Source of the DNA: Acaryochloris thomasi RCC1774
GTDB lineage: Bacteria; Cyanobacteriota; Cyanobacteriia; Thermosynechococcales; Thermosynechococcaceae
DNA: 32,000 nucleotides
Assembly (NCBI RefSeq): GCF_003231495.1
Contig: NZ_PQWO01000025.1
Location: 1 to 32,000, forward strand
Direction of reading: 5' to 3'
In this document: piece by piece, positions 1 through 32,000 of the stretch
How the letters are laid out: each line of letters begins with the position of its first letter
How positions within the stretch are numbered: the stretch's first letter is position 1
Program-made: the position numbers and the translations under genes
The notes under the pieces: model-generated
What the model was told of the DNA's origin: nothing
What the model saw: only the letters and a program-made list of their open reading frames with translations
Database searches by the model: none

Positions 1-1
1 A

Positions 2-118
2 GCGGGGCAGATGTTTAGCAATGAGTACGATTTAGCGATTGCCGTCATCGAAGGGATGACCGCTCGAGGTGAAAAGGGCAAATACAAGGTACACCGTCTT
101 AAGTTTAATTCCGCCTAG
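2..118 (+). CDS. 3' end of an unidentified CDS entering from upstream of the window
   Basis: Open frame from position 2 (...GQMFSNEYDLAIAVIEGMTARGEKGKYKVHRLKFNSA) ending at TAG 116-118. It is absent from the ORF track because it has no start in the window. No family recognised. Confidence 0.3.
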   Translation, partial: AGQMFSNEYDLAIAVIEGMTARGEKGKYKVHRLKFNSA

Positions 119-232
119 CTACTTATTGCTCTGCTAAGGATTTTCAATTCTCAAAATAGCAATCAATCCTTTTATCACTAGTGTTTCTTTAGCAGGTACA
201 GGTACCTATAAATTGAGTTTGATGAGATAAAT

Positions 233-667
233 ATGATGAAGCGAATGAATAGACAATTAGTCATTTTGGGTTTAGCTTTGCTAACTTGTCTTGGACTATC
301 GTTCTGGCTTGCTTCTGGTGCGATCGCTTTAGGAAATCAGAATCTATTGATGAAGGGTGCGATGGCCTCTGGGCAGTCTGTGACCCCTGCAGCCAATGTG
401 ACTGAAGGCTCATGCGTCGAAGGACAAACCATTGACTTGAATAATGCCAATGCGGTGGCGTTTACCGACTGCCCTGGATTTTATCCAACGCTGGCGAAAG
501 AGATTGTCACCCACGGCCCCTACGAATCTGTTGAAGATGTCCTCAACATCCCAGGGCTAAACGACCAGCAGCGAGAGCTGTTACAGAAAAAGTTGGACTT
601 GTTCTCTGTCTCTGAAGCCAGAATACCTATAGCTCAGCGGATGCCGCCCCGTTCCATGATGCGATGA
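233..667 (+). CDS. psbU: Photosystem II 12 kDa extrinsic protein PsbU
   Basis: N-terminal signal-like hydrophobic segment. The block IDLNNANAVAFTDCPGFYPTLAKEIVTHGPYESVEDVLNIPGLNDQQRELLQK matches the PsbU pattern I recall (IDLNN..FxxxPGxYPTLAxKIVxxxPYxSVEDVLxxPGL). Confidence 0.85.
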   Translation: MMKRMNRQLVILGLALLTCLGLSFWLASGAIALGNQNLLMKGAMASGQSVTPAANVTEGSCVEGQTIDLNNANAVAFTDCPGFYPTLAKEIVTHGPYESVEDVLNIPGLNDQQRELLQKKLDLFSVSEARIPIAQRMPPRSMMR

Positions 668-674
668 GATTGAT

Positions 675-698
675 GGGGGACGCGTCGAAGTGTCCCCT
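675..698 (+). terminator. Possible weak stem-loop after psbU
   Basis: GGGGAC (676-681) pairs with GTCCCC (692-697) around a 10-nt loop, 8 nt after the psbU stop. There is no clear U tract. Confidence 0.3.
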
Positions 699-701
699 GC
701 C

Positions 702-733
702 CTCACGGATTCCTCAGATTCCAGCTCTAAGTT
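702..733 (+). promoter_or_regulatory. Recurrent promoter-like module, instance A: 19-nt motif, 7-nt spacer, TAnnnT
   Basis: CTCACGGATTCCTCAGATT-ccagctc-TAAGTT, 74 nt upstream of the ATG at 807 and in the same orientation as that gene. Confidence 0.5.
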
Positions 734-806
734 GTAGGACATGGTCGTCCCTATCGATCTGTTATTTGGGAATGCAGAGTTATAGCACTGCTACAGGAGA
801 ATGTAG

Positions 807-1829
807 ATGAATTTAAACACAAACTATTTGGACCTGACGCTACGTTCTCCCTTAGTTGTAGGAGCCTGTGCGCCTCTGACGGAAAAAATTGAGCATCTAA
901 GACAGATAGAAGATGCTGGAGCTGCAGCAGTGGTGATGCATTCACTGTTTGAAGAACAATTACGTCAGGAGCGCTTTGAACTCCATCACCATCTCACCCA
1001 CTGTACCGAAAGCTTTGCTGAATCCCTTTCTTACTTCCCGGAACCCGATATTTTTCACGTCGGTGCAGAAGCTTATCTTGAGCACATTTGGCGGGCAAAG
1101 GAAATCGTCGATATCCCCATCATCGCCAGTCTCAACGGCTCAACCCTCGACAGTTGGACAAATTATGCTCAGCAAATTGAGGAGGCTGGGGCTGATGCCC
1201 TAGAGCTAAATATTTACGCGATTCCCACTGATATCGCGACTCCAGGAACGGCTGTTGAGCAAACCTATATAGATATCGTTCGCGCCGTCACGACAACCGT
1301 TAATATCCCCGTTGCCGTTAAACTGAGTCCTTTCTTTAGCAATTTGGCTTATATGGCTCGGCGCTTAACAGATGCCGGTGCCAATGGGCTGGTTTTGTTT
1401 AATCGTTTCTACCAGCCTGACATTGATCTTGAAACCCTAGAAGTCACGCCCAATGTCTTACTCAGTACCCCCCAAGATTTGCGGCTGCCCATGCGGTGGA
1501 TCGCAATTCTGTATGGAGCAGTGCCGATGGATTTAGCTGCAAGCAGCGGCATCCACACTGCAGCGGATGTATTGAAAATGCTGATGGTGGGAGCCAATGC
1601 CACCCTGCTGGTCAGTGTATTGCTGCGTCACGGAATTGATCACATTCGTACCCTAGAGCGAGATCTTCATCAGTGGTTAGAGGAGCACGATTATGACTCA
1701 GTACAGCAGCTCCAGGGCAACATGAGCCAGGTAAATTGTCCAGACCCCAGCGCCTATGAGCGGGTTCAGTACATGCAGGCTATCCAAACCTATCGCCCTT
1801 CATCAGAACCCTTTGTAAGTGTGAGTTAG
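807..1829 (+). CDS. Dihydroorotate dehydrogenase-like protein (class-1 PyrD/TIM-barrel flavoprotein family)
   Basis: 340-aa ORF whose layout resembles PyrD-like proteins (N-terminal LRSPLVVGA, IIASLNG, AGADALELNIY, PVAVKLSP, LVLFNR). Overlapping ORFs 751-945(-), 949-1203(+) and 1409-1603(-) are treated as shadow ORFs. Confidence 0.75.
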   Translation: MNLNTNYLDLTLRSPLVVGACAPLTEKIEHLRQIEDAGAAAVVMHSLFEEQLRQERFELHHHLTHCTESFAESLSYFPEPDIFHVGAEAYLEHIWRAKEIVDIPIIASLNGSTLDSWTNYAQQIEEAGADALELNIYAIPTDIATPGTAVEQTYIDIVRAVTTTVNIPVAVKLSPFFSNLAYMARRLTDAGANGLVLFNRFYQPDIDLETLEVTPNVLLSTPQDLRLPMRWIAILYGAVPMDLAASSGIHTAADVLKMLMVGANATLLVSVLLRHGIDHIRTLERDLHQWLEEHDYDSVQQLQGNMSQVNCPDPSAYERVQYMQAIQTYRPSSEPFVSVS

Positions 1830-1871
1830 TTCTGGGAATAACTATCCATCATTACTGATTACAAAAATCCT

Positions 1872-3026
1872 ATGACCCCACCGAAACGCATTGGAATACT
1901 CACCAGCGGCGGCGACTGTCCGGGACTGAACGCGATTATTCGGGCTGTGATCAAATGCGCGACGAACAACGGTTGGGAGGTCTTTGGTATTCCCTACGGC
2001 ACCAAGGGCTTTATTGACTTAGAAACCGGACAATGTCAGCCAGAAGACCTGCAGCTTAGAGAACATGGGTACGATCTGCCTAGCTTATTAGGAGGATTGG
2101 ATATTCTTCAGTTCCTCAGCGGTAGTGTTTTAGGGGCATTGAATAAAGGCGATCCTAGCGATCCAGACATTGCCCGAGAAATCTTGCAGGGCTATCGGCA
2201 TCTGAATCTTGATGCCTTAATTGCCATTGGCGGAGATGGCAGTCTCGACATCATTGATACCCTCGCTCAGCAGGGAAACTGGCAATGGATTGCGATTCCC
2301 AAAACCATCGATAATGATGTTCCGTTCACGGAGCAGTCCATCGGTTTTGATACCGCCGTCAATACAGTCACGAAGGCGCTTTATGATCTCACCTTTACGG
2401 CTGCCAGCCACGATCGCATCATGGCGGTCCAAGTCATGGGCCGCGATGCTGGACATTTAGCGTTTCAGTCTGGCATTGCCGGGGGCGCGGATGTGATTCT
2501 GATTCCAGAGCTAACGCCTTGCTTAAGCGAAAGGTTGGTGGATCAAATCTGTCACCAGATTTCTCGTCTGCGTCAGGGGGGCCGCCGATTTGCCCTTGTG
2601 GTGATTGCTGAAGGCGTTCGTAGACCAGACGGGAAAAAAGATTCACATATTAGCGATTATTTAGCACAGCAAATCCAGAGCCGGAGCCAAAGGTTGTGTG
2701 ACTCTGGAGCGCCGCAGTTTTGTACGCTACAAGAAGTCGATACTAGGGCTACGGTATTAGGACATATCCAGCGCAGTGGCACTCCTTCTGCCTTTGATCG
2801 GTTGCTAGCGGCTCGATTTGGTCGTGAGGCGATTAACCTGATTGCGATGGATAAGTACAACCAACTCGTGGTTTTGGAAAATGGCGAAGTGACCAGTAAA
2901 CCGTTAGATCAGGTGGTGCCTCAAGTTAGACAAAGCCATACAGATGGACGCTGCCCAGATCCGGTTGACGCTCAGGGACTGATGGTTCAGACGGCGAGGG
3001 ATTTGGGGATTTATGTTGGGGATTGA
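1872..3026 (+). CDS. pfkA: ATP-dependent 6-phosphofructokinase
   Basis: [36 protein letters not shown] and MGRDAGHLA are canonical PFK motifs. Confidence 0.9.
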
Positions 3027-3032
3027 ATGCAA

Positions 3033-3070
3033 AAGTTATGAGTTTTGTATGTTGAGCTTTGAGTTTGGGA
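3033..3070 (+). repeat. TGAGTTT-rich dispersed repeat, copy R1
   Basis: aagttatgagttttgtatgttgagctttgagtttggga, directly after the pfkA stop. It resembles copies at 14917-14954 and 26985-27021. Confidence 0.5.
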
Positions 3071-3121
3071 GAGGCCAGAGATTGGGCGATAGATCGCCAG
3101 ATGTTCTGGGTTTGCTGAGTT

Positions 3122-4255
3122 ATGAAGTTTGTTGATGAGTATCGGGATGCTGAGACAGCTCAAGGGTATGCGCGGGAGATTACGGGTCTAGTCACGCGAC
3201 CCTGGACGATCATGGAAATTTGTGGGGGGCAGACCCATGCAATTGTGAAGTATGGGATTGACCAGCTTCTCCCGGATGAAATTACGCTGATACATGGGCC
3301 GGGGTGTCCGGTATGTGTGACTCCAGTGGCGTTGATTGATGATGCGATCTCACTTTCTTTAACTCCCAATACCATTCTCTGTTCCTTTGGCGATATGCTG
3401 CGCGTGCCGGGAAGTGACTGCGATCTCTTATCAGCAAAGGCTCAGGGTGGCTCGGTACGAATGGTTTACTCTCCGCTGGATGCCCTCAAGCTAGCTCAGA
3501 AAAACCCAGAACAGCAGGTGGTTTTCTTTGCGGTGGGCTTTGAAACCACGGCCCCGACAACCGCAATGGCTGTTTATCAAGCACATCAGCAGAAAGTGGA
3601 CAATTTTTCAGTGTTGGTGGCCCATGTTTTGGTCCCACCCGCGATGGCGGCGATTTTAGCTGCGCCGGACTGCAGAGTGCAGGGCTTCTTAGCGGCAGGG
3701 CATGTTTGTACAGTGATGGGATATGGGGAATATGATGAGATCGCAGCCCAATATCACACCCCAATTGTCGTCACAGGCTTTGAACCCGTCGATATTCTGC
3801 AGGGGATTTATCACTGTATACAACAGCTAGAAGCCGGGACAGCTACAGTTGAGAATCAGTATGCCCGAGCCGTTCAACCCCAAGGGAACCTGACTGCTCA
3901 GCGGCTAATGATGGAAGTCTTTGAGGGGTGCGATCGCAAGTGGCGCGGCATGGACAGCATGCCTAAAAGTGGACTCAAACTTCGCTCTGAGTATGCCTAT
4001 CTTGATGCCCACCATCATCTGTCGAGGGAAGTGGGTCAACCACTAAATTCCAGCTTGTCTGCCAGCGCATCTCGTCCAGAAACCGAGTGCATCAGTGGAC
4101 AGATTTTACAAGGAACCCAAAAGCCGCCCGACTGTCCGGCCTTTGGCACCCGTTGTATACCTGAACACCCCCTCGGTGCCCCAATGGTATCGTCGGAAGG
4201 CGCTTGTGCCGCCTATTATCGATATCGGCAGTCGATGCCCTATTACAAGGTTTAG
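3122..4255 (+). CDS. hypD: [NiFe]-hydrogenase maturation protein HypD
   Basis: MKFVDEYRD start, [30 protein letters not shown], and the C-terminal [19 protein letters not shown] motif. Confidence 0.9.
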
Positions 4256-4298
4256 CACGCTCAAGATTCAAACTTAATTTTCTGAACAAAATGAACTA

Positions 4299-4396
4299 CC
4301 GTATAATTCCGAGATAATGACATTATCTCGGAATTATACGGATGGTGGCGGATAATATCCTTCCAGGCGGAGTTATCCGCCACCATCCGTATAATT
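4299..4396. repeat. 98-nt element of two overlapping perfect inverted repeats bounded by direct CCGTATAATT repeats
   Basis: IR1 has arms 4299-4319 and 4321-4341 (21 bp, perfect). IR2 core has arms 4342-4355 and 4373-4386 (14 bp, perfect). AATTATACGG (4332-4341) is complementary to CCGTATAATT at both 4299-4308 and 4387-4396. Confidence 0.7.
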
Positions 4397-4447
4397 AGTA
4401 TTATGTGGCACCGATAGACTGCAATAGCAAACCCCGAATCTCAGAAA

Positions 4448-4678
4448 TTGTGTTGGAAATTTGAAGACATCATCACTTTTAACAAGGTTTTAGATTTAGC
4501 TAGTAAGATGCGTATGGCTCAGCAAGATCCCTCTGAACAACAAAAGCTAGTAATAACACTTGAAGAGAATGCAATGGATTCTCTCGTTCACGGCATTGAG
4601 CATCACCTTTATGGCAAACGTAAGTCTGATTGGAAATATATAGTTCTGCATGTTTTCCATGCAGTTGAACTTTTTTAA
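4448..4678 (+). CDS. N-terminal fragment of a split HEPN-like protein (hypothetical)
   Basis: ORF ends ...VLHVFHAVELF* at TAA 4676-4678, directly after a T6 run (4671-4676). The translation continues in the -1 frame into the next ORF. The true start is uncertain (TTG 4448 or ATG 4508). Confidence 0.45.
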   Translation: MCWKFEDIITFNKVLDLASKMRMAQQDPSEQQKLVITLEENAMDSLVHGIEHHLYGKRKSDWKYIVLHVFHAVELF

Positions 4679-4767
4679 AGGCAAGACTTGCAAAGCATGA
4701 TGAAAAACTTATTTATACAAATCGCAAAAATGGACATACAGTTAGTTGCGTTGAAGCAATCGGGCGA

Positions 4768-5436
4768 TTGGTAAATGAAGTGAATATTCCGCTGGATAGT
4801 TATGCGGAATGTAAATTCAATAGCAAAAAAGCTAAATATCAATTTACCGGAGAGTTGGAAGAGTTACGGCAAGCAAGAAATGACATTGAGCATAAGGAAG
4901 CTTCTCTTAATAAAGATGCAGTTAATAAATTCCTGGGTGTCTCATTCCGATTCTTAGATGATTTTGTGAGTCGAGAGCTAGGACTAAGTTTGTCTGAGAA
5001 GTTAGAAGAACTTGATGAACTTCGATGGGAAGAGATGATTGAAGCAGGTATAGAAGAAATACCTGAGCAAGACAGCTACCAAACGCTCTCTCTTGCTTTC
5101 CTCTTGTACATTAAACATATGTCAGATCGGGGTATACCACTTCATCCTAAGGAAAGAGTTGATCATTCATTTTTTACTTGCGAAGTATGTGGTGAAGAAG
5201 CAGTTGTTCTACCCGATCCAAGGTCCTACTCTACGATCACTTACTGCTACAATTGTCGCGCTAAATATGAAGGTCATGCGTGTGCAAGATGTGAGCAGAT
5301 TTACATAGAATATTTAGGTGAATGGGAAAAAGGCGACATCCCACCTGAGCATCCTGATTTGAAAAGTCTTTTGAACTCTGGAGAAGATGACATGTCTTTT
5401 TGTCAAATGTGTCAAGGTTGGATTGCAGATCAGTAA
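4768..5436 (+). CDS. C-terminal fragment of the split HEPN-like protein: RNDIEH (Rx4H) helix plus four CxxC pairs
   Basis: This frame is already open from 4669 (TFLKARLAKHDEKLIYTNRKNGHTVSCVEAIGRL...). Contains LRQARNDIEHK, then CEVC...CYNC and CARC...CQMC. The region is AT-rich and has no GCGATCGC. Confidence 0.55.
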   Translation: MVNEVNIPLDSYAECKFNSKKAKYQFTGELEELRQARNDIEHKEASLNKDAVNKFLGVSFRFLDDFVSRELGLSLSEKLEELDELRWEEMIEAGIEEIPEQDSYQTLSLAFLLYIKHMSDRGIPLHPKERVDHSFFTCEVCGEEAVVLPDPRSYSTITYCYNCRAKYEGHACARCEQIYIEYLGEWEKGDIPPEHPDLKSLLNSGEDDMSFCQMCQGWIADQ

Positions 5437-5654
5437 TAGTGAAAATGCCGCATAACAATTCGGGTGCAGCGGATTGATCGAAGCCGCTTGGGTTGGATGC
5501 AAAAAACTTGGCAACCGCTGACCCGAACCGGTTATCAGGCTTCGCATGAAGACTTTGTAATTGTCCTTCCGTGCGATCAGGGGCCAAAAGCAACCGTTGG
5601 GCTATCTCTGCTAAATTCCAATAGTATAAGACTAGACCTATATGGAGGTGTACT

Positions 5655-5948
5655 ATGACCCCACAACTTGAAGTCGCAGTCGCTGCCATCCAGTCACTCT
5701 CACCCACAGAGCGTCAGCAACTGCTGCAAATTCTTATCCAAAGCGACTTAAACTCAACTTCTCAAACTGATCTCAAAGCACTCAGCACCCAGTTTTGGCA
5801 TGGCACCTCACTCAAGCAATTACGCGCCACCCAAACTCCCACGACCATTCATAACCTCAAAGATCTTGCTGCTGACTTTTGGCCCGCAGAAGACTCGATT
5901 GAGGATTTCCTTACCTTTCTGCGAGAGCAGCGCCAAGCAGTGATCTAG
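5655..5948 (+). CDS. Putative antitoxin partner of the downstream PIN toxin
   Basis: 97-aa ORF ending 10 nt before the PIN gene. GGAGG lies about 6 nt upstream of the ATG. Assigned by position and size only; no recognisable DNA-binding motif. Confidence 0.55.
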   Translation: MTPQLEVAVAAIQSLSPTERQQLLQILIQSDLNSTSQTDLKALSTQFWHGTSLKQLRATQTPTTIHNLKDLAADFWPAEDSIEDFLTFLREQRQAVI

Positions 5949-5958
5949 CCGAAATCCC

Positions 5959-6360
5959 ATGAGCCTTGCCCTAATTGACACGGACATCACCTCCTTCATC
6001 TTCAAAGGTAGCGACTATGCCGATCCTTACCTGCCACTTCTGAGCGATCAGGAATTAGCACTTTCTTTCATGACCATCGCTGAACTGTTTCAGTGGGCGA
6101 TCCTGCGTCAGTGGGGCAAGCGTCGCTTTTCGCAGCTAGAGCAATACCTATCGAATTACCTCATCATTCCGGTTGATCAACCGCTTTGTCGGGAATGGGC
6201 GCAGGTGCGGAGCGATCGCCAGAGTGCAGGACGACCGATTTCCCCTCAGGATGCTTGGATTGCCGCCACAGCTTTACGCCACGACTTACCGCTAGTCACT
6301 CACAACATCAAAGATTTTGCAGGAATTTCCAATCTACAGCTCATGATGCCTCCACTCTAA
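5959..6360 (+). CDS. vapC: PIN-domain ribonuclease, VapC-family toxin
   Basis: N-terminal LIDTDI, an acidic residue in TIAELF, PISPQDAWIAATAL and LVTHNIKDF match the PIN/VapC pattern. Confidence 0.85.
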   Translation: MSLALIDTDITSFIFKGSDYADPYLPLLSDQELALSFMTIAELFQWAILRQWGKRRFSQLEQYLSNYLIIPVDQPLCREWAQVRSDRQSAGRPISPQDAWIAATALRHDLPLVTHNIKDFAGISNLQLMMPPL

Positions 6361-6385
6361 CGCCTTGCTTGTTGTAGTCAGAACG

Positions 6386-6417
6386 CTCACAAAGTCCTCA
6401 AGTTTAGTGCCTATCTT
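6386..6417 (+). promoter_or_regulatory. Recurrent promoter-like module, instance B
   Basis: CTCACAAAGTCCTCAAGTT-tagtgcc-TATCTT, about 80 nt upstream of the small ORF at 6499. Confidence 0.5.
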
Positions 6418-6498
6418 CTAGGTGGGGCGGGCCATAACATCAGCCCTCACGCCTGATGCCCATAGCGAGAGCAGGCCCCACGCCAGGAGGTGTACATC

Positions 6499-6678
6499 AT
6501 GATCAACACAAAACCGAAACCTGCTCAACAACCATCCGTTCCTCAGCGGAAAAAGCATTGTAAGCGCAAAGACTTACGAAGACAAAATTTGAAAATAAAT
6601 CCTCCGAAGTGGTCTGTTCATCTACAGCGTCCTACCCCGACTTCTGAGAAGTTAAGTGATTGGGCAGAAGCGTCCTAG
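6499..6678 (+). CDS. Small, very basic hypothetical protein (59 aa)
   Basis: AGGAGG (6485-6490) lies 8 nt before ATG 6499. Product MINTKPKPAQQPSVPQRKKHCKRKDLRRQNLK... No homology recognised. Confidence 0.3.
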   Translation: MINTKPKPAQQPSVPQRKKHCKRKDLRRQNLKINPPKWSVHLQRPTPTSEKLSDWAEAS

Positions 6679-6712
6679 AATAACGGCCCCCCTAGACAGG
6701 AGAGAACGAAGG

Positions 6713-7165
6713 ATGAGATCACAACCCCACTCCGGCTTGAATTTCCAAGGCAAAATTATTGCTCTATGGACGACGTTTTTGTTGGGGATGCTCTTTCATA
6801 CCCAGTTGGCTCTAATGCCGCTATTTCATGGTATTGATGTCACCCAGTCCCATACCCATGAATATTTAGAATTGTCCTCTATCCTGTGGTTAATGCTGGG
6901 GATCTTTGCCCTGCCCATGCTGGCTATTGTGGCGATAGCCTTTACCGCGTCGAGACGATTTCGACAGCTCCACTTCGGCCTCACTGTGTTTTTTACTGTG
7001 AGCAATCTCCTGCATTTTGTGTCAGACGTATTGGTCTCTGTACCCAGCTATCAACTCTTTTTGATGGCCCTCTTATTTGCGATCGGACTGCTTCTTAATT
7101 TAGTCTCCTATCAATGGATCAGAGAGGGAAACCGTGATCGCCAACTCTTCAAGGCAGTCTTGTGA
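6713..7165 (+). CDS. Hypothetical integral membrane protein (about 4 TM segments)
   Basis: Four hydrophobic stretches in the translation. ATG 6713 is preferred over the 6656 start because the upstream part is highly charged and overlaps the small ORF. Confidence 0.6.
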   Translation: MRSQPHSGLNFQGKIIALWTTFLLGMLFHTQLALMPLFHGIDVTQSHTHEYLELSSILWLMLGIFALPMLAIVAIAFTASRRFRQLHFGLTVFFTVSNLLHFVSDVLVSVPSYQLFLMALLFAIGLLLNLVSYQWIREGNRDRQLFKAVL

Positions 7166-7191
7166 AGTTGAGAGGATGATGTCATTTCTCT

Positions 7192-8706
7192 ATGACTAAT
7201 TCTTCGACTGACATCATTTTTATTGGAGCAGGCATCGCTGGACTCGCTGCGGGCTGCTATGCCCAAATGAATGGCTATCGCACGGAGATCTTTGAGCTAC
7301 ATAACCAGCCGGGAGGACTATGCACCGCCTGGGAACGCAACGGATATACCTTCGACGGCTGCATTCACTACTTGTTTGGCTCGGCTCCAGGACAGCCCTT
7401 TCACAACCTGTGGCAAGAGCTAGGCACTATTCAGGACCGATCATTTGTACACCATGATGAACTCATCCGTCTGACGGGGCCAGAGGGAAAGACGCTGATT
7501 GTTTATAGCGATCCTGATCGGCTGCGAGAGCACCTGATCGCGCTGTCACCCTGCGATCGCGAACTAATCCACGCCTTCTGCAACGATATTCTTGCCTTCA
7601 GACACTTTGATCTATCCTTGCTGCAGCAACAGCCCAAAGCGTTAATGGGGCCGATTGATTGGGCAAAACTGGGCCGAAAGACGCTGCCGTTTTTAAGTCC
7701 GATGATTCGGTGGGGCCGATACTCTGCTCAAGACTTTGGCAAGCGGTTCAAAGATCCATTTCTACGACAGGCTATTCCTCAGATGTTTTCTTGGCCCAGC
7801 ATTCCTCTCATTGTGGGGATGTCGCTGCTGGCTGCAATGCATAATAAAAATGCTGGATATCCCCTCGGTGGATCGCTGGTGTTTGCCCGTGCCATTGAGC
7901 AACGGTACCGAGCGCTGGGGGGAACGATTCACTACAGCGCTCAGGTGGAACGAATTTTAGTCAAGCGAGATCGCGCCATTGGCATCCGGCTATACAACAA
8001 TGATGAGTATTTCGCGCACCGCATCATTTCTGCCTGTGATGGACGGAACACCCTGTTTGATCTGTTAGACGGGCGATATACAACGCGCTGCACTAAGCGT
8101 TTTTATGATGGGCATCTCCCGATCCACTCTCAGTTGCAGGTGTCATTAGGAGTCAACCGTGATTGTTCAGATCATCCGCACTGGGTCACGCACCTACTCG
8201 ATCAGCCCATCACCATCGCAGGAGAGAAGCAGTATGAAATCAGCGTTAAGCACTATTGTTTCGATCCATCGCTAGCCCCTACGGGGAAATCTGTTATGAT
8301 CGTCATGATGAATACGCCTAATTCCTATTGGCAGCGCATTTATGGGCGCTCAGCCTATGCTGCTGAAGAGATCCAAGAATCGAGCATTCTCATTGATCAA
8401 CTGGAGCGCATTTATCCCGGTATCAAAGCAGATATTGAATGCGTTGATGTGGCAACGCCGCTCAGCTATGAGCGGTATACCGGCAACTGGCAAGGCTCAA
8501 GTTGCGGATGGCTGCTCACCAAGCGAACGATGCCGTTGATGATTGGTGGTCTACCCAAGACACTTCCAGGACTGGCTCACTTTTATCAAATTGGTCAGTG
8601 GGTTGAACCGGGGGGGAGTGTCCCCATTGTGGCGATGTCGGGGCGCAATATTATTCAGCAGATCTGCCATGAGGACCGCAGGATATTTGCAACAACAAGT
8701 CCCTGA
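7192..8706 (+). CDS. NAD(P)/FAD-dependent oxidoreductase, phytoene desaturase (CrtI) family
   Basis: N-terminal dinucleotide fold IIFIGAGIAGLAAGCYAQMNGYRTEIFELHNQPGG, and a 504-aa length typical of the CrtI-like amine-oxidase superfamily. Confidence 0.85.
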   Translation: MTNSSTDIIFIGAGIAGLAAGCYAQMNGYRTEIFELHNQPGGLCTAWERNGYTFDGCIHYLFGSAPGQPFHNLWQELGTIQDRSFVHHDELIRLTGPEGKTLIVYSDPDRLREHLIALSPCDRELIHAFCNDILAFRHFDLSLLQQQPKALMGPIDWAKLGRKTLPFLSPMIRWGRYSAQDFGKRFKDPFLRQAIPQMFSWPSIPLIVGMSLLAAMHNKNAGYPLGGSLVFARAIEQRYRALGGTIHYSAQVERILVKRDRAIGIRLYNNDEYFAHRIISACDGRNTLFDLLDGRYTTRCTKRFYDGHLPIHSQLQVSLGVNRDCSDHPHWVTHLLDQPITIAGEKQYEISVKHYCFDPSLAPTGKSVMIVMMNTPNSYWQRIYGRSAYAAEEIQESSILIDQLERIYPGIKADIECVDVATPLSYERYTGNWQGSSCGWLLTKRTMPLMIGGLPKTLPGLAHFYQIGQWVEPGGSVPIVAMSGRNIIQQICHEDRRIFATTSP

Positions 8707-8744
8707 TCTCTGCTCTAACCTGAATTGCTTAAGCTGCAATCCAT

Positions 8745-9761
8745 CTACTTTTTCATCACGACTCGATGCAACTCGGCCTCTTTCTGTTGAAAGAATAACC
8801 AGGCAATCGGGAAAAAAGTCATATACCGATTGAAGACTTCTAGACCGACCAAACCTATTGCCTTTTCTTGGTTGGCAGCTAAGCGGTCATACCATGCTTT
8901 AAGAGTTGGCTTGTAGTCATGAACTGAGTCGTGGGTAATCATAAAACCCGCACTCTCTGCAGCCTCAATATGACGGTGATGCATGACCAATAGAGAACCG
9001 GGGAAGAATAACTGCATCAATATTCCAGATACTGGGTAGGGTTCACGTTCAAAAGAGAAAAACTGATGAACGGCTAACCCCTTTGGCACAAGCGCATCAT
9101 AGATTTTTTGATAGACCGCTTTTAGCTCCTTGGGTTTGACATGCTCCAGTGATCCGATCGAGAGGATGCGATCGTAGGGGCCATCTTTGAACAGAGCCGT
9201 GACAAAATTGGTGAGGGATACATTCAAATCTAGTTTGTGTTGATCGTAAATGAGCTGTTCCTTTGATAGGGTAAATCCAGATAATTCACCACGATGCCCC
9301 GCATCTTGAATAAACCTCAGCATTGAACCCCAGCCACACCCAAGATCTAATAGCTTCTCATTACCGTTTAATTCCAAGAGAGAAAGCAGGTGTCGAGCTT
9401 TGTGTTCTTGCGCGGTTTCTAACGTATCCTGATTACTCTTAAATTCAGCACAAGTATAGAACTTGTATTGAGTATCAAGGAATAACGCATAGAACTCGTT
9501 CGATACATCGTAATGAGATTCAATACCGATTGCATGGTCTTGCTTCAGCATGGAGTCTAAATAGGCCTTCCGCTTTGACTCTGGGGGATAAGCTCTAGCA
9601 AAAAACTCAAGCCCAGCGGATCTAGGCTTGCTCCAGAAACTCCAGTTCTCTTCTGCGGGTAAGGGGGTTGGTGAATGAATCCTCTTGTTTGCGATCGCAT
9701 AAAGCAGACCGTAATTCATAAAATCAGAGGTAAAGTCGGATACTCTTTTTGGATAGTTCAT
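8745..9761 (-). CDS. Class I SAM-dependent methyltransferase, cyclopropane-fatty-acyl-phospholipid synthase family
   Basis: HYDVSNEFYALFLD, YTCAEF, LETAQEHKARHLL and LLDLGCGWGS are typical CFA-synthase-family blocks. Confidence 0.85.
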   Translation of the reverse strand: MNYPKRVSDFTSDFMNYGLLYAIANKRIHSPTPLPAEENWSFWSKPRSAGLEFFARAYPPESKRKAYLDSMLKQDHAIGIESHYDVSNEFYALFLDTQYKFYTCAEFKSNQDTLETAQEHKARHLLSLLELNGNEKLLDLGCGWGSMLRFIQDAGHRGELSGFTLSKEQLIYDQHKLDLNVSLTNFVTALFKDGPYDRILSIGSLEHVKPKELKAVYQKIYDALVPKGLAVHQFFSFEREPYPVSGILMQLFFPGSLLVMHHRHIEAAESAGFMITHDSVHDYKPTLKAWYDRLAANQEKAIGLVGLEVFNRYMTFFPIAWLFFQQKEAELHRVVMKK

Positions 9762-9853
9762 TCTGGCTACCTCTACTGATGAGTATGAATCTCATGATCG
9801 ACATCATCCTGAAACTCTGAACGCCTCTAGGCTCGTTCATTACGCACGAACCG

Positions 9854-10060
9854 CTAACTTACCGCTCCCTTGACGGACTTCTTCTCCTCCTGGTCAGCCT
9901 CCGGCAAGGTGAGATTGAAAACACCTTTGTCGTATTCGGCTTCAACATGATCAGGCTGAATGGGACTGGGCATCGAGATGACTCGCTCAAACTTGCCATC
10001 GTAGAACTCAGAGTGAGCTGTGCCTTCAGGCTCACTTTTTGATTCTGACTTCCGTTTCGA
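9854..10060 (-). pseudogene. Remnant of an hsp20 paralogue (last 68 codons only)
   Basis: Translation SKRKSESKSEPEGTAHSEFYDGKFERVISMPSPIQPDHVEAEYDKGVFNLTLPEADQEEKKSVKGAVS* aligns with the C-terminus of the hsp20 at 14266-14745. The N-terminal two thirds and a start codon are missing. Confidence 0.65.
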
Positions 10061-10091
10061 TCATAGAGAAAGAACTTGATGAACTTGTGAG
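10060..10091 (-). promoter_or_regulatory. Recurrent promoter-like module, instance C (minus strand, overlapping the ackA 3' end)
   Basis: The reverse complement reads CTCACAAGTTCATCAAGTT-ctttctc-TATGAT. It lies in the last codons and stop of ackA and points toward the hsp20 remnant and the methyltransferase gene. Confidence 0.45.
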
Positions 10092-11293
10092 GGATATGAA
10101 GTTAGGCAGCGCCAACAATCTTGGGCGATCGCCCAGTCTTCCTGGGTATGAATCACCAGCACGCGAACGCTAGATTCAGTAGTGGCAATATCCTGATCCA
10201 CTGGGTCGCTGTTGTTCTTAGCTGCGTCAATCTTCAATCCCAAAAACGCTAAAGCGTTACAGATTTCTGCGCGTACTCCTGCTGAATGTTCTCCAATTCC
10301 TGCAGTGAAGACAATGACATCGATACCGCCCAAGCTCATTAACATTGAACCCAGGCAGGATTGTAAGCGATGGAGATAGAGATCCCGTGCTAGTTTGGCC
10401 TGCTTGTTGCCCTGTGCGATCGCATCATCAATCTCGCGCATATCATGGGAGATCCCCGAAATGCCCTTGAGGCCAGATTCTTTATTGAGCATCTGATCAA
10501 GCTGATCGGCAGAATAGCCCTGGCGCATCAAGTGAATCAAAATGCCAGGATCAACCGCTCCCGACCGCGTACCCATCATCAATCCGTCTAACGGTGTATA
10601 TCCCATCGTGGTGTTGATGCTCCTACCACTCTTTACCGCCGTCAGAGAAGCCCCATTCCCTAGGTGACAAACGATCAATCGCTCCACCTCTCGCCCCAGG
10701 ATCTGAGCAGTCCGCTGAGTGCAGTACTGATGACTAATGCCGTGGAAGCCATAGCGACGAATGTCCTGCTCAATCCAGTTATAGGGGCCGGGATAGGTGG
10801 CGGCAATATCGGGGATGCGACTGTGAAAGGCGGTATCGAAAACAGCGATTTGAGGCACATTGCCAAGAAGCTCCTCTATGATTTCGATGCCTTCTAGGTT
10901 GGCCTCATTGTGGGTTGGCGCTAGGGGGATTAGGGATGCGATCTCATCCTTGACCTCATCCGTCACCACACTCGCTTGGTACTTCTGTCCTCCATGCACA
11001 ACCCGATGCCCCACAACATCAATCTCTTGCAGGTTTTGAATCACTTGAGTCCGTCCCTGCCAAAGTGTCATTAATAGATGCAGAAGAGCGTCAGCTCGAG
11101 AGACCGACAATAATTCCTCTTCTAGCTTCTCCCCCGCCGCAGTTCTGACAAGCAAGGCCGCATTATCTGGACGATGCCAATCCAGTTGAGCCTCCCAAAG
11201 TGGTGCTGGTGGAGCATCTGGGAACAACTCTTCAATCTTGTACAGGCAACACTTATGGCTACTGGACCCTGCATTGAGGACTAAAATCTTCAT
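10061..11293 (-). CDS. ackA: Acetate kinase
   Basis: MKILVLNAGSSSHK start, VGHRVVHGG, AFDTAFH, YGFHGISH and FTAGIGE are canonical AckA motifs. Confidence 0.92.
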   Translation of the reverse strand: MKILVLNAGSSSHKCCLYKIEELFPDAPPAPLWEAQLDWHRPDNAALLVRTAAGEKLEEELLSVSRADALLHLLMTLWQGRTQVIQNLQEIDVVGHRVVHGGQKYQASVVTDEVKDEIASLIPLAPTHNEANLEGIEIIEELLGNVPQIAVFDTAFHSRIPDIAATYPGPYNWIEQDIRRYGFHGISHQYCTQRTAQILGREVERLIVCHLGNGASLTAVKSGRSINTTMGYTPLDGLMMGTRSGAVDPGILIHLMRQGYSADQLDQMLNKESGLKGISGISHDMREIDDAIAQGNKQAKLARDLYLHRLQSCLGSMLMSLGGIDVIVFTAGIGEHSAGVRAEICNALAFLGLKIDAAKNNSDPVDQDIATTESSVRVLVIHTQEDWAIAQDCWRCLTSYPSQVHQVLSL

Positions 11294-11567
11294 TGCCGCT
11301 CATGCCCCTGTATCGTCTTCAGACTTAAATCGCGTGGCTCTAACTTAATCCTTTCCTCACCGGTCTCAGGACACCAAACCCATTCTTTTTTGGACTCTCC
11401 CCCTAGAAGTGGAGCCACTGCGTATTCCTGGCGGAACGCTTCGCGACGGGGCGGGTTCCCTGACTCCACAGGACATAGCCAGTAGCGTGGGGGCTGGGGG
11501 GGCCAGTGAAACGCTTCAGGCCACCTAGAACATCTTGGATCGACAGTAGAGGAAAGAGCTGAGCGCC

Positions 11568-14042
11568 TTATTCACAACCCTCAGAGTAAGGCCACTTCCA
11601 ATCTACAATCTCATCTTGGTCTTTACCATGCTCATGGGCATAGGCCAGACATTCGATAATCTTGTTGCGCATTCTTTCCTTGGCATGACCTGCCGCTGAA
11701 CCCAGCTTGGGCACCCGATCGATCACATCAATCACCAAATTAAAACGATCTACCTCATTCTTAATCGCCAGCTCCAGCGGCGTATTGATGTTGCCCTGTT
11801 CCTTGTAGCCGCGCACATGAATGCGCTCTTGGTTGGAGCGACGGTAGACAAGCTTGTGAATCAGCCAGGGATAGCCATGAAAGTTAAAGATAATCGGCTT
11901 GTCGGTTGTAAATAGAGAATCAAAGTCCCGATTCGATAACCCGTGGGGATGCTCCCCTTCCGACACCAGCTTGAATAGATCCACCACATTTACAAACCGC
12001 ACTTTGAGCCAAGGAAATTCATCTCGTAAAATCGCCGTTGCTGCTAGCGACTCCATCGTCGGAATATCGCCACAACAGGCCATCACCACATCCGGTTCAT
12101 CCGGCTCAGTACCGCAGTCATCATTGCTGGCCCAGTCCCAAATGCCGATTCCCTTCGTGCAGTGGGCAACTGCCTCATCCATCGATAGATACTGCAGGTG
12201 ATTCTGCTTGTCAGAGATGATCACATTGATGTAATCCACACTGCGGAAGCAATGATCTGCCACCGACAGCAAACAATTAGCATCCGGTGGGAAGTAGACC
12301 CGCACTACGTCTGGACTCTTGTTCGTTACCAAATCCACATAGCCCGGATCTTGGTGGCTAAAGCCATTATGGTCTTGTCGCCACACTAGCGAAGAGAGCA
12401 GAATATTTAACGAGGAAACTGACCGTCGCCAAGGGACATGATTCCGGCAGATATCTAACCATTTGGCATGTTGGTTAAACATCGAATCGACCACGTGAGC
12501 AAAGGCTTCGTAGGTGTGAAAGAGGCCGTGGCGTCCGGTGAGCAGGTAGGTTTCCAGCCAGCCCTGCAGCGTATGCTCGCTGAGCATCTCCATTACGCGG
12601 CCATCACGGGCGAGTTCGGTCCCGTCTTCATCTTCGGGATATATATCCGCCATCCAAACTTTCTTGGTGACTTGATAGACATCCTGGAGGCGATTCGAGG
12701 CGGTTTCATCCGGTCCCATCAACCGGAAGTTGTCAGGATTGTCCCGCATGATCTCCCGCATGAATAGACCCAGTGCCTTCGTATTCTCAAACTCCACGTT
12801 GCCGCGCTGGTCGCCGATATCGATGGCAAGATCATTGAAGTCGGGCAGCTTCAGCGCCTTCCGCAATAGGCCGCCATTGGCGTGGGGGTTGGACCCCATA
12901 CGACGATTTCCTTCCGGTGCCAGTGCCTTCAGCTCTGGGATCAGTGCCCCAGATTCATCAAATAGCTCTTCCGGCTTGTAGCCGCGCATCCATTCTTCGA
13001 GCTTAAGCAGGTGATCAGGGTTGTCGTGCATCCCACCCATCGGGACTTGATGCGATCTCCAAAAATCTTCGACCTTCTTTCCGTCTACTTCTTGTGGTCC
13101 CGTCCAGCCCTTCGGAGTCCGCAGCACAATCATCGGCCAACGAGGGCGCTCAATCTTGCCCGTGGTGCGGGCTTCTTGCTGCACTTCCCGAATCTTGAGA
13201 ATGCACTCCTCCATGACCGCCGCCATTTTATGATGCATCTCTGCCGGATTCTTGCCCTCAACAAAATAGGGCGTGTAGCCATAGCCCTTGAACAGACACT
13301 CCAGCTCTTCATGGGAGATCCGGGCCAGAATCGTGGGGTTCGCAATCTTGTAGCCGTTCAGATTCAGAACCGGGAGCACGGCACCATCACGAACCGGGTT
13401 GATGAACTTATTAGAGTGCCAAGAGGTCGCCAGCGGCCCTGTCTCTGATTCACCATCACCCACCACACAGGTCACAATCAAATCCGGGTTGTCTAAAACT
13501 GCACCGTAGGCGTGGGAAACGCTATAGCCCAGCTCTCCGCCCTCATGAATGGACCCTGGTGTTTCAGGCGTTACGTGACTCCCGATAAAGCCAGGGAAGG
13601 AGAACTGCTTGAAGAACCGCTGCATTCCTTCGGCGTCTTCGCTTTTGTCGGGATAGATTTCAGAATAGGTTCCTTCCAAATACACCGGCCCCAAAACACC
13701 GGGTGCTCCATGACCTGGACCAGCCATGAAGATCATGTCGAGGTCGTATTTTTTGATCAGCCGATTGCAGTGAATATAGGTAAAACTCAATGCGGGAGAG
13801 GCTCCCCAATGTCCCAGTAGTCGATGCTTCACCTGCTCAGCCTTTAGTGGCTCCTTGAGCAGGGGGTTTTCTCGTAAGTAAATCATCCCAACGGCGAGAT
13901 AGTTGCAGGCTCGCCAATAAGCATTAATCTGCTTCAACTCGCTTTCAGTTAAGGATTCTGACTGGGAATCTGTGGGTTGAATAGGTGTTTGAACCATGAG
14001 TCTCTCTATTGAAATTGCTGCAAGTTCGGCATTTGAGGGCAC
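11568..14042 (-). CDS. xfp: Phosphoketolase (xylulose-5-P/fructose-6-P phosphoketolase)
   Basis: 824 aa. [32 protein letters not shown] and [15 protein letters not shown] match the XFP family. All plus-strand ORFs between 11899 and 13820 are shadow ORFs. Confidence 0.93.
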
Positions 14043-14233
14043 TGAGGCTATTAATATTGCTCAAAGCCTATCAAATTGATGGTTGGGGCACAGTTGCCTG
14101 GACAACAGTTCAAATCGTTGGCTCTTGTTCTGTCGATCTCAGGCTTCTGTTGTGGCTGCAATAAGTAACGCGATCGCATCCCACAGATCGGAGATGAGAT
14201 CGCAACTACAAGTCAATAACGCAATAACCAGAA

Positions 14234-14258
14234 TGCCGTTAGGCGATTTCATACGGCA
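14234..14258 (-). terminator. Possible stem-loop terminator after hsp20
   Basis: On the minus strand, TGCCGT-13 nt-ACGGCA is followed by ttctggttattg, starting about 8 nt after the hsp20 stop. The stem is short (6 bp). Confidence 0.3.
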
Positions 14259-14265
14259 TAAACCG

Positions 14266-14745
14266 CTAACTTACTTTCACCTTGACGGACTTTCTTTCCT
14301 CCTTCTCAGACTTGGGCAAGGTGAGATTGAGAACGCCGTTGTTGTATTCAGCTTCAACGTGATCGGGCTGAATGCGGCTGGGCATAGGAATCACCCGCTC
14401 AAACTTGCCATAGTGGAACTCAGAGCGAACGGTACCTTCAGACTCAGTCTCAGATTCAGTCTTCCGTTCTCCCTTTACTGAAACGGCATTTTCTGTAACT
14501 TCGACATTGAGGTCTTTGGCATCTAGACCAGGGACTTCGAGCTTAAGATGAACTTCTGTGTCGGTTTCATCCATCTCTACTGAGGGGATAAAGGCGAGGC
14601 CATCTTCCCCTGCAGCATCTGGCATCCACCGCTCAAACATCCGATCCATCTCGCGCCGTAGGGTTTCCATCTCATGGAAAGGTTCCCAGCCAAAGGGCTG
14701 CCAGCGTTCAAGACCACGGAACGGATCACGACGAACAATAGACAT
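14266..14745 (-). CDS. hspA: Small heat-shock protein, Hsp20/alpha-crystallin family
   Basis: The segment VEMDETDTEVHLKLEVPGLDAKDLNVEV...GKFERVIPMPSRIQPDHVEAEYNNGVLNLTLPK is a typical alpha-crystallin domain. Confidence 0.9.
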   Translation of the reverse strand: MSIVRRDPFRGLERWQPFGWEPFHEMETLRREMDRMFERWMPDAAGEDGLAFIPSVEMDETDTEVHLKLEVPGLDAKDLNVEVTENAVSVKGERKTESETESEGTVRSEFHYGKFERVIPMPSRIQPDHVEAEYNNGVLNLTLPKSEKEERKSVKVKVS

Positions 14746-14849
14746 AATCTCCTCTCCTAGTGTTCAACGACATCACGGGGATATCCCAACTGCAGTTTGA
14801 GCAAACACTACTACGTTGCAACTGTAGGGATTACCCTCGCTCTACTTTG

Positions 14850-14881
14850 ATCGTAGAGAAAGACTTTGATGAACTTGTGAG
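14850..14881 (-). promoter_or_regulatory. Recurrent promoter-like module, instance D (minus strand, upstream of hsp20)
   Basis: The reverse complement reads CTCACAAGTTCATCAAAGT-ctttctc-TACGAT, about 105 nt upstream of the hsp20 ATG. Confidence 0.5.
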
Positions 14882-14916
14882 GATGTGGCTGGTGGAGAAT
14901 TAGGGAGATAGAGGGG

Positions 14917-14954
14917 GGATTTTGAGTCTTGAAAGATGAGTTTCGAGTTGGGGA
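14917..14954 (+). repeat. TGAGTTT-rich dispersed repeat, copy R2
   Basis: ggattttgagtcttgaaagatgagtttcgagttgggga, flanked by direct GGGAGATAG(A/G)GGGG repeats (about 14903-14917 and 14951-14964). Confidence 0.5.
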
Positions 14955-15090
14955 GATAGGGGGTGAAGGTGATTGAATTTTTTGACGTACTCCCACGGAT
15001 AAATCGAGTGGGATTCAGCGCGACCGAAAGAGTGTTCAGCTTTTTGTGTGAGCAGTATTTTCGTCAATAACTGAATCGTTCTGGGAACGT

Positions 15091-16233
15091 TCACCCGCCT
15101 CGATCAGCTTTCCCCTTTGTTATTTCTGTCTGGTAGAGTAAAGTAAAACGCTGTGCCCACACTGGGTTCAGACACAACCCAAATTTGTCCCCCATGATGC
15201 TCAACGACCTTTTTGCAGGTTCGAGGCCAATCCCTGTGCCAGGGTATTCCTGTTGAGAATGAATTCGTTGAAAGGCTTTGAAAATTTGCTCGGATTGAGT
15301 TGAATCGATCCCAATCCCGTTATCGTGAACGCCAAACAGCCATTCATCTGGACGATACTCCGCCGAAATTCTGACCTGGATCGGTTCTTCTGGACGGTGA
15401 AACTTGATGGCATTGTCGATCAAGTTTTGGAACAGTACTGCAAGCAGGACTGCATCTGCCATCACCGTAGGCAGCGGATCATGGGTGATGGTTGCCCCCT
15501 GTTGGTCGATGGCGATCTGCATATTTGCCAACACTTGGGCCAATAACGTCTCGCAGTCTGTCGGTTCTAATGGCTTGGGTTCGGCTCCAATGCGACTGTA
15601 GGTGAGCAGATCTTCAATGAGGTCTTTCATCTGCGTTGATGCAGTGGTGATTCGAGCTACAAACTCTAGTCCTTCGTTACCTAGATTCTGCTCAAACTTG
15701 AATCCCAGTAGCTTGGCAAAGCCAAGGATGACCTGTAAGGGTTGCTGCAAATCATGAGAAACCACATAGGCAAATTGTTCGAGCTGTCGATTAGAATGCA
15801 GCAGCTCTTCGTTTTGGGCAACCAACTTTTCACGGAGTCGAGTGATGGTCAGTTGATTCTCAACCCGAACGATAACTTCCTCGGTTTGGAAGGGCTTGGT
15901 GATGTAGTCCACACCTCCTACTTCAAACGCTGTGACCTTATCGAGAGTATCGTCCAGGGCGCTGAGGAAGATAACTGGAATATCGTAGGTTTTGACATTA
16001 GCCTTGAGCTGCTGACAGACTTCGTAGCCATTCATCTCTGGCATTCTAATATCGAGCAATACCAAATCCGGCGGGTCCATTTGGACTGCCGATAGAGCCA
16101 TCGCACCGTTCTTCACAGCTCGGACTTCATAGCCCTGCTCTGTGAGGGTTTTAGACAACAGCCGCAGGTTCTCTGGGGTGTCATCTACGATCAGAATGTC
16201 GCCTTTGTTTTCGTCGATATTAGGGGGCGTCAT
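15091..16233 (-). CDS. Receiver (REC) - HisKA - HATPase hybrid histidine kinase with an apparent frameshift near the 3' end
   Basis: [13 protein letters not shown] (REC), SHDLQQPLQ (H box), DNAIKF and GTGIGL (ATPase). After GTGIGL the conserved continuation [30 protein letters not shown] is encoded in a different frame, which stops at 15104-15106. Confidence 0.85.
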
Positions 16234-16275
16234 ATATACAACTTACTAAACGTAAGTTTCGGAAAGCGTTGAGCG

Positions 16276-18300
16276 TTACTGCTGGGTGAGCGTTAGGATC
16301 TTTTCAAAATCAAAGCAATTGACGAGATCCGTTAGTCCCTTGGCTAGTATGGCGTGTTCTGCAGGAATTTGCTCAATCAGTGACTCCATTTTCTTGGCTC
16401 TCGCACTGACTGCTGCTTGCTGGAGTTCTGCGATCCAGTCGGTTGACATCACCCTGATATCGGTGGCTGTCACCTCAGAAGGACTAGGTGTTGAGGGTTG
16501 AGGACTGTCTTTATAGACGTAACGGACCCCGAGGTACTCTGCCATTTTCTCGAAGATGGTGCTTTCTAGAAAGGGTTTGTGGACAAGGTCGTCACACCCT
16601 GCCGCCAGGATTTGTTCTCTGTCTTGGTCTAGGGCGCTGGCCGTGAGGGCAATAATCACGGTATCTTGCTCTTTCATCTGAGCCTTGATCTGTTGAGTGG
16701 CTTCGTAACCATCCATCACGGGCATTCGCATATCCATCCAAATCAGATGCGGCTGCCAACTATTCCATAGGTCGATGGCGATATGTCCATTTTCGGCTTC
16801 CTTTACCTCAAATCCAAGTGGCTTTATAAGCCTAACCATCAGCTTTCGGTTCTCTAGTCGATCTTCAACGATTAAGATTCGGTAGACGGGTTGGTCTGGG
16901 GCTAGCTTAATGACTCGCCGAGGGGTGGGTTGGGGTTGGCTCTCTGCTGCACCCGCCAGATGAACTCGGACGTTGAATTGAAACGTGGTCCCTTGCTTCA
17001 CTGTGCTTTTTAAGGTCAGACTGCCCCCCATCAACTGTACAAAGTGCCGACTAATGGGTAAACCGAGACCGCTCCCTTGTTGCGACTGGCGGCCCGTTTC
17101 GGTTTGGGCGAACGCGGCGAACAGTTGATCGACTTCTTCAGGATCAATTCCTGGCCCTGTATCTTCAACTTCAAAATGGAGGTCAGGCTGAAGGCTACCG
17201 TTTTCAGATTCGTTTTCAGATTCCTGCGGCTCCACTCGCACCCGGAGGGTGACTTGCCCCGTTTCTGTAAATTTGATCGCATTCCCCAATAGGTTAATCA
17301 AAACCTGGCGCAGCTTTCCTTCCTCTGTCCGCACATATTGAGGAACGTTGGGTTTGCGATCGCAAACCAGTTTCAGCCCCTTCGTTTGAGCACGCAGGCT
17401 CAGCATCTGGGTTAGGTTATCAAGAAGACCATGCAAGTCAAAGCTATGTTCATTGAGGGTCACTCGACCGGCTTCAATCTTGGACATTTCTAGAATGTCG
17501 TTAATCAATTCCAGCAGATGTCCGCCACTGCGATTGATGATGCTGAGATTTTCTTTTTGAGCAGCAGTCAGGGCAGAGTCACGATTCATGAGCTGAGAGA
17601 AGCCCAAAATGGCATTGAGGGGGGTCCGCAGTTCATGGCTCATGTTGGCAAGGAACCCACTTTTGGCGCGGTTGGCAACCTCTGCCGCTTCTTTGGCCTG
17701 CTGGAGTTCGGTCTCTACCCGTTTGCGATCGCTAATATCGCGCAAAATCGCTGTAAAGACTTTTTGGTCTCCGAGGTGCAGTTGAGAAATCGAAGCTTCG
17801 GCAGGAAACTCTGTGCCATCCTTGCGGCGACCAAAGACCTCACTGCGATCGCCCATTGCTCTTGCAGTGGTAGAAGACGTTCCAAATTCTTTCAAGTGCT
17901 GGCGATGGATGGAGACGGCGCGTTGCGGCATCAGGATATCGAGGGATTCACCCAGCACTTCATCGGCGGTGTACCCAAATATGCCTTCTGCTCCTTTATT
18001 GAAGCGGGCAATCTTTTGATGTTTGTCCACCGAGATAATGGCATCGTTGGCAATATCAAGAATTCCCGACAGCATTGCTTCTGAACCCCGCAGAGCTGAT
18101 TCTATCTCTCGGTTTTGGGAATCTTGTTGCAACTGTTCATGTGCCTTTTGCAGTGCCTCAGTGAGCTGTTTTGTTCGACCTGTCGCACGGCTAATCAATA
18201 CAGCCAGGGTGAAGGTTCCTAATATCCCCAGAGCTGCTAAGAGTGGATGCCCCGTCAATGCGGTCAGGACATGATTATGAAAAGGGTCTGAGGATGTCAT
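16276..18300 (-). CDS. Hybrid sensor histidine kinase (TM - PAS - HisKA - HATPase - REC - C-terminal helical tail)
   Basis: N-terminal TM segment, a PAS-like region (ISVDKHQKIARFNKGAEGIFGY), SHELRTPLNAILGF, GNAIKFT, DTGPGI, GSGLGL, and REC (LIWMDMRMPVMDG). Confidence 0.9.
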   Translation of the reverse strand: MTSSDPFHNHVLTALTGHPLLAALGILGTFTLAVLISRATGRTKQLTEALQKAHEQLQQDSQNREIESALRGSEAMLSGILDIANDAIISVDKHQKIARFNKGAEGIFGYTADEVLGESLDILMPQRAVSIHRQHLKEFGTSSTTARAMGDRSEVFGRRKDGTEFPAEASISQLHLGDQKVFTAILRDISDRKRVETELQQAKEAAEVANRAKSGFLANMSHELRTPLNAILGFSQLMNRDSALTAAQKENLSIINRSGGHLLELINDILEMSKIEAGRVTLNEHSFDLHGLLDNLTQMLSLRAQTKGLKLVCDRKPNVPQYVRTEEGKLRQVLINLLGNAIKFTETGQVTLRVRVEPQESENESENGSLQPDLHFEVEDTGPGIDPEEVDQLFAAFAQTETGRQSQQGSGLGLPISRHFVQLMGGSLTLKSTVKQGTTFQFNVRVHLAGAAESQPQPTPRRVIKLAPDQPVYRILIVEDRLENRKLMVRLIKPLGFEVKEAENGHIAIDLWNSWQPHLIWMDMRMPVMDGYEATQQIKAQMKEQDTVIIALTASALDQDREQILAAGCDDLVHKPFLESTIFEKMAEYLGVRYVYKDSPQPSTPSPSEVTATDIRVMSTDWIAELQQAAVSARAKKMESLIEQIPAEHAILAKGLTDLVNCFDFEKILTLTQQ

Positions 18301-18633
18301 ACCTGTATAGGAGCCTCAAAATATCATCATCCAACATCAACATCCCGAACAGGAGCCTGGATGCTGGCTGACTCGAATTCTAATCTACTCAGAGGTGATT
18401 GAGAGAGTAGCGCGTGCAGGCTTGGCTGTTCGATCAGGGAAAGCCGTTTGGCAAATTCTTGGGATGAAGGGGACGGTGACTGTTCTCGATTGTCAGATGA
18501 AGTTGTATGAGGCATAACAATGCAGTCTTGACCGGATATTTAGCAGGCCGTGATGCTTGTAATGATGCGATCTTAACTCCTGCTGTCTCAGCATATCTCT
18601 TAGAGAGGTGGAGCACGATCGCTAATGAGCATC

Positions 18634-18665
18634 CACACAAGTTCCTCAATTCGCTTCTTTAGGCT
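18634..18665 (+). promoter_or_regulatory. Recurrent promoter-like module, instance E
   Basis: CACACAAGTTCCTCAATTC-gcttctt-TAGGCT, immediately upstream of the ABC ATPase gene. Confidence 0.45.
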
Positions 18666-18700
18666 GAGATGTGAGGCGATTGCTCTCTTCTATTAACTCA

Positions 18701-19483
18701 ATGTCGTTGTGCTCTTTGTCTACCATGTTCTCTTTAGAATCGCCCAGCGACCCAACCCAATTAACGATCACAGCTCCTCGCGATAGTCTTTTCCAGGTCA
18801 GAGGTGTAACGAAGACCTATGTGATGGGCGAAGTGACGGTTGAGGCTCTCAGAGCAGTAGATTTGGACCTCTATGAAGGTGAATTTGTTGTTCTATTAGG
18901 CCCATCCGGAAGTGGTAAATCAACCCTGCTGAATATCCTTGGGGGGCTTGATATTCCCTCCAGTGGTCAAGTCACCTTTCACGGCCAAGATTTAACCGCT
19001 GCAAATGATCGGACTCTCACCCGATTCCGTCGTGAGAGCGTGGGCTTCGTGTTCCAGTTCTACAATCTGATTCCTAGCCTGACGGCCCGCGAGAATGTTG
19101 CTTTGGTCACCGATATCGCTCCCCACCCAATGCACCCTCGGGAGGCGCTGGAGCGGGTTCATTTGGGCGATCGCATCAATCATTTCCCAGCTCAGCTTTC
19201 GGGGGGAGAGCAGCAGAGAGTTGCGATCGCAAGAGCCATTGCCAAACGCCCTCAAGTCCTCCTTTGTGACGAACCCACGGGAGCCTTAGACTTTCAGACT
19301 GGCAAACTGGTCCTCGAAGCCCTCGCCCAAGTCAATCAAGATTTAGGCACCACAACAGCGGTCATTACACACAATGCTGGCATCGCAGCGATGGCTGACA
19401 GGGTAATCACAATGCGGAGTGGGGAGATCGTAACGGTGCAGCGAAATGAACAGAAGGAGTCGCCAGGGGAGCTGGAGTGGTAA
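18701..19483 (+). CDS. ABC transporter ATP-binding protein (MacB/LolD-like)
   Basis: Walker [10 protein letters not shown], signature LSGGEQQR, Walker B LLCDEPT. The start is moved to ATG 18701 (alternative ATG 18725), because the GTG at 18671 would lie at the predicted transcript start of the upstream module. Confidence 0.9.
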
Positions 19484-21847
19484 ATGACATCTCTGGACCA
19501 AAAGCTCCTGCGTGATCTTCTTCATCTGAAGGGGCAATTAGTTGCGATCTCACTGATCGTAGCCTGCGGCATAGCCTGTCTGGTCTCCATGCTCAGTGCC
19601 TATGATTCCCTACAGCTTTCTCAGCAAACTTACTACGATCGCTATCGGTTTGCAGACGTGTTTGTGCAGCTCAAACGAGCACCAGATTCCCTTGCAGCTC
19701 GGATTGCAGAAATTCCCGGTGTACAGCAGGTGCAGACACGGGTCGTTGTGGATGTGAACTTAGATGTGCCAAAGTTGGCGGAACCCGCAACGGGACGGCT
19801 TATTGCTATCCCTGAGCAGCAGATGCCGATTTTGAACGATTTATTTATTCGCAAAGGCCAATATATCGAGCCGGGACAGCGGGAGCAAGTCTTAGTCAGT
19901 GAAGTATTTGCCCAAGCAAATAATCTAGAGATTGGCGACACACTGGGTGCAGTGATCAATGAACGATGGCAGCAGTTGCGTATTGTGGGCGTTGCCCTAT
20001 CCCCCGAATACGTTTACGAAATTCGAGGAACGGAGCTTTTTCCTGATAATCAGCGTTTTGGTGTGATGTGGATGGGGCGCGAAGCTCTGGGGACCGCCTT
20101 TGATCTTGATGGCGCTTTCAATGATGTGGCGCTGTCGTTGATGCCAGGGACCAATCAATCAGAGGTGATTTTTCGGCTCGATCAACTCTTGGAACCCTAT
20201 GGAGGCCTGGGGGCTTACCCGCGAGAGGACCAAATCTCGCATCAGTTTATTAACAGTGAGATTGAGAGTTTAGCGGCGTCAGCGGTGATGCTTCCCATCA
20301 TCTTTCTTGGGATTGCAGCGTTTTTACTGAACTTGGTGCTGGCACGACTGGTGAGTACTCAACGCGATCAGATTGCTGTGCTCAAAGCCTTTGGCTATAG
20401 CAATCTTGCCGTAGGTCTGCACTACGTGAAGCTGGTGCTGGCGATTACGATTCTAGGGGCAGGATTAGGGACCGCTCTAGGCGTCTGGTTCGGAGCTGCG
20501 ATTACTGAGAACTATGCCCGTTTCTACCACTTTCCAGTTTTGGAGTACCGGGCGGGGTTTAATGTAGTTGCGATCGCAATTCAAGTCAGCGTCGGCGCAG
20601 CGGTCCTCGGGACATTAACAGCAGTCAAACAGGCCGTCTCCCTTCCCCCCGCAGAAGCGATGCGACCTGAGCCTCCCGCAGTATATCGAGCCACGATTCT
20701 AGAACGAGTGGGACTGCAGCGGTTCTTGTCCCCCGTCGGTCAAATTATTGTCCGCAATCTAGAACGGCGGTGGATTCAGGCTGCTTTAGCCATCATCGGC
20801 ATTGCCGCAGCCGTCGCTATTCTCGTTATCGGTCGCTACTTTGAGGATGCCACGAACTACATCGTTGAAGTTCAGTTTCGCCAGGTGCAGCGCGATGATG
20901 TCACCCTGGTCTTTAATGAGCCACTGTCCGGTCGCGCCCGTTATGAACTGAAGCAGTTGCCAGGAGTACTGCAGGCCGAGTCCTTCCGAGCCATACCGGC
21001 GCGTCTACGCTTTCAGCATCAAACCCATCTCACTGGGTTGACGGGCCTCGAACCTCAGGGTGAGTTGCGTCGTCTATTAGATCAAGACCTGCATCCAGTT
21101 CCCTTACCGAGCAATGGCGTGGTCTTGACCACAAAGTTAGCCGAAATTCTGGGCGTCAACGTGGGTGATCCGCTCACGGTAGAGGTTTTAGAAGGAGAAC
21201 GCCCCATTCGCACCGTTCCGGTGGTGGGGTTGGTGGACGAACTGATCGGTTTAGGAGCCTATATGGATATCCATGCGATCAACACCTTAATGCGAGAAGG
21301 CCAAACCGTCTCAGGAGCCTACCTCTCGGTGGACTCTTACCACTTGAGCAAGCTCTATGCTGAGCTTAAAGAAACACCTGCCGTCGCAAGTGTCGCTCTC
21401 CGCGAGCGAGTCATTGAGGAGTTCGACAAAACGATTGCCGAGAGCTTCACCATCTTCACGACGGTCCTGGTTATCTTTGCCAGCGTAATTGCCTTTGGCG
21501 TGGTCTACAACGTGGCCCGAATTGCCCTTTCAGAACGAGGACGTGAACTGGCAACCCTACGGATCATAGGGTTCACCAAGGCAGAAATCGCTGTGATCTT
21601 GCTGGGCGAACAGGCCATCGTCACCGCCCTTGCAATCCCTCTGGGATGTGGCATCGGATTCGGCCTCGCCGCCCTGATTACCCAAGCCTACGACTGGGAG
21701 CTATTTCGCTTCCCGTTAATCGTCACTCCCGCCAGCTACGCCTTCGCCTTTTTCGTGATTACGATCGCGGCCCTTGGTTCAGGATGGCTGATCCGCCGCC
21801 AGCTCAATCACCTTGATTTAATTGCAGTCCTCAAAACACGCGAATGA
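19484..21847 (+). CDS. ABC transporter permease, FtsX/MacB type with two permease modules
   Basis: 787 aa with two 4-TM FtsX-like modules separated by large extracytoplasmic domains. Its start immediately follows the ATPase stop. Confidence 0.88.
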   Translation: MTSLDQKLLRDLLHLKGQLVAISLIVACGIACLVSMLSAYDSLQLSQQTYYDRYRFADVFVQLKRAPDSLAARIAEIPGVQQVQTRVVVDVNLDVPKLAEPATGRLIAIPEQQMPILNDLFIRKGQYIEPGQREQVLVSEVFAQANNLEIGDTLGAVINERWQQLRIVGVALSPEYVYEIRGTELFPDNQRFGVMWMGREALGTAFDLDGAFNDVALSLMPGTNQSEVIFRLDQLLEPYGGLGAYPREDQISHQFINSEIESLAASAVMLPIIFLGIAAFLLNLVLARLVSTQRDQIAVLKAFGYSNLAVGLHYVKLVLAITILGAGLGTALGVWFGAAITENYARFYHFPVLEYRAGFNVVAIAIQVSVGAAVLGTLTAVKQAVSLPPAEAMRPEPPAVYRATILERVGLQRFLSPVGQIIVRNLERRWIQAALAIIGIAAAVAILVIGRYFEDATNYIVEVQFRQVQRDDVTLVFNEPLSGRARYELKQLPGVLQAESFRAIPARLRFQHQTHLTGLTGLEPQGELRRLLDQDLHPVPLPSNGVVLTTKLAEILGVNVGDPLTVEVLEGERPIRTVPVVGLVDELIGLGAYMDIHAINTLMREGQTVSGAYLSVDSYHLSKLYAELKETPAVASVALRERVIEEFDKTIAESFTIFTTVLVIFASVIAFGVVYNVARIALSERGRELATLRIIGFTKAEIAVILLGEQAIVTALAIPLGCGIGFGLAALITQAYDWELFRFPLIVTPASYAFAFFVITIAALGSGWLIRRQLNHLDLIAVLKTRE

Positions 21848-21860
21848 GGAGAAAACACTG

Positions 21861-23342
21861 ATGACTCAACAACAACATCGGTCTCCACTCCCTAGAGTGC
21901 GACACCCCCAACCACCCCCATCGGAGCCGCCTCCATCTCCAACCGTTTCTGATGGCGATCCCCCACAGTCCGCCCCCCCTCCATCTCACCATTCCTCAAC
22001 TCAAAACTCAAAATTCAAAATTCCCAAACGCCTCCCCTACTGGCTAGCCGGTCTAGGCGTCGTCACGCTCATCGCCTTGGCCTTCCGCCCCTCTCCCATC
22101 CCCGTAGATTTAGGCGAAGTCAAACGCGGTCCCCTCCAGGTCACAGTAGATGCAGAGGGTAAAACTAGAGTGCGAGATCGCTTCACCGTCGCGGCCTCTG
22201 TCTCCGGTCGTCTAGCCCGCATTGACCTAGATCCGGGTGACCCAATTAAAGGCGGCACCGTGATCGCTCGAATTGATCCGCTGCCCCTCAATATCAAGGT
22301 GCGAGAGTCGCAGGCTCGACTGCGGGAGCTACGCGCTCAGTTGGCTGGAGTAGAGACCCAACGCCCTAAGTCGGCGGCATTGGCCCAAGCCCAAGCCCAG
22401 ATTCAAGGTGCGATCGCAACCCAACAACAAGCCGAAGCTAAATATCAAGAAGCCCAGGCCGACCTCGCTCAGACAAGTCGCGATCGCAAACGCGCCCAAG
22501 ACCTTGAGAAATCCGGTGCCCAATCTCGTAAGGTTAGAGAAGATGCAGAGCTAGCTGAGACTCAACGGCAACAAGAAGTAAAGGCCGCCCGGAATCAGGT
22601 GGAAGTTGCCGCAGCAAATGTAGCCGCAGCCCGAAAAGCGCTATCTGTCCTCCAGGCCGAGCAGAAAGATCCTGACTACCTCCAGGATGTCTATCGCGCT
22701 CAAATTGCCAGTACAGAATCCACGTTGACCAATCTTGCCGATGAAGCCCGTCGCACTGCTGTTCGCGCTCCGGTGGGGGGGAATGTACTCCGAGTGATGG
22801 AAGAAAGTGCTCGCTTTGTTCAGGCAGGCGATCCGCTCCTTGAGTTAGGCAATGCTACCCAACTGGAATTGGCAATCGATGTTCTCTCCACCGATGCAGT
22901 TAAAGTCAAACCAGGTGCCTCAATCAACATTGAACACTGGGGTGGAGAGCAACCTCTGCAGGCCCAAGTCCGCTACTTAGAACCGTCAGCCTTCACAGAG
23001 GTTTCCGCCTTGGGGGTCGATGAGCAGCGTGTGAATGTGATTGCCAATTTTGCCAATCCACCTCGGTCTTTGGGGGATGGCTATCGGGTCGAAGCTCAAA
23101 TCGTGGTTTGGGAAGATGAAGACGCCTTGAAAGTTCCTTTGAGTGCCCTGTTTCGTTGTGGCGATCAGGACTGGTGTACGTTTGTGGCTGAGCAGGGGAA
23201 AGCCCAGCGGCGTCAGGTGGTGATTGGTCAGCGAAGTAGTTTAGAGGCTGCGGTTGATGAAGGATTGAAAGCAGGTGATCAGGTGATTTTGCATCCCAGT
23301 GAGCAGATCAAAGCAGGGCAGTGGATTAGTAACAGATCATAA
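21861..23342 (+). CDS. HlyD-family periplasmic adaptor (membrane fusion protein)
   Basis: Pro-rich N-terminus, a TM segment, a long Ala/Gln/Glu coiled-coil and a beta-barrel tail. ATG 21861, preceded by GAGGAG, is preferred over the TTG/overlap start at 21822. Confidence 0.85.
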   Translation: MTQQQHRSPLPRVRHPQPPPSEPPPSPTVSDGDPPQSAPPPSHHSSTQNSKFKIPKRLPYWLAGLGVVTLIALAFRPSPIPVDLGEVKRGPLQVTVDAEGKTRVRDRFTVAASVSGRLARIDLDPGDPIKGGTVIARIDPLPLNIKVRESQARLRELRAQLAGVETQRPKSAALAQAQAQIQGAIATQQQAEAKYQEAQADLAQTSRDRKRAQDLEKSGAQSRKVREDAELAETQRQQEVKAARNQVEVAAANVAAARKALSVLQAEQKDPDYLQDVYRAQIASTESTLTNLADEARRTAVRAPVGGNVLRVMEESARFVQAGDPLLELGNATQLELAIDVLSTDAVKVKPGASINIEHWGGEQPLQAQVRYLEPSAFTEVSALGVDEQRVNVIANFANPPRSLGDGYRVEAQIVVWEDEDALKVPLSALFRCGDQDWCTFVAEQGKAQRRQVVIGQRSSLEAAVDEGLKAGDQVILHPSEQIKAGQWISNRS

Positions 23343-23349
23343 TTTCTCC

Positions 23350-23381
23350 CTCATAGAAACCTCAAAGTAATTTTTTAGAGT
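23350..23381 (+). promoter_or_regulatory. Recurrent promoter-like module, instance F (most divergent)
   Basis: CTCATAGAAACCTCAAAGT-aattttt-TAGAGT, 22 nt before ATG 23403. Confidence 0.4.
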
Positions 23382-23402
23382 TGGTGTGTGGCAATCTAAA
23401 CC

Positions 23403-23822
23403 ATGTATGAATTTGAGGAGCTAACTTTTACTATGGAGTACCTCTACTTTTTTGCGAATGCTAGCCTCACACTTGAAGCGATCGACTATTTGATTAAACG
23501 CGATCACCTTCCCTTGGATTACGTTACTGTTGTCCATTCACCTGAGGGATGGTTGATTCGGATGAAATTTGACGGATGCATCGAGCCTAAGTTGGAGGCC
23601 GATTTCCTGGCGGTAATGAATGAATTTGGCCATCCCTACGAGGCTTCTATGCCGATGGTTATAGCTTTGGAGGGTATAGATACAGGCCAGACAACGGAAG
23701 AAATCTTGCATCGACATCTAATTTCAGTCATTGCTCACGGAAAACCAGATCGGAAAAACATCGAAGTCTTTCAGCAAGAGTTCGTCCAAGGGGCATCTAT
23801 CTGCCCAAAAAGTCTCAAATAG
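23403..23822 (+). CDS. Hypothetical protein (139 aa)
   Basis: Long ORF with no overlapping competitor. No family recognised. Confidence 0.5.
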   Translation: MYEFEELTFTMEYLYFFANASLTLEAIDYLIKRDHLPLDYVTVVHSPEGWLIRMKFDGCIEPKLEADFLAVMNEFGHPYEASMPMVIALEGIDTGQTTEEILHRHLISVIAHGKPDRKNIEVFQQEFVQGASICPKSLK

Positions 23823-23848
23823 TTGTTGCTGAATGGGAGGATTTTGCG

Positions 23849-24280
23849 ATGATTAATACTAATTCAAGCCAACATTCCGAACAGACTCAGACTGAGTTCG
23901 GTTCTTGGGATGCTCCTCTTACAGAACCGCTATCGGGGTCTCAGCCGACGGATCATCCATCACCGATCTCATCTCCCCCCTTTCTCAGCCCCGCAGGTGT
24001 CCCAATGCCCTGTGTAATTTCTCTGGCAGGGAGTCCAACCGTGCAGTCTCTAATGCATTGGGGATTGAAGCTCTCTCCGAAGAGTCTCCATGTTGCGGAA
24101 TGGAGAGATGCTCTGGCGCTTTTGATGTGGCAAGCCTCTGTCCTCCGGTTGTCTCAGATGCTCATTGAAGACGAGTTGAAGCTCAAAGTCTGCCGTAAAG
24201 GAACGCTGAGAACTCAAATTCAGAATGCGTTAGCACTCCTCTTTTGGTTGGGGAATGATGGTGTAATGAGCCATGCTTAA
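23849..24280 (+). CDS. Hypothetical protein (143 aa) with a Pro/Ser-rich N-terminal half
   Basis: GGGAGG lies 8 nt before the ATG. No family recognised. Confidence 0.45.
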   Translation: MINTNSSQHSEQTQTEFGSWDAPLTEPLSGSQPTDHPSPISSPPFLSPAGVPMPCVISLAGSPTVQSLMHWGLKLSPKSLHVAEWRDALALLMWQASVLRLSQMLIEDELKLKVCRKGTLRTQIQNALALLFWLGNDGVMSHA

Positions 24281-24311
24281 ATGTCGATGCAGTTCTTAAT
24301 CGATGTAGCTG

Positions 24312-25352
24312 ATGCAAACGGGTTCGCTGTCTTGTCCGATTCCCATTGAGCAATACCCGCATGTTCTTCTGGCCCATGGGGGCGGTGGCAAATTAATGCA
24401 TCAGCTCATTGAGCAGATGTTTATGAGATTGTTCCAGCCAGAGGTGCGTTGTCAGCACGATTCGGCAGTGTTGGAGATGCCGTCAGGACGCCTCGCCTTT
24501 ACGACCGATTCCTATGTGGTACATCCCCTATTTTTCCCTGGGGGTGATATTGGTTCTTTGGCCGTTCACGGGACCATCAACGATCTAGCAATGGCGGGTG
24601 CTCGTCCCCTATATCTCAGCGCCAGCTTCATTCTAGAAGAGGGGCTAGCGATGGATACGCTCTGGCAAGTTGTGCAATCAATGCATCAGGCCGCTCAGCA
24701 GGCTAATGTACGGGTGGTAACAGGAGACACAAAGGTTGTAGAACGAGGCAAGGGCGACGGTCTGTTTATTAATACAGCGGGCGTTGGTGTGATTGAGCAC
24801 GAGCAAGTGATCCATCCGCAGTCTGTACGCCCCGGAGATGTCGTGTTGCTCAACGGTGACGTTGGACGCCACGGCATTGCCGTAATCGCAGTTAGGGAAG
24901 GGCTAGAGTTTGAAAGCAATATTGAGAGCGATTCTGCTTTGCTCAATGATGTAGTGCTAAAGCTATTAGAGGCTGGGGTTGAGCTGCACTGTTTACGAGA
25001 TTTGACTCGGGGGGGGCTTGCGAGTGCGTTGAACGAGATTGCAGAAGCCGCAGGGGTTACAATCGCACTCCAAGAAACAAGCATTCCCGTCCGAAAAGAT
25101 GTGCAGGGAGCCTGTGAGATTCTTGGATTTGATCCGTTATATGTTGCTAACGAAGGACGATTTGTAGCATTTATCCCGCAAAAATCTGTTGATCTAGCCC
25201 TTTCCATTTTGCACAGCCAAAATCATCCCTTGGCCCAGGTTATTGGTCAAGTGACAGAGAGTTCAGCGGCTCGTGTCACTATCAAGAGCAGAATTGGAAC
25301 TCAGCGCATTGTTGACATGCTAAGTGGTGAACAGCTTCCCCGAATTTGCTAA
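24312..25352 (+). CDS. hypE: [NiFe]-hydrogenase maturation protein HypE
   Basis: LAHGGGG near the N-terminus, a PurM-like fold ([20 protein letters not shown]), and the diagnostic C-terminal PRIC. Confidence 0.9.
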
Positions 25353-25457
25353 GCGGCTAATGTCAGTTATGTAATTGTCTCGATAACAAACTTTTTGGGT
25401 TCTTCCCAGCTTTTGATGTCGCTTACTGCAGTCTTATGAGGTTATAGGTGTAGATAC

Positions 25458-25489
25458 TTCACAAGTTCCTCAAGTTATCGGTTTATAAA
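25458..25489 (+). promoter_or_regulatory. Recurrent promoter-like module, instance G (upstream of the N-ATPase operon)
   Basis: TTCACAAGTTCCTCAAGTT-atcggtt-TATAAA, about 60 nt before ATG 25550. Confidence 0.5.
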
Positions 25490-25495
25490 TCCTAA

Positions 25496-26983
<1,488 letters not shown>

Positions 26984-26984
26984 C

Positions 26985-27021
26985 GAGTTATGAGTTTTGA
27001 AGGATGAGTTTCGAGTTAGGA
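26985..27021 (+). repeat. TGAGTTT-rich dispersed repeat, copy R3
   Basis: gagttatgagttttgaaggatgagtttcgagttagga, directly after the atpD stop. This copy is the closest match to R2. Confidence 0.5.
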
Positions 27022-27052
27022 CTATCTTCATCTCTGAAATTTTTGTGAAATC

Positions 27053-27430
27053 ATGCAAATCCAGATCTTTCTGCCGAATGAAATTTTGATTGACCAGTCT
27101 GTGAGTAAAGTCACGGCAGAGGCTGAGCATGGCACATTTTGTCTGTTGCCGCACCACATTGATTGTTTAGCAATTCTGGTTCCTGGCATTGTGACGCTGG
27201 TTGCTGACCAGGGCGAGGAAACCTTTGTCGCAGTAGATGAAGGGATTTTAGTGAAGTCTGGATCAGAGGTTCGGATCTCGACTCGCAATGCAGCGCAGGG
27301 GACAGAGTTAAATTGCTTGAAACAGCAGGTTGAGCAACAGTTCCGTGCAATCGATGAACAAGAACGATTAACCCGGTCTGCCCTCGCTCAGTTAGAAGCA
27401 AGTTTGGCACGTTACTTTACTGCGCTGTAG
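27053..27430 (+). CDS. atpC: ATP synthase epsilon subunit (N-ATPase)
   Basis: 125 aa. The N-terminal beta-sandwich pattern (ILIDQSVSKVTAEAEHGTFCLLPHHID) and its position after atpD support the call. Confidence 0.8.
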   Translation: MQIQIFLPNEILIDQSVSKVTAEAEHGTFCLLPHHIDCLAILVPGIVTLVADQGEETFVAVDEGILVKSGSEVRISTRNAAQGTELNCLKQQVEQQFRAIDEQERLTRSALAQLEASLARYFTAL

Positions 27431-27433
27431 GGA

Positions 27434-27754
27434 GTGGCATTGATGGGCAAACCACAACACCCAGAGGATTTGAATCCAACTAGAAAGGATGCGTTTCAAA
27501 GACAGGTCGAGGGTAAGGTTGACCGCAAAATCAAAGCGCGTCAACAGAAGAAGAGCGTCTGGTTTGGGTTAGGGATGTTTGGGTTAGTGGGGTGGTCGGT
27601 GGCGATTCCAACGCTGCTGGGCATTGCGCTGGGTGTGTGGCTCGACAGGCATATTTCTAGTCGCTATTCCTGGACTCTGATGATGTTGGTGATTGGGATG
27701 GGTTTAGGCTGCTTCAATGCCTGGTACTGGATCAGCAAGGAGAGCGGTCGATGA
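27434..27754 (+). CDS. atpQ: N-ATPase accessory membrane protein AtpQ (AtpI-like, 'F0F1-ATPase subunit, putative' family)
   Basis: Charged N-terminus followed by WFGLGMFGLVGWSVAIPTLLGIALGVWLD and SWTLMMLVIGMGLGCFNAWYW, the pattern I recall for AtpQ. The start could be ATG 27443. Confidence 0.7.
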   Translation: MALMGKPQHPEDLNPTRKDAFQRQVEGKVDRKIKARQQKKSVWFGLGMFGLVGWSVAIPTLLGIALGVWLDRHISSRYSWTLMMLVIGMGLGCFNAWYWISKESGR

Positions 27755-28980
27755 ATGAGACGGTTCTTCTTTATCTTGTCTTGCTGGTTGGGACAACCGT
27801 TGTGGTGTCTATTTTGATCAAGGCAGGGCTGGAACGGATCGGTGTAGCTCCGTTAGTGGGGTATGTGTTGCTTGGCTTTGTTTTACAACTTTTAGATAGT
27901 CGTGGTTTTCTAACCTCCAACACCGTCTTAGAAGTCTATGGTTTTCTGGCAGAGCTAGGCATTATCTCGTTACTGTTCCGAGTTGGCCTAGAGAGCAACC
28001 TCAGTGGATTATTACGTCAGTTACCCCACGCTTGCTTCCTGCTTACGGGGGATGTGCTGCTGAGCGGGTCTTTTGGTTTTGTCACAGCCTATTTCCTGTT
28101 GAAATTATCACTGATTCCCAGTCTGTTTATTAGCATTGCGCTGGTGGCAACGAGCGTGGGTATTTCGCTCAGCGTATGGCAAGAATCCCAGGCGCTCAAC
28201 TCAAAAAACGGAGAGTTACTCCTCGATATCGCTGAGATGGATGACATTGCGGCGATTATTCTCATGTCCTTATTGTTCGCAATTGCTCCGTTTTGGAATG
28301 GTGGTCAAGAAATAAGTTTCATTCCCCTTCTCGGGGAAGTGCTTGGACCGTTCCTATTAAAAGTTCTGATTTTTGGTACGTTCTGCTTGATCTTTTTCCG
28401 CTATATTGAGCACCCACTCACTCATTTTTTCAGCAAGATTGAGCCAGCCCCCGATCCGATGTTGATGGTTGCGGGGACTGGTTTTATGATTGCTGCTCTA
28501 GCTGGACTATTGGGTTTTTCCGTTGCTGTAGGGGCATTCTTTGCCGGACTGGCATTTAGCCGTGATCCAGAAGCCGTCAAACTGGATGCCTCTTTTGGAG
28601 CGCTGTACGAATTCTTTGTTCCCTTTTTCTTTGTCAATATTGGCTTGCAGATTAAGTTGCAGGCTCTGGAAACTGCGCTGGGATTGAGTGTACTGCTCCT
28701 GATCGTAGCACTGCTCGGTAAGCTCATTGGCATTGGGGGACTGATGTTGATCACTCGAAGCGAGGCTGCAAGTGCGACATTGTTGGGAATTAGTATGATT
28801 CCTCGTGCAGAAATTACGATGGTGATTATGCAGAGAGGGCGTGATTTAGGAGATTGGGCAGTATCGTCTCAAATTTTTGCTGGTATGGCCTTGGTTGCGA
28901 TCGCAACCTGCATCATCTCTCCAGTACTGCTATACCCCTTACTCAAGCAGTGGCCTCAAAAACAAGAGGTTAAAGCATGA
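27751..28980 (+). CDS. Cation:proton antiporter (Na+/H+ exchanger superfamily, CPA2-like, no KTN domain)
   Basis: 409 aa and about 11-12 TM segments. The N-terminal LLVGTTVVVSILIKAGLERIGVAPLVGYVLLGFVL is typical of Kef/NapA-type exchangers. The start ATG overlaps the atpQ stop and the stop overlaps the atpR start. Confidence 0.85.
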   Translation: MNETVLLYLVLLVGTTVVVSILIKAGLERIGVAPLVGYVLLGFVLQLLDSRGFLTSNTVLEVYGFLAELGIISLLFRVGLESNLSGLLRQLPHACFLLTGDVLLSGSFGFVTAYFLLKLSLIPSLFISIALVATSVGISLSVWQESQALNSKNGELLLDIAEMDDIAAIILMSLLFAIAPFWNGGQEISFIPLLGEVLGPFLLKVLIFGTFCLIFFRYIEHPLTHFFSKIEPAPDPMLMVAGTGFMIAALAGLLGFSVAVGAFFAGLAFSRDPEAVKLDASFGALYEFFVPFFFVNIGLQIKLQALETALGLSVLLLIVALLGKLIGIGGLMLITRSEAASATLLGISMIPRAEITMVIMQRGRDLGDWAVSSQIFAGMALVAIATCIISPVLLYPLLKQWPQKQEVKA

Positions 28981-29291
28981 CCGAAATCTCACCTACATTA
29001 ATCACTGCACTCTTGTTAGGGGGAGGCTTAGGGATACTCTACTTCGGCGGTTTGTGGTTCACCATTCAACAGCTAACCCACACAAAGAAACCTGTGGTAC
29101 TAATGTGGACCAGCTTCTTACTGCGTCTGGGAGCTGTGCTCGGCTTCTTTCATCTCATTCTTCAGCACGGCGCGACCGATCAATTGCTTGCGTTATTGCT
29201 GCTTTGCTTTCTAGGATTCCTCCTGGCTCGGAATCTTTTGATTAGCAGCGTTATACCCAAGAGGAGGCTAAAAAATGAATCTCACCCCTGA
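28977..29291 (+). CDS. atpR: N-ATPase accessory membrane protein AtpR
   Basis: About 100 aa with three hydrophobic helices, GGGLGILYFGGLWFTIQQL, and an arginine inside a membrane helix (SFLLRLGAVL), as described for AtpR. Confidence 0.7.
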   Translation: MTEISPTLITALLLGGGLGILYFGGLWFTIQQLTHTKKPVVLMWTSFLLRLGAVLGFFHLILQHGATDQLLALLLLCFLGFLLARNLLISSVIPKRRLKNESHP

Positions 29292-29979
29292 TCAAATTAT
29301 CATCTGGCAATGGGGAGCATTCTCTCTCAATGCCACGCTGCTTTTCACTTGGCTGGTCATGGGACTGCTGGTGATGGGTTCTTGGCTCATCACTCGTCAG
29401 CTCTCAAACTCGACGCAGATATCACGAGGGCAGAACCTTCTAGAGGTTATCGTTCTGGGGATTAGCAACCAGATCCAGGAAATTAGCGAGCAACCGCCTG
29501 GACCTTATCTACCCTTTGTAGGGACGCTCTTTATTTTTATTGCGTTTTCAAATCTGTTCAGCGTGGTTCCGGGCTATCAGCCTCCGACAGGGTCTCTCTC
29601 GACCACAACGGCATTGGCGCTCTGTGTTTTCTGTGCCGTCCCCCTCTATGGGATCAAGAAAAAAGGAGTTTGGGGCTATCTGCAGCAATATCTACAGCCG
29701 AGTCCGGTAATGCTGCCCTTTAATATCATTGGAGACTTCTCGCGAATTGTAGCCCTTGCGGTTCGCCTGTTCGGCAATGTCATGAGTGGCACCATGATTG
29801 TCGCTATTCTGCTGTCCGTGGCTCCGTTGCTATTCCCCGTGGTCATGCAAATGCTGGGGTTATTAACCGGATTGATTCAAGCCTATATTTTCGCCATTCT
29901 GGCAATGGTGTTTATCGCGGCAGCGAGCCAGGTAGACAAGAAACAACATCCGACTATCAGTGAGGAAACCCATGGATAA
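29275..29979 (+). CDS. atpB: ATP synthase F0 subunit a (N-ATPase)
   Basis: The conserved stator arginine region LAVRLFGNVMSGTMI, and 5-6 TM segments. Confidence 0.85.
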   Translation: MNLTPDQIIIWQWGAFSLNATLLFTWLVMGLLVMGSWLITRQLSNSTQISRGQNLLEVIVLGISNQIQEISEQPPGPYLPFVGTLFIFIAFSNLFSVVPGYQPPTGSLSTTTALALCVFCAVPLYGIKKKGVWGYLQQYLQPSPVMLPFNIIGDFSRIVALAVRLFGNVMSGTMIVAILLSVAPLLFPVVMQMLGLLTGLIQAYIFAILAMVFIAAASQVDKKQHPTISEETHG

Positions 29980-30262
29980 TATTGCCTTAATCGGGATGGC
30001 TTCGATTGTGATGTCAGGATTCACTATAGCCATTGGTTCCATTGGTCCTGCCTTGGGAGAGGGGCGAGCGTTATCCCAAGCGCTCAGCGCCATTGCTCAA
30101 CAGCCCGATGAAGCTAATACCATCACGCGGGTGCTGTTTGTCGGCATGGCGCTGGTGGAATCAACAGCCATTTACTGCTTTGTAATTACGCTAATTTTGA
30201 TTTTTGCCAATCCCTTTTGGGCCTACGTCGTAGAGCAGGCCATTACGGCGGGGGGAGGGTAG
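29972..30262 (+). CDS. atpE: ATP synthase F0 subunit c (N-ATPase) with a Na+-type ligand set
   Basis: Helical hairpin GSIGPALGEGRA...QQPD...MALVESTAIYCFVITLILIFANPF. ATG 29972, preceded by GAGGAA, overlaps the atpB stop. Confidence 0.85.
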   Translation: MDNIALIGMASIVMSGFTIAIGSIGPALGEGRALSQALSAIAQQPDEANTITRVLFVGMALVESTAIYCFVITLILIFANPFWAYVVEQAITAGGG

Positions 30263-30265
30263 GAA

Positions 30266-31054
30266 ATGCTAATCGATCCCTTAACCACCTTTGCCCAAAT
30301 CATCAATTTTCTGATTTTGGTGGCATTGCTGAAGCGGTTCCTCTATGTTCCGATTACCCGCGTGATGAAACAGCGAGAGCACCGCATTGCAATGCAGCTA
30401 CAGGAGGCTGCAGCCAAAGAGGAAATGGCTCAACAAGAAGCGGAACGATATCGCCAAATGCAGCGTGATCTAGAGGCTCAGCAGGCTCAATTCCTAGCGC
30501 AGGCCCAACTGGATGCGGATGAGCATCGACAAATGTTGCTGCAGAACGCACGGGAAGATGTGGATAGCATCCATGCTACATGGACTGCGGCGGTCGAGTG
30601 CGAGAAGCAGGTGTTTTTGGGGGCACTCAGGCAGCGGGCGGGGCAGCAGGTGGCGACAACGGTGCGCGGCGTGCTTCGAGACTTGGCGAACACGAATTTA
30701 GAGCTGCAGATAGTCGAAGCTTTTATCGTTCATTTGAGTCACCTCACCGTGCAGGAACAAGAGACGCTAGAGGCGGCCTTATCAACCTCAAATGCTCAAG
30801 AACTGGTTATTCAGAGTACATTCCCGATTTCGGCTGTAGACCAAGCCAGGGTACTGGAAGCATTGTATGTGCAGACCACGACTCTGGTAGGTCTTGGCAT
30901 GGGCCAGTTTGTAATCGTTCCCGATCTGATGTGTGGGATTGAACTGAAGATTCCGGGATACAAGCTGGCTTGGAACCTAGCGCACTACCTTGAGCGCCTA
31001 GAAGAGAATTTAGCACGGGTTTTGGATAGTACCGCATTAGCGGAGGACGGATAA
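30266..31054 (+). CDS. atpF: ATP synthase F0 subunit b, extended form (no separate delta gene follows)
   Basis: N-terminal TM segment (INFLILVALLKRFLYVPI), then a long charged helix. At 262 aa it is longer than a canonical b subunit. The alpha gene starts 4 nt later. Confidence 0.7.
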   Translation: MLIDPLTTFAQIINFLILVALLKRFLYVPITRVMKQREHRIAMQLQEAAAKEEMAQQEAERYRQMQRDLEAQQAQFLAQAQLDADEHRQMLLQNAREDVDSIHATWTAAVECEKQVFLGALRQRAGQQVATTVRGVLRDLANTNLELQIVEAFIVHLSHLTVQEQETLEAALSTSNAQELVIQSTFPISAVDQARVLEALYVQTTTLVGLGMGQFVIVPDLMCGIELKIPGYKLAWNLAHYLERLEENLARVLDSTALAEDG

Positions 31055-31057
31055 ATA

Positions 31058-32000
31058 ATGGCGACGCCCGAGCTTGATATTTTGAAGCCGGTTTTGGAGG
31101 ACGTTTTTGCAGCCTTTGAGCAGGTTGAAGGTCAGTATCCCTTTGAATTGCGAAGTCAGGAAGTAGGGACGGTAACCAGTTTGGGCCACGGTATTGCGCG
31201 GGCGACGGGGCTGACCCATGTTCAATCCGAGGAGCTGGTGAAATTTCCTGGAGATCGCATGGGCATTGCCTTCAACCTCGATCCAGAGGAAGTGGGCCTA
31301 ATTTTGCTCGATGATAGCCGTTCTTTGAAGGCGGGATGCGAAGTTCAGCGCACTGGGCGGGTCTTAGACGTACCAGTGGGAGAAGCGTTTTTAGGTCGCG
31401 TAGTGGATGCGACCGGACGCCCCCTCGATCACCGAGGGATAGTGAGGACGTTTGAGCGTCGCGCCGTTGAACGGGAAGCTCCAGCAATTATGGATCGTGC
31501 TCCGGTGACGGTACCGCTGCAGACGGGGATTAAGGTGATTGATGCGCTGATTCCCATTGGTCGGGGACAGCGGGAACTGATTTTAGGCGATCGCCAAACG
31601 GGTAAAACAGCCATTGCCATCGATACGATCCTCAACCAGAAGGGCAAGGACATCATCTGTATCTATTGCGCCATCGGCCAGCGCAGTTCTGCCGTAGCTA
31701 AGTTAATTGCGGAATTACGAGATCGCAATGCAATGGACTACTGCATCGTAGTAGTGGCTGGAGGCGAAGCGACACCCGGCCTGCAATACATTACCCCCTA
31801 CGCCGCCACCACAATGGCAGAGTACTTCATGGAACAGGGGCGAGACGTGTTGATCATCTACGACGATCTGATTCAACATGCCCGTGCCTATCGTGAACTG
31901 TCGCTGCTGCTGCGCCGCCCGCCTGGTCGTGAAGCCTTCCCTGGCGATATTTTCTATATTCATGCTCGGTTATTAGAGCGGGCCACTCATCTGCACCCTG
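31058..32000 (+). CDS. atpA: ATP synthase alpha subunit (N-ATPase), 5' part; continues beyond the window
   Basis: My own translation from ATG 31058 gives MATPELDIL...[12 protein letters not shown]...[18 protein letters not shown]...IYCAIGQR...[42 protein letters not shown]. It is absent from the ORF track because there is no stop in the window. Confidence 0.9.

Follow-up and report, generated by a model that had tools for sequence, protein, structure and literature searches.

Several described promoter elements are built around an activator site upstream of the -10 hexamer. Pho boxes, the targets of PhoB in E. coli and represented in cyanobacteria by SphR boxes, consist of two or more 7-8 bp repeats with an 11 bp period, positioned about 10 bp upstream of the -10, and are bound head-to-tail by a regulator of the OmpR/PhoB family that contacts region 4 of the sigma factor. 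Direct-repeat promoter boxes are also bound by phosphorylated RcaC, the L box being TTGTTA-N5-TTGTTA, while RpaA, which controls night-time sugar catabolism, and RpaB, associated with the HLR1 motif, are further cyanobacterial examples. NtcA, by contrast, binds a palindrome, GTA-N8-TAC, centred at -41.5. Here we describe a direct-repeat box that occurs seven times in the window, a 32,000 nt stretch of Acaryochloris thomasi RCC1774 DNA, and trace it through other cyanobacteria.

Seven copies of a promoter element

The initial annotation had reported seven 32-mers; rechecked against the window, their coordinates, strands and sequences were correct, as was the invariance of positions 3, 4, 11, 13, 14 and 15. 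They are listed below with three extra upstream bases, as distal repeat, linker and proximal repeat, followed after 11 nt in every case by the -10 hexamer.

Site A, 699..733, + strand: GCCCTCA-cgga-TTCCTCA, TAAGTT; serves a DHO-dehydrogenase-like gene (807-1829), pfkA (1872-3026) and hypD (3122-4255)
Site B, 6383..6417, + strand: ACGCTCA-caaa-GTCCTCA, TATCTT; serves a small ORF (6490-6678), orf169 (6656-7165) and an FAD oxidoreductase gene (7192-8706)
Site C, 10060..10094, - strand: TCCCTCA-caag-TTCATCA, TATGAT; a duplicated hsp20 promoter joined to an hsp20 3' remnant (9819-10056)
Site D, 14850..14884, - strand: ATCCTCA-caag-TTCATCA, TACGAT; serves hsp20 (14266-14745), followed on the same strand by xfp (11568-14042) and ackA (10061-11293)
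Hybrid sensor kinase genes, - strand, between sites D and E: REC-HisKA-HATPase, 15091-16233, and PAS-HisKA-HATPase-REC, 16276-18300
Site E, 18631..18665, + strand: ATCCACA-caag-TTCCTCA, TAGGCT; serves an ABC/FtsX/HlyD exporter operon (18671-23342)
Site F, 23347..23381, + strand: TCCCTCA-taga-AACCTCA, TAGAGT; serves two orphan ORFs (23403-24280) and a hypE-like gene (24312-25352)
Site G, 25455..25489, + strand: TACTTCA-caag-TTCCTCA, TATAAA; serves the N-ATPase operon (25526-31054 and beyond), with an embedded Na+/H+ exchanger gene

These sites are confirmed as genuine copies of a cyanobacteria-wide promoter element. A 19 nt position weight matrix (PWM) built from them scores its own members at 19.2-26.8 bits, and the next best of the 64,000 window positions reaches 15.8 bits and has no -10 hexamer; with each site left out in turn, six of the seven were found in the top seven of the 64,000 positions, the weakest being at rank 10. 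A degenerate pattern including TAnnnW retrieved exactly these seven sites from the window and none from 100 dinucleotide shuffles. As originally claimed, each points at the next gene, and all are intergenic except for site C, which lies at the extreme 3' end of ackA. The hexamer had been described as TAnnnT throughout; this holds for six sites, that of site G being TAnnnA.

Positions 10056-10092 and 14846-14882, encompassing sites C and D, are 89% identical, and the 3' third of hsp20 recurs at 9819-10056 with 79% identity. Locus C is thus a truncated copy of hsp20, and the window holds six independent sites, not seven. Transcription from site C may extend into the CMAS-type methyltransferase gene (8745-9761). 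The 37 nt shared by these two sites, together with the adjoining 238 nt repeat, might suggest that the 32-mers are the ends of a mobile repeat, if not simply chance matches. This similarity reflects the partial hsp20 gene duplication, however, and no other site has similar flanks; along with the empty shuffles and the conserved position and orientation before orthologous genes in other genera, this refutes both ideas, which we regard as barely credible.

The two half-sites of about 9 nt originally proposed (CAAGTT) represent a weaker register than that obtained by including the three upstream bases, (t)TCCTCA-N4-TTCCTCA with an 11 bp period. The consensus is TTCCTCA-CAAS-TTCCTCA-AAtT, in which two 7 bp direct repeats span about -41 to -20, in place of the -35 hexamer, the proximal one ending 11 nt from the TAnnnT -10. 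The reported lack of a TTGACA-like -35 was borne out, with 4-5 mismatches at six of the seven sites. With 7 bp repeats at this period, the resemblance to OmpR-class sites, initially judged only loose, is loose no longer; what counts against membership of this class is the conservation of the 4 bp linkers (CAAG/CAAC, AAtT), which exceeds that of typical OmpR-class boxes.

Conservation and gene content across cyanobacteria

An exact-core pattern, applied to 185,579 genomes with no constraint on the -10, matched 120 loci, 76 of them cyanobacterial and 44 non-cyanobacterial. In 57 of the 76 a TAnnnT hexamer follows at a spacer of exactly 7 nt, and in none at 6 or 8 nt, such that the constant spacer first noted in the window is rigid across the phylum. 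The cyanobacterial copies lie mostly outside open frames of at least 150 codons (68/76), whereas 40 of the 44 non-cyanobacterial matches are within long open frames, and four of the 44 have a -10. The pattern left bases -2 and -1 free; T occupies the first in 57/76 cyanobacterial loci and C the second in 63/76, completing the second TTCCTCA at the 11 bp period. A further 49 PWM sites followed by a -10 are present in the 541 kb of these cyanobacterial loci, compared to one in 320 kb of the non-cyanobacterial loci; the consensus of the 49, likewise unconstrained by the search pattern, is tCCTCACAA.TTCCTCAAAtTtTTt.t.TAa.tT. The motif is distributed over Nostocales, Pleurocapsales, Leptolyngbyaceae and other groups, and no description of it was found in the searchable literature, in agreement with the initial annotation, which had recognised no known element.

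Conservation in related genomes is evident from orthologous genes in other genera, which retain the element in front of them. At the orthologous hsp20, exporter, orfA-hypE, DHOdh-like and N-ATPase promoters, the box is kept while spacer and flanks have diverged, with TAnnnT at its fixed distance except at the A. marina N-ATPase site (TAAAAC). Site A has an orthologue upstream of the same DHOdh-like gene on A. marina plasmid pREB4 (L128, 13322-13356), site F has one in A. marina (L128, 23934-23968), and those of sites D and E are found in both L001 and A. marina; for site D, motif, spacing, -10 and leader start are all preserved between diverged flanks. The N-ATPase operon likewise has sites in front of it in L048, L021, L106 and A. 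marina, as do orf169 homologues in an uncultured cyanobacterium MAG (L053) and Fischerella (L103). The hybrid-kinase pair is again located between exporter and hsp20 in L001/L002.

The seven units had been viewed as a stress or fermentation set, and the same gene set recurs in distant cyanobacteria, where hoxW/hyp, hoxH, nifJ, PEP synthase and pyruvate kinase genes, as well as hsp20 and genes for universal stress proteins (USP), CBS proteins and N-ATPase, are found downstream of the motif. The output would combine fermentation genes (pfk, xfp, ackA, pps, pyk, nifJ, glgP) with hydrogenase genes (hox, hyp), genes for ion homeostasis (N-ATPase, antiporter, P-type ATPase) and genes for stress or dormancy (hsp20, USP, CBS, groESL, nitroreductase). 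Such a coordinated programme presumably serves dark, low-oxygen conditions, which may also provide the inducing signal.

On pREB4, a metabolic island of ~130 kb (95-227 kb) holds 20 sites that score at least 13 bits and have a -10, in front of most of its transcription units; the 95 kb conjugative backbone has none at this threshold. Strong sites at 133472+, 156709- and 114148- have no usable -10, and tandem or divergent pairs are also seen, some boxes being upstream auxiliary copies; these arrangements fit a DNA-binding protein better than a sigma factor -35 element. The plasmid N-ATPase genes of A. marina were found to rise only slightly under microoxia (PMC5295598), so that low oxygen is no more than a candidate inducing signal.

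A candidate activator and competing explanations

With the existence, geometry, conservation and gene set of the element established, we infer that each site forms the core of an activator-dependent promoter. From sequence comparison, it is probable (roughly 0.6) that the box is a class II activator box for an OmpR/PhoB-family response regulator, with an RcaC-like regulator as leading candidate. The phosphorylated protein would bind the repeats head-to-tail as a dimer and recruit RNA polymerase with a sigma factor of group 1 or 2, in the manner of PhoB at Pho boxes. The putative regulator would be a complex protein with the domain order REC, winged helix, HPt and REC, in some cases extended by GGDEF or PAS, and its gene would lie within the regulon or next to it. 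Its input would come from PAS/GAF hybrid kinases through a single-domain receiver, on the model of the four-step Rca phosphorelay of chromatic acclimation; the two hybrid kinases between sites D and E are candidate inputs.

The pREB4 protein AM1_RS34120 is made up of REC, Trans_reg_C, Hpt, REC and GGDEF domains, and a 24.7-bit site lies upstream of its own gene; the L001 orthologue, 64% identical, has the same divergent arrangement with sites. In Acaryochloridaceae SU_2_1, an operon of regulator, GAF-PAS kinase and REC is flanked by 22.6- and 25.1-bit sites, the gene order in Rivularia is regulator, REC, box, hsp20, and in Calothrix a perfect box follows 54 nt after the end of the regulator gene. 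Within the family, which is found in the taxa that also have the motif, the recognition helix, EEAVRTHIKGLRQKLK, shows almost no variation, and the candidate's N-terminal half matches the solved OmpR/PhoB-family proteins MtrA, RegX3 and RpaA with E-values of 8e-41 to 2e-38. The regulator-box association draws on about five lineages, and only 4 of the 76 motif-anchored 8 kb loci hold a family member. Among seven loci anchored on other family members, six have no box within 10 kb (Nostoc edaphicum, Stanieria with two paralogues, Phormidesmis and three others), and the RcaC-like family therefore includes paralogues without a visible link to the box.

The initial annotation had suggested either an activator site over the -35 or an alternative sigma factor, a reading that is supported. 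The main rival to a response regulator is the second of these, with the 22 bp box serving as an extended -35 or spacer recognition element of a group-2-like sigma factor and no separate activator, which we consider unlikely. The absence of any tolerance in -10 spacing would be equally consistent with a sigma factor contacting the box directly, the -10 is of the TAnnnT type, and the A. marina island encodes a candidate, a 299-aa sigma-70 family protein behind a weak, 13.7-bit box. This protein has a group 1/2-like region 2.4, but SREWVRKLE in region 4.2 as against TRERIRQIE in primary sigma factors, and it has been guessed to control the block (PMC8949462). However, its close relatives (at least 62% identity) are confined to the Acaryochloris lineage, beyond which matches are generic, about 50% identical group 2 sigma factors, while the motif is far more widespread. 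Two equal direct repeats, one of them 11 nt from the -10, also misfit a single -35 contact at 17 ± 1 nt, and the strong boxes without a -10 and the auxiliary copies tell against it too.

It is still less likely that RpaA, the universal circadian/dusk regulator, or RpaB binds the box in place of a dedicated regulator, making the regulon part of a night-metabolism programme. RpaA belongs to the OmpR family and is among the closest solved relatives of the candidate's DNA-binding half, and the best matches to an Anabaena RpaA PWM are similar direct repeats (TTTCTTTAGATT, and TTCCTTAAGT at the rpaB gene). Also in its favour, glycogen and sugar catabolism genes of Synechococcus elongatus are driven by RpaA at dusk (PMC13421787). 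Yet the TCA that is invariant in the box corresponds to TTA in RpaA sites, and among the matches listed no Anabaena RpaA-PWM hit contains CCTCAAG or CTCACAAG or falls at hoxW or nifJ. Furthermore, no box is present at the N-ATPase operon of PCC 7002, a strain that should carry RpaA given the near-universal occurrence of this regulator in cyanobacteria. HLR1 fits the seven sites with 4-8 mismatches, and identity of the box with this RpaB motif was rejected.

Marginally more doubtful again is that the box is an operator, at which a repressor blocks the -35 region under aerobic conditions or in the light and the -10 alone suffices for transcription. The box overlaps the RNA polymerase footprint, and many cyanobacterial promoters work with a -10 alone. 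In Synechocystis, hox and nifJ are known to be under negative control by cyAbrB2 and LexA (PMC11368403). A repressor would require neither the base-pair-exact spacing nor the strict gene-ward orientation observed, however, and direct repeats of 11 bp period are typical of response-regulator activators.

Comparison with known systems

The DosR dormancy regulon of Mycobacterium tuberculosis is a functional analogue only. The overlap in gene content comprises alpha-crystallin/hsp20, several universal stress proteins, a CBS protein, phosphofructokinase, a P-type ATPase, a nitroreductase and an AAA/kinase-like protein; DosR is nevertheless of the NarL type and binds a 20 bp palindrome, with no homology of regulator or motif. 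Class II NtcA promoters share an activator site in place of the -35 before a TAN3T -10, but none of the seven sites is a full NtcA match, the best having 1-3 mismatches in the six specified bases. RpaA and RpaB (HLR1) sites are alike in being OmpR-class direct repeats at or near -35 of cyanobacterial promoters.

The likeness to Pho boxes lies in the direct repeats, their 11 bp period and the replacement of the -35, with the proximal repeat here ending 11 nt from the -10. In sequence the two are unlike (TTCCTCA as against CTGTCAT or YTTAAYYW, 5-9 mismatches), and so are the regulons, Pho boxes serving phosphate acquisition and the present box fermentation, hydrogenase and stress genes. The L box does not fit the seven sites (4-6 mismatches), the targets here are not phycobiliprotein genes, and some candidate-family members add GGDEF or PAS to the RcaC architecture of REC, winged helix, HPt and REC. 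The candidate regulator does share that architecture, and its gene is often accompanied by those for a PAS/GAF kinase and a single-domain receiver, neighbours that match the RcaE/RcaF/RcaC component set (PMC8256508).

Box architecture and the seven window sites

Seven sites in the window (A-G, listed below with the surrounding genes) carry a box of two direct repeats, consensus TTCCTCA-N4-TTCCTCA, upstream of a TAnnnT -10 hexamer (TATAAA at site G). The coordinates and strands assigned to the seven 32-mers in the initial annotation were correct when checked against the window sequence, its gene calls agree with the Pfam annotation and, as it had proposed, each site faces the next downstream gene.

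Boxes and genes of the window (coordinates, strand, feature)
233-667, +, psbU
699-733, +, site A
807-1829, +, DHO-dehydrogenase-like (DHOdh) gene
1872-3026, +, pfkA
3122-4255, +, hypD
5959-6360, +, PIN toxin (Pfam)
6383-6417, +, site B
6490-7165, +, two small ORFs
7192-8706, +, FAD oxidoreductase
8745-9761, -, CMAS methyltransferase
10060-10094, -, site C
10061-11293, -, ackA
11568-14042, -, xfp
14266-14745, -, hsp20
14850-14884, -, site D
15091-18300, -, two hybrid sensor kinases
18631-18665, +, site E
18671-23342, +, ABC/FtsX/HlyD exporter
23347-23381, +, site F
23403-24280, +, two orphan ORFs
24312-25352, +, hypE-like gene
25455-25489, +, site G
25526 onward, +, N-ATPase operon with embedded Na+/H+ exchanger

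Scored with a 19 nt weight matrix built from the seven, the sites reach 19.2-26.8 bits, and the best other position among the approximately 64,000 in the window reaches 15.8 bits and lacks a -10 hexamer. When each site was left out in turn, six of the seven ranked within the top seven positions and the weakest was tenth. A degenerate pattern including TAnnnW matches exactly these seven sites in the window, and had no match in 100 dinucleotide-preserving shuffles of it.

The addition of three upstream bases resolves each site into two 7 bp repeats with a 4 bp gap, for example ATCCTCA-caag-TTCATCA, the proximal repeat ending 11 nt upstream of the -10 hexamer. The tandem direct half-sites originally described are retained, but the 9 nt register based on CAAGTT is secondary, an 11 bp period giving a better description. 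The reported lack of a -35 element was borne out, as TTGACA is mismatched at four to five bases in six of the seven sites.

Sites C and D do not count as independent: 10056-10092 matches 14846-14882 at 89% identity, and 9819-10056 matches the final third of hsp20 and a further 35 nt at 79%. These two identities, of the promoter and of the hsp20 3' end, indicate that locus C (9819-10092), situated between ackA and the CMAS methyltransferase gene, is a truncated duplicate of the hsp20 locus, in which the promoter is fused to the last ~65 hsp20 codons through a 377 nt internal deletion. The duplicated box is overlapped by the final ~10 codons of ackA. Among the outcomes that the initial annotation named as overturning its reading was that the 32-mers are ends of a longer mobile repeat. 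As flanks are shared only by C and D, through the partial hsp20 duplication, and no further pair of sites shares them, an origin as mobile-repeat or MITE ends was rejected; the sites are intergenic and oriented towards genes.

Several other features of the window were observed. The region between hypD and site B (4256-6360) includes a 1.4 kb stretch without Pfam matches, followed by a 97 aa ORF and the PIN-domain toxin, which resemble a toxin-antitoxin pair; two weaker box-like sequences without a -10 hexamer lie within the 1.4 kb stretch, on its - strand, at 4952-4970 and 5009-5027. A 35 nt repeat family with heptamer-like substructure (AGTTATGAGTTTTGAAGGATGAGTTTCGAGTTAGG) occurs at 3034-3068, 14918-14952 and 26986-27020, all copies being intergenic and at most ~140 nt from the 3' end of a gene, which two of the three directly follow. 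The HIP1 octamer GCGATCGC, an excess of which is a cyanobacterial hallmark, is present in 19 copies against ~0.5 expected. Within the N-ATPase operon, a Na+/H+ exchanger gene (27751-28980) lies between the AtpZ/AtpI-like gene and AtpR, an arrangement shared by the Acaryochloris plasmid pREB4 and absent from PCC 7002 plasmid pAQ7. A search of the whole window against Rfam returned no match.

Conservation in relatives and across the phylum

The window hsp20 is 92% identical to another protein, 82% to its counterpart in L001, a metagenome-assembled relative, and 71% to the copy on A. marina pREB4, and the gene neighbourhood of the window is common to the latter two. Upstream of hsp20 and the exporter, both relatives have kept the box together with a TAnnnT hexamer at the fixed distance, as has A. 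marina for the orphan-hypE and DHOdh-pfk-hypD units; the A. marina N-ATPase site retains the box, but has TAAAAC in the hexamer position. Spacers and flanks of these orthologous sites have diverged from those in the window. The N-ATPase operon of pAQ7 has no box. The hsp20 leader (~100 nt; window 14746-14850) and its orthologues in L001 and the pREB4 locus L128 contain conserved blocks past the start region, reading TCAAAGTAGA..., CCC...GTCGTTGAACA..AGGAG, which could be an RNA thermometer or other leader element.

A genome collection was scanned with the core only (YTCACAARTTCMTCAAGTT), leaving the -10 hexamer unspecified, and gave at least 120 loci, with at least 76 cyanobacterial and at least 44 other loci among the matches listed. 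Among these, TAnnnT follows at spacer 7 in 57 of the 76 cyanobacterial loci versus 4 of the 44 others, and at spacer 6 or 8 in none of the 76, in accordance with the fixed 7 nt spacing initially claimed. Conversely, open frames of at least 150 codons contain 8/76 cyanobacterial matches versus 40/44 of the remainder, and the 44 non-cyanobacterial loci among the matches listed behave as chance coding matches. The cyanobacterial matches listed come from Nostocales, Pleurocapsales, Leptolyngbyaceae, Phormidesmis, Alkalinema, Chamaesiphon, Pseudanabaenales, Thermosynechococcaceae and Acaryochloris.

Positions left free by the search are conserved in the 76 listed loci as well: T at -2 (57/76) and C at -1 (63/76) complete the distal repeat TTCCTCA, no further conservation being found upstream of -2, and a T-rich spacer is followed by T, A and T of the hexamer. 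The weight matrix detected 49 extra sites with a -10 hexamer in 541 kb of the listed cyanobacterial loci versus one in 320 kb of the non-cyanobacterial loci; many of the 49 are arranged as divergent pairs or in clusters, with as many as seven sites in 8 kb. The consensus of 49-51 extra sites, free of the exact-core pattern, is tCCTCACAA.TTCCTCAAAtTtTTt.t.TAa.tT. The element is almost certainly a real, conserved promoter feature. Perfect boxes with TAnnnT at spacer 7 were also seen in a bin labelled 'Alphaproteobacteria' (L039) and in an 'uncultured bacterium' (L041), the latter upstream of an hsp20 gene; both are probably mis-binned cyanobacterial contigs.

Genes downstream of the box

In the listed cyanobacterial loci, HoxH, pyruvate kinase and a DHOdh-like protein recur directly after the box, as do NifJ (pyruvate:ferredoxin oxidoreductase) and PEP synthase, both assigned by eye, NifJ from its sequence. 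A small protein without a Pfam match was read as the hydrogenase maturation protease HoxW from a sequence motif and the adjoining hypA. Further recurrent products are Hsp20, universal stress proteins (USP), CBS-domain and pentapeptide proteins, a Host_attach/baeRF protein, DJ-1/PfpI, the exporter, PsbU paralogues and the N-ATPase. In Nostoc PCC 7120, hoxW transcripts start 44 and 70 bp upstream of the gene, with a -10 sequence TAGCTT and no -35 (PMC2670836).

The entire A. marina plasmid pREB4 was scanned with the weight matrix, with the following distribution.

Matrix matches on pREB4 (region, matches, matches with TAnnnT at the fixed distance)
1-95 kb, conjugative backbone: 8 above 12 bits, mostly in ORFs; 0 at 13 bits or more with TAnnnT
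95-227 kb, metabolic island: 35 above 12 bits; 20 at 13 bits or more with TAnnnT, nearly all intergenic

Boxes of the island precede the DHOdh-pfk-hypD unit, hsp20, the exporter, orphan-hypE, DUF4278, nitroreductase, hoxU, hoxW-hyp, glgP, a sigma factor, an MDR dehydrogenase, PRC-groESL, USP genes, ftsH, DJ-1 and an acyltransferase. The box upstream of nifJ is weaker (12.0 bits, with TAGGGT), and those of ppsA (CTAACT) and the N-ATPase (TAAAAC) lack TAnnnT at the fixed distance. The conserved plasmid block has been described as a likely fermentation and redox module, for which suggested regulators are a sigma factor and a PAS protein (PMC8949462), and the plasmid ATPase rises slightly under microoxia (PMC5295598). 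The backbone separately encodes a response regulator annotated as RpaB (locus L138, 7037-7780), two further sigma-70 family genes and one AbrB-family gene, such that pREB4 holds several extra copies of global regulators.

Recognition of the box and comparison with known systems

The Pho box consists of direct repeats of matching geometry, at which a PhoB dimer takes the place of the -35 contact. TTCCTCA-N4-TTCCTCA likewise has the tandem direct repeats and 10-11 bp period of OmpR/PhoB-type boxes and, as in class II activation, replaces the -35 element at a fixed distance from the -10 (spacer 7 in 57/76 of the cyanobacterial matches listed). That the spacing is exact and the orientation strict suggests contact with RNA polymerase and speaks against a simple operator. 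An alternative sigma factor recognising the box instead seems unlikely: region 4.2 of the sigma factor on the pREB4 island is altered, but close relatives of this factor occur in the Acaryochloris lineage alone, whereas the box spans cyanobacterial orders. Moreover, a sigma factor's upstream element should occur only together with its -10, yet pREB4 has boxes of 24-26 bits without one at the fixed distance (133472+ and 156709-), a further strong example at 114148-, and inverted or auxiliary upstream copies; these -10-less and auxiliary boxes argue for a DNA-binding protein over a sigma -35 element. The box probably works as an OmpR/PhoB-class activator site.

A candidate for its binder is the RcaC-like complex response regulator AM1_RS34120 of pREB4 (792 aa; REC, Trans_reg_C, Hpt, REC and GGDEF in Pfam), which, like other members of its family, has the RcaC-type combination of REC, winged helix, HPt and second REC. 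An OmpR/PhoB module of canonical type forms its N-terminal half, family members hardly differ in the recognition helix, and a 24.7-bit box lies upstream of the gene. The L001 orthologue, 64% identical, keeps the divergent DUF4278/regulator arrangement with boxes; in Acaryochloridaceae SU_2_1, boxes of 22.6 and 25.1 bits flank an operon of regulator, GAF-PAS kinase and REC; Rivularia has the regulator followed by REC, box and hsp20; and the gene for a 56%-identical regulator in Calothrix stops 54 nt short of a perfect box. By association, about five lineages have a regulator with Trans_reg_C encoded within or next to the regulon. A complex regulator with a sensor kinase and a single receiver mirrors the RcaE/RcaF/RcaC phosphorelay (PMC8256508). 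The neighbours of the 76 listed loci, searched for a DNA-binding regulator, were mostly heterogeneous kinases, and the RcaC-like link came solely from pREB4. Six loci anchored on other family members had no box nearby, which implies that paralogues with other roles exist and that the assignment is inferential: at somewhat less than even odds, the binder is an RcaC-like regulator. Some of these regulators have a C-terminal GGDEF (L128 38642-41020, A. marina pREB4; L131 14216-16555, Stanieria), which would link DNA binding in a phosphorelay with c-di-GMP synthesis in one protein.

Taken jointly, these elements may, with a probability of roughly 0.35, represent an undescribed master regulon by which many cyanobacteria survive darkness or low oxygen, a functional counterpart of the mycobacterial DosR regulon. 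It would comprise fermentation, the bidirectional hydrogenase and its maturation, the Na+ N-ATPase, Hsp20, USP and CBS proteins. Its switch would be a four-step phosphorelay of the Rca type, with an RcaC-type regulator, fused to a diguanylate cyclase in some lineages, binding the box in place of a -35 element; in Acaryochloris and its relatives, the complete regulon, regulator, kinases and sigma factor included, would move on a plasmid as one island. In cyanobacteria, the night-time or anoxic induction of hydrogenase, pyruvate:ferredoxin oxidoreductase and fermentative glycolysis is still unsettled: the factors described for hydrogenase and fermentation are LexA, cyAbrB proteins and SigE, none being a dedicated activator, and cyAbrB2 is the sole regulator given for nifJ in a 2026 review. 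A cis element shared by several orders, of base-pair-exact geometry and located before exactly these genes, offers a direct handle on the missing regulator, a means of predicting the regulon in any genome and, for the engineering of hydrogen or fermentation pathways, an inducible promoter of compact size, and would explain how the 100 kb Acaryochloris plasmid block (PMC8949462) acts as one functional module.

Established regulatory boxes were compared with the seven sites. The L box of RcaC has the consensus TTGTTA-N5-TTGTTA and that of NrrA/Rre37, suggested by the presence of pfkA, xfp and glgP, is TG(T/A)CA-N8-TG(T/A)CA; these are mismatched at 4-6 positions in all seven sites and at 3-5 positions, respectively. 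The HLR1 motif of RpaB, (G/T)TTACA(T/A)(T/A)-N2-(G/T)TTACA(T/A)(T/A), has 4-8 mismatches at every site, the NtcA motif GTA-N8-TAC near -41.5 has no full match in any site or the 40 nt upstream, and none of the LexA, CRP, E. coli Pho and SphR Pho boxes fits. The motif string was not found in the literature searched, and recent reviews give no such element for hox or nifJ. Published Anabaena FIMO matches to the RpaA matrix are direct repeats of similar architecture, but read TTA in place of the invariant TCA of the box, and none of those listed contains CCTCAAG or CTCACAAG. From these comparisons, the element is classed as a probable response-regulator activator box, defining a regulon that is apparently undescribed.

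What the first reader, a model, noticed from the sequence alone, without database searches (positions are those of the whole stretch)
4262..6360. Frameshift-split HEPN-like (RNDIEH) + four-CxxC zinc-ribbon gene in an AT-rich, HIP1-free islet next to a VapBC-like pair
Frameshift: ORF 4448-4678 ends ...HAVELF-TAA immediately after a T6 run (4671-4676). The -1 frame is open from 4669 and reads (F)LKARLAKHDEKLIYTNRKNGHTVSCVEAIGRLVNEVN... into ORF 4768-5436. One extra T (T7) would give a single ORF of about 330 aa.

Domains in the merged protein:
- An all-helical N-terminal half ending in LRQARNDIEHK. This is an RNxxxH (Rx4-6H) signature at the position expected for the last helix of a HEPN RNase domain.
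- A C-terminal part with four CxxC pairs (CEVC, CYNC, CARC, CQMC), consistent with two zinc ribbons.

Consequence of the break: it falls inside the HEPN-like domain, so the gene is either inactivated, a read error, or expressed by slippage. A P-site tRNA-Phe could re-pair on U_UUU_UAA, with a stop codon in the A site.

Context:
- 4262-5440 is visibly AT-rich and lacks GCGATCGC, unlike the flanks, which suggests foreign origin.
- It is followed by an antitoxin-sized ORF and a PIN toxin.
- No MNT-type antitoxin is adjacent to the HEPN-like gene.
- A degenerate copy of the left-boundary CCGTATAATT (ccgcataacaattcgg, 5448-5463) lies just past the gene's stop. This match is weak.
Basis: partly seen in the sequence, partly recalled or inferred. 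Interest (0 to 1): 0.7.

Follow-up and report, generated by a model that had tools for sequence, protein, structure and literature searches.

The report
Frameshifted HEPN defence gene cassette
A 1.1-kb mobile integron-type gene cassette carrying a predicted RNA-cutting (HEPN) plus zinc-ribbon anti-phage-type gene sits alone between housekeeping genes of the cyanobacterium Acaryochloris thomasi, and the gene is broken because one T is missing from a run of seven; it is a decaying member of known kinds, not a new system.

Summary
ORF 4514-4678 stops at TAA right after a T6 run (4671-4676), and the -1 frame continues to 5436. Adding one T gives a 307-aa protein that reads ...HAVELFLKARL..., a motif kept in all 79 aligned homologues. 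Every full-length orthologue checked is a single ORF of 299-353 aa. Three carry T7 at this site and the others checked read TTTTCTT or another synonymous variant.

The HEPN call holds. The protein has a four-helix core with Ex3K in helix 2, which is where the break falls. RNDIEH sits at the end of helix 3. There are profile hits to DUF3644, HEC-08 and PDC-S64, and four invariant CxxC pairs. This HEPN + zinc-finger architecture is already known, and HEC-08 is a tested single-gene phage defence.

The new point is that the AT-rich islet is an integron-type gene cassette, 4401-5531, ending in a canonical attC site (5446-5537). A covariance model built without the window scores this site at 71.5 bits. 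The same model finds arrays of such sites beside unrelated TA, deaminase, PIN and TIR genes in other cyanobacteria, and it also finds the aadA1 attC of plasmid R100. In this window the cassette is solitary (a SALIN) with degenerate core sites.

The VapBC-like pair is not part of it. HIP1 absence is not significant. Programmed frameshifting is unsupported.

The parts
4401..5531 (+). Integron-type gene cassette, 1131 bp, GC 0.40: 113-nt leader, the frameshifted gene, and the attC site up to the G of the G|TT crossover point.
   Evidence: DNA identity to a Leptolyngbyaceae MAG (93.8%) spans 4402-5530. Identity to a Spirulina MAG (89%) spans 4401-5458. The flanks are unrelated (alignments).
4401..4411 (+). 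Cassette left end TTATGTGGCAC, the R'-derived half-site. It is the reverse complement of the R'' box at 5446-5456 with one mismatch, and is preceded by A instead of the canonical G.
   Evidence: The left end and R'' co-vary across clades: TTATGCGGC/GCCGCATAA, TTAGCTGGC/GCCAGCTAA and TTAGGTTGC/GCAACCTAA. L064 has the canonical G|TTATGCGGCAC.
4514..4678 (+). N-terminal fragment of the HEPN-ZnR gene: 54 codons plus the premature TAA. It encodes helix 1 (ENAMDSLVHGIEHH) and helix 2 up to E-L-F.
   Evidence: Orthologues start at MAQQD.
4671..4676 (+). T6 run, the frameshift site. One T is missing relative to the T7 of three intact orthologues. The break splits the Ex3K motif (E-L-F | L-K) of HEPN helix 2.
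   Evidence: L002, L004 and L029 read CTTTTTTTAAAG; L001, L064, L065 and L038 read CTTTTCTTAAAG; the window reads CTTTTTTAAAG.
4675..5436 (+). Rest of the gene in the -1 frame (253 codons plus stop): the end of helix 2, the beta insert, helices 3 and 4, two linker helices and the zinc-binding C-terminal part. GenBank annotates only the last 218 aa (C1752_08668).
   Evidence: (P0018, 100% identity).
4876..4893 (+). RNDIEH, the Rx4H catalytic motif of HEPN at the end of helix 3. R and H are invariant; E is invariant in the 20-sequence alignment and nearly so in the 79-sequence one.
5179..5412 (+). Four CxxC pairs: 5179-5190, 5245-5256, 5281-5292 and 5401-5412. They imply two Zn sites. The first two pairs follow beta strands, as in a zinc ribbon.
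   Evidence: The first three pairs are invariant in 79 homologues and the fourth is at least 90% conserved.
5446..5537 (+). attC recombination site. R'' is TGCCGCATAAC (5446-5456), followed by the spacer AA. L'' is TTCGGGT[G]CAGCGG (5459-5472), with G5466 bulged. The variable loop is 5473-5514. L' is CCGCTGACCCGAA (5515-5527), followed by the spacer CCG. R' is GTTATCA (5531-5537), with the crossover between 5531 and 5532.
   Evidence: The CM built without the window scores it at 71.5 bits, E=6.6e-18. The RNA fold gives -40.3 kcal/mol, z=-3.5. Covariation across 23 sites is. The model also finds the aadA1 attC of R100.
4299..4396 (.). Two overlapping perfect hairpins (21-bp and 24-bp arms) just upstream of the cassette junction. 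They are unexplained: possibly a decayed site or landing site, possibly a hypD terminator. They are not established as part of the cassette.
   Evidence: (-60 kcal/mol, z=-9.8). The attC model scores them at only 11 and 9 bits. A degenerate counterpart lies at the same place in L001.
5655..6360 (+). Neighbouring 97-aa ORF (5655-5948) plus PIN/VapC toxin (5959-6360). It lies outside the cassette, has host-like GC and contains a HIP1 site (6212).
   Evidence: No homologue lies next to any orthologue. No attC follows it.

Best explanation
Window 4401-5531 is a solitary integron-type gene cassette (a SALIN: a single attC site with no integron integrase nearby). It was acquired horizontally by Acaryochloris thomasi RCC1774 and lies between hypD and a resident PIN toxin pair.

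Its cargo is a single-gene, HEC-08/PDC-S64-like candidate anti-phage protein. The N-terminal part is a DUF3644-type HEPN domain. Its Rx4H motif, together with the helix-2 Ex3K motif, would form a metal-independent RNase site. The C-terminal module has four CxxC pairs (two Zn sites) and is presumably the sensor or regulator.

By analogy with HEC-08, an intact protein would cut RNA on infection and abort or limit phage growth. This step is inferred, not shown.

In this genome the gene is dead. One T has been lost from a T7 run, which truncates the protein inside helix 2 after 54 residues. No usable start codon exists before codon ~85 of the downstream frame. The cassette's core sites have also drifted: A|TT instead of G|TT on the left, and GTTATCA on the right. 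It therefore looks like an immobilised, decaying cassette.
For: Shown:
1. The frameshift exists, and restoring it with one T is exact. The invariant motif HAVELFLKARL is recreated. Three orthologues carry T7 and the others checked carry TTTTCTT or another synonymous variant.
2. The genome was sequenced by PCR-free Illumina MiSeq at 20x coverage (PMC6002478). This chemistry rarely miscalls a 6/7-nt homopolymer.
3. HEPN features are present.
   - PADLOC hits are PDC-S64 2.9e-13, HEC-08 1e-6 and DUF3644 2.7e-5.
   - 39 of 79 relatives hit Pfam DUF3644.
   - The AF2 model (pLDDT 85, pTM 0.83) has H1, H2, an insert, H3 ending in RNDIEH, then H4. This matches the published HEPN definition (PMC3710099).
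   - The only recurrent family among the top PDB fold hits is the HepT/SO_3166 HEPN toxins.
4. No partner gene is conserved across 13 or more loci.
5. Cassette evidence.
   - The homology breakpoints fall at 4401 and 5530/5531.
   - The attC model built without the window scores the site at 71.5 bits.
   - The 23 sites are 82% paired, with compensatory changes in 14 of 18 pairs, against a covariation score of 0.11 or less for slid controls.
   - Further sites follow unrelated genes in same-strand arrays in L002, L004, L010, L036 and L064.
   - The left end and R'' co-vary.
   - The aadA1 attC of In2 was recovered at rank 2 in 50 kb.
6. No recombinase was found among the window ORFs scanned with Pfam, and there is no second attC site in the 32-kb window.

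From the literature:
- HEC-08 defence is abolished by mutating the Rx4-6H histidine (bioRxiv 10.1101/2024.01.29.577857).
- SALINs and genomic cassette insertion at GWT sites are described in bioRxiv 10.1101/2022.09.11.507474.
Against: - No reads were available, so a consensus error at the T run cannot be excluded.
- Fold matches to solved HEPN structures are weak (Foldseek E 0.2-0.9, TM normalised to the target 0.5-0.58).
- The window protein itself does not reach significance against Pfam DUF3644.
- RNase activity and defence have not been tested for this clade. PDC-S64 itself is an untested candidate.
- The attC model was built from homologous sites, and alignment A7 is fitted to it.
- The cross-hit on R100 is modest (17.1 bits, E 0.026) and was outranked by an AT-rich hairpin.
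- IntegronFinder's independent attC model could not be run.
- No integron integrase was seen in any locus held.
- The window's left junction is A|TT, not G|TT.
- Lineage-specific N/S counts (9/4) do not distinguish a pseudogene from an intact copy, because L001 shows 14/6.
Confidence: 0.78

Rival explanations
1. The gene is intact in the organism (T7), and the T6 is an assembly or consensus error. The cassette would then carry a functional HEPN-ZnR gene.
For: There is exactly one lesion and it lies in a homopolymer. There are no other stops or indels across 920 nt. Mean coverage was only 20x. The N/S pattern is the same as in the intact L001 copy.
Against: PCR-free Illumina MiSeq data rarely give a wrong consensus at a 6-7 nt run (general knowledge of the platform). 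The cassette's core sites are also degenerate, which fits decay. Remnant copies exist in other genomes (L013, L014).
Confidence: 0.13
2. The T6-TAA site is a functional recoding site. Either tRNA-Phe slips -1 on U_UUU_UAA with a stop codon in the A site, or RNA polymerase slips on the T run. Either would produce a low, tolerable dose of a toxic RNase.
For: A -1 slip would re-pair perfectly and would regenerate the exact conserved peptide ELFLKARL. Slippery runs followed by stop codons are known to give low-level frameshifting. This is established knowledge and was not tested here.
Against: No full-length orthologue checked has the split arrangement. They read straight through with T7, TTTTCTT or another synonymous variant, so the site is not conserved as a recoding signal. 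No stimulatory element was identified downstream of the site; this rests on reading the sequence only. A T6 run is short for transcriptional slippage.
Confidence: 0.04
3. The 3' structure is just a transcription terminator or mRNA-stabilising hairpin of this gene. The gene spread by ordinary homologous or illegitimate recombination, not as an integron cassette.
For: It is a stable stem-loop just after a stop codon. No integrase was found nearby. The scan found no sigma-70-like promoter and no + strand terminator-like site here.
Against: - The same structured site follows unrelated genes in same-orientation arrays.
- It carries the canonical RYYYAAC and GTTRRRY boxes, a bulged G and unpaired spacers.
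- Homology between genomes ends at the G|TT point.
- The cassette's 5' end is complementary to its own R'' box and co-varies with it. A terminator would not need this.
- The model finds a bona fide attC in R100.
- There is no T tract after the stem.
Confidence: 0.05

Closest known systems
HEC-08 (Hma-embedded candidate 08; Payne et al., bioRxiv 10.1101/2024.01.29.577857)
   Same: [quoted passage not shown] Its PADLOC model hits the window protein (1e-6). In more distant family members the match runs across both the HEPN and Zn regions. HEC-08 has been shown experimentally to defend against phage, and that defence depends on the motif histidine.
   Different: For the window protein only the first ~70 residues align. 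Its best PADLOC model is PDC-S64, not HEC-08. HEC-08 was found embedded in Hma systems of Proteobacteria, whereas this clade is cyanobacterial and rides on attC cassettes. No function has been tested for it.
PDC-S64 (PADLOC single-gene phage defence candidate)
   Same: It is the best profile match. The hit (2.9e-13) covers residues 37-276 and so spans the frameshift. Proteobacterial relatives of ~250 aa with the same HEPN plus 4xCxxC layout score 1e-24 to 1e-28.
   Different: Scores are modest (45-48 bits on a 339-position model), so this is a sister clade rather than a core member. It has a longer H2-H3 insert and extra linker helices. PDC-S64 itself is untested.
EC042_2821 / DUF3644 family of the HEPN superfamily (Anantharaman et al. 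2013, PMC3710099)
   Same: It has the HEPN core with a conserved Rx4-6H. It is fused to Zn-ribbon domains in some members and appears in defence contexts. 39 of 79 relatives hit PF12358.
   Different: The described members occur in R-M operons and are often fused to wHTH or REase domains. Here there is no R-M context and no such fusions.
Integron gene cassettes: SALIN/CALIN elements and defence cassettes (BRiCs)
   Same: One ORF is followed by an attC site with R''/L''/L'/R' boxes, a bulged base and a G|TT crossover. It is solitary here and sits in arrays elsewhere, alongside TA cassettes. Defence cargo is known from mobile and chromosomal integrons.
   Different: The host phylum is Cyanobacteria. 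No integron integrase was seen next to any copy. The cassette has a 113-nt conserved leader, which could hold its own promoter. The core sites in the window are degenerate.
HepT-MntA (HEPN-MNT) toxin-antitoxin systems
   Same: They share the HEPN fold and the Rx4-6H RNase motif. They are the top structural neighbours (7ae8, 7bxo, 5yep, 8yuf).
   Different: There is no MNT nucleotidyltransferase partner in any locus. The protein is more than twice as long and has a Zn module, so regulation must be intramolecular or by a trigger.

Membership tests
HEPN superfamily | [quoted passage not shown] | tested here: met
   The AF2 model (pLDDT 85) has H8-33, H38-62, a beta-rich insert at 63-112, H113-127 and H134-156. 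The definition is from PMC3710099.
HEPN superfamily | Rx4-6H at the end of helix 3, with a polar residue after R | tested here: met
   R-N-D-I-E-H ends helix 113-127. R and H are invariant in 79 sequences and N is at least 90% conserved in the 20-sequence alignment.
HEPN superfamily | Conserved acidic residue in helix 2, typically as Ex3[KR] | tested here: met
   E52-L-F-L-K56 in HAVELFLKARL. E and K are invariant. This is the motif split by the frameshift.
HEPN superfamily | Significant fold match to a solved HEPN domain | tested here: inconclusive
   HepT/SO_3166 toxins are the only recurrent family at the top of the Foldseek PDB list. The scores are weak: E 0.2-0.9, probability 0.4-0.84, TM (target) 0.5-0.58.
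HEPN superfamily | Metal-independent RNase activity | not testable with these tools
   Requires biochemistry.
DUF3644 / HEC-08 / PDC-S64 group (HEPN + Zn-finger single-gene defence candidates) | Profile match to the family models | tested here: met
   PADLOC gives PDC-S64 2.9e-13, HEC-08 1e-6 and DUF3644 2.7e-5 for the window protein. Pfam DUF3644 is hit by 39 of 79 relatives, but not by the window protein itself.
DUF3644 / HEC-08 / PDC-S64 group (HEPN + Zn-finger single-gene defence candidates) | C-terminal Cys-rich zinc-binding module after the HEPN domain | tested here: met
   There are four CxxC pairs, three invariant and the fourth at least 90% conserved. HEC-08 and PDC-S64 profile alignments extend into this region in relatives.
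DUF3644 / HEC-08 / PDC-S64 group (HEPN + Zn-finger single-gene defence candidates) | Acts alone, with no conserved partner gene | tested here: met
   No neighbour is shared among 13 cyanobacterial loci. The contexts are varied.
DUF3644 / HEC-08 / PDC-S64 group (HEPN + Zn-finger single-gene defence candidates) | Protects against phage | not testable with these tools
   Shown only for HEC-08.
Integron gene cassette / attC site | Imperfect palindrome of 57-141 nt directly 3' of the ORF, with an R''(RYYYAAC)...R'(GTTRRRY) outer stem | tested here: met
   The window site has R'' GCATAAC and R' GTTATCA and spans 88-92 nt, starting 10 nt after the stop. Orthologues have exact consensus boxes: GCCTAAC, ACCTAAC and GTTAGAC. 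TAAC/GTTA pairs are kept in 16-19 of 23 sites.
Integron gene cassette / attC site | L box stem with extrahelical base(s), and unpaired spacers between the R and L boxes | tested here: met
   There is a 13-bp L stem with a single bulged G (5466), and spacers AA and CCG. The same bulge occurs in L002, L005 and L010. 11 of 12 L-box pairs show compensatory changes.
Integron gene cassette / attC site | The same type of site follows unrelated ORFs in same-orientation arrays | tested here: met
   L002 has 3 sites, L004 has 2 plus a short one, L010 has 2, L036 has 4 on the + strand and 2 on the - strand, and L064 has 2. The cargo is a deaminase, DUF433/DUF5615, BrnTA, PIN and TIR.
Integron gene cassette / attC site | Cassette boundaries at G|TT, with the 5' end complementary to its own R'' box (as a circular intermediate requires) | tested here: met
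   Homology ends at 5530/5531. The left end and R'' are complementary and co-vary in three clades. L064 is canonical on both sides. The window's left junction is A|TT, which is degenerate.
Integron gene cassette / attC site | Recognised by an independent attC model or by IntI | tested here: inconclusive
   My model, built from cyanobacterial sites only, finds the aadA1 attC of R100 at 17.1 bits, E 0.026, rank 2 of 100 kb searched. IntegronFinder's model and recombination assays were not available.
Complete integron | intI integrase and attI next to the cassette(s) | tested here: not met
   No recombinase was found among the window ORFs scanned. The only tyrosine recombinase beside a copy (L065) is Xer-like: TIGR02249 gives 32.8 bits against a cut-off of 265. 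The element is therefore a SALIN here and a CALIN elsewhere.
HEPN-MNT (HepT-MntA) toxin-antitoxin | Adjacent minimal nucleotidyltransferase antitoxin | tested here: not met
   None is present in the window or in any orthologous locus.
VapBC toxin-antitoxin (neighbouring pair) | PIN-domain toxin preceded by a small antitoxin gene | tested here: inconclusive
   PIN is met (Pfam 5.5e-14, above cut-off). NCBIfam VapC models score below their cut-offs. The 97-aa ORF has no family hit in Pfam or NCBIfam.
Programmed ribosomal frameshift | The split-frame arrangement and slippery site are conserved among orthologues | tested here: not met
   Every full-length orthologue checked is a single ORF.

The most novel reading that the evidence does not exclude
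Cyanobacteria of several orders may share a pool of attC-flanked defence and toxin-antitoxin cassettes. These would move between orders and drop singly into core-genome sites without any resident integron integrase. Supporting observations are 94% DNA identity between an Acaryochloris and a Leptolyngbyaceae MAG, and arrays in Spirulina, Nodosilinea, Leptolyngbya and Coleofasciculaceae. The unusual perfect double hairpin at 4299-4396, which has a degenerate copy at the same place in L001, could be a previously undescribed landing or attI-like site for such cassettes.
Probability: 0.15. Interest if true: 0.6.

Novelty: new member of a known kind. Interest (0 to 1): 0.35.

Why it matters
The case shows that an 'AT-rich islet with a broken odd gene' in a cyanobacterial core region can be explained fully. 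It is a lone integron cassette that delivered a HEC-08-like HEPN RNase defence gene, and it is now decaying.

Practical value:
1. It assigns about 90 unannotated cyanobacterial 'hypothetical proteins' to the DUF3644 HEPN + zinc-finger defence-candidate group. That group contains more than 1,200 50%-identity clusters at E<=1e-10.
2. It provides a cyanobacterial attC model that picks out cassette arrays carrying deaminase, TIR, PIN and TA cargo. This could be a source of new defence genes in a phylum where integrons are little studied.
3. It corrects the GenBank annotation, in which only the C-terminal 218 aa are called.

It does not reveal a new mechanism.

Tried and rejected
- Direct Pfam and NCBIfam scans of the merged protein gave nothing significant.
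- Sequence searches against PDB gave nothing, with either the single sequence or the profile.
- Foldseek against viral structures gave nothing meaningful.
- Rfam returned only chance miRNA-like hits on the upstream hairpin.
- HIP1 depletion was rejected as evidence, because P(0) is about 0.5.
- A functional link between the HEPN gene and the VapBC-like pair was rejected. No homologous neighbours occur in 13 loci, and the recurrent small TA pairs near orthologues turned out to be separate cassettes of the same arrays.
- IS200/IS605-type ends were considered and dropped. The two end structures are unrelated to each other.
- Terminal inverted repeats of a MITE were considered and dropped. The 'TIR' is the R'/R'' complementarity of an attC, and homology extends 75 nt beyond the right repeat.
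- Lineage-specific N/S counts were tried as a test for relaxed selection. They were uninformative: 9/4 in the window against 14/6 in the intact L001.
- The tyrosine recombinase next to the L065 copy was tested as a possible IntI and rejected.
- The attC model finds no site after vapC.


Full report
**1. The observation**

A frame-2 ORF ends ...H-A-V-E-L-F-TAA, with the stop at 4676-4678, immediately after six Ts at 4671-4676. Frame 1 is open from 4669 to the stop at 5434-5436. Adding one T joins the two frames.

RNDIEH lies at 4876-4893. The four CxxC pairs lie at 5179-5190, 5245-5256, 5281-5292 and 5401-5412.

The region is the lowest-GC 1.13-kb stretch of the 32-kb window, at 0.39-0.40 against a mean of 0.50 and sd of 0.03.

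The lack of HIP1 carries no weight. There are 19 GCGATCGC sites in 32 kb, so only 0.7 are expected in the interval.

**2. Source and orthologues**

The C-terminal fragment is 100% identical to C1752_08668 of Acaryochloris thomasi RCC1774. The search returned 88 homologues.

Proteins up to 92% identical, from many cyanobacteria, are single ORFs of 299-353 aa, mostly 309-310 aa. They start at the position of the second ATG (4514), so the repaired product is 307 aa.

All 20 and all 79 aligned relatives read ...HAVELFLKARLAKHD... straight through the break, and this is one of the most conserved motifs of the family.

At the DNA level, three intact orthologues carry CTTTTTTTAAAG (T7). These are a Spirulina MAG, Nodosilinea LEGE 07088 and Synechocystis PCC 7509. 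Four close orthologues have CTTTTCTTAAAG, and the remaining loci checked carry other synonymous variants. The window has CTTTTTTAAAG.

The genome was sequenced with PCR-free Illumina MiSeq at 20x coverage (PMC6002478). That makes a homopolymer consensus error unlikely but not impossible.

Truncated remnants of the gene exist in Brasilonema and Limnothrix, so decay of this gene is not unusual.

**3. What the protein is**

Pfam and NCBIfam give nothing significant for the window protein itself. PADLOC models do hit it:
- PDC-S64, 2.9e-13, over residues 37-276, so the match spans the frameshift
- HEC-08, 1e-6
- DUF3644, 2.7e-5
- PDC-S19

In addition, 39 of 79 relatives hit Pfam DUF3644.

DUF3644 was classified as a HEPN family (EC042_2821) that is fused to Zn ribbons in some members (PMC3710099).

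An AlphaFold model built from the 79-sequence alignment has pLDDT 85 and pTM 0.83. It shows helix 1, helix 2, a beta-rich insert, helix 3 ending in R-N-D-I-E-H, and helix 4. [quoted passage not shown]

The family's invariant E-L-F-L-K is that Ex3K motif, and the frameshift falls between its F and L.

Foldseek finds no significant PDB match. The only recurrent family at the top of the list is the HepT/SO_3166 HEPN toxins, with TM of 0.5-0.58 on the target. This is the same neighbour reported for HEC-08.

The first three CxxC pairs are invariant and the fourth is at least 90% conserved.

A profile search of 1.8 billion representatives finds 1,242 clusters at E<=1e-10, typically 245-280 aa long. 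Proteobacterial members have the same HEPN + 4xCxxC layout and score 1e-24 to 1e-28 on PDC-S64.

HEC-08 has the same architecture, and its defence is lost when the motif histidine is mutated. PDCs are untested candidates.

The window gene is therefore a cyanobacterial sister clade of a known kind of single-gene HEPN defence candidate. RNase activity and defence are inferred, not shown.

**4. Context: no partner**

None of the window's neighbours (HypD, the 97-aa ORF, PIN) has a homologue beside any of 13 cyanobacterial orthologues. Gene neighbourhoods differ from genome to genome.

The gene keeps a GC of 0.35-0.40 whatever the host GC, which ranges from 0.39 to 0.54.

**5. The islet is an integron-type gene cassette**

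DNA identity to a Leptolyngbyaceae MAG (93.8%) runs from 4402 to 5530. Identity to a Spirulina MAG (89%) runs from 4401 to 5458. Everything outside these spans is unrelated.

Ten bases after the stop codon lies a structured site with this layout:

| Element | Sequence | Coordinates |
|---|---|---|
| R'' | TGCCGCATAAC | 5446-5456 |
| spacer | AA | 5457-5458 |
| L'' | TTCGGGT[G]CAGCGG, one bulged G | 5459-5472 |
| variable loop | 42 nt | 5473-5514 |
| L' | CCGCTGACCCGAA | 5515-5527 |
| spacer | CCG | 5528-5530 |
| R' | GTTATCA | 5531-5537 |

The RNA fold gives -40.3 kcal/mol, z=-3.5.

Orthologues as distant as 53% amino-acid identity carry the same architecture with different stem sequences. For example, L010 has AGCTAAC-AA-CCCGGTTG[G]AGCGG...CCGTTCAACTGG-AAC-GTTAGTC. 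Several have exact integron consensus boxes, with RYYYAAC as GCCTAAC or ACCTAAC and GTTRRRY as GTTAGAC.

The cassette's 5' end is the reverse complement of its own R'' box, and the two co-vary between clades (TTATGCGGC/GCCGCATAA; TTAGCTGGC/GCCAGCTAA; TTAGGTTGC/GCAACCTAA). That is what a unit that circularises at G|TT requires.

I built a covariance model from five orthologous sites, leaving the window out. It gave these results:
- It scores 5447-5539 at 71.5 bits (E=6.6e-18) and finds no other significant site in the window.
- In the fetched loci it finds further sites behind unrelated genes, in the same orientation and 0.6-1.7 kb apart:
  - L002: three sites
  - L004: two sites, plus a short one seen by eye
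  - L010: two sites
  - L036: four sites on one strand and two on the other
  - L064: two sites
- In L002 the preceding site ends exactly at the left junction of the HEPN cassette.

The neighbouring cassettes encode a cytidine-deaminase-like protein, DUF433/DUF5615 and BrnT/BrnA pairs, a PIN protein and a TIR protein.

Across the 23 sites, 82% of cells pair, against 67% in shuffles. Fourteen of 18 pairs show compensatory changes. The covariation score is 0.36, against 0.11 or less for slid controls. The caveat is that this alignment is fitted to the model.

As an outside check, the model recovers the aadA1 attC of In2 on plasmid R100 in the correct strand and position. It scores 17.1 bits, E 0.026, second of all hits in 50 kb.

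No integrase was found among the window ORFs scanned with Pfam. The one tyrosine recombinase next to a copy (L065) is Xer-like, not IntI.

The element therefore matches what the literature calls a SALIN in this genome and CALINs elsewhere. Defence cargo in integron cassettes is already documented.

**6. State of the cassette in this genome**

Compared with the canonical L064 copy (G|TTATGCGGCAC ... G|TTAGAC), the window has A|TTATGTGGCAC and G|TTATCA. Together with the frameshift, this suggests an immobilised, decaying cassette.

After the break, the first start codon in the downstream frame is TTG at 4768. The product would therefore lack helices 1-2 and could not form the HEPN core.

Lineage-specific substitution counts are too small to show relaxed selection.

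**7. Rival explanations**

- Assembly error at the T run: about 0.13. This can only be settled with reads.
- Programmed -1 frameshift or transcriptional slippage: about 0.04. A slip would regenerate the exact conserved peptide, but no orthologue is split and no stimulatory element was seen on reading the sequence.
- A plain terminator instead of an attC: about 0.05. This is contradicted by the arrays, the consensus boxes, the breakpoints and the end complementarity.

**8. Loose ends**

The two perfect overlapping hairpins at 4299-4396 remain unexplained. They fold at -60 kcal/mol, z=-9.8, and lie four bases from the left junction.
- Their 3' arm, GTTATCCGCCACC, resembles the cassette's left end.
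- L001 has a degenerate version at the same place.
- The attC model does not score them significantly.

**9. Verdict**

The added finding is the cassette and attC identity. Both the protein architecture and the mobile-element type are known kinds, so this is a new member of a known kind, of modest interest.

Noticed in passing
window 4299-4396: There are two overlapping perfect hairpins, with 21-bp arms at 4299-4319/4321-4341 and 24-bp arms at 4332-4355/4373-4396. They share three copies of CCGTATAATT and fold at -60 kcal/mol (z=-9.8). Both have GATAAT...ATTATC cores. The 3' arm GTTATCCGCCACC resembles the cassette's left end. They could be a hypD terminator, a decayed recombination site or a small repeat element; this is not resolved.
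   Followed up: partly
L035 (Anabaena sp. CCY 9613) 701-12792: The orthologue lies inside the DNA element that interrupts the hydrogenase gene hupL. NiFeSe_Hases fragments sit at both ends and an XisC-type recombinase is at 1918-3408. Two AAA_16/AAA_35 ATPase genes lie alongside.
   Followed up: no
L002 55-2232; L004 1795-3596; L010 7960-9095; L036 6936-12739; L064 1236-2541: These are arrays of attC sites in cyanobacterial genomes and metagenome contigs. Their cassettes encode a cytidine/dCMP-deaminase-like 268-aa protein, DUF433+DUF5615, BrnT/BrnA, a PIN protein, a TIR protein and several proteins with no family. No integron integrase lies within the DNA held.
   Followed up: partly
L013 7007-7393 (Brasilonema), L014 7025-7201 (Limnothrix): These are remnant copies of the same gene. 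One covers residues 1-125 only. The other covers 1-59 and has an internal stop. Decay of the family therefore recurs.
   Followed up: partly
L004 1033-1168; proteins P0008, P0012, P0013, P0021: Variants of 348-353 aa carry an in-frame insertion of about 45 aa in the insert between HEPN helices 2 and 3. This corresponds to about 135 nt of extra DNA in L004. Its origin was not examined.
   Followed up: no
L065 3798-9410: An 88%-identical copy is truncated to 299 aa and lacks the attC site. It keeps the canonical left end G|TTATGCG. It sits between a Xer-like tyrosine recombinase and a serine recombinase / DDE transposase / AAA_22 ATPase module, which suggests capture by a different mobile element.
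   Followed up: partly
L017 6905-6971; L024 7819-7900: There are weak attC-model hits (about 22.6 bits, E about 0.006) next to the PDC-S64-like homologues of a Burkholderiales MAG and a Polyangia MAG. The wider family may also travel on cassettes outside cyanobacteria.
   Followed up: no
window 5261-5707 (- strand): A 148-aa antisense ORF spans the gene's 3' end, the attC site and the start of the 97-aa ORF. It is very likely spurious.
   Followed up: no
window 5655-5948: The 97-aa ORF upstream of the PIN toxin matches no Pfam or NCBIfam family. Calling it a VapB antitoxin rests only on its size and position, 10 nt before the toxin gene.
   Followed up: partly

What the first reader, a model, noticed from the sequence alone, without database searches (positions are those of the whole stretch)
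27434..29291. Cation:proton antiporter gene embedded between atpQ and atpR of an N-type ATPase operon, with ATGA overlaps on both sides
The operon order here is atpD-atpC-atpQ-[antiporter]-atpR-atpB-atpE-atpF-atpA. It starts with beta, has AtpQ and AtpR, lacks delta and has a long b subunit. That matches the N-ATPase architecture described as atpDCQRBEFAG, except for one extra gene.

The extra gene is a 409-aa CPA-type exchanger (27751-28980) placed between atpQ and atpR. Its ATG overlaps the atpQ stop (ATGA at 27751-27754). Its stop overlaps the atpR start (ATGA at 28977-28980). This arrangement implies co-transcription and probably translational coupling.

A secondary Na+(K+)/H+ exchanger built into a putative Na+-translocating ATPase operon suggests a functional module. 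Possible roles are ion recycling, pH homeostasis during Na+ extrusion, or a physical partnership with the AtpQ/AtpR accessory proteins. I am not aware of this being described.
Basis: partly seen in the sequence, partly recalled or inferred. Interest (0 to 1): 0.68.

Follow-up and report, generated by a model that had tools for sequence, protein, structure and literature searches.

The report
Sodium/proton antiporter inside N-ATPase operon
A NapA-type sodium/proton exchanger gene sits between two accessory genes of a sodium-type "N-ATPase" operon, and this is an old, widely shared operon variant found in many cyanobacteria and several other phyla, pointing to an untested functional partnership between the pump and the exchanger.

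Summary
The window carries atpD-atpC-atpQ-[CPA2 antiporter]-atpR-atpB-atpE-atpF-atpA' with 4-nt ATGA overlaps on both sides of the antiporter gene. All flanking genes match N-ATPase models.

The antiporter most resembles Thermus NapA. It keeps the D-D...K signature of electrogenic Na+/H+ exchangers and lacks the Kef-type K+ features. The c subunit carries the full Na+-binding motif.

The arrangement is not a strain accident. atpQ lies just upstream of the antiporter in 26 of 44 genomic loci, covering Acaryochloris, Leptolyngbyaceae, Spirulina, Pleurocapsales, Prochloraceae and Nostocales. It also occurs in Abyssubacteria, Syntrophobacteria, Desulfatiglandaceae and Zixibacteria MAGs, and in 8 of 74 metagenomic N-ATPase loci. 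The start-before-stop overlap with atpQ is conserved across phyla. Antiporter-bearing operons all have Na+-type c subunits. One locus shows a decaying antiporter remnant.

The insertion itself was mentioned in passing in 2010 for Acaryochloris marina, but I found no functional or comparative treatment.

Best reading: a co-translated Na+-pump plus electrogenic Na+/H+ exchanger module for ion and pH homeostasis. The mechanism is inferred, not shown. Verdict: a new variant of a known kind, of moderate interest.

The parts
25353..25525 (+). Intergenic leader between hypE and atpD. This is the probable promoter region of the operon.
   Evidence: About 170-200 nt of AT-rich non-coding DNA. A terminator-like hairpin follows hypE at 25395-25409. 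No Rfam family matches here. The promoter itself is inferred, not shown.
25526..26983 (+). atpD, N-ATPase beta subunit. The true start is probably the ATG about 8 codons into the listed ORF.
   Evidence: TIGR03305 'alternate F1F0 ATPase beta' scores 802 bits against a cut-off of 752. Pfam hit PF00006.
27053..27430 (+). atpC, epsilon subunit.
   Evidence: TIGR03166 scores 135.7 bits against a cut-off of 100.1. Pfam hit PF02823.
27434..27754 (+). atpQ (AtpI/AtpZ-like small membrane protein).
   Evidence: PF09527, E = 4.7e-15. TIGR02230 scores 139.7 bits against a cut-off of 46.7.
27737..27754 (+). atpQ/CPA junction. It contains AAGGAG (27737-27742, formed by the K-E codons near the AtpQ C-terminus), the CPA ATG at 27751, and the atpQ TGA at 27752-27754.
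   Evidence: Sequence. In 22 of 26 related genomic loci the CPA start lies 8 nt before the atpQ stop, in the pattern RTGAnTGA. This holds in deep-branching metagenomic loci as well (L083, L126) and in four non-cyanobacterial MAGs.
27751..28980 (+). NapA-type CPA2 cation:proton antiporter, 409 aa. Key residues are T134, S135, V136, D164, D165, K324, R352 and E354.
   Evidence: PF00999, E = 1.8e-42. The best solved relative is Thermus NapA (4BWZ/5BZ2/5BZ3), E about 1e-25. The AF2 model has pLDDT 85 and pTM 0.86, and matches 5BZ2 with TM 0.79/0.83. The key residues are present in every homologue that has a residue at those alignment columns (37-38 of the 39 sequences aligned) and in 62/62 of alignment A2.
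28964..28980 (+). CPA/atpR junction. It contains AAGAGG (28964-28969), the atpR ATG at 28977, and the CPA TGA at 28978-28980.
   Evidence: Sequence. The same -4 overlap occurs in Acaryochloris, Leptolyngbyaceae, Desulfatiglandaceae and L126. Elsewhere the junction varies: -8, -1, +2, 55-92 nt, or kilobase insertions.
28977..29291 (+). atpR, the N-ATPase-specific small membrane protein. It has arginines R50 and R85 within hydrophobic, presumably membrane-spanning, stretches.
   Evidence: PF12966 scores 72.7 bits against 26. TIGR03165 scores 56.9 against 55.5.
29275..29979 (+). atpB, subunit a.
   Evidence: TIGR03306 'alternate F1F0 subunit A' scores 349 bits against a cut-off of 302.
29960..30262 (+). 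atpE, subunit c, with the two-carboxylate Na+ signature (E34 in helix 1; E67-S68-T69...Y72 in helix 2).
   Evidence: TIGR03322 scores 145.6 bits against 130.85.
30266..31054 (+). atpF, long subunit b (262 aa). No delta gene follows it.
   Evidence: PF00430. TIGR03321 scores 217 bits, just under its cut-off of 224.7. NF011044 scores 317 bits against a cut-off of 339.
31058..32000 (+). atpA, alpha subunit, 5' part. It runs off the window end.
   Evidence: PF02874 and PF00006.

Best explanation
The 409-aa gene is a long-standing member of a distinct N-ATPase operon variant, atpDC-Q-[napA-like CPA2]-R-BEFAG. It is not a recent insertion. It is most likely transcribed with the ATPase genes from the promoter upstream of atpD, and translated by ribosomes that terminate on atpQ and re-initiate at the overlapping start codon.

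The ATPase has a Na+-binding c ring. The exchanger has the sequence signature of an electrogenic (2 H+ : 1 Na+) NapA-type Na+/H+ antiporter.

The proposed mechanism is inferred. The two proteins close a Na+/H+ circuit in one membrane. When the ATPase hydrolyses ATP to expel Na+, it builds membrane potential. The antiporter uses that potential to let H+ back in while expelling further Na+. This relieves the back-pressure on a high-ion-per-ATP pump and acidifies the cytoplasm. The net effect is ATP-driven Na+ extrusion plus pH homeostasis that does not depend on respiration or photosynthesis. That would be useful in saline or alkaline habitats and in the dark under anoxia.

Shown here: gene identities, overlaps, conservation, co-inheritance and residue signatures. 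Inferred: co-transcription, ion specificity, stoichiometry, direction of operation and physiological role.
For: (1) Gene identities and overlaps are established.

(2) The arrangement is conserved.
- atpQ lies immediately upstream of the CPA in 26 of 44 genomic loci that encode relatives of the CPA.
- The same operon occurs in Anabaena sp. CA, an Abyssubacteria MAG, a Syntrophobacteria MAG, a Desulfatiglandaceae MAG and a Zixibacteria MAG.
- It occurs in 8 of 74 assessable metagenomic N-ATPase loci.

(3) The atpQ/CPA junction is conserved. The CPA start codon lies 8 nt before the atpQ stop in 22 of 26 genomic loci, in deep-branching metagenomic loci L083 and L126, and in the four non-cyanobacterial MAGs L046, L133, L135 and L136.

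(4) The CPA is as conserved as subunit a and more conserved than AtpR or subunit b. Against Rivularia, for example, CPA is 58% identical, a is 66%, R is 42% and b is 37%. CPA distances track ATPase a+c+b distances, with Mantel r = 0.80 and 0 of 5000 permutations reaching that value.

(5) There is no GC discontinuity across the CPA, and no excess of promoter- or terminator-like sites beside it.

(6) The CPA is NapA-like. Sequence E is about 1e-25 to 4BWZ/5BZ2, and the model matches 5BZ2 with TM 0.79/0.83. Its CPA motif is A-T-S-V...D164-D165...K324. By the rules of Masrati 2018 (PMC6181914) this is the electrogenic, Na+-type pattern. It lacks KefC's QD motif and threonine (PMC11150392).

(7) All 25 CPA-bearing operons with a readable c subunit have E...ESTxxY. 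Among CPA-less operons only 24 of 40 have that exact pattern; one more has Q in helix 1, and 15 have T replaced by I, L or M. In the a+c+b tree the CPA-bearing operons sit only in the half that holds the Na+-motif operons.

(8) Further ion-transport genes join at the same site in Pleurocapsales. A P-type cation ATPase lies between the CPA and atpR in L013 and L017.

(9) The B. pseudomallei N-ATPase has a c17 ring and moves 5.7 ions per ATP (PMC5376962). By inference, such a pump stalls at a low ion-motive force and would benefit from a partner that consumes membrane potential.
Against: No expression, transport or phenotype data exist for any member of this CPA clade.

Ion specificity rules based on motifs are correlative. 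Some NapA-clade proteins also move K+.

Many N-ATPase operons work without the CPA. These include Picosynechococcus PCC 7002, the nine-gene Halothece/Aphanothece operon (PMC9374696), and 65 of 74 metagenomic loci. In addition, the CPA has been lost (remnant in L056) or moved to solo positions. The partnership is therefore dispensable.

The Aphanothece enzyme has also been described as a Na+-dependent ATP synthase, so the direction of operation is open.

In PCC 7002, N-ATPase transcripts did not rise at high salt (PMC3468840).

The c-ring size of the cyanobacterial enzyme is unknown.

Deep nodes of my NJ trees are weakly supported.
Confidence: 0.55

Rival explanations
1. Synthase-mode Na+ cycle. 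The antiporter uses the proton-motive force made by respiration or photosynthesis to expel Na+ and keep the cytoplasm acidified. The N-ATPase then lets Na+ back in and makes ATP. The pair would be an alkaline/saline bypass of the H+-ATP synthase, or a high-ratio gear that makes ATP at low pmf.
For: The gene pairing and Na+ signatures are the same as for the best explanation. The Aphanothece homologue is titled a 'Na+-dependent F1F0-ATP synthase' (reference list of PMC8949462). A high ion/ATP ratio, as in the c17 ring, thermodynamically favours synthesis at ordinary membrane potentials; this is inference.
Against: N-ATPases are generally regarded as pumps (PMC2881411; PMC5376962). The operon always accompanies a normal F-ATPase. 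The neighbouring genes in the window and in relatives are for fermentation and glycolysis, which supply ATP rather than pmf. There is no direct evidence for either direction in this clade.
Confidence: 0.18
2. Co-regulation only. The antiporter and the ATPase are two independent Na+-extrusion devices kept in one transcription unit so that both are induced by the same stress. There is no energetic or physical interdependence.
For: Solo copies of the same CPA clade exist and appear intact: L019/L049, which is flanked by P-II genes and IS605 orfB; the Anabaenopsis, Anabaena CCY0017 and Desulfobacteraceae loci. CPA-less N-ATPase operons are common. Other cargo also accumulates at the same spot, including a P-type ATPase, toxin-antitoxin genes, IS605 and defence genes.
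Against: Simple co-regulation does not need a position inside the operon between two accessory subunit genes. Nor does it need an 8-nt overlap preserved across phyla. The strict association with Na+-type c subunits and conservation at the level of subunit a suggest more than hitch-hiking. They do not prove it.
Confidence: 0.17
3. The CPA is a structural or assembly partner of the N-ATPase membrane sector. It would bind AtpQ/AtpR or subunit a and form a supercomplex.
For: The only evidence is positional. The gene sits between atpQ and atpR and is translationally coupled to atpQ.
Against: No AtpQ-CPA or CPA-AtpR fusion proteins appear among about 240 listed homologues. All but one truncated entry are 362-428 aa long. 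The CPA/atpR junction is variable and tolerates kilobase insertions. Solo copies persist. The canonical enzyme assembles without the CPA.
Confidence: 0.06
4. The protein is a K+/H+ exchanger or a Kef-like K+ efflux system that balances K+ while the ATPase handles Na+.
For: JGI names many homologues 'Kef-type K+ transport system membrane component KefB'. There are weak NCBIfam hits to KefB/KefC, at 30-36 bits against cut-offs of 752-804. Some NapA-clade proteins move K+; this is from my own knowledge.
Against: The protein has DD, not the QD motif. It has valine, not threonine, at motif position 4. It has no RCK/KTN domain. Its structural and sequence best match is NapA, ahead of KefC.
Confidence: 0.04

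Closest known systems
Canonical N-ATPase operon atpDCQRBEFAG (Dibrova, Galperin & Mulkidjanian 2010, PMC2881411)
   Same: It has the same gene order, AtpQ and AtpR, no delta subunit, a long b subunit, and a c subunit with Glu in both helices plus ESTxxY. It is also laterally mobile and often plasmid-borne.
   Different: In the window a 409-aa CPA2 gene lies between atpQ and atpR and overlaps both. In canonical proteobacterial operons atpQ and atpR overlap each other directly.
Acaryochloris marina MBIC11017 plasmid pREB4 Na+-ATPase operon ('single gene insertion' of Dibrova 2010; gene map in PMC8949462)
   Same: The architecture is identical, and hypE is also nearby. The CPA is 78% identical and subunit a is 83% identical. 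It has the same -4 overlap with atpR.
   Different: A. marina has ppsA between hypE and atpD, an 8-nt rather than a 4-nt atpQ/CPA overlap, and a 140-nt gap before atpB. The published work does not identify or discuss the inserted gene in the text that I could read.
Thermus thermophilus NapA (PDB 4BWZ, 5BZ2, 5BZ3), an electrogenic Na+/H+ antiporter of the CPA2 group
   Same: The fold matches (TM 0.79-0.83). All core residues are shared: T126/S127, D156/D157, K305 and R331/E333 in NapA correspond to T134/S135, D164/D165, K324 and R352/E354 here.
   Different: Identity is only about 26%. The proteins belong to different clades. As far as is known, NapA is a stand-alone gene. No transport data exist for the operon-embedded clade.
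Aphanothece halophytica / Halothece PCC 7418 and Picosynechococcus PCC 7002 Na+-ATPase operons
   Same: These are cyanobacterial N-ATPases with Na+-type c subunits. The Aphanothece enzyme has been linked experimentally to salt tolerance (cited in PMC8949462 and PMC9374696).
   Different: They have nine genes and no antiporter. In my a+c+b tree PCC 7002 nests beside CPA-bearing Nostocales operons (bootstrap 94), which is compatible with secondary loss.
Enterococcus hirae V-type Na+-ATPase ntp operon, which carries ntpJ, a K+ uptake component (from my own knowledge, not checked here)
   Same: It is a precedent for a secondary cation transporter gene carried inside the operon of a primary Na+-pumping rotary ATPase.
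   Different: The ATPase type is different (V-type), the transporter family is different (Ktr), and the gene sits at the operon end. NtpJ was reported to work independently of the ATPase.

Membership tests
N-ATPase (N-type F1Fo ATPase operon) | Gene order atpD-atpC-atpQ-atpR-atpB-atpE-atpF-atpA-atpG | tested here: met
   The order D-C-Q-[CPA]-R-B-E-F-A is seen. There is one extra gene. atpG lies beyond the window end but is present in the syntenic A. marina, Anabaena CA, Desulfatiglandaceae and Zixibacteria loci.
N-ATPase (N-type F1Fo ATPase operon) | Presence of AtpR (PF12966) with membrane arginines | tested here: met
   PF12966 scores 72.7 bits against a cut-off of 26. TIGR03165 scores 56.9 against 55.5. 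R50 and R85 are present.
N-ATPase (N-type F1Fo ATPase operon) | Presence of AtpQ (AtpI-like, PF09527/TIGR02230) | tested here: met
   TIGR02230 scores 139.7 bits against a cut-off of 46.7.
N-ATPase (N-type F1Fo ATPase operon) | No delta subunit; long b subunit | tested here: met
   atpF encodes 262 aa and ends at 31054. atpA starts at 31058, with no OSCP gene between them.
N-ATPase (N-type F1Fo ATPase operon) | Subunits fall in the 'alternate F1F0' clade | tested here: met
   beta, a, c and epsilon score above the TIGR03305, TIGR03306, TIGR03322 and TIGR03166 cut-offs. Subunit b scores 217.4 against 224.7, just below.
N-ATPase (N-type F1Fo ATPase operon) | c subunit with Glu in helix 1 and the ESTxxY Na+ motif | tested here: met
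   E34, E67, S68, T69 and Y72 are present.
N-ATPase (N-type F1Fo ATPase operon) | Always a second copy beside a normal F-type ATPase in the genome | not testable with these tools
   Only a 32-kb window is available, and no second atp operon lies within it.
CPA2, NapA-type electrogenic Na+/H+ antiporter | Na_H_Exchanger domain and NhaA/NapA fold | tested here: met
   PF00999, E = 1.8e-42, full length. The model has pLDDT 85 and its best structural match is NapA 5BZ2, TM 0.79/0.83.
CPA2, NapA-type electrogenic Na+/H+ antiporter | CPA motif: Asp-Asp on the TM5 equivalent, Lys on the TM10 equivalent, and no Glu5/Arg8 pair (Masrati 2018) | tested here: met
   D164, D165 and K324 are present, with I160 at position 5. 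These residues are invariant in 62 homologues.
CPA2, NapA-type electrogenic Na+/H+ antiporter | Curated CPA2 subfamily model TIGR00932 | tested here: inconclusive
   It is the best NCBIfam hit, but it scores 107.8 bits against a cut-off of 238.3.
CPA2, NapA-type electrogenic Na+/H+ antiporter | Measured Na+(Li+)/H+ exchange with 2 H+ : 1 Na+ stoichiometry | not testable with these tools
   This needs transport assays.
Kef-type K+/H+ exchanger (KefB/KefC/KEA) | QD motif and Thr at motif position 4 | tested here: not met
   The protein has DD (164-165) and V136. The rule comes from PMC11150392 and PMC6181914.
Kef-type K+/H+ exchanger (KefB/KefC/KEA) | C-terminal RCK/KTN regulatory domain | tested here: not met
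   The protein is 409 aa, and the PF00999 match ends at residue 399.

The most novel reading that the evidence does not exclude
The N-ATPase and its embedded 2 H+ : 1 Na+ antiporter work as one obligatorily coupled energy converter, perhaps even as a supercomplex organised by AtpQ/AtpR. Na+ would cycle locally between the c ring and the exchanger. The pair would then behave as an ATP-driven H+ translocator, or as an ATP synthase, with about twice the ion/ATP ratio of the ATPase alone. This would be a 'gearbox' that lets fermenting or energy-starved cells keep a membrane potential and pH gradient at very low ATP cost, or make ATP at very low pmf. Under this reading, an ancestral N-ATPase lineage carried this partner from early on, and the canonical nine-gene operons within that lineage are secondary losses.
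Probability: 0.1. Interest if true: 0.8.

Novelty: new variant of a known kind. Interest (0 to 1): 0.5.

Why it matters
The physiological role of N-ATPases is still unsettled. It is unclear whether they are pumps or synthases, whether they move Na+ or H+, and why they always occur as a second copy.

A sizeable, ancient sub-lineage of these operons carries a dedicated electrogenic Na+/H+ exchanger that is translationally coupled to atpQ. This gives a concrete, testable handle on the ion circuit the enzyme works in. It is testable in a culturable organism, Acaryochloris marina, and by the heterologous-expression route already used for the Aphanothece enzyme.

The finding also defines a coherent, uncharacterised NapA-like clade whose genomic context predicts its substrate. 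It adds a marker, CPA present or absent, for subdividing N-ATPase operons in genome annotation and in ecological surveys of saline, alkaline and anoxic habitats.

Tried and rejected
- **Rfam scan of the whole window**. I was looking for a Na+ riboswitch or another leader RNA upstream of atpD or the CPA. Nothing reached threshold.
- **Promoter and terminator consensus scan of 25000-32000**. Counts were no higher than in shuffles, and no terminator flanks the CPA. The result is uninformative about an internal promoter.
- **CPA relic in the 115-nt atpQ-atpR spacer of PCC 7002**. An ATGA overlap and a 14-codon ORF are there, but I saw no similarity to the CPA. Not claimed.
- **CPA relic in L054**, a close CPA-less relative. 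Similarity stops at the atpQ stop. The few matching codons after it are not significant. Not claimed.
- **L056 does hold a real remnant**. Its N-terminal stretch ILIKAVLERICIPPLVGYLLLG matches the window CPA, and a 45-aa match to residues 218-261 follows. The remnant is frame-shifted.
- **Supplementary Fig. S2 of Dibrova 2010** is not held. Soontharapirakkul 2011 and Swingley 2008 are not held either. I therefore could not see how the inserted gene was labelled there.
- **The first bootstrap script timed out**. I redid it with a faster distance routine.
- **An off-by-one error in the c-subunit motif table** was corrected.
- **The Abyssubacteria row** is mislabelled 'none' by my script, because of a -1 gap. 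It does carry the CPA.
- **Kef-like K+ efflux** was considered and rejected on motif and domain grounds.
- **A recent insertion** was rejected on composition and on distribution.
Full report
**What is in the window**

- atpD 25526-26983
- atpC 27053-27430
- atpQ 27434-27754
- a 409-aa ORF at 27751-28980
- atpR 28977-29291
- atpB 29275-29979
- atpE 29960-30262
- atpF 30266-31054
- the 5' part of atpA from 31058 to the window end

ATGA at 27751-27754 joins the atpQ stop to the start of the extra gene. ATGA at 28977-28980 joins the extra gene's stop to the atpR start. Shine-Dalgarno-like AAGGAG and AAGAGG lie 8 and 7 nt upstream of these two starts. The first of them is formed by the K-E codons near the AtpQ C-terminus.

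Pfam and NCBIfam place every flanking gene in the 'alternate F1F0' (N-ATPase) families at or above curated cut-offs. Subunit b is the exception, falling just under its cut-off. AtpQ matches PF09527 and TIGR02230. AtpR matches PF12966 and TIGR03165. There is no delta gene, and b is long at 262 aa.

The c subunit has E34 in helix 1 and E67-S68-T69..Y72 in helix 2. This is the two-carboxylate Na+-binding pattern described for N-ATPases (PMC2881411).

**What the extra gene is**

It is a full-length Na_H_Exchanger protein (PF00999, E = 1.8e-42).

Its only solved-structure relatives by sequence are the three Thermus thermophilus NapA entries (4BWZ, 5BZ2, 5BZ3; E about 1e-25). An AlphaFold2 model built on 62 homologues has pLDDT 85 and pTM 0.86. 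Its best structural match is inward-facing NapA (5BZ2, TM 0.79/0.83), ahead of NHA2, KefC and NhaP.

The NapA core residues all align:
- T134/S135 in the unwound helix
- D164/D165
- K324
- R352/E354

In the 39-sequence locus alignment they are present in every sequence that has a residue at those columns (37-38 sequences), and they are invariant in 62/62 homologues of alignment A2.

In the eight-position CPA motif of Masrati et al. 2018 (PMC6181914) the protein reads A-T-S-V ... I ... D-D ... K. Asp at position 6, Asp at 7 and Lys at 8 form the pattern those authors associate with electrogenic CPA2s. A non-polar residue at position 4 goes with Na+ selectivity in CPA2s.

KefC, the K+/H+ exchanger, instead has a strictly conserved QD motif, a K+-coordinating threonine where NapA has valine, and C-terminal RCK domains (PMC11150392). 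None of these is present here.

I therefore file the protein as a NapA-like CPA2. It is predicted, not shown, to be an electrogenic Na+(Li+)/H+ antiporter. The curated CPA2 model TIGR00932 is its best NCBIfam hit but scores below the cut-off.

**Is the arrangement an accident?**

No. A scan of one genome per species for relatives of the protein returned 44 loci. tblastn with the window's proteins shows atpQ immediately upstream of the CPA in 26 of them. These 26 include:
- Acaryochloris (three loci, including plasmid pREB4 of A. marina MBIC11017; CPA 78% identical)
- Leptolyngbyaceae
- Spirulina
- Prochloraceae
- many Pleurocapsales (Xenococcus, Pleurocapsa, Waterburya)
- Rivularia

Look-ups of individual homologues add Anabaena sp. 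CA. They also add MAGs labelled Candidatus Abyssubacteria, Syntrophobacteria, Desulfatiglandaceae and Zixibacteria. All of these have atpD-C-Q-CPA-R-B-E-F(-A-G).

An unbiased look from the ATPase side used a metagenome scan with an AtpQ alignment. It gave 80 loci, of which 74 could be assessed:
- 8 carry a CPA after atpQ
- 65 are canonical Q-R(-B)
- 1 is truncated

The variant is therefore a minority among N-ATPase operons overall, but it is widespread.

**The junctions**

In 22 of the 26 genomic loci the CPA start codon (ATG or GTG) lies 8 nt before the atpQ stop, in the pattern RTGAnTGA. The same overlap is seen in metagenomic loci whose CPAs are only 38-50% identical to the window's (L083, L126), and in L046, L133, L135 and L136. 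The window has a derived 4-nt version.

The CPA/atpR junction is looser. It is -4 in the window, Acaryochloris, Leptolyngbyaceae, Desulfatiglandaceae and L126. It is -8 in Zixibacteria, and -1 to +2 in Rivularia, Anabaena and Abyssubacteria. It is 55-92 nt in some Pleurocapsales and in Syntrophobacteria.

In a few genomes it holds kilobases of extra genes:
- a 918-931-aa P-type cation ATPase (L013, L017)
- a DUF6163-like small membrane protein (L010, L027)
- an IS605 orfB (L027)
- a PIN toxin pair (L015)
- GmrSD plus HEPN (L013)

The CPA plus P-type ATPase pair may correspond to the 'two-gene insertion' that Dibrova et al. saw in Cyanothece. I could not check this.

**History**

The CPA region has the same G+C content as the neighbouring membrane-subunit genes.

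The CPA is as conserved as subunit a, and more conserved than AtpR or b, across the same pairs. CPA distances correlate with a+c+b distances (Mantel r = 0.80; 0 of 5000 permutations as high). Shared species history contributes to this correlation, so it is supportive only.

In NJ trees of the CPA, operon-embedded members occupy both the crown and the deepest branches of the clade. Solo copies nest among them. Examples are Waterburya copy b, Anabaenopsis, Anabaena CCY0017, an Acidobacteriota MAG and the Deinococcota group.

In an a+c+b tree of 48 operons, all CPA-bearing operons fall in one of the two halves of the midpoint-rooted tree. That half is itself poorly supported (bootstrap 13). The other half holds Legionella, Polymorphobacter and the I/L-variant c subunits that are in the tree, and has no CPA-bearing operon. 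Within the CPA-bearing half, CPA-bearing and CPA-less operons are interleaved. PCC 7002, which lacks the CPA, groups with the CPA-bearing Nostocales operons at bootstrap 94.

One metagenomic locus, L056, retains a frame-shifted, internally deleted CPA remnant between atpQ and atpR.

Taken together, these observations favour an old acquisition followed by repeated loss and occasional relocation. However, the deep nodes are weakly supported (bootstraps 9-55), and several gains cannot be excluded.

**Link to sodium**

All 25 CPA-bearing operons with a readable c subunit have E...ESTxxY. Of 40 CPA-less operons, 24 have that pattern, one has Q in helix 1, and 15 have the threonine replaced by I, L or M. 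These counts are not phylogenetically independent. Still, the CPA is never found with an incomplete Na+ site.

**How it probably works (inference)**

A rotary ATPase with a Na+ c ring and an electrogenic 2 H+ : 1 Na+ exchanger in the same membrane form a closed Na+/H+ circuit.

In pump mode, ATP hydrolysis expels Na+ and charges the membrane. The exchanger then uses that potential to import H+ and expel more Na+. This would relieve back-pressure on the pump. It is relevant if the ring is large, as in B. pseudomallei (c17, 5.7 ions per ATP; PMC5376962). It would also hold cytoplasmic pH down in alkaline or saline water, and would not need respiration or photosynthesis.

The gene neighbourhood fits an ATP-supplied, fermentative setting:
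- The window carries hypD, hypE, phosphofructokinase, phosphoketolase and acetate kinase.
- A. marina pREB4 has hypE and ppsA upstream, and its Na+-ATPase co-varies with hox genes (PMC8949462).
- A PEP synthase/PPDK-type gene also precedes the operon in the Abyssubacteria and Desulfatiglandaceae MAGs.

The main rival is the reverse cycle, in which the exchanger builds a sodium-motive force from pmf and the N-ATPase makes ATP. The Aphanothece enzyme has been called a Na+-dependent ATP synthase.

Other rivals are mere co-regulation of two independent Na+ exporters, a structural role for the CPA, and a K+/H+ function. I rate these lower, for the reasons given in the rival-explanation entries.

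**Comparison with what is known**

The operon is a member of the N-ATPase family by every defining feature I could test. The one feature I could not test is co-occurrence with a normal F-ATPase.

The embedded gene resembles NapA but is only about 26% identical to it and belongs to an uncharacterised clade.

[quoted passage not shown] RefSeq annotates that gene as a cation:proton antiporter. A 2022 Acaryochloris paper maps the region without discussing the gene. Six full-text searches found no paper that identifies, surveys or interprets an antiporter inside N-ATPase operons. The library does not cover subscription journals, so an earlier mention cannot be excluded.

**Verdict**

The feature is not wholly undescribed.

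To my knowledge, the following points are new:
- the identification of the gene as NapA-type
- its breadth across cyanobacterial orders and at least three other phyla
- the conserved overlap with atpQ
- the exclusive association with Na+-type c subunits
- the evidence for loss and relocation

I class it as a new variant of a known kind, with interest about 0.5.

Noticed in passing
L045 1210-3723 (A. marina pREB4); L046 1032-2862 (Abyssubacteria); L135 414-2816 (Desulfatiglandaceae): A PEP synthase / pyruvate-phosphate-dikinase-type gene lies directly or closely upstream of atpD in three very distant CPA-bearing N-ATPase loci. GAPDH, Usp, PfkB, transketolase and glycoside hydrolases also recur near these operons. 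This may be a conserved link to sugar and fermentation metabolism.
   Followed up: partly
L013 7224-9980; L017 3386-6181: In two Pleurocapsales genomes a 918-931-aa P-type cation ATPase (PF00122, PF00689, PF00690) is inserted between the CPA and atpR. This places a rotary ATPase, an antiporter and a P-type pump in one gene string. It may be the 'two-gene insertion' reported for Cyanothece in 2010.
   Followed up: partly
L056 438-900: A decayed CPA lies between atpQ and atpR. About 45 N-terminal residues are intact, then there is an internal deletion and a frameshift, followed by a match to residues 218-261. It is a snapshot of loss of the antiporter from the operon.
   Followed up: yes
L046 11906-13078: A baeRF-family gene (bacterial eRF1-like; PF18845 and relatives) sits between atpA and atpG of the Abyssubacteria N-ATPase operon.
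   Followed up: no
L013 10100-11652; L015 7071-8056; L027 3053-4204: The CPA/atpR gap is a hot spot for unrelated cargo. It holds a GmrSD-like nuclease plus a RiboL-PSP HEPN gene, a PIN-domain toxin with an upstream small ORF, and an IS605 orfB/TnpB.
   Followed up: partly
L010 7312-7704; L027 2527-2946: A 130-139-aa hydrophobic (probably membrane) protein directly follows the CPA in two Xenococcaceae loci. It has a weak DUF6163 match that is below the Pfam cut-off.
   Followed up: no
window 1872-4255, 10061-14042 (-), 24312-25352: The N-ATPase operon sits in a fermentation and hydrogenase-maturation neighbourhood. This comprises phosphofructokinase, HypD, acetate kinase, phosphoketolase (XFP) and HypE. 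It echoes the hox/hyp plus Na+-ATPase plasmid block of Acaryochloris marina.
   Followed up: partly
window 23403-23822 and 23849-24280: Two adjacent ORFs of 139 and 143 aa lie between the HlyD/MacB transporter genes and hypE. Neither has a Pfam match.
   Followed up: no
window 5959-6360: A PIN-domain (VapC-like) ORF. The neighbouring ORFs 4768-5436 and 6656-7165 have no Pfam match.
   Followed up: no
L050 4945-5065 (Picosynechococcus PCC 7002 pAQ7): The CPA-less PCC 7002 operon has a 115-nt AT-rich spacer between atpQ and atpR. It contains an ATGA start/stop overlap and a 14-codon ORF. In Legionella and Polymorphobacter, by contrast, atpQ and atpR overlap directly. The spacer could be a deletion scar, but I saw no similarity to the CPA.
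   Followed up: partly
L049 4965-9029: A solo paralogue of the CPA in a Waterburya-like MAG is flanked on both sides by P-II (GlnB-like) genes and IS605 orfB copies, with a 2TM protein after it.
   Followed up: no
L009 665-5330; L004, L006, L008, L010 downstream of the CPA; L055: In several Pleurocapsales and Spirulina genomes the operon is broken up. About 4.6 kb of unrelated ORFs, including a long repeat-rich one, separate atpD from atpC in L009. Unrelated genes follow the CPA instead of atpR in L004, L006, L008 and L010, and follow atpQ in L055. It is unclear whether the remaining atp genes lie elsewhere in these genomes.
   Followed up: no
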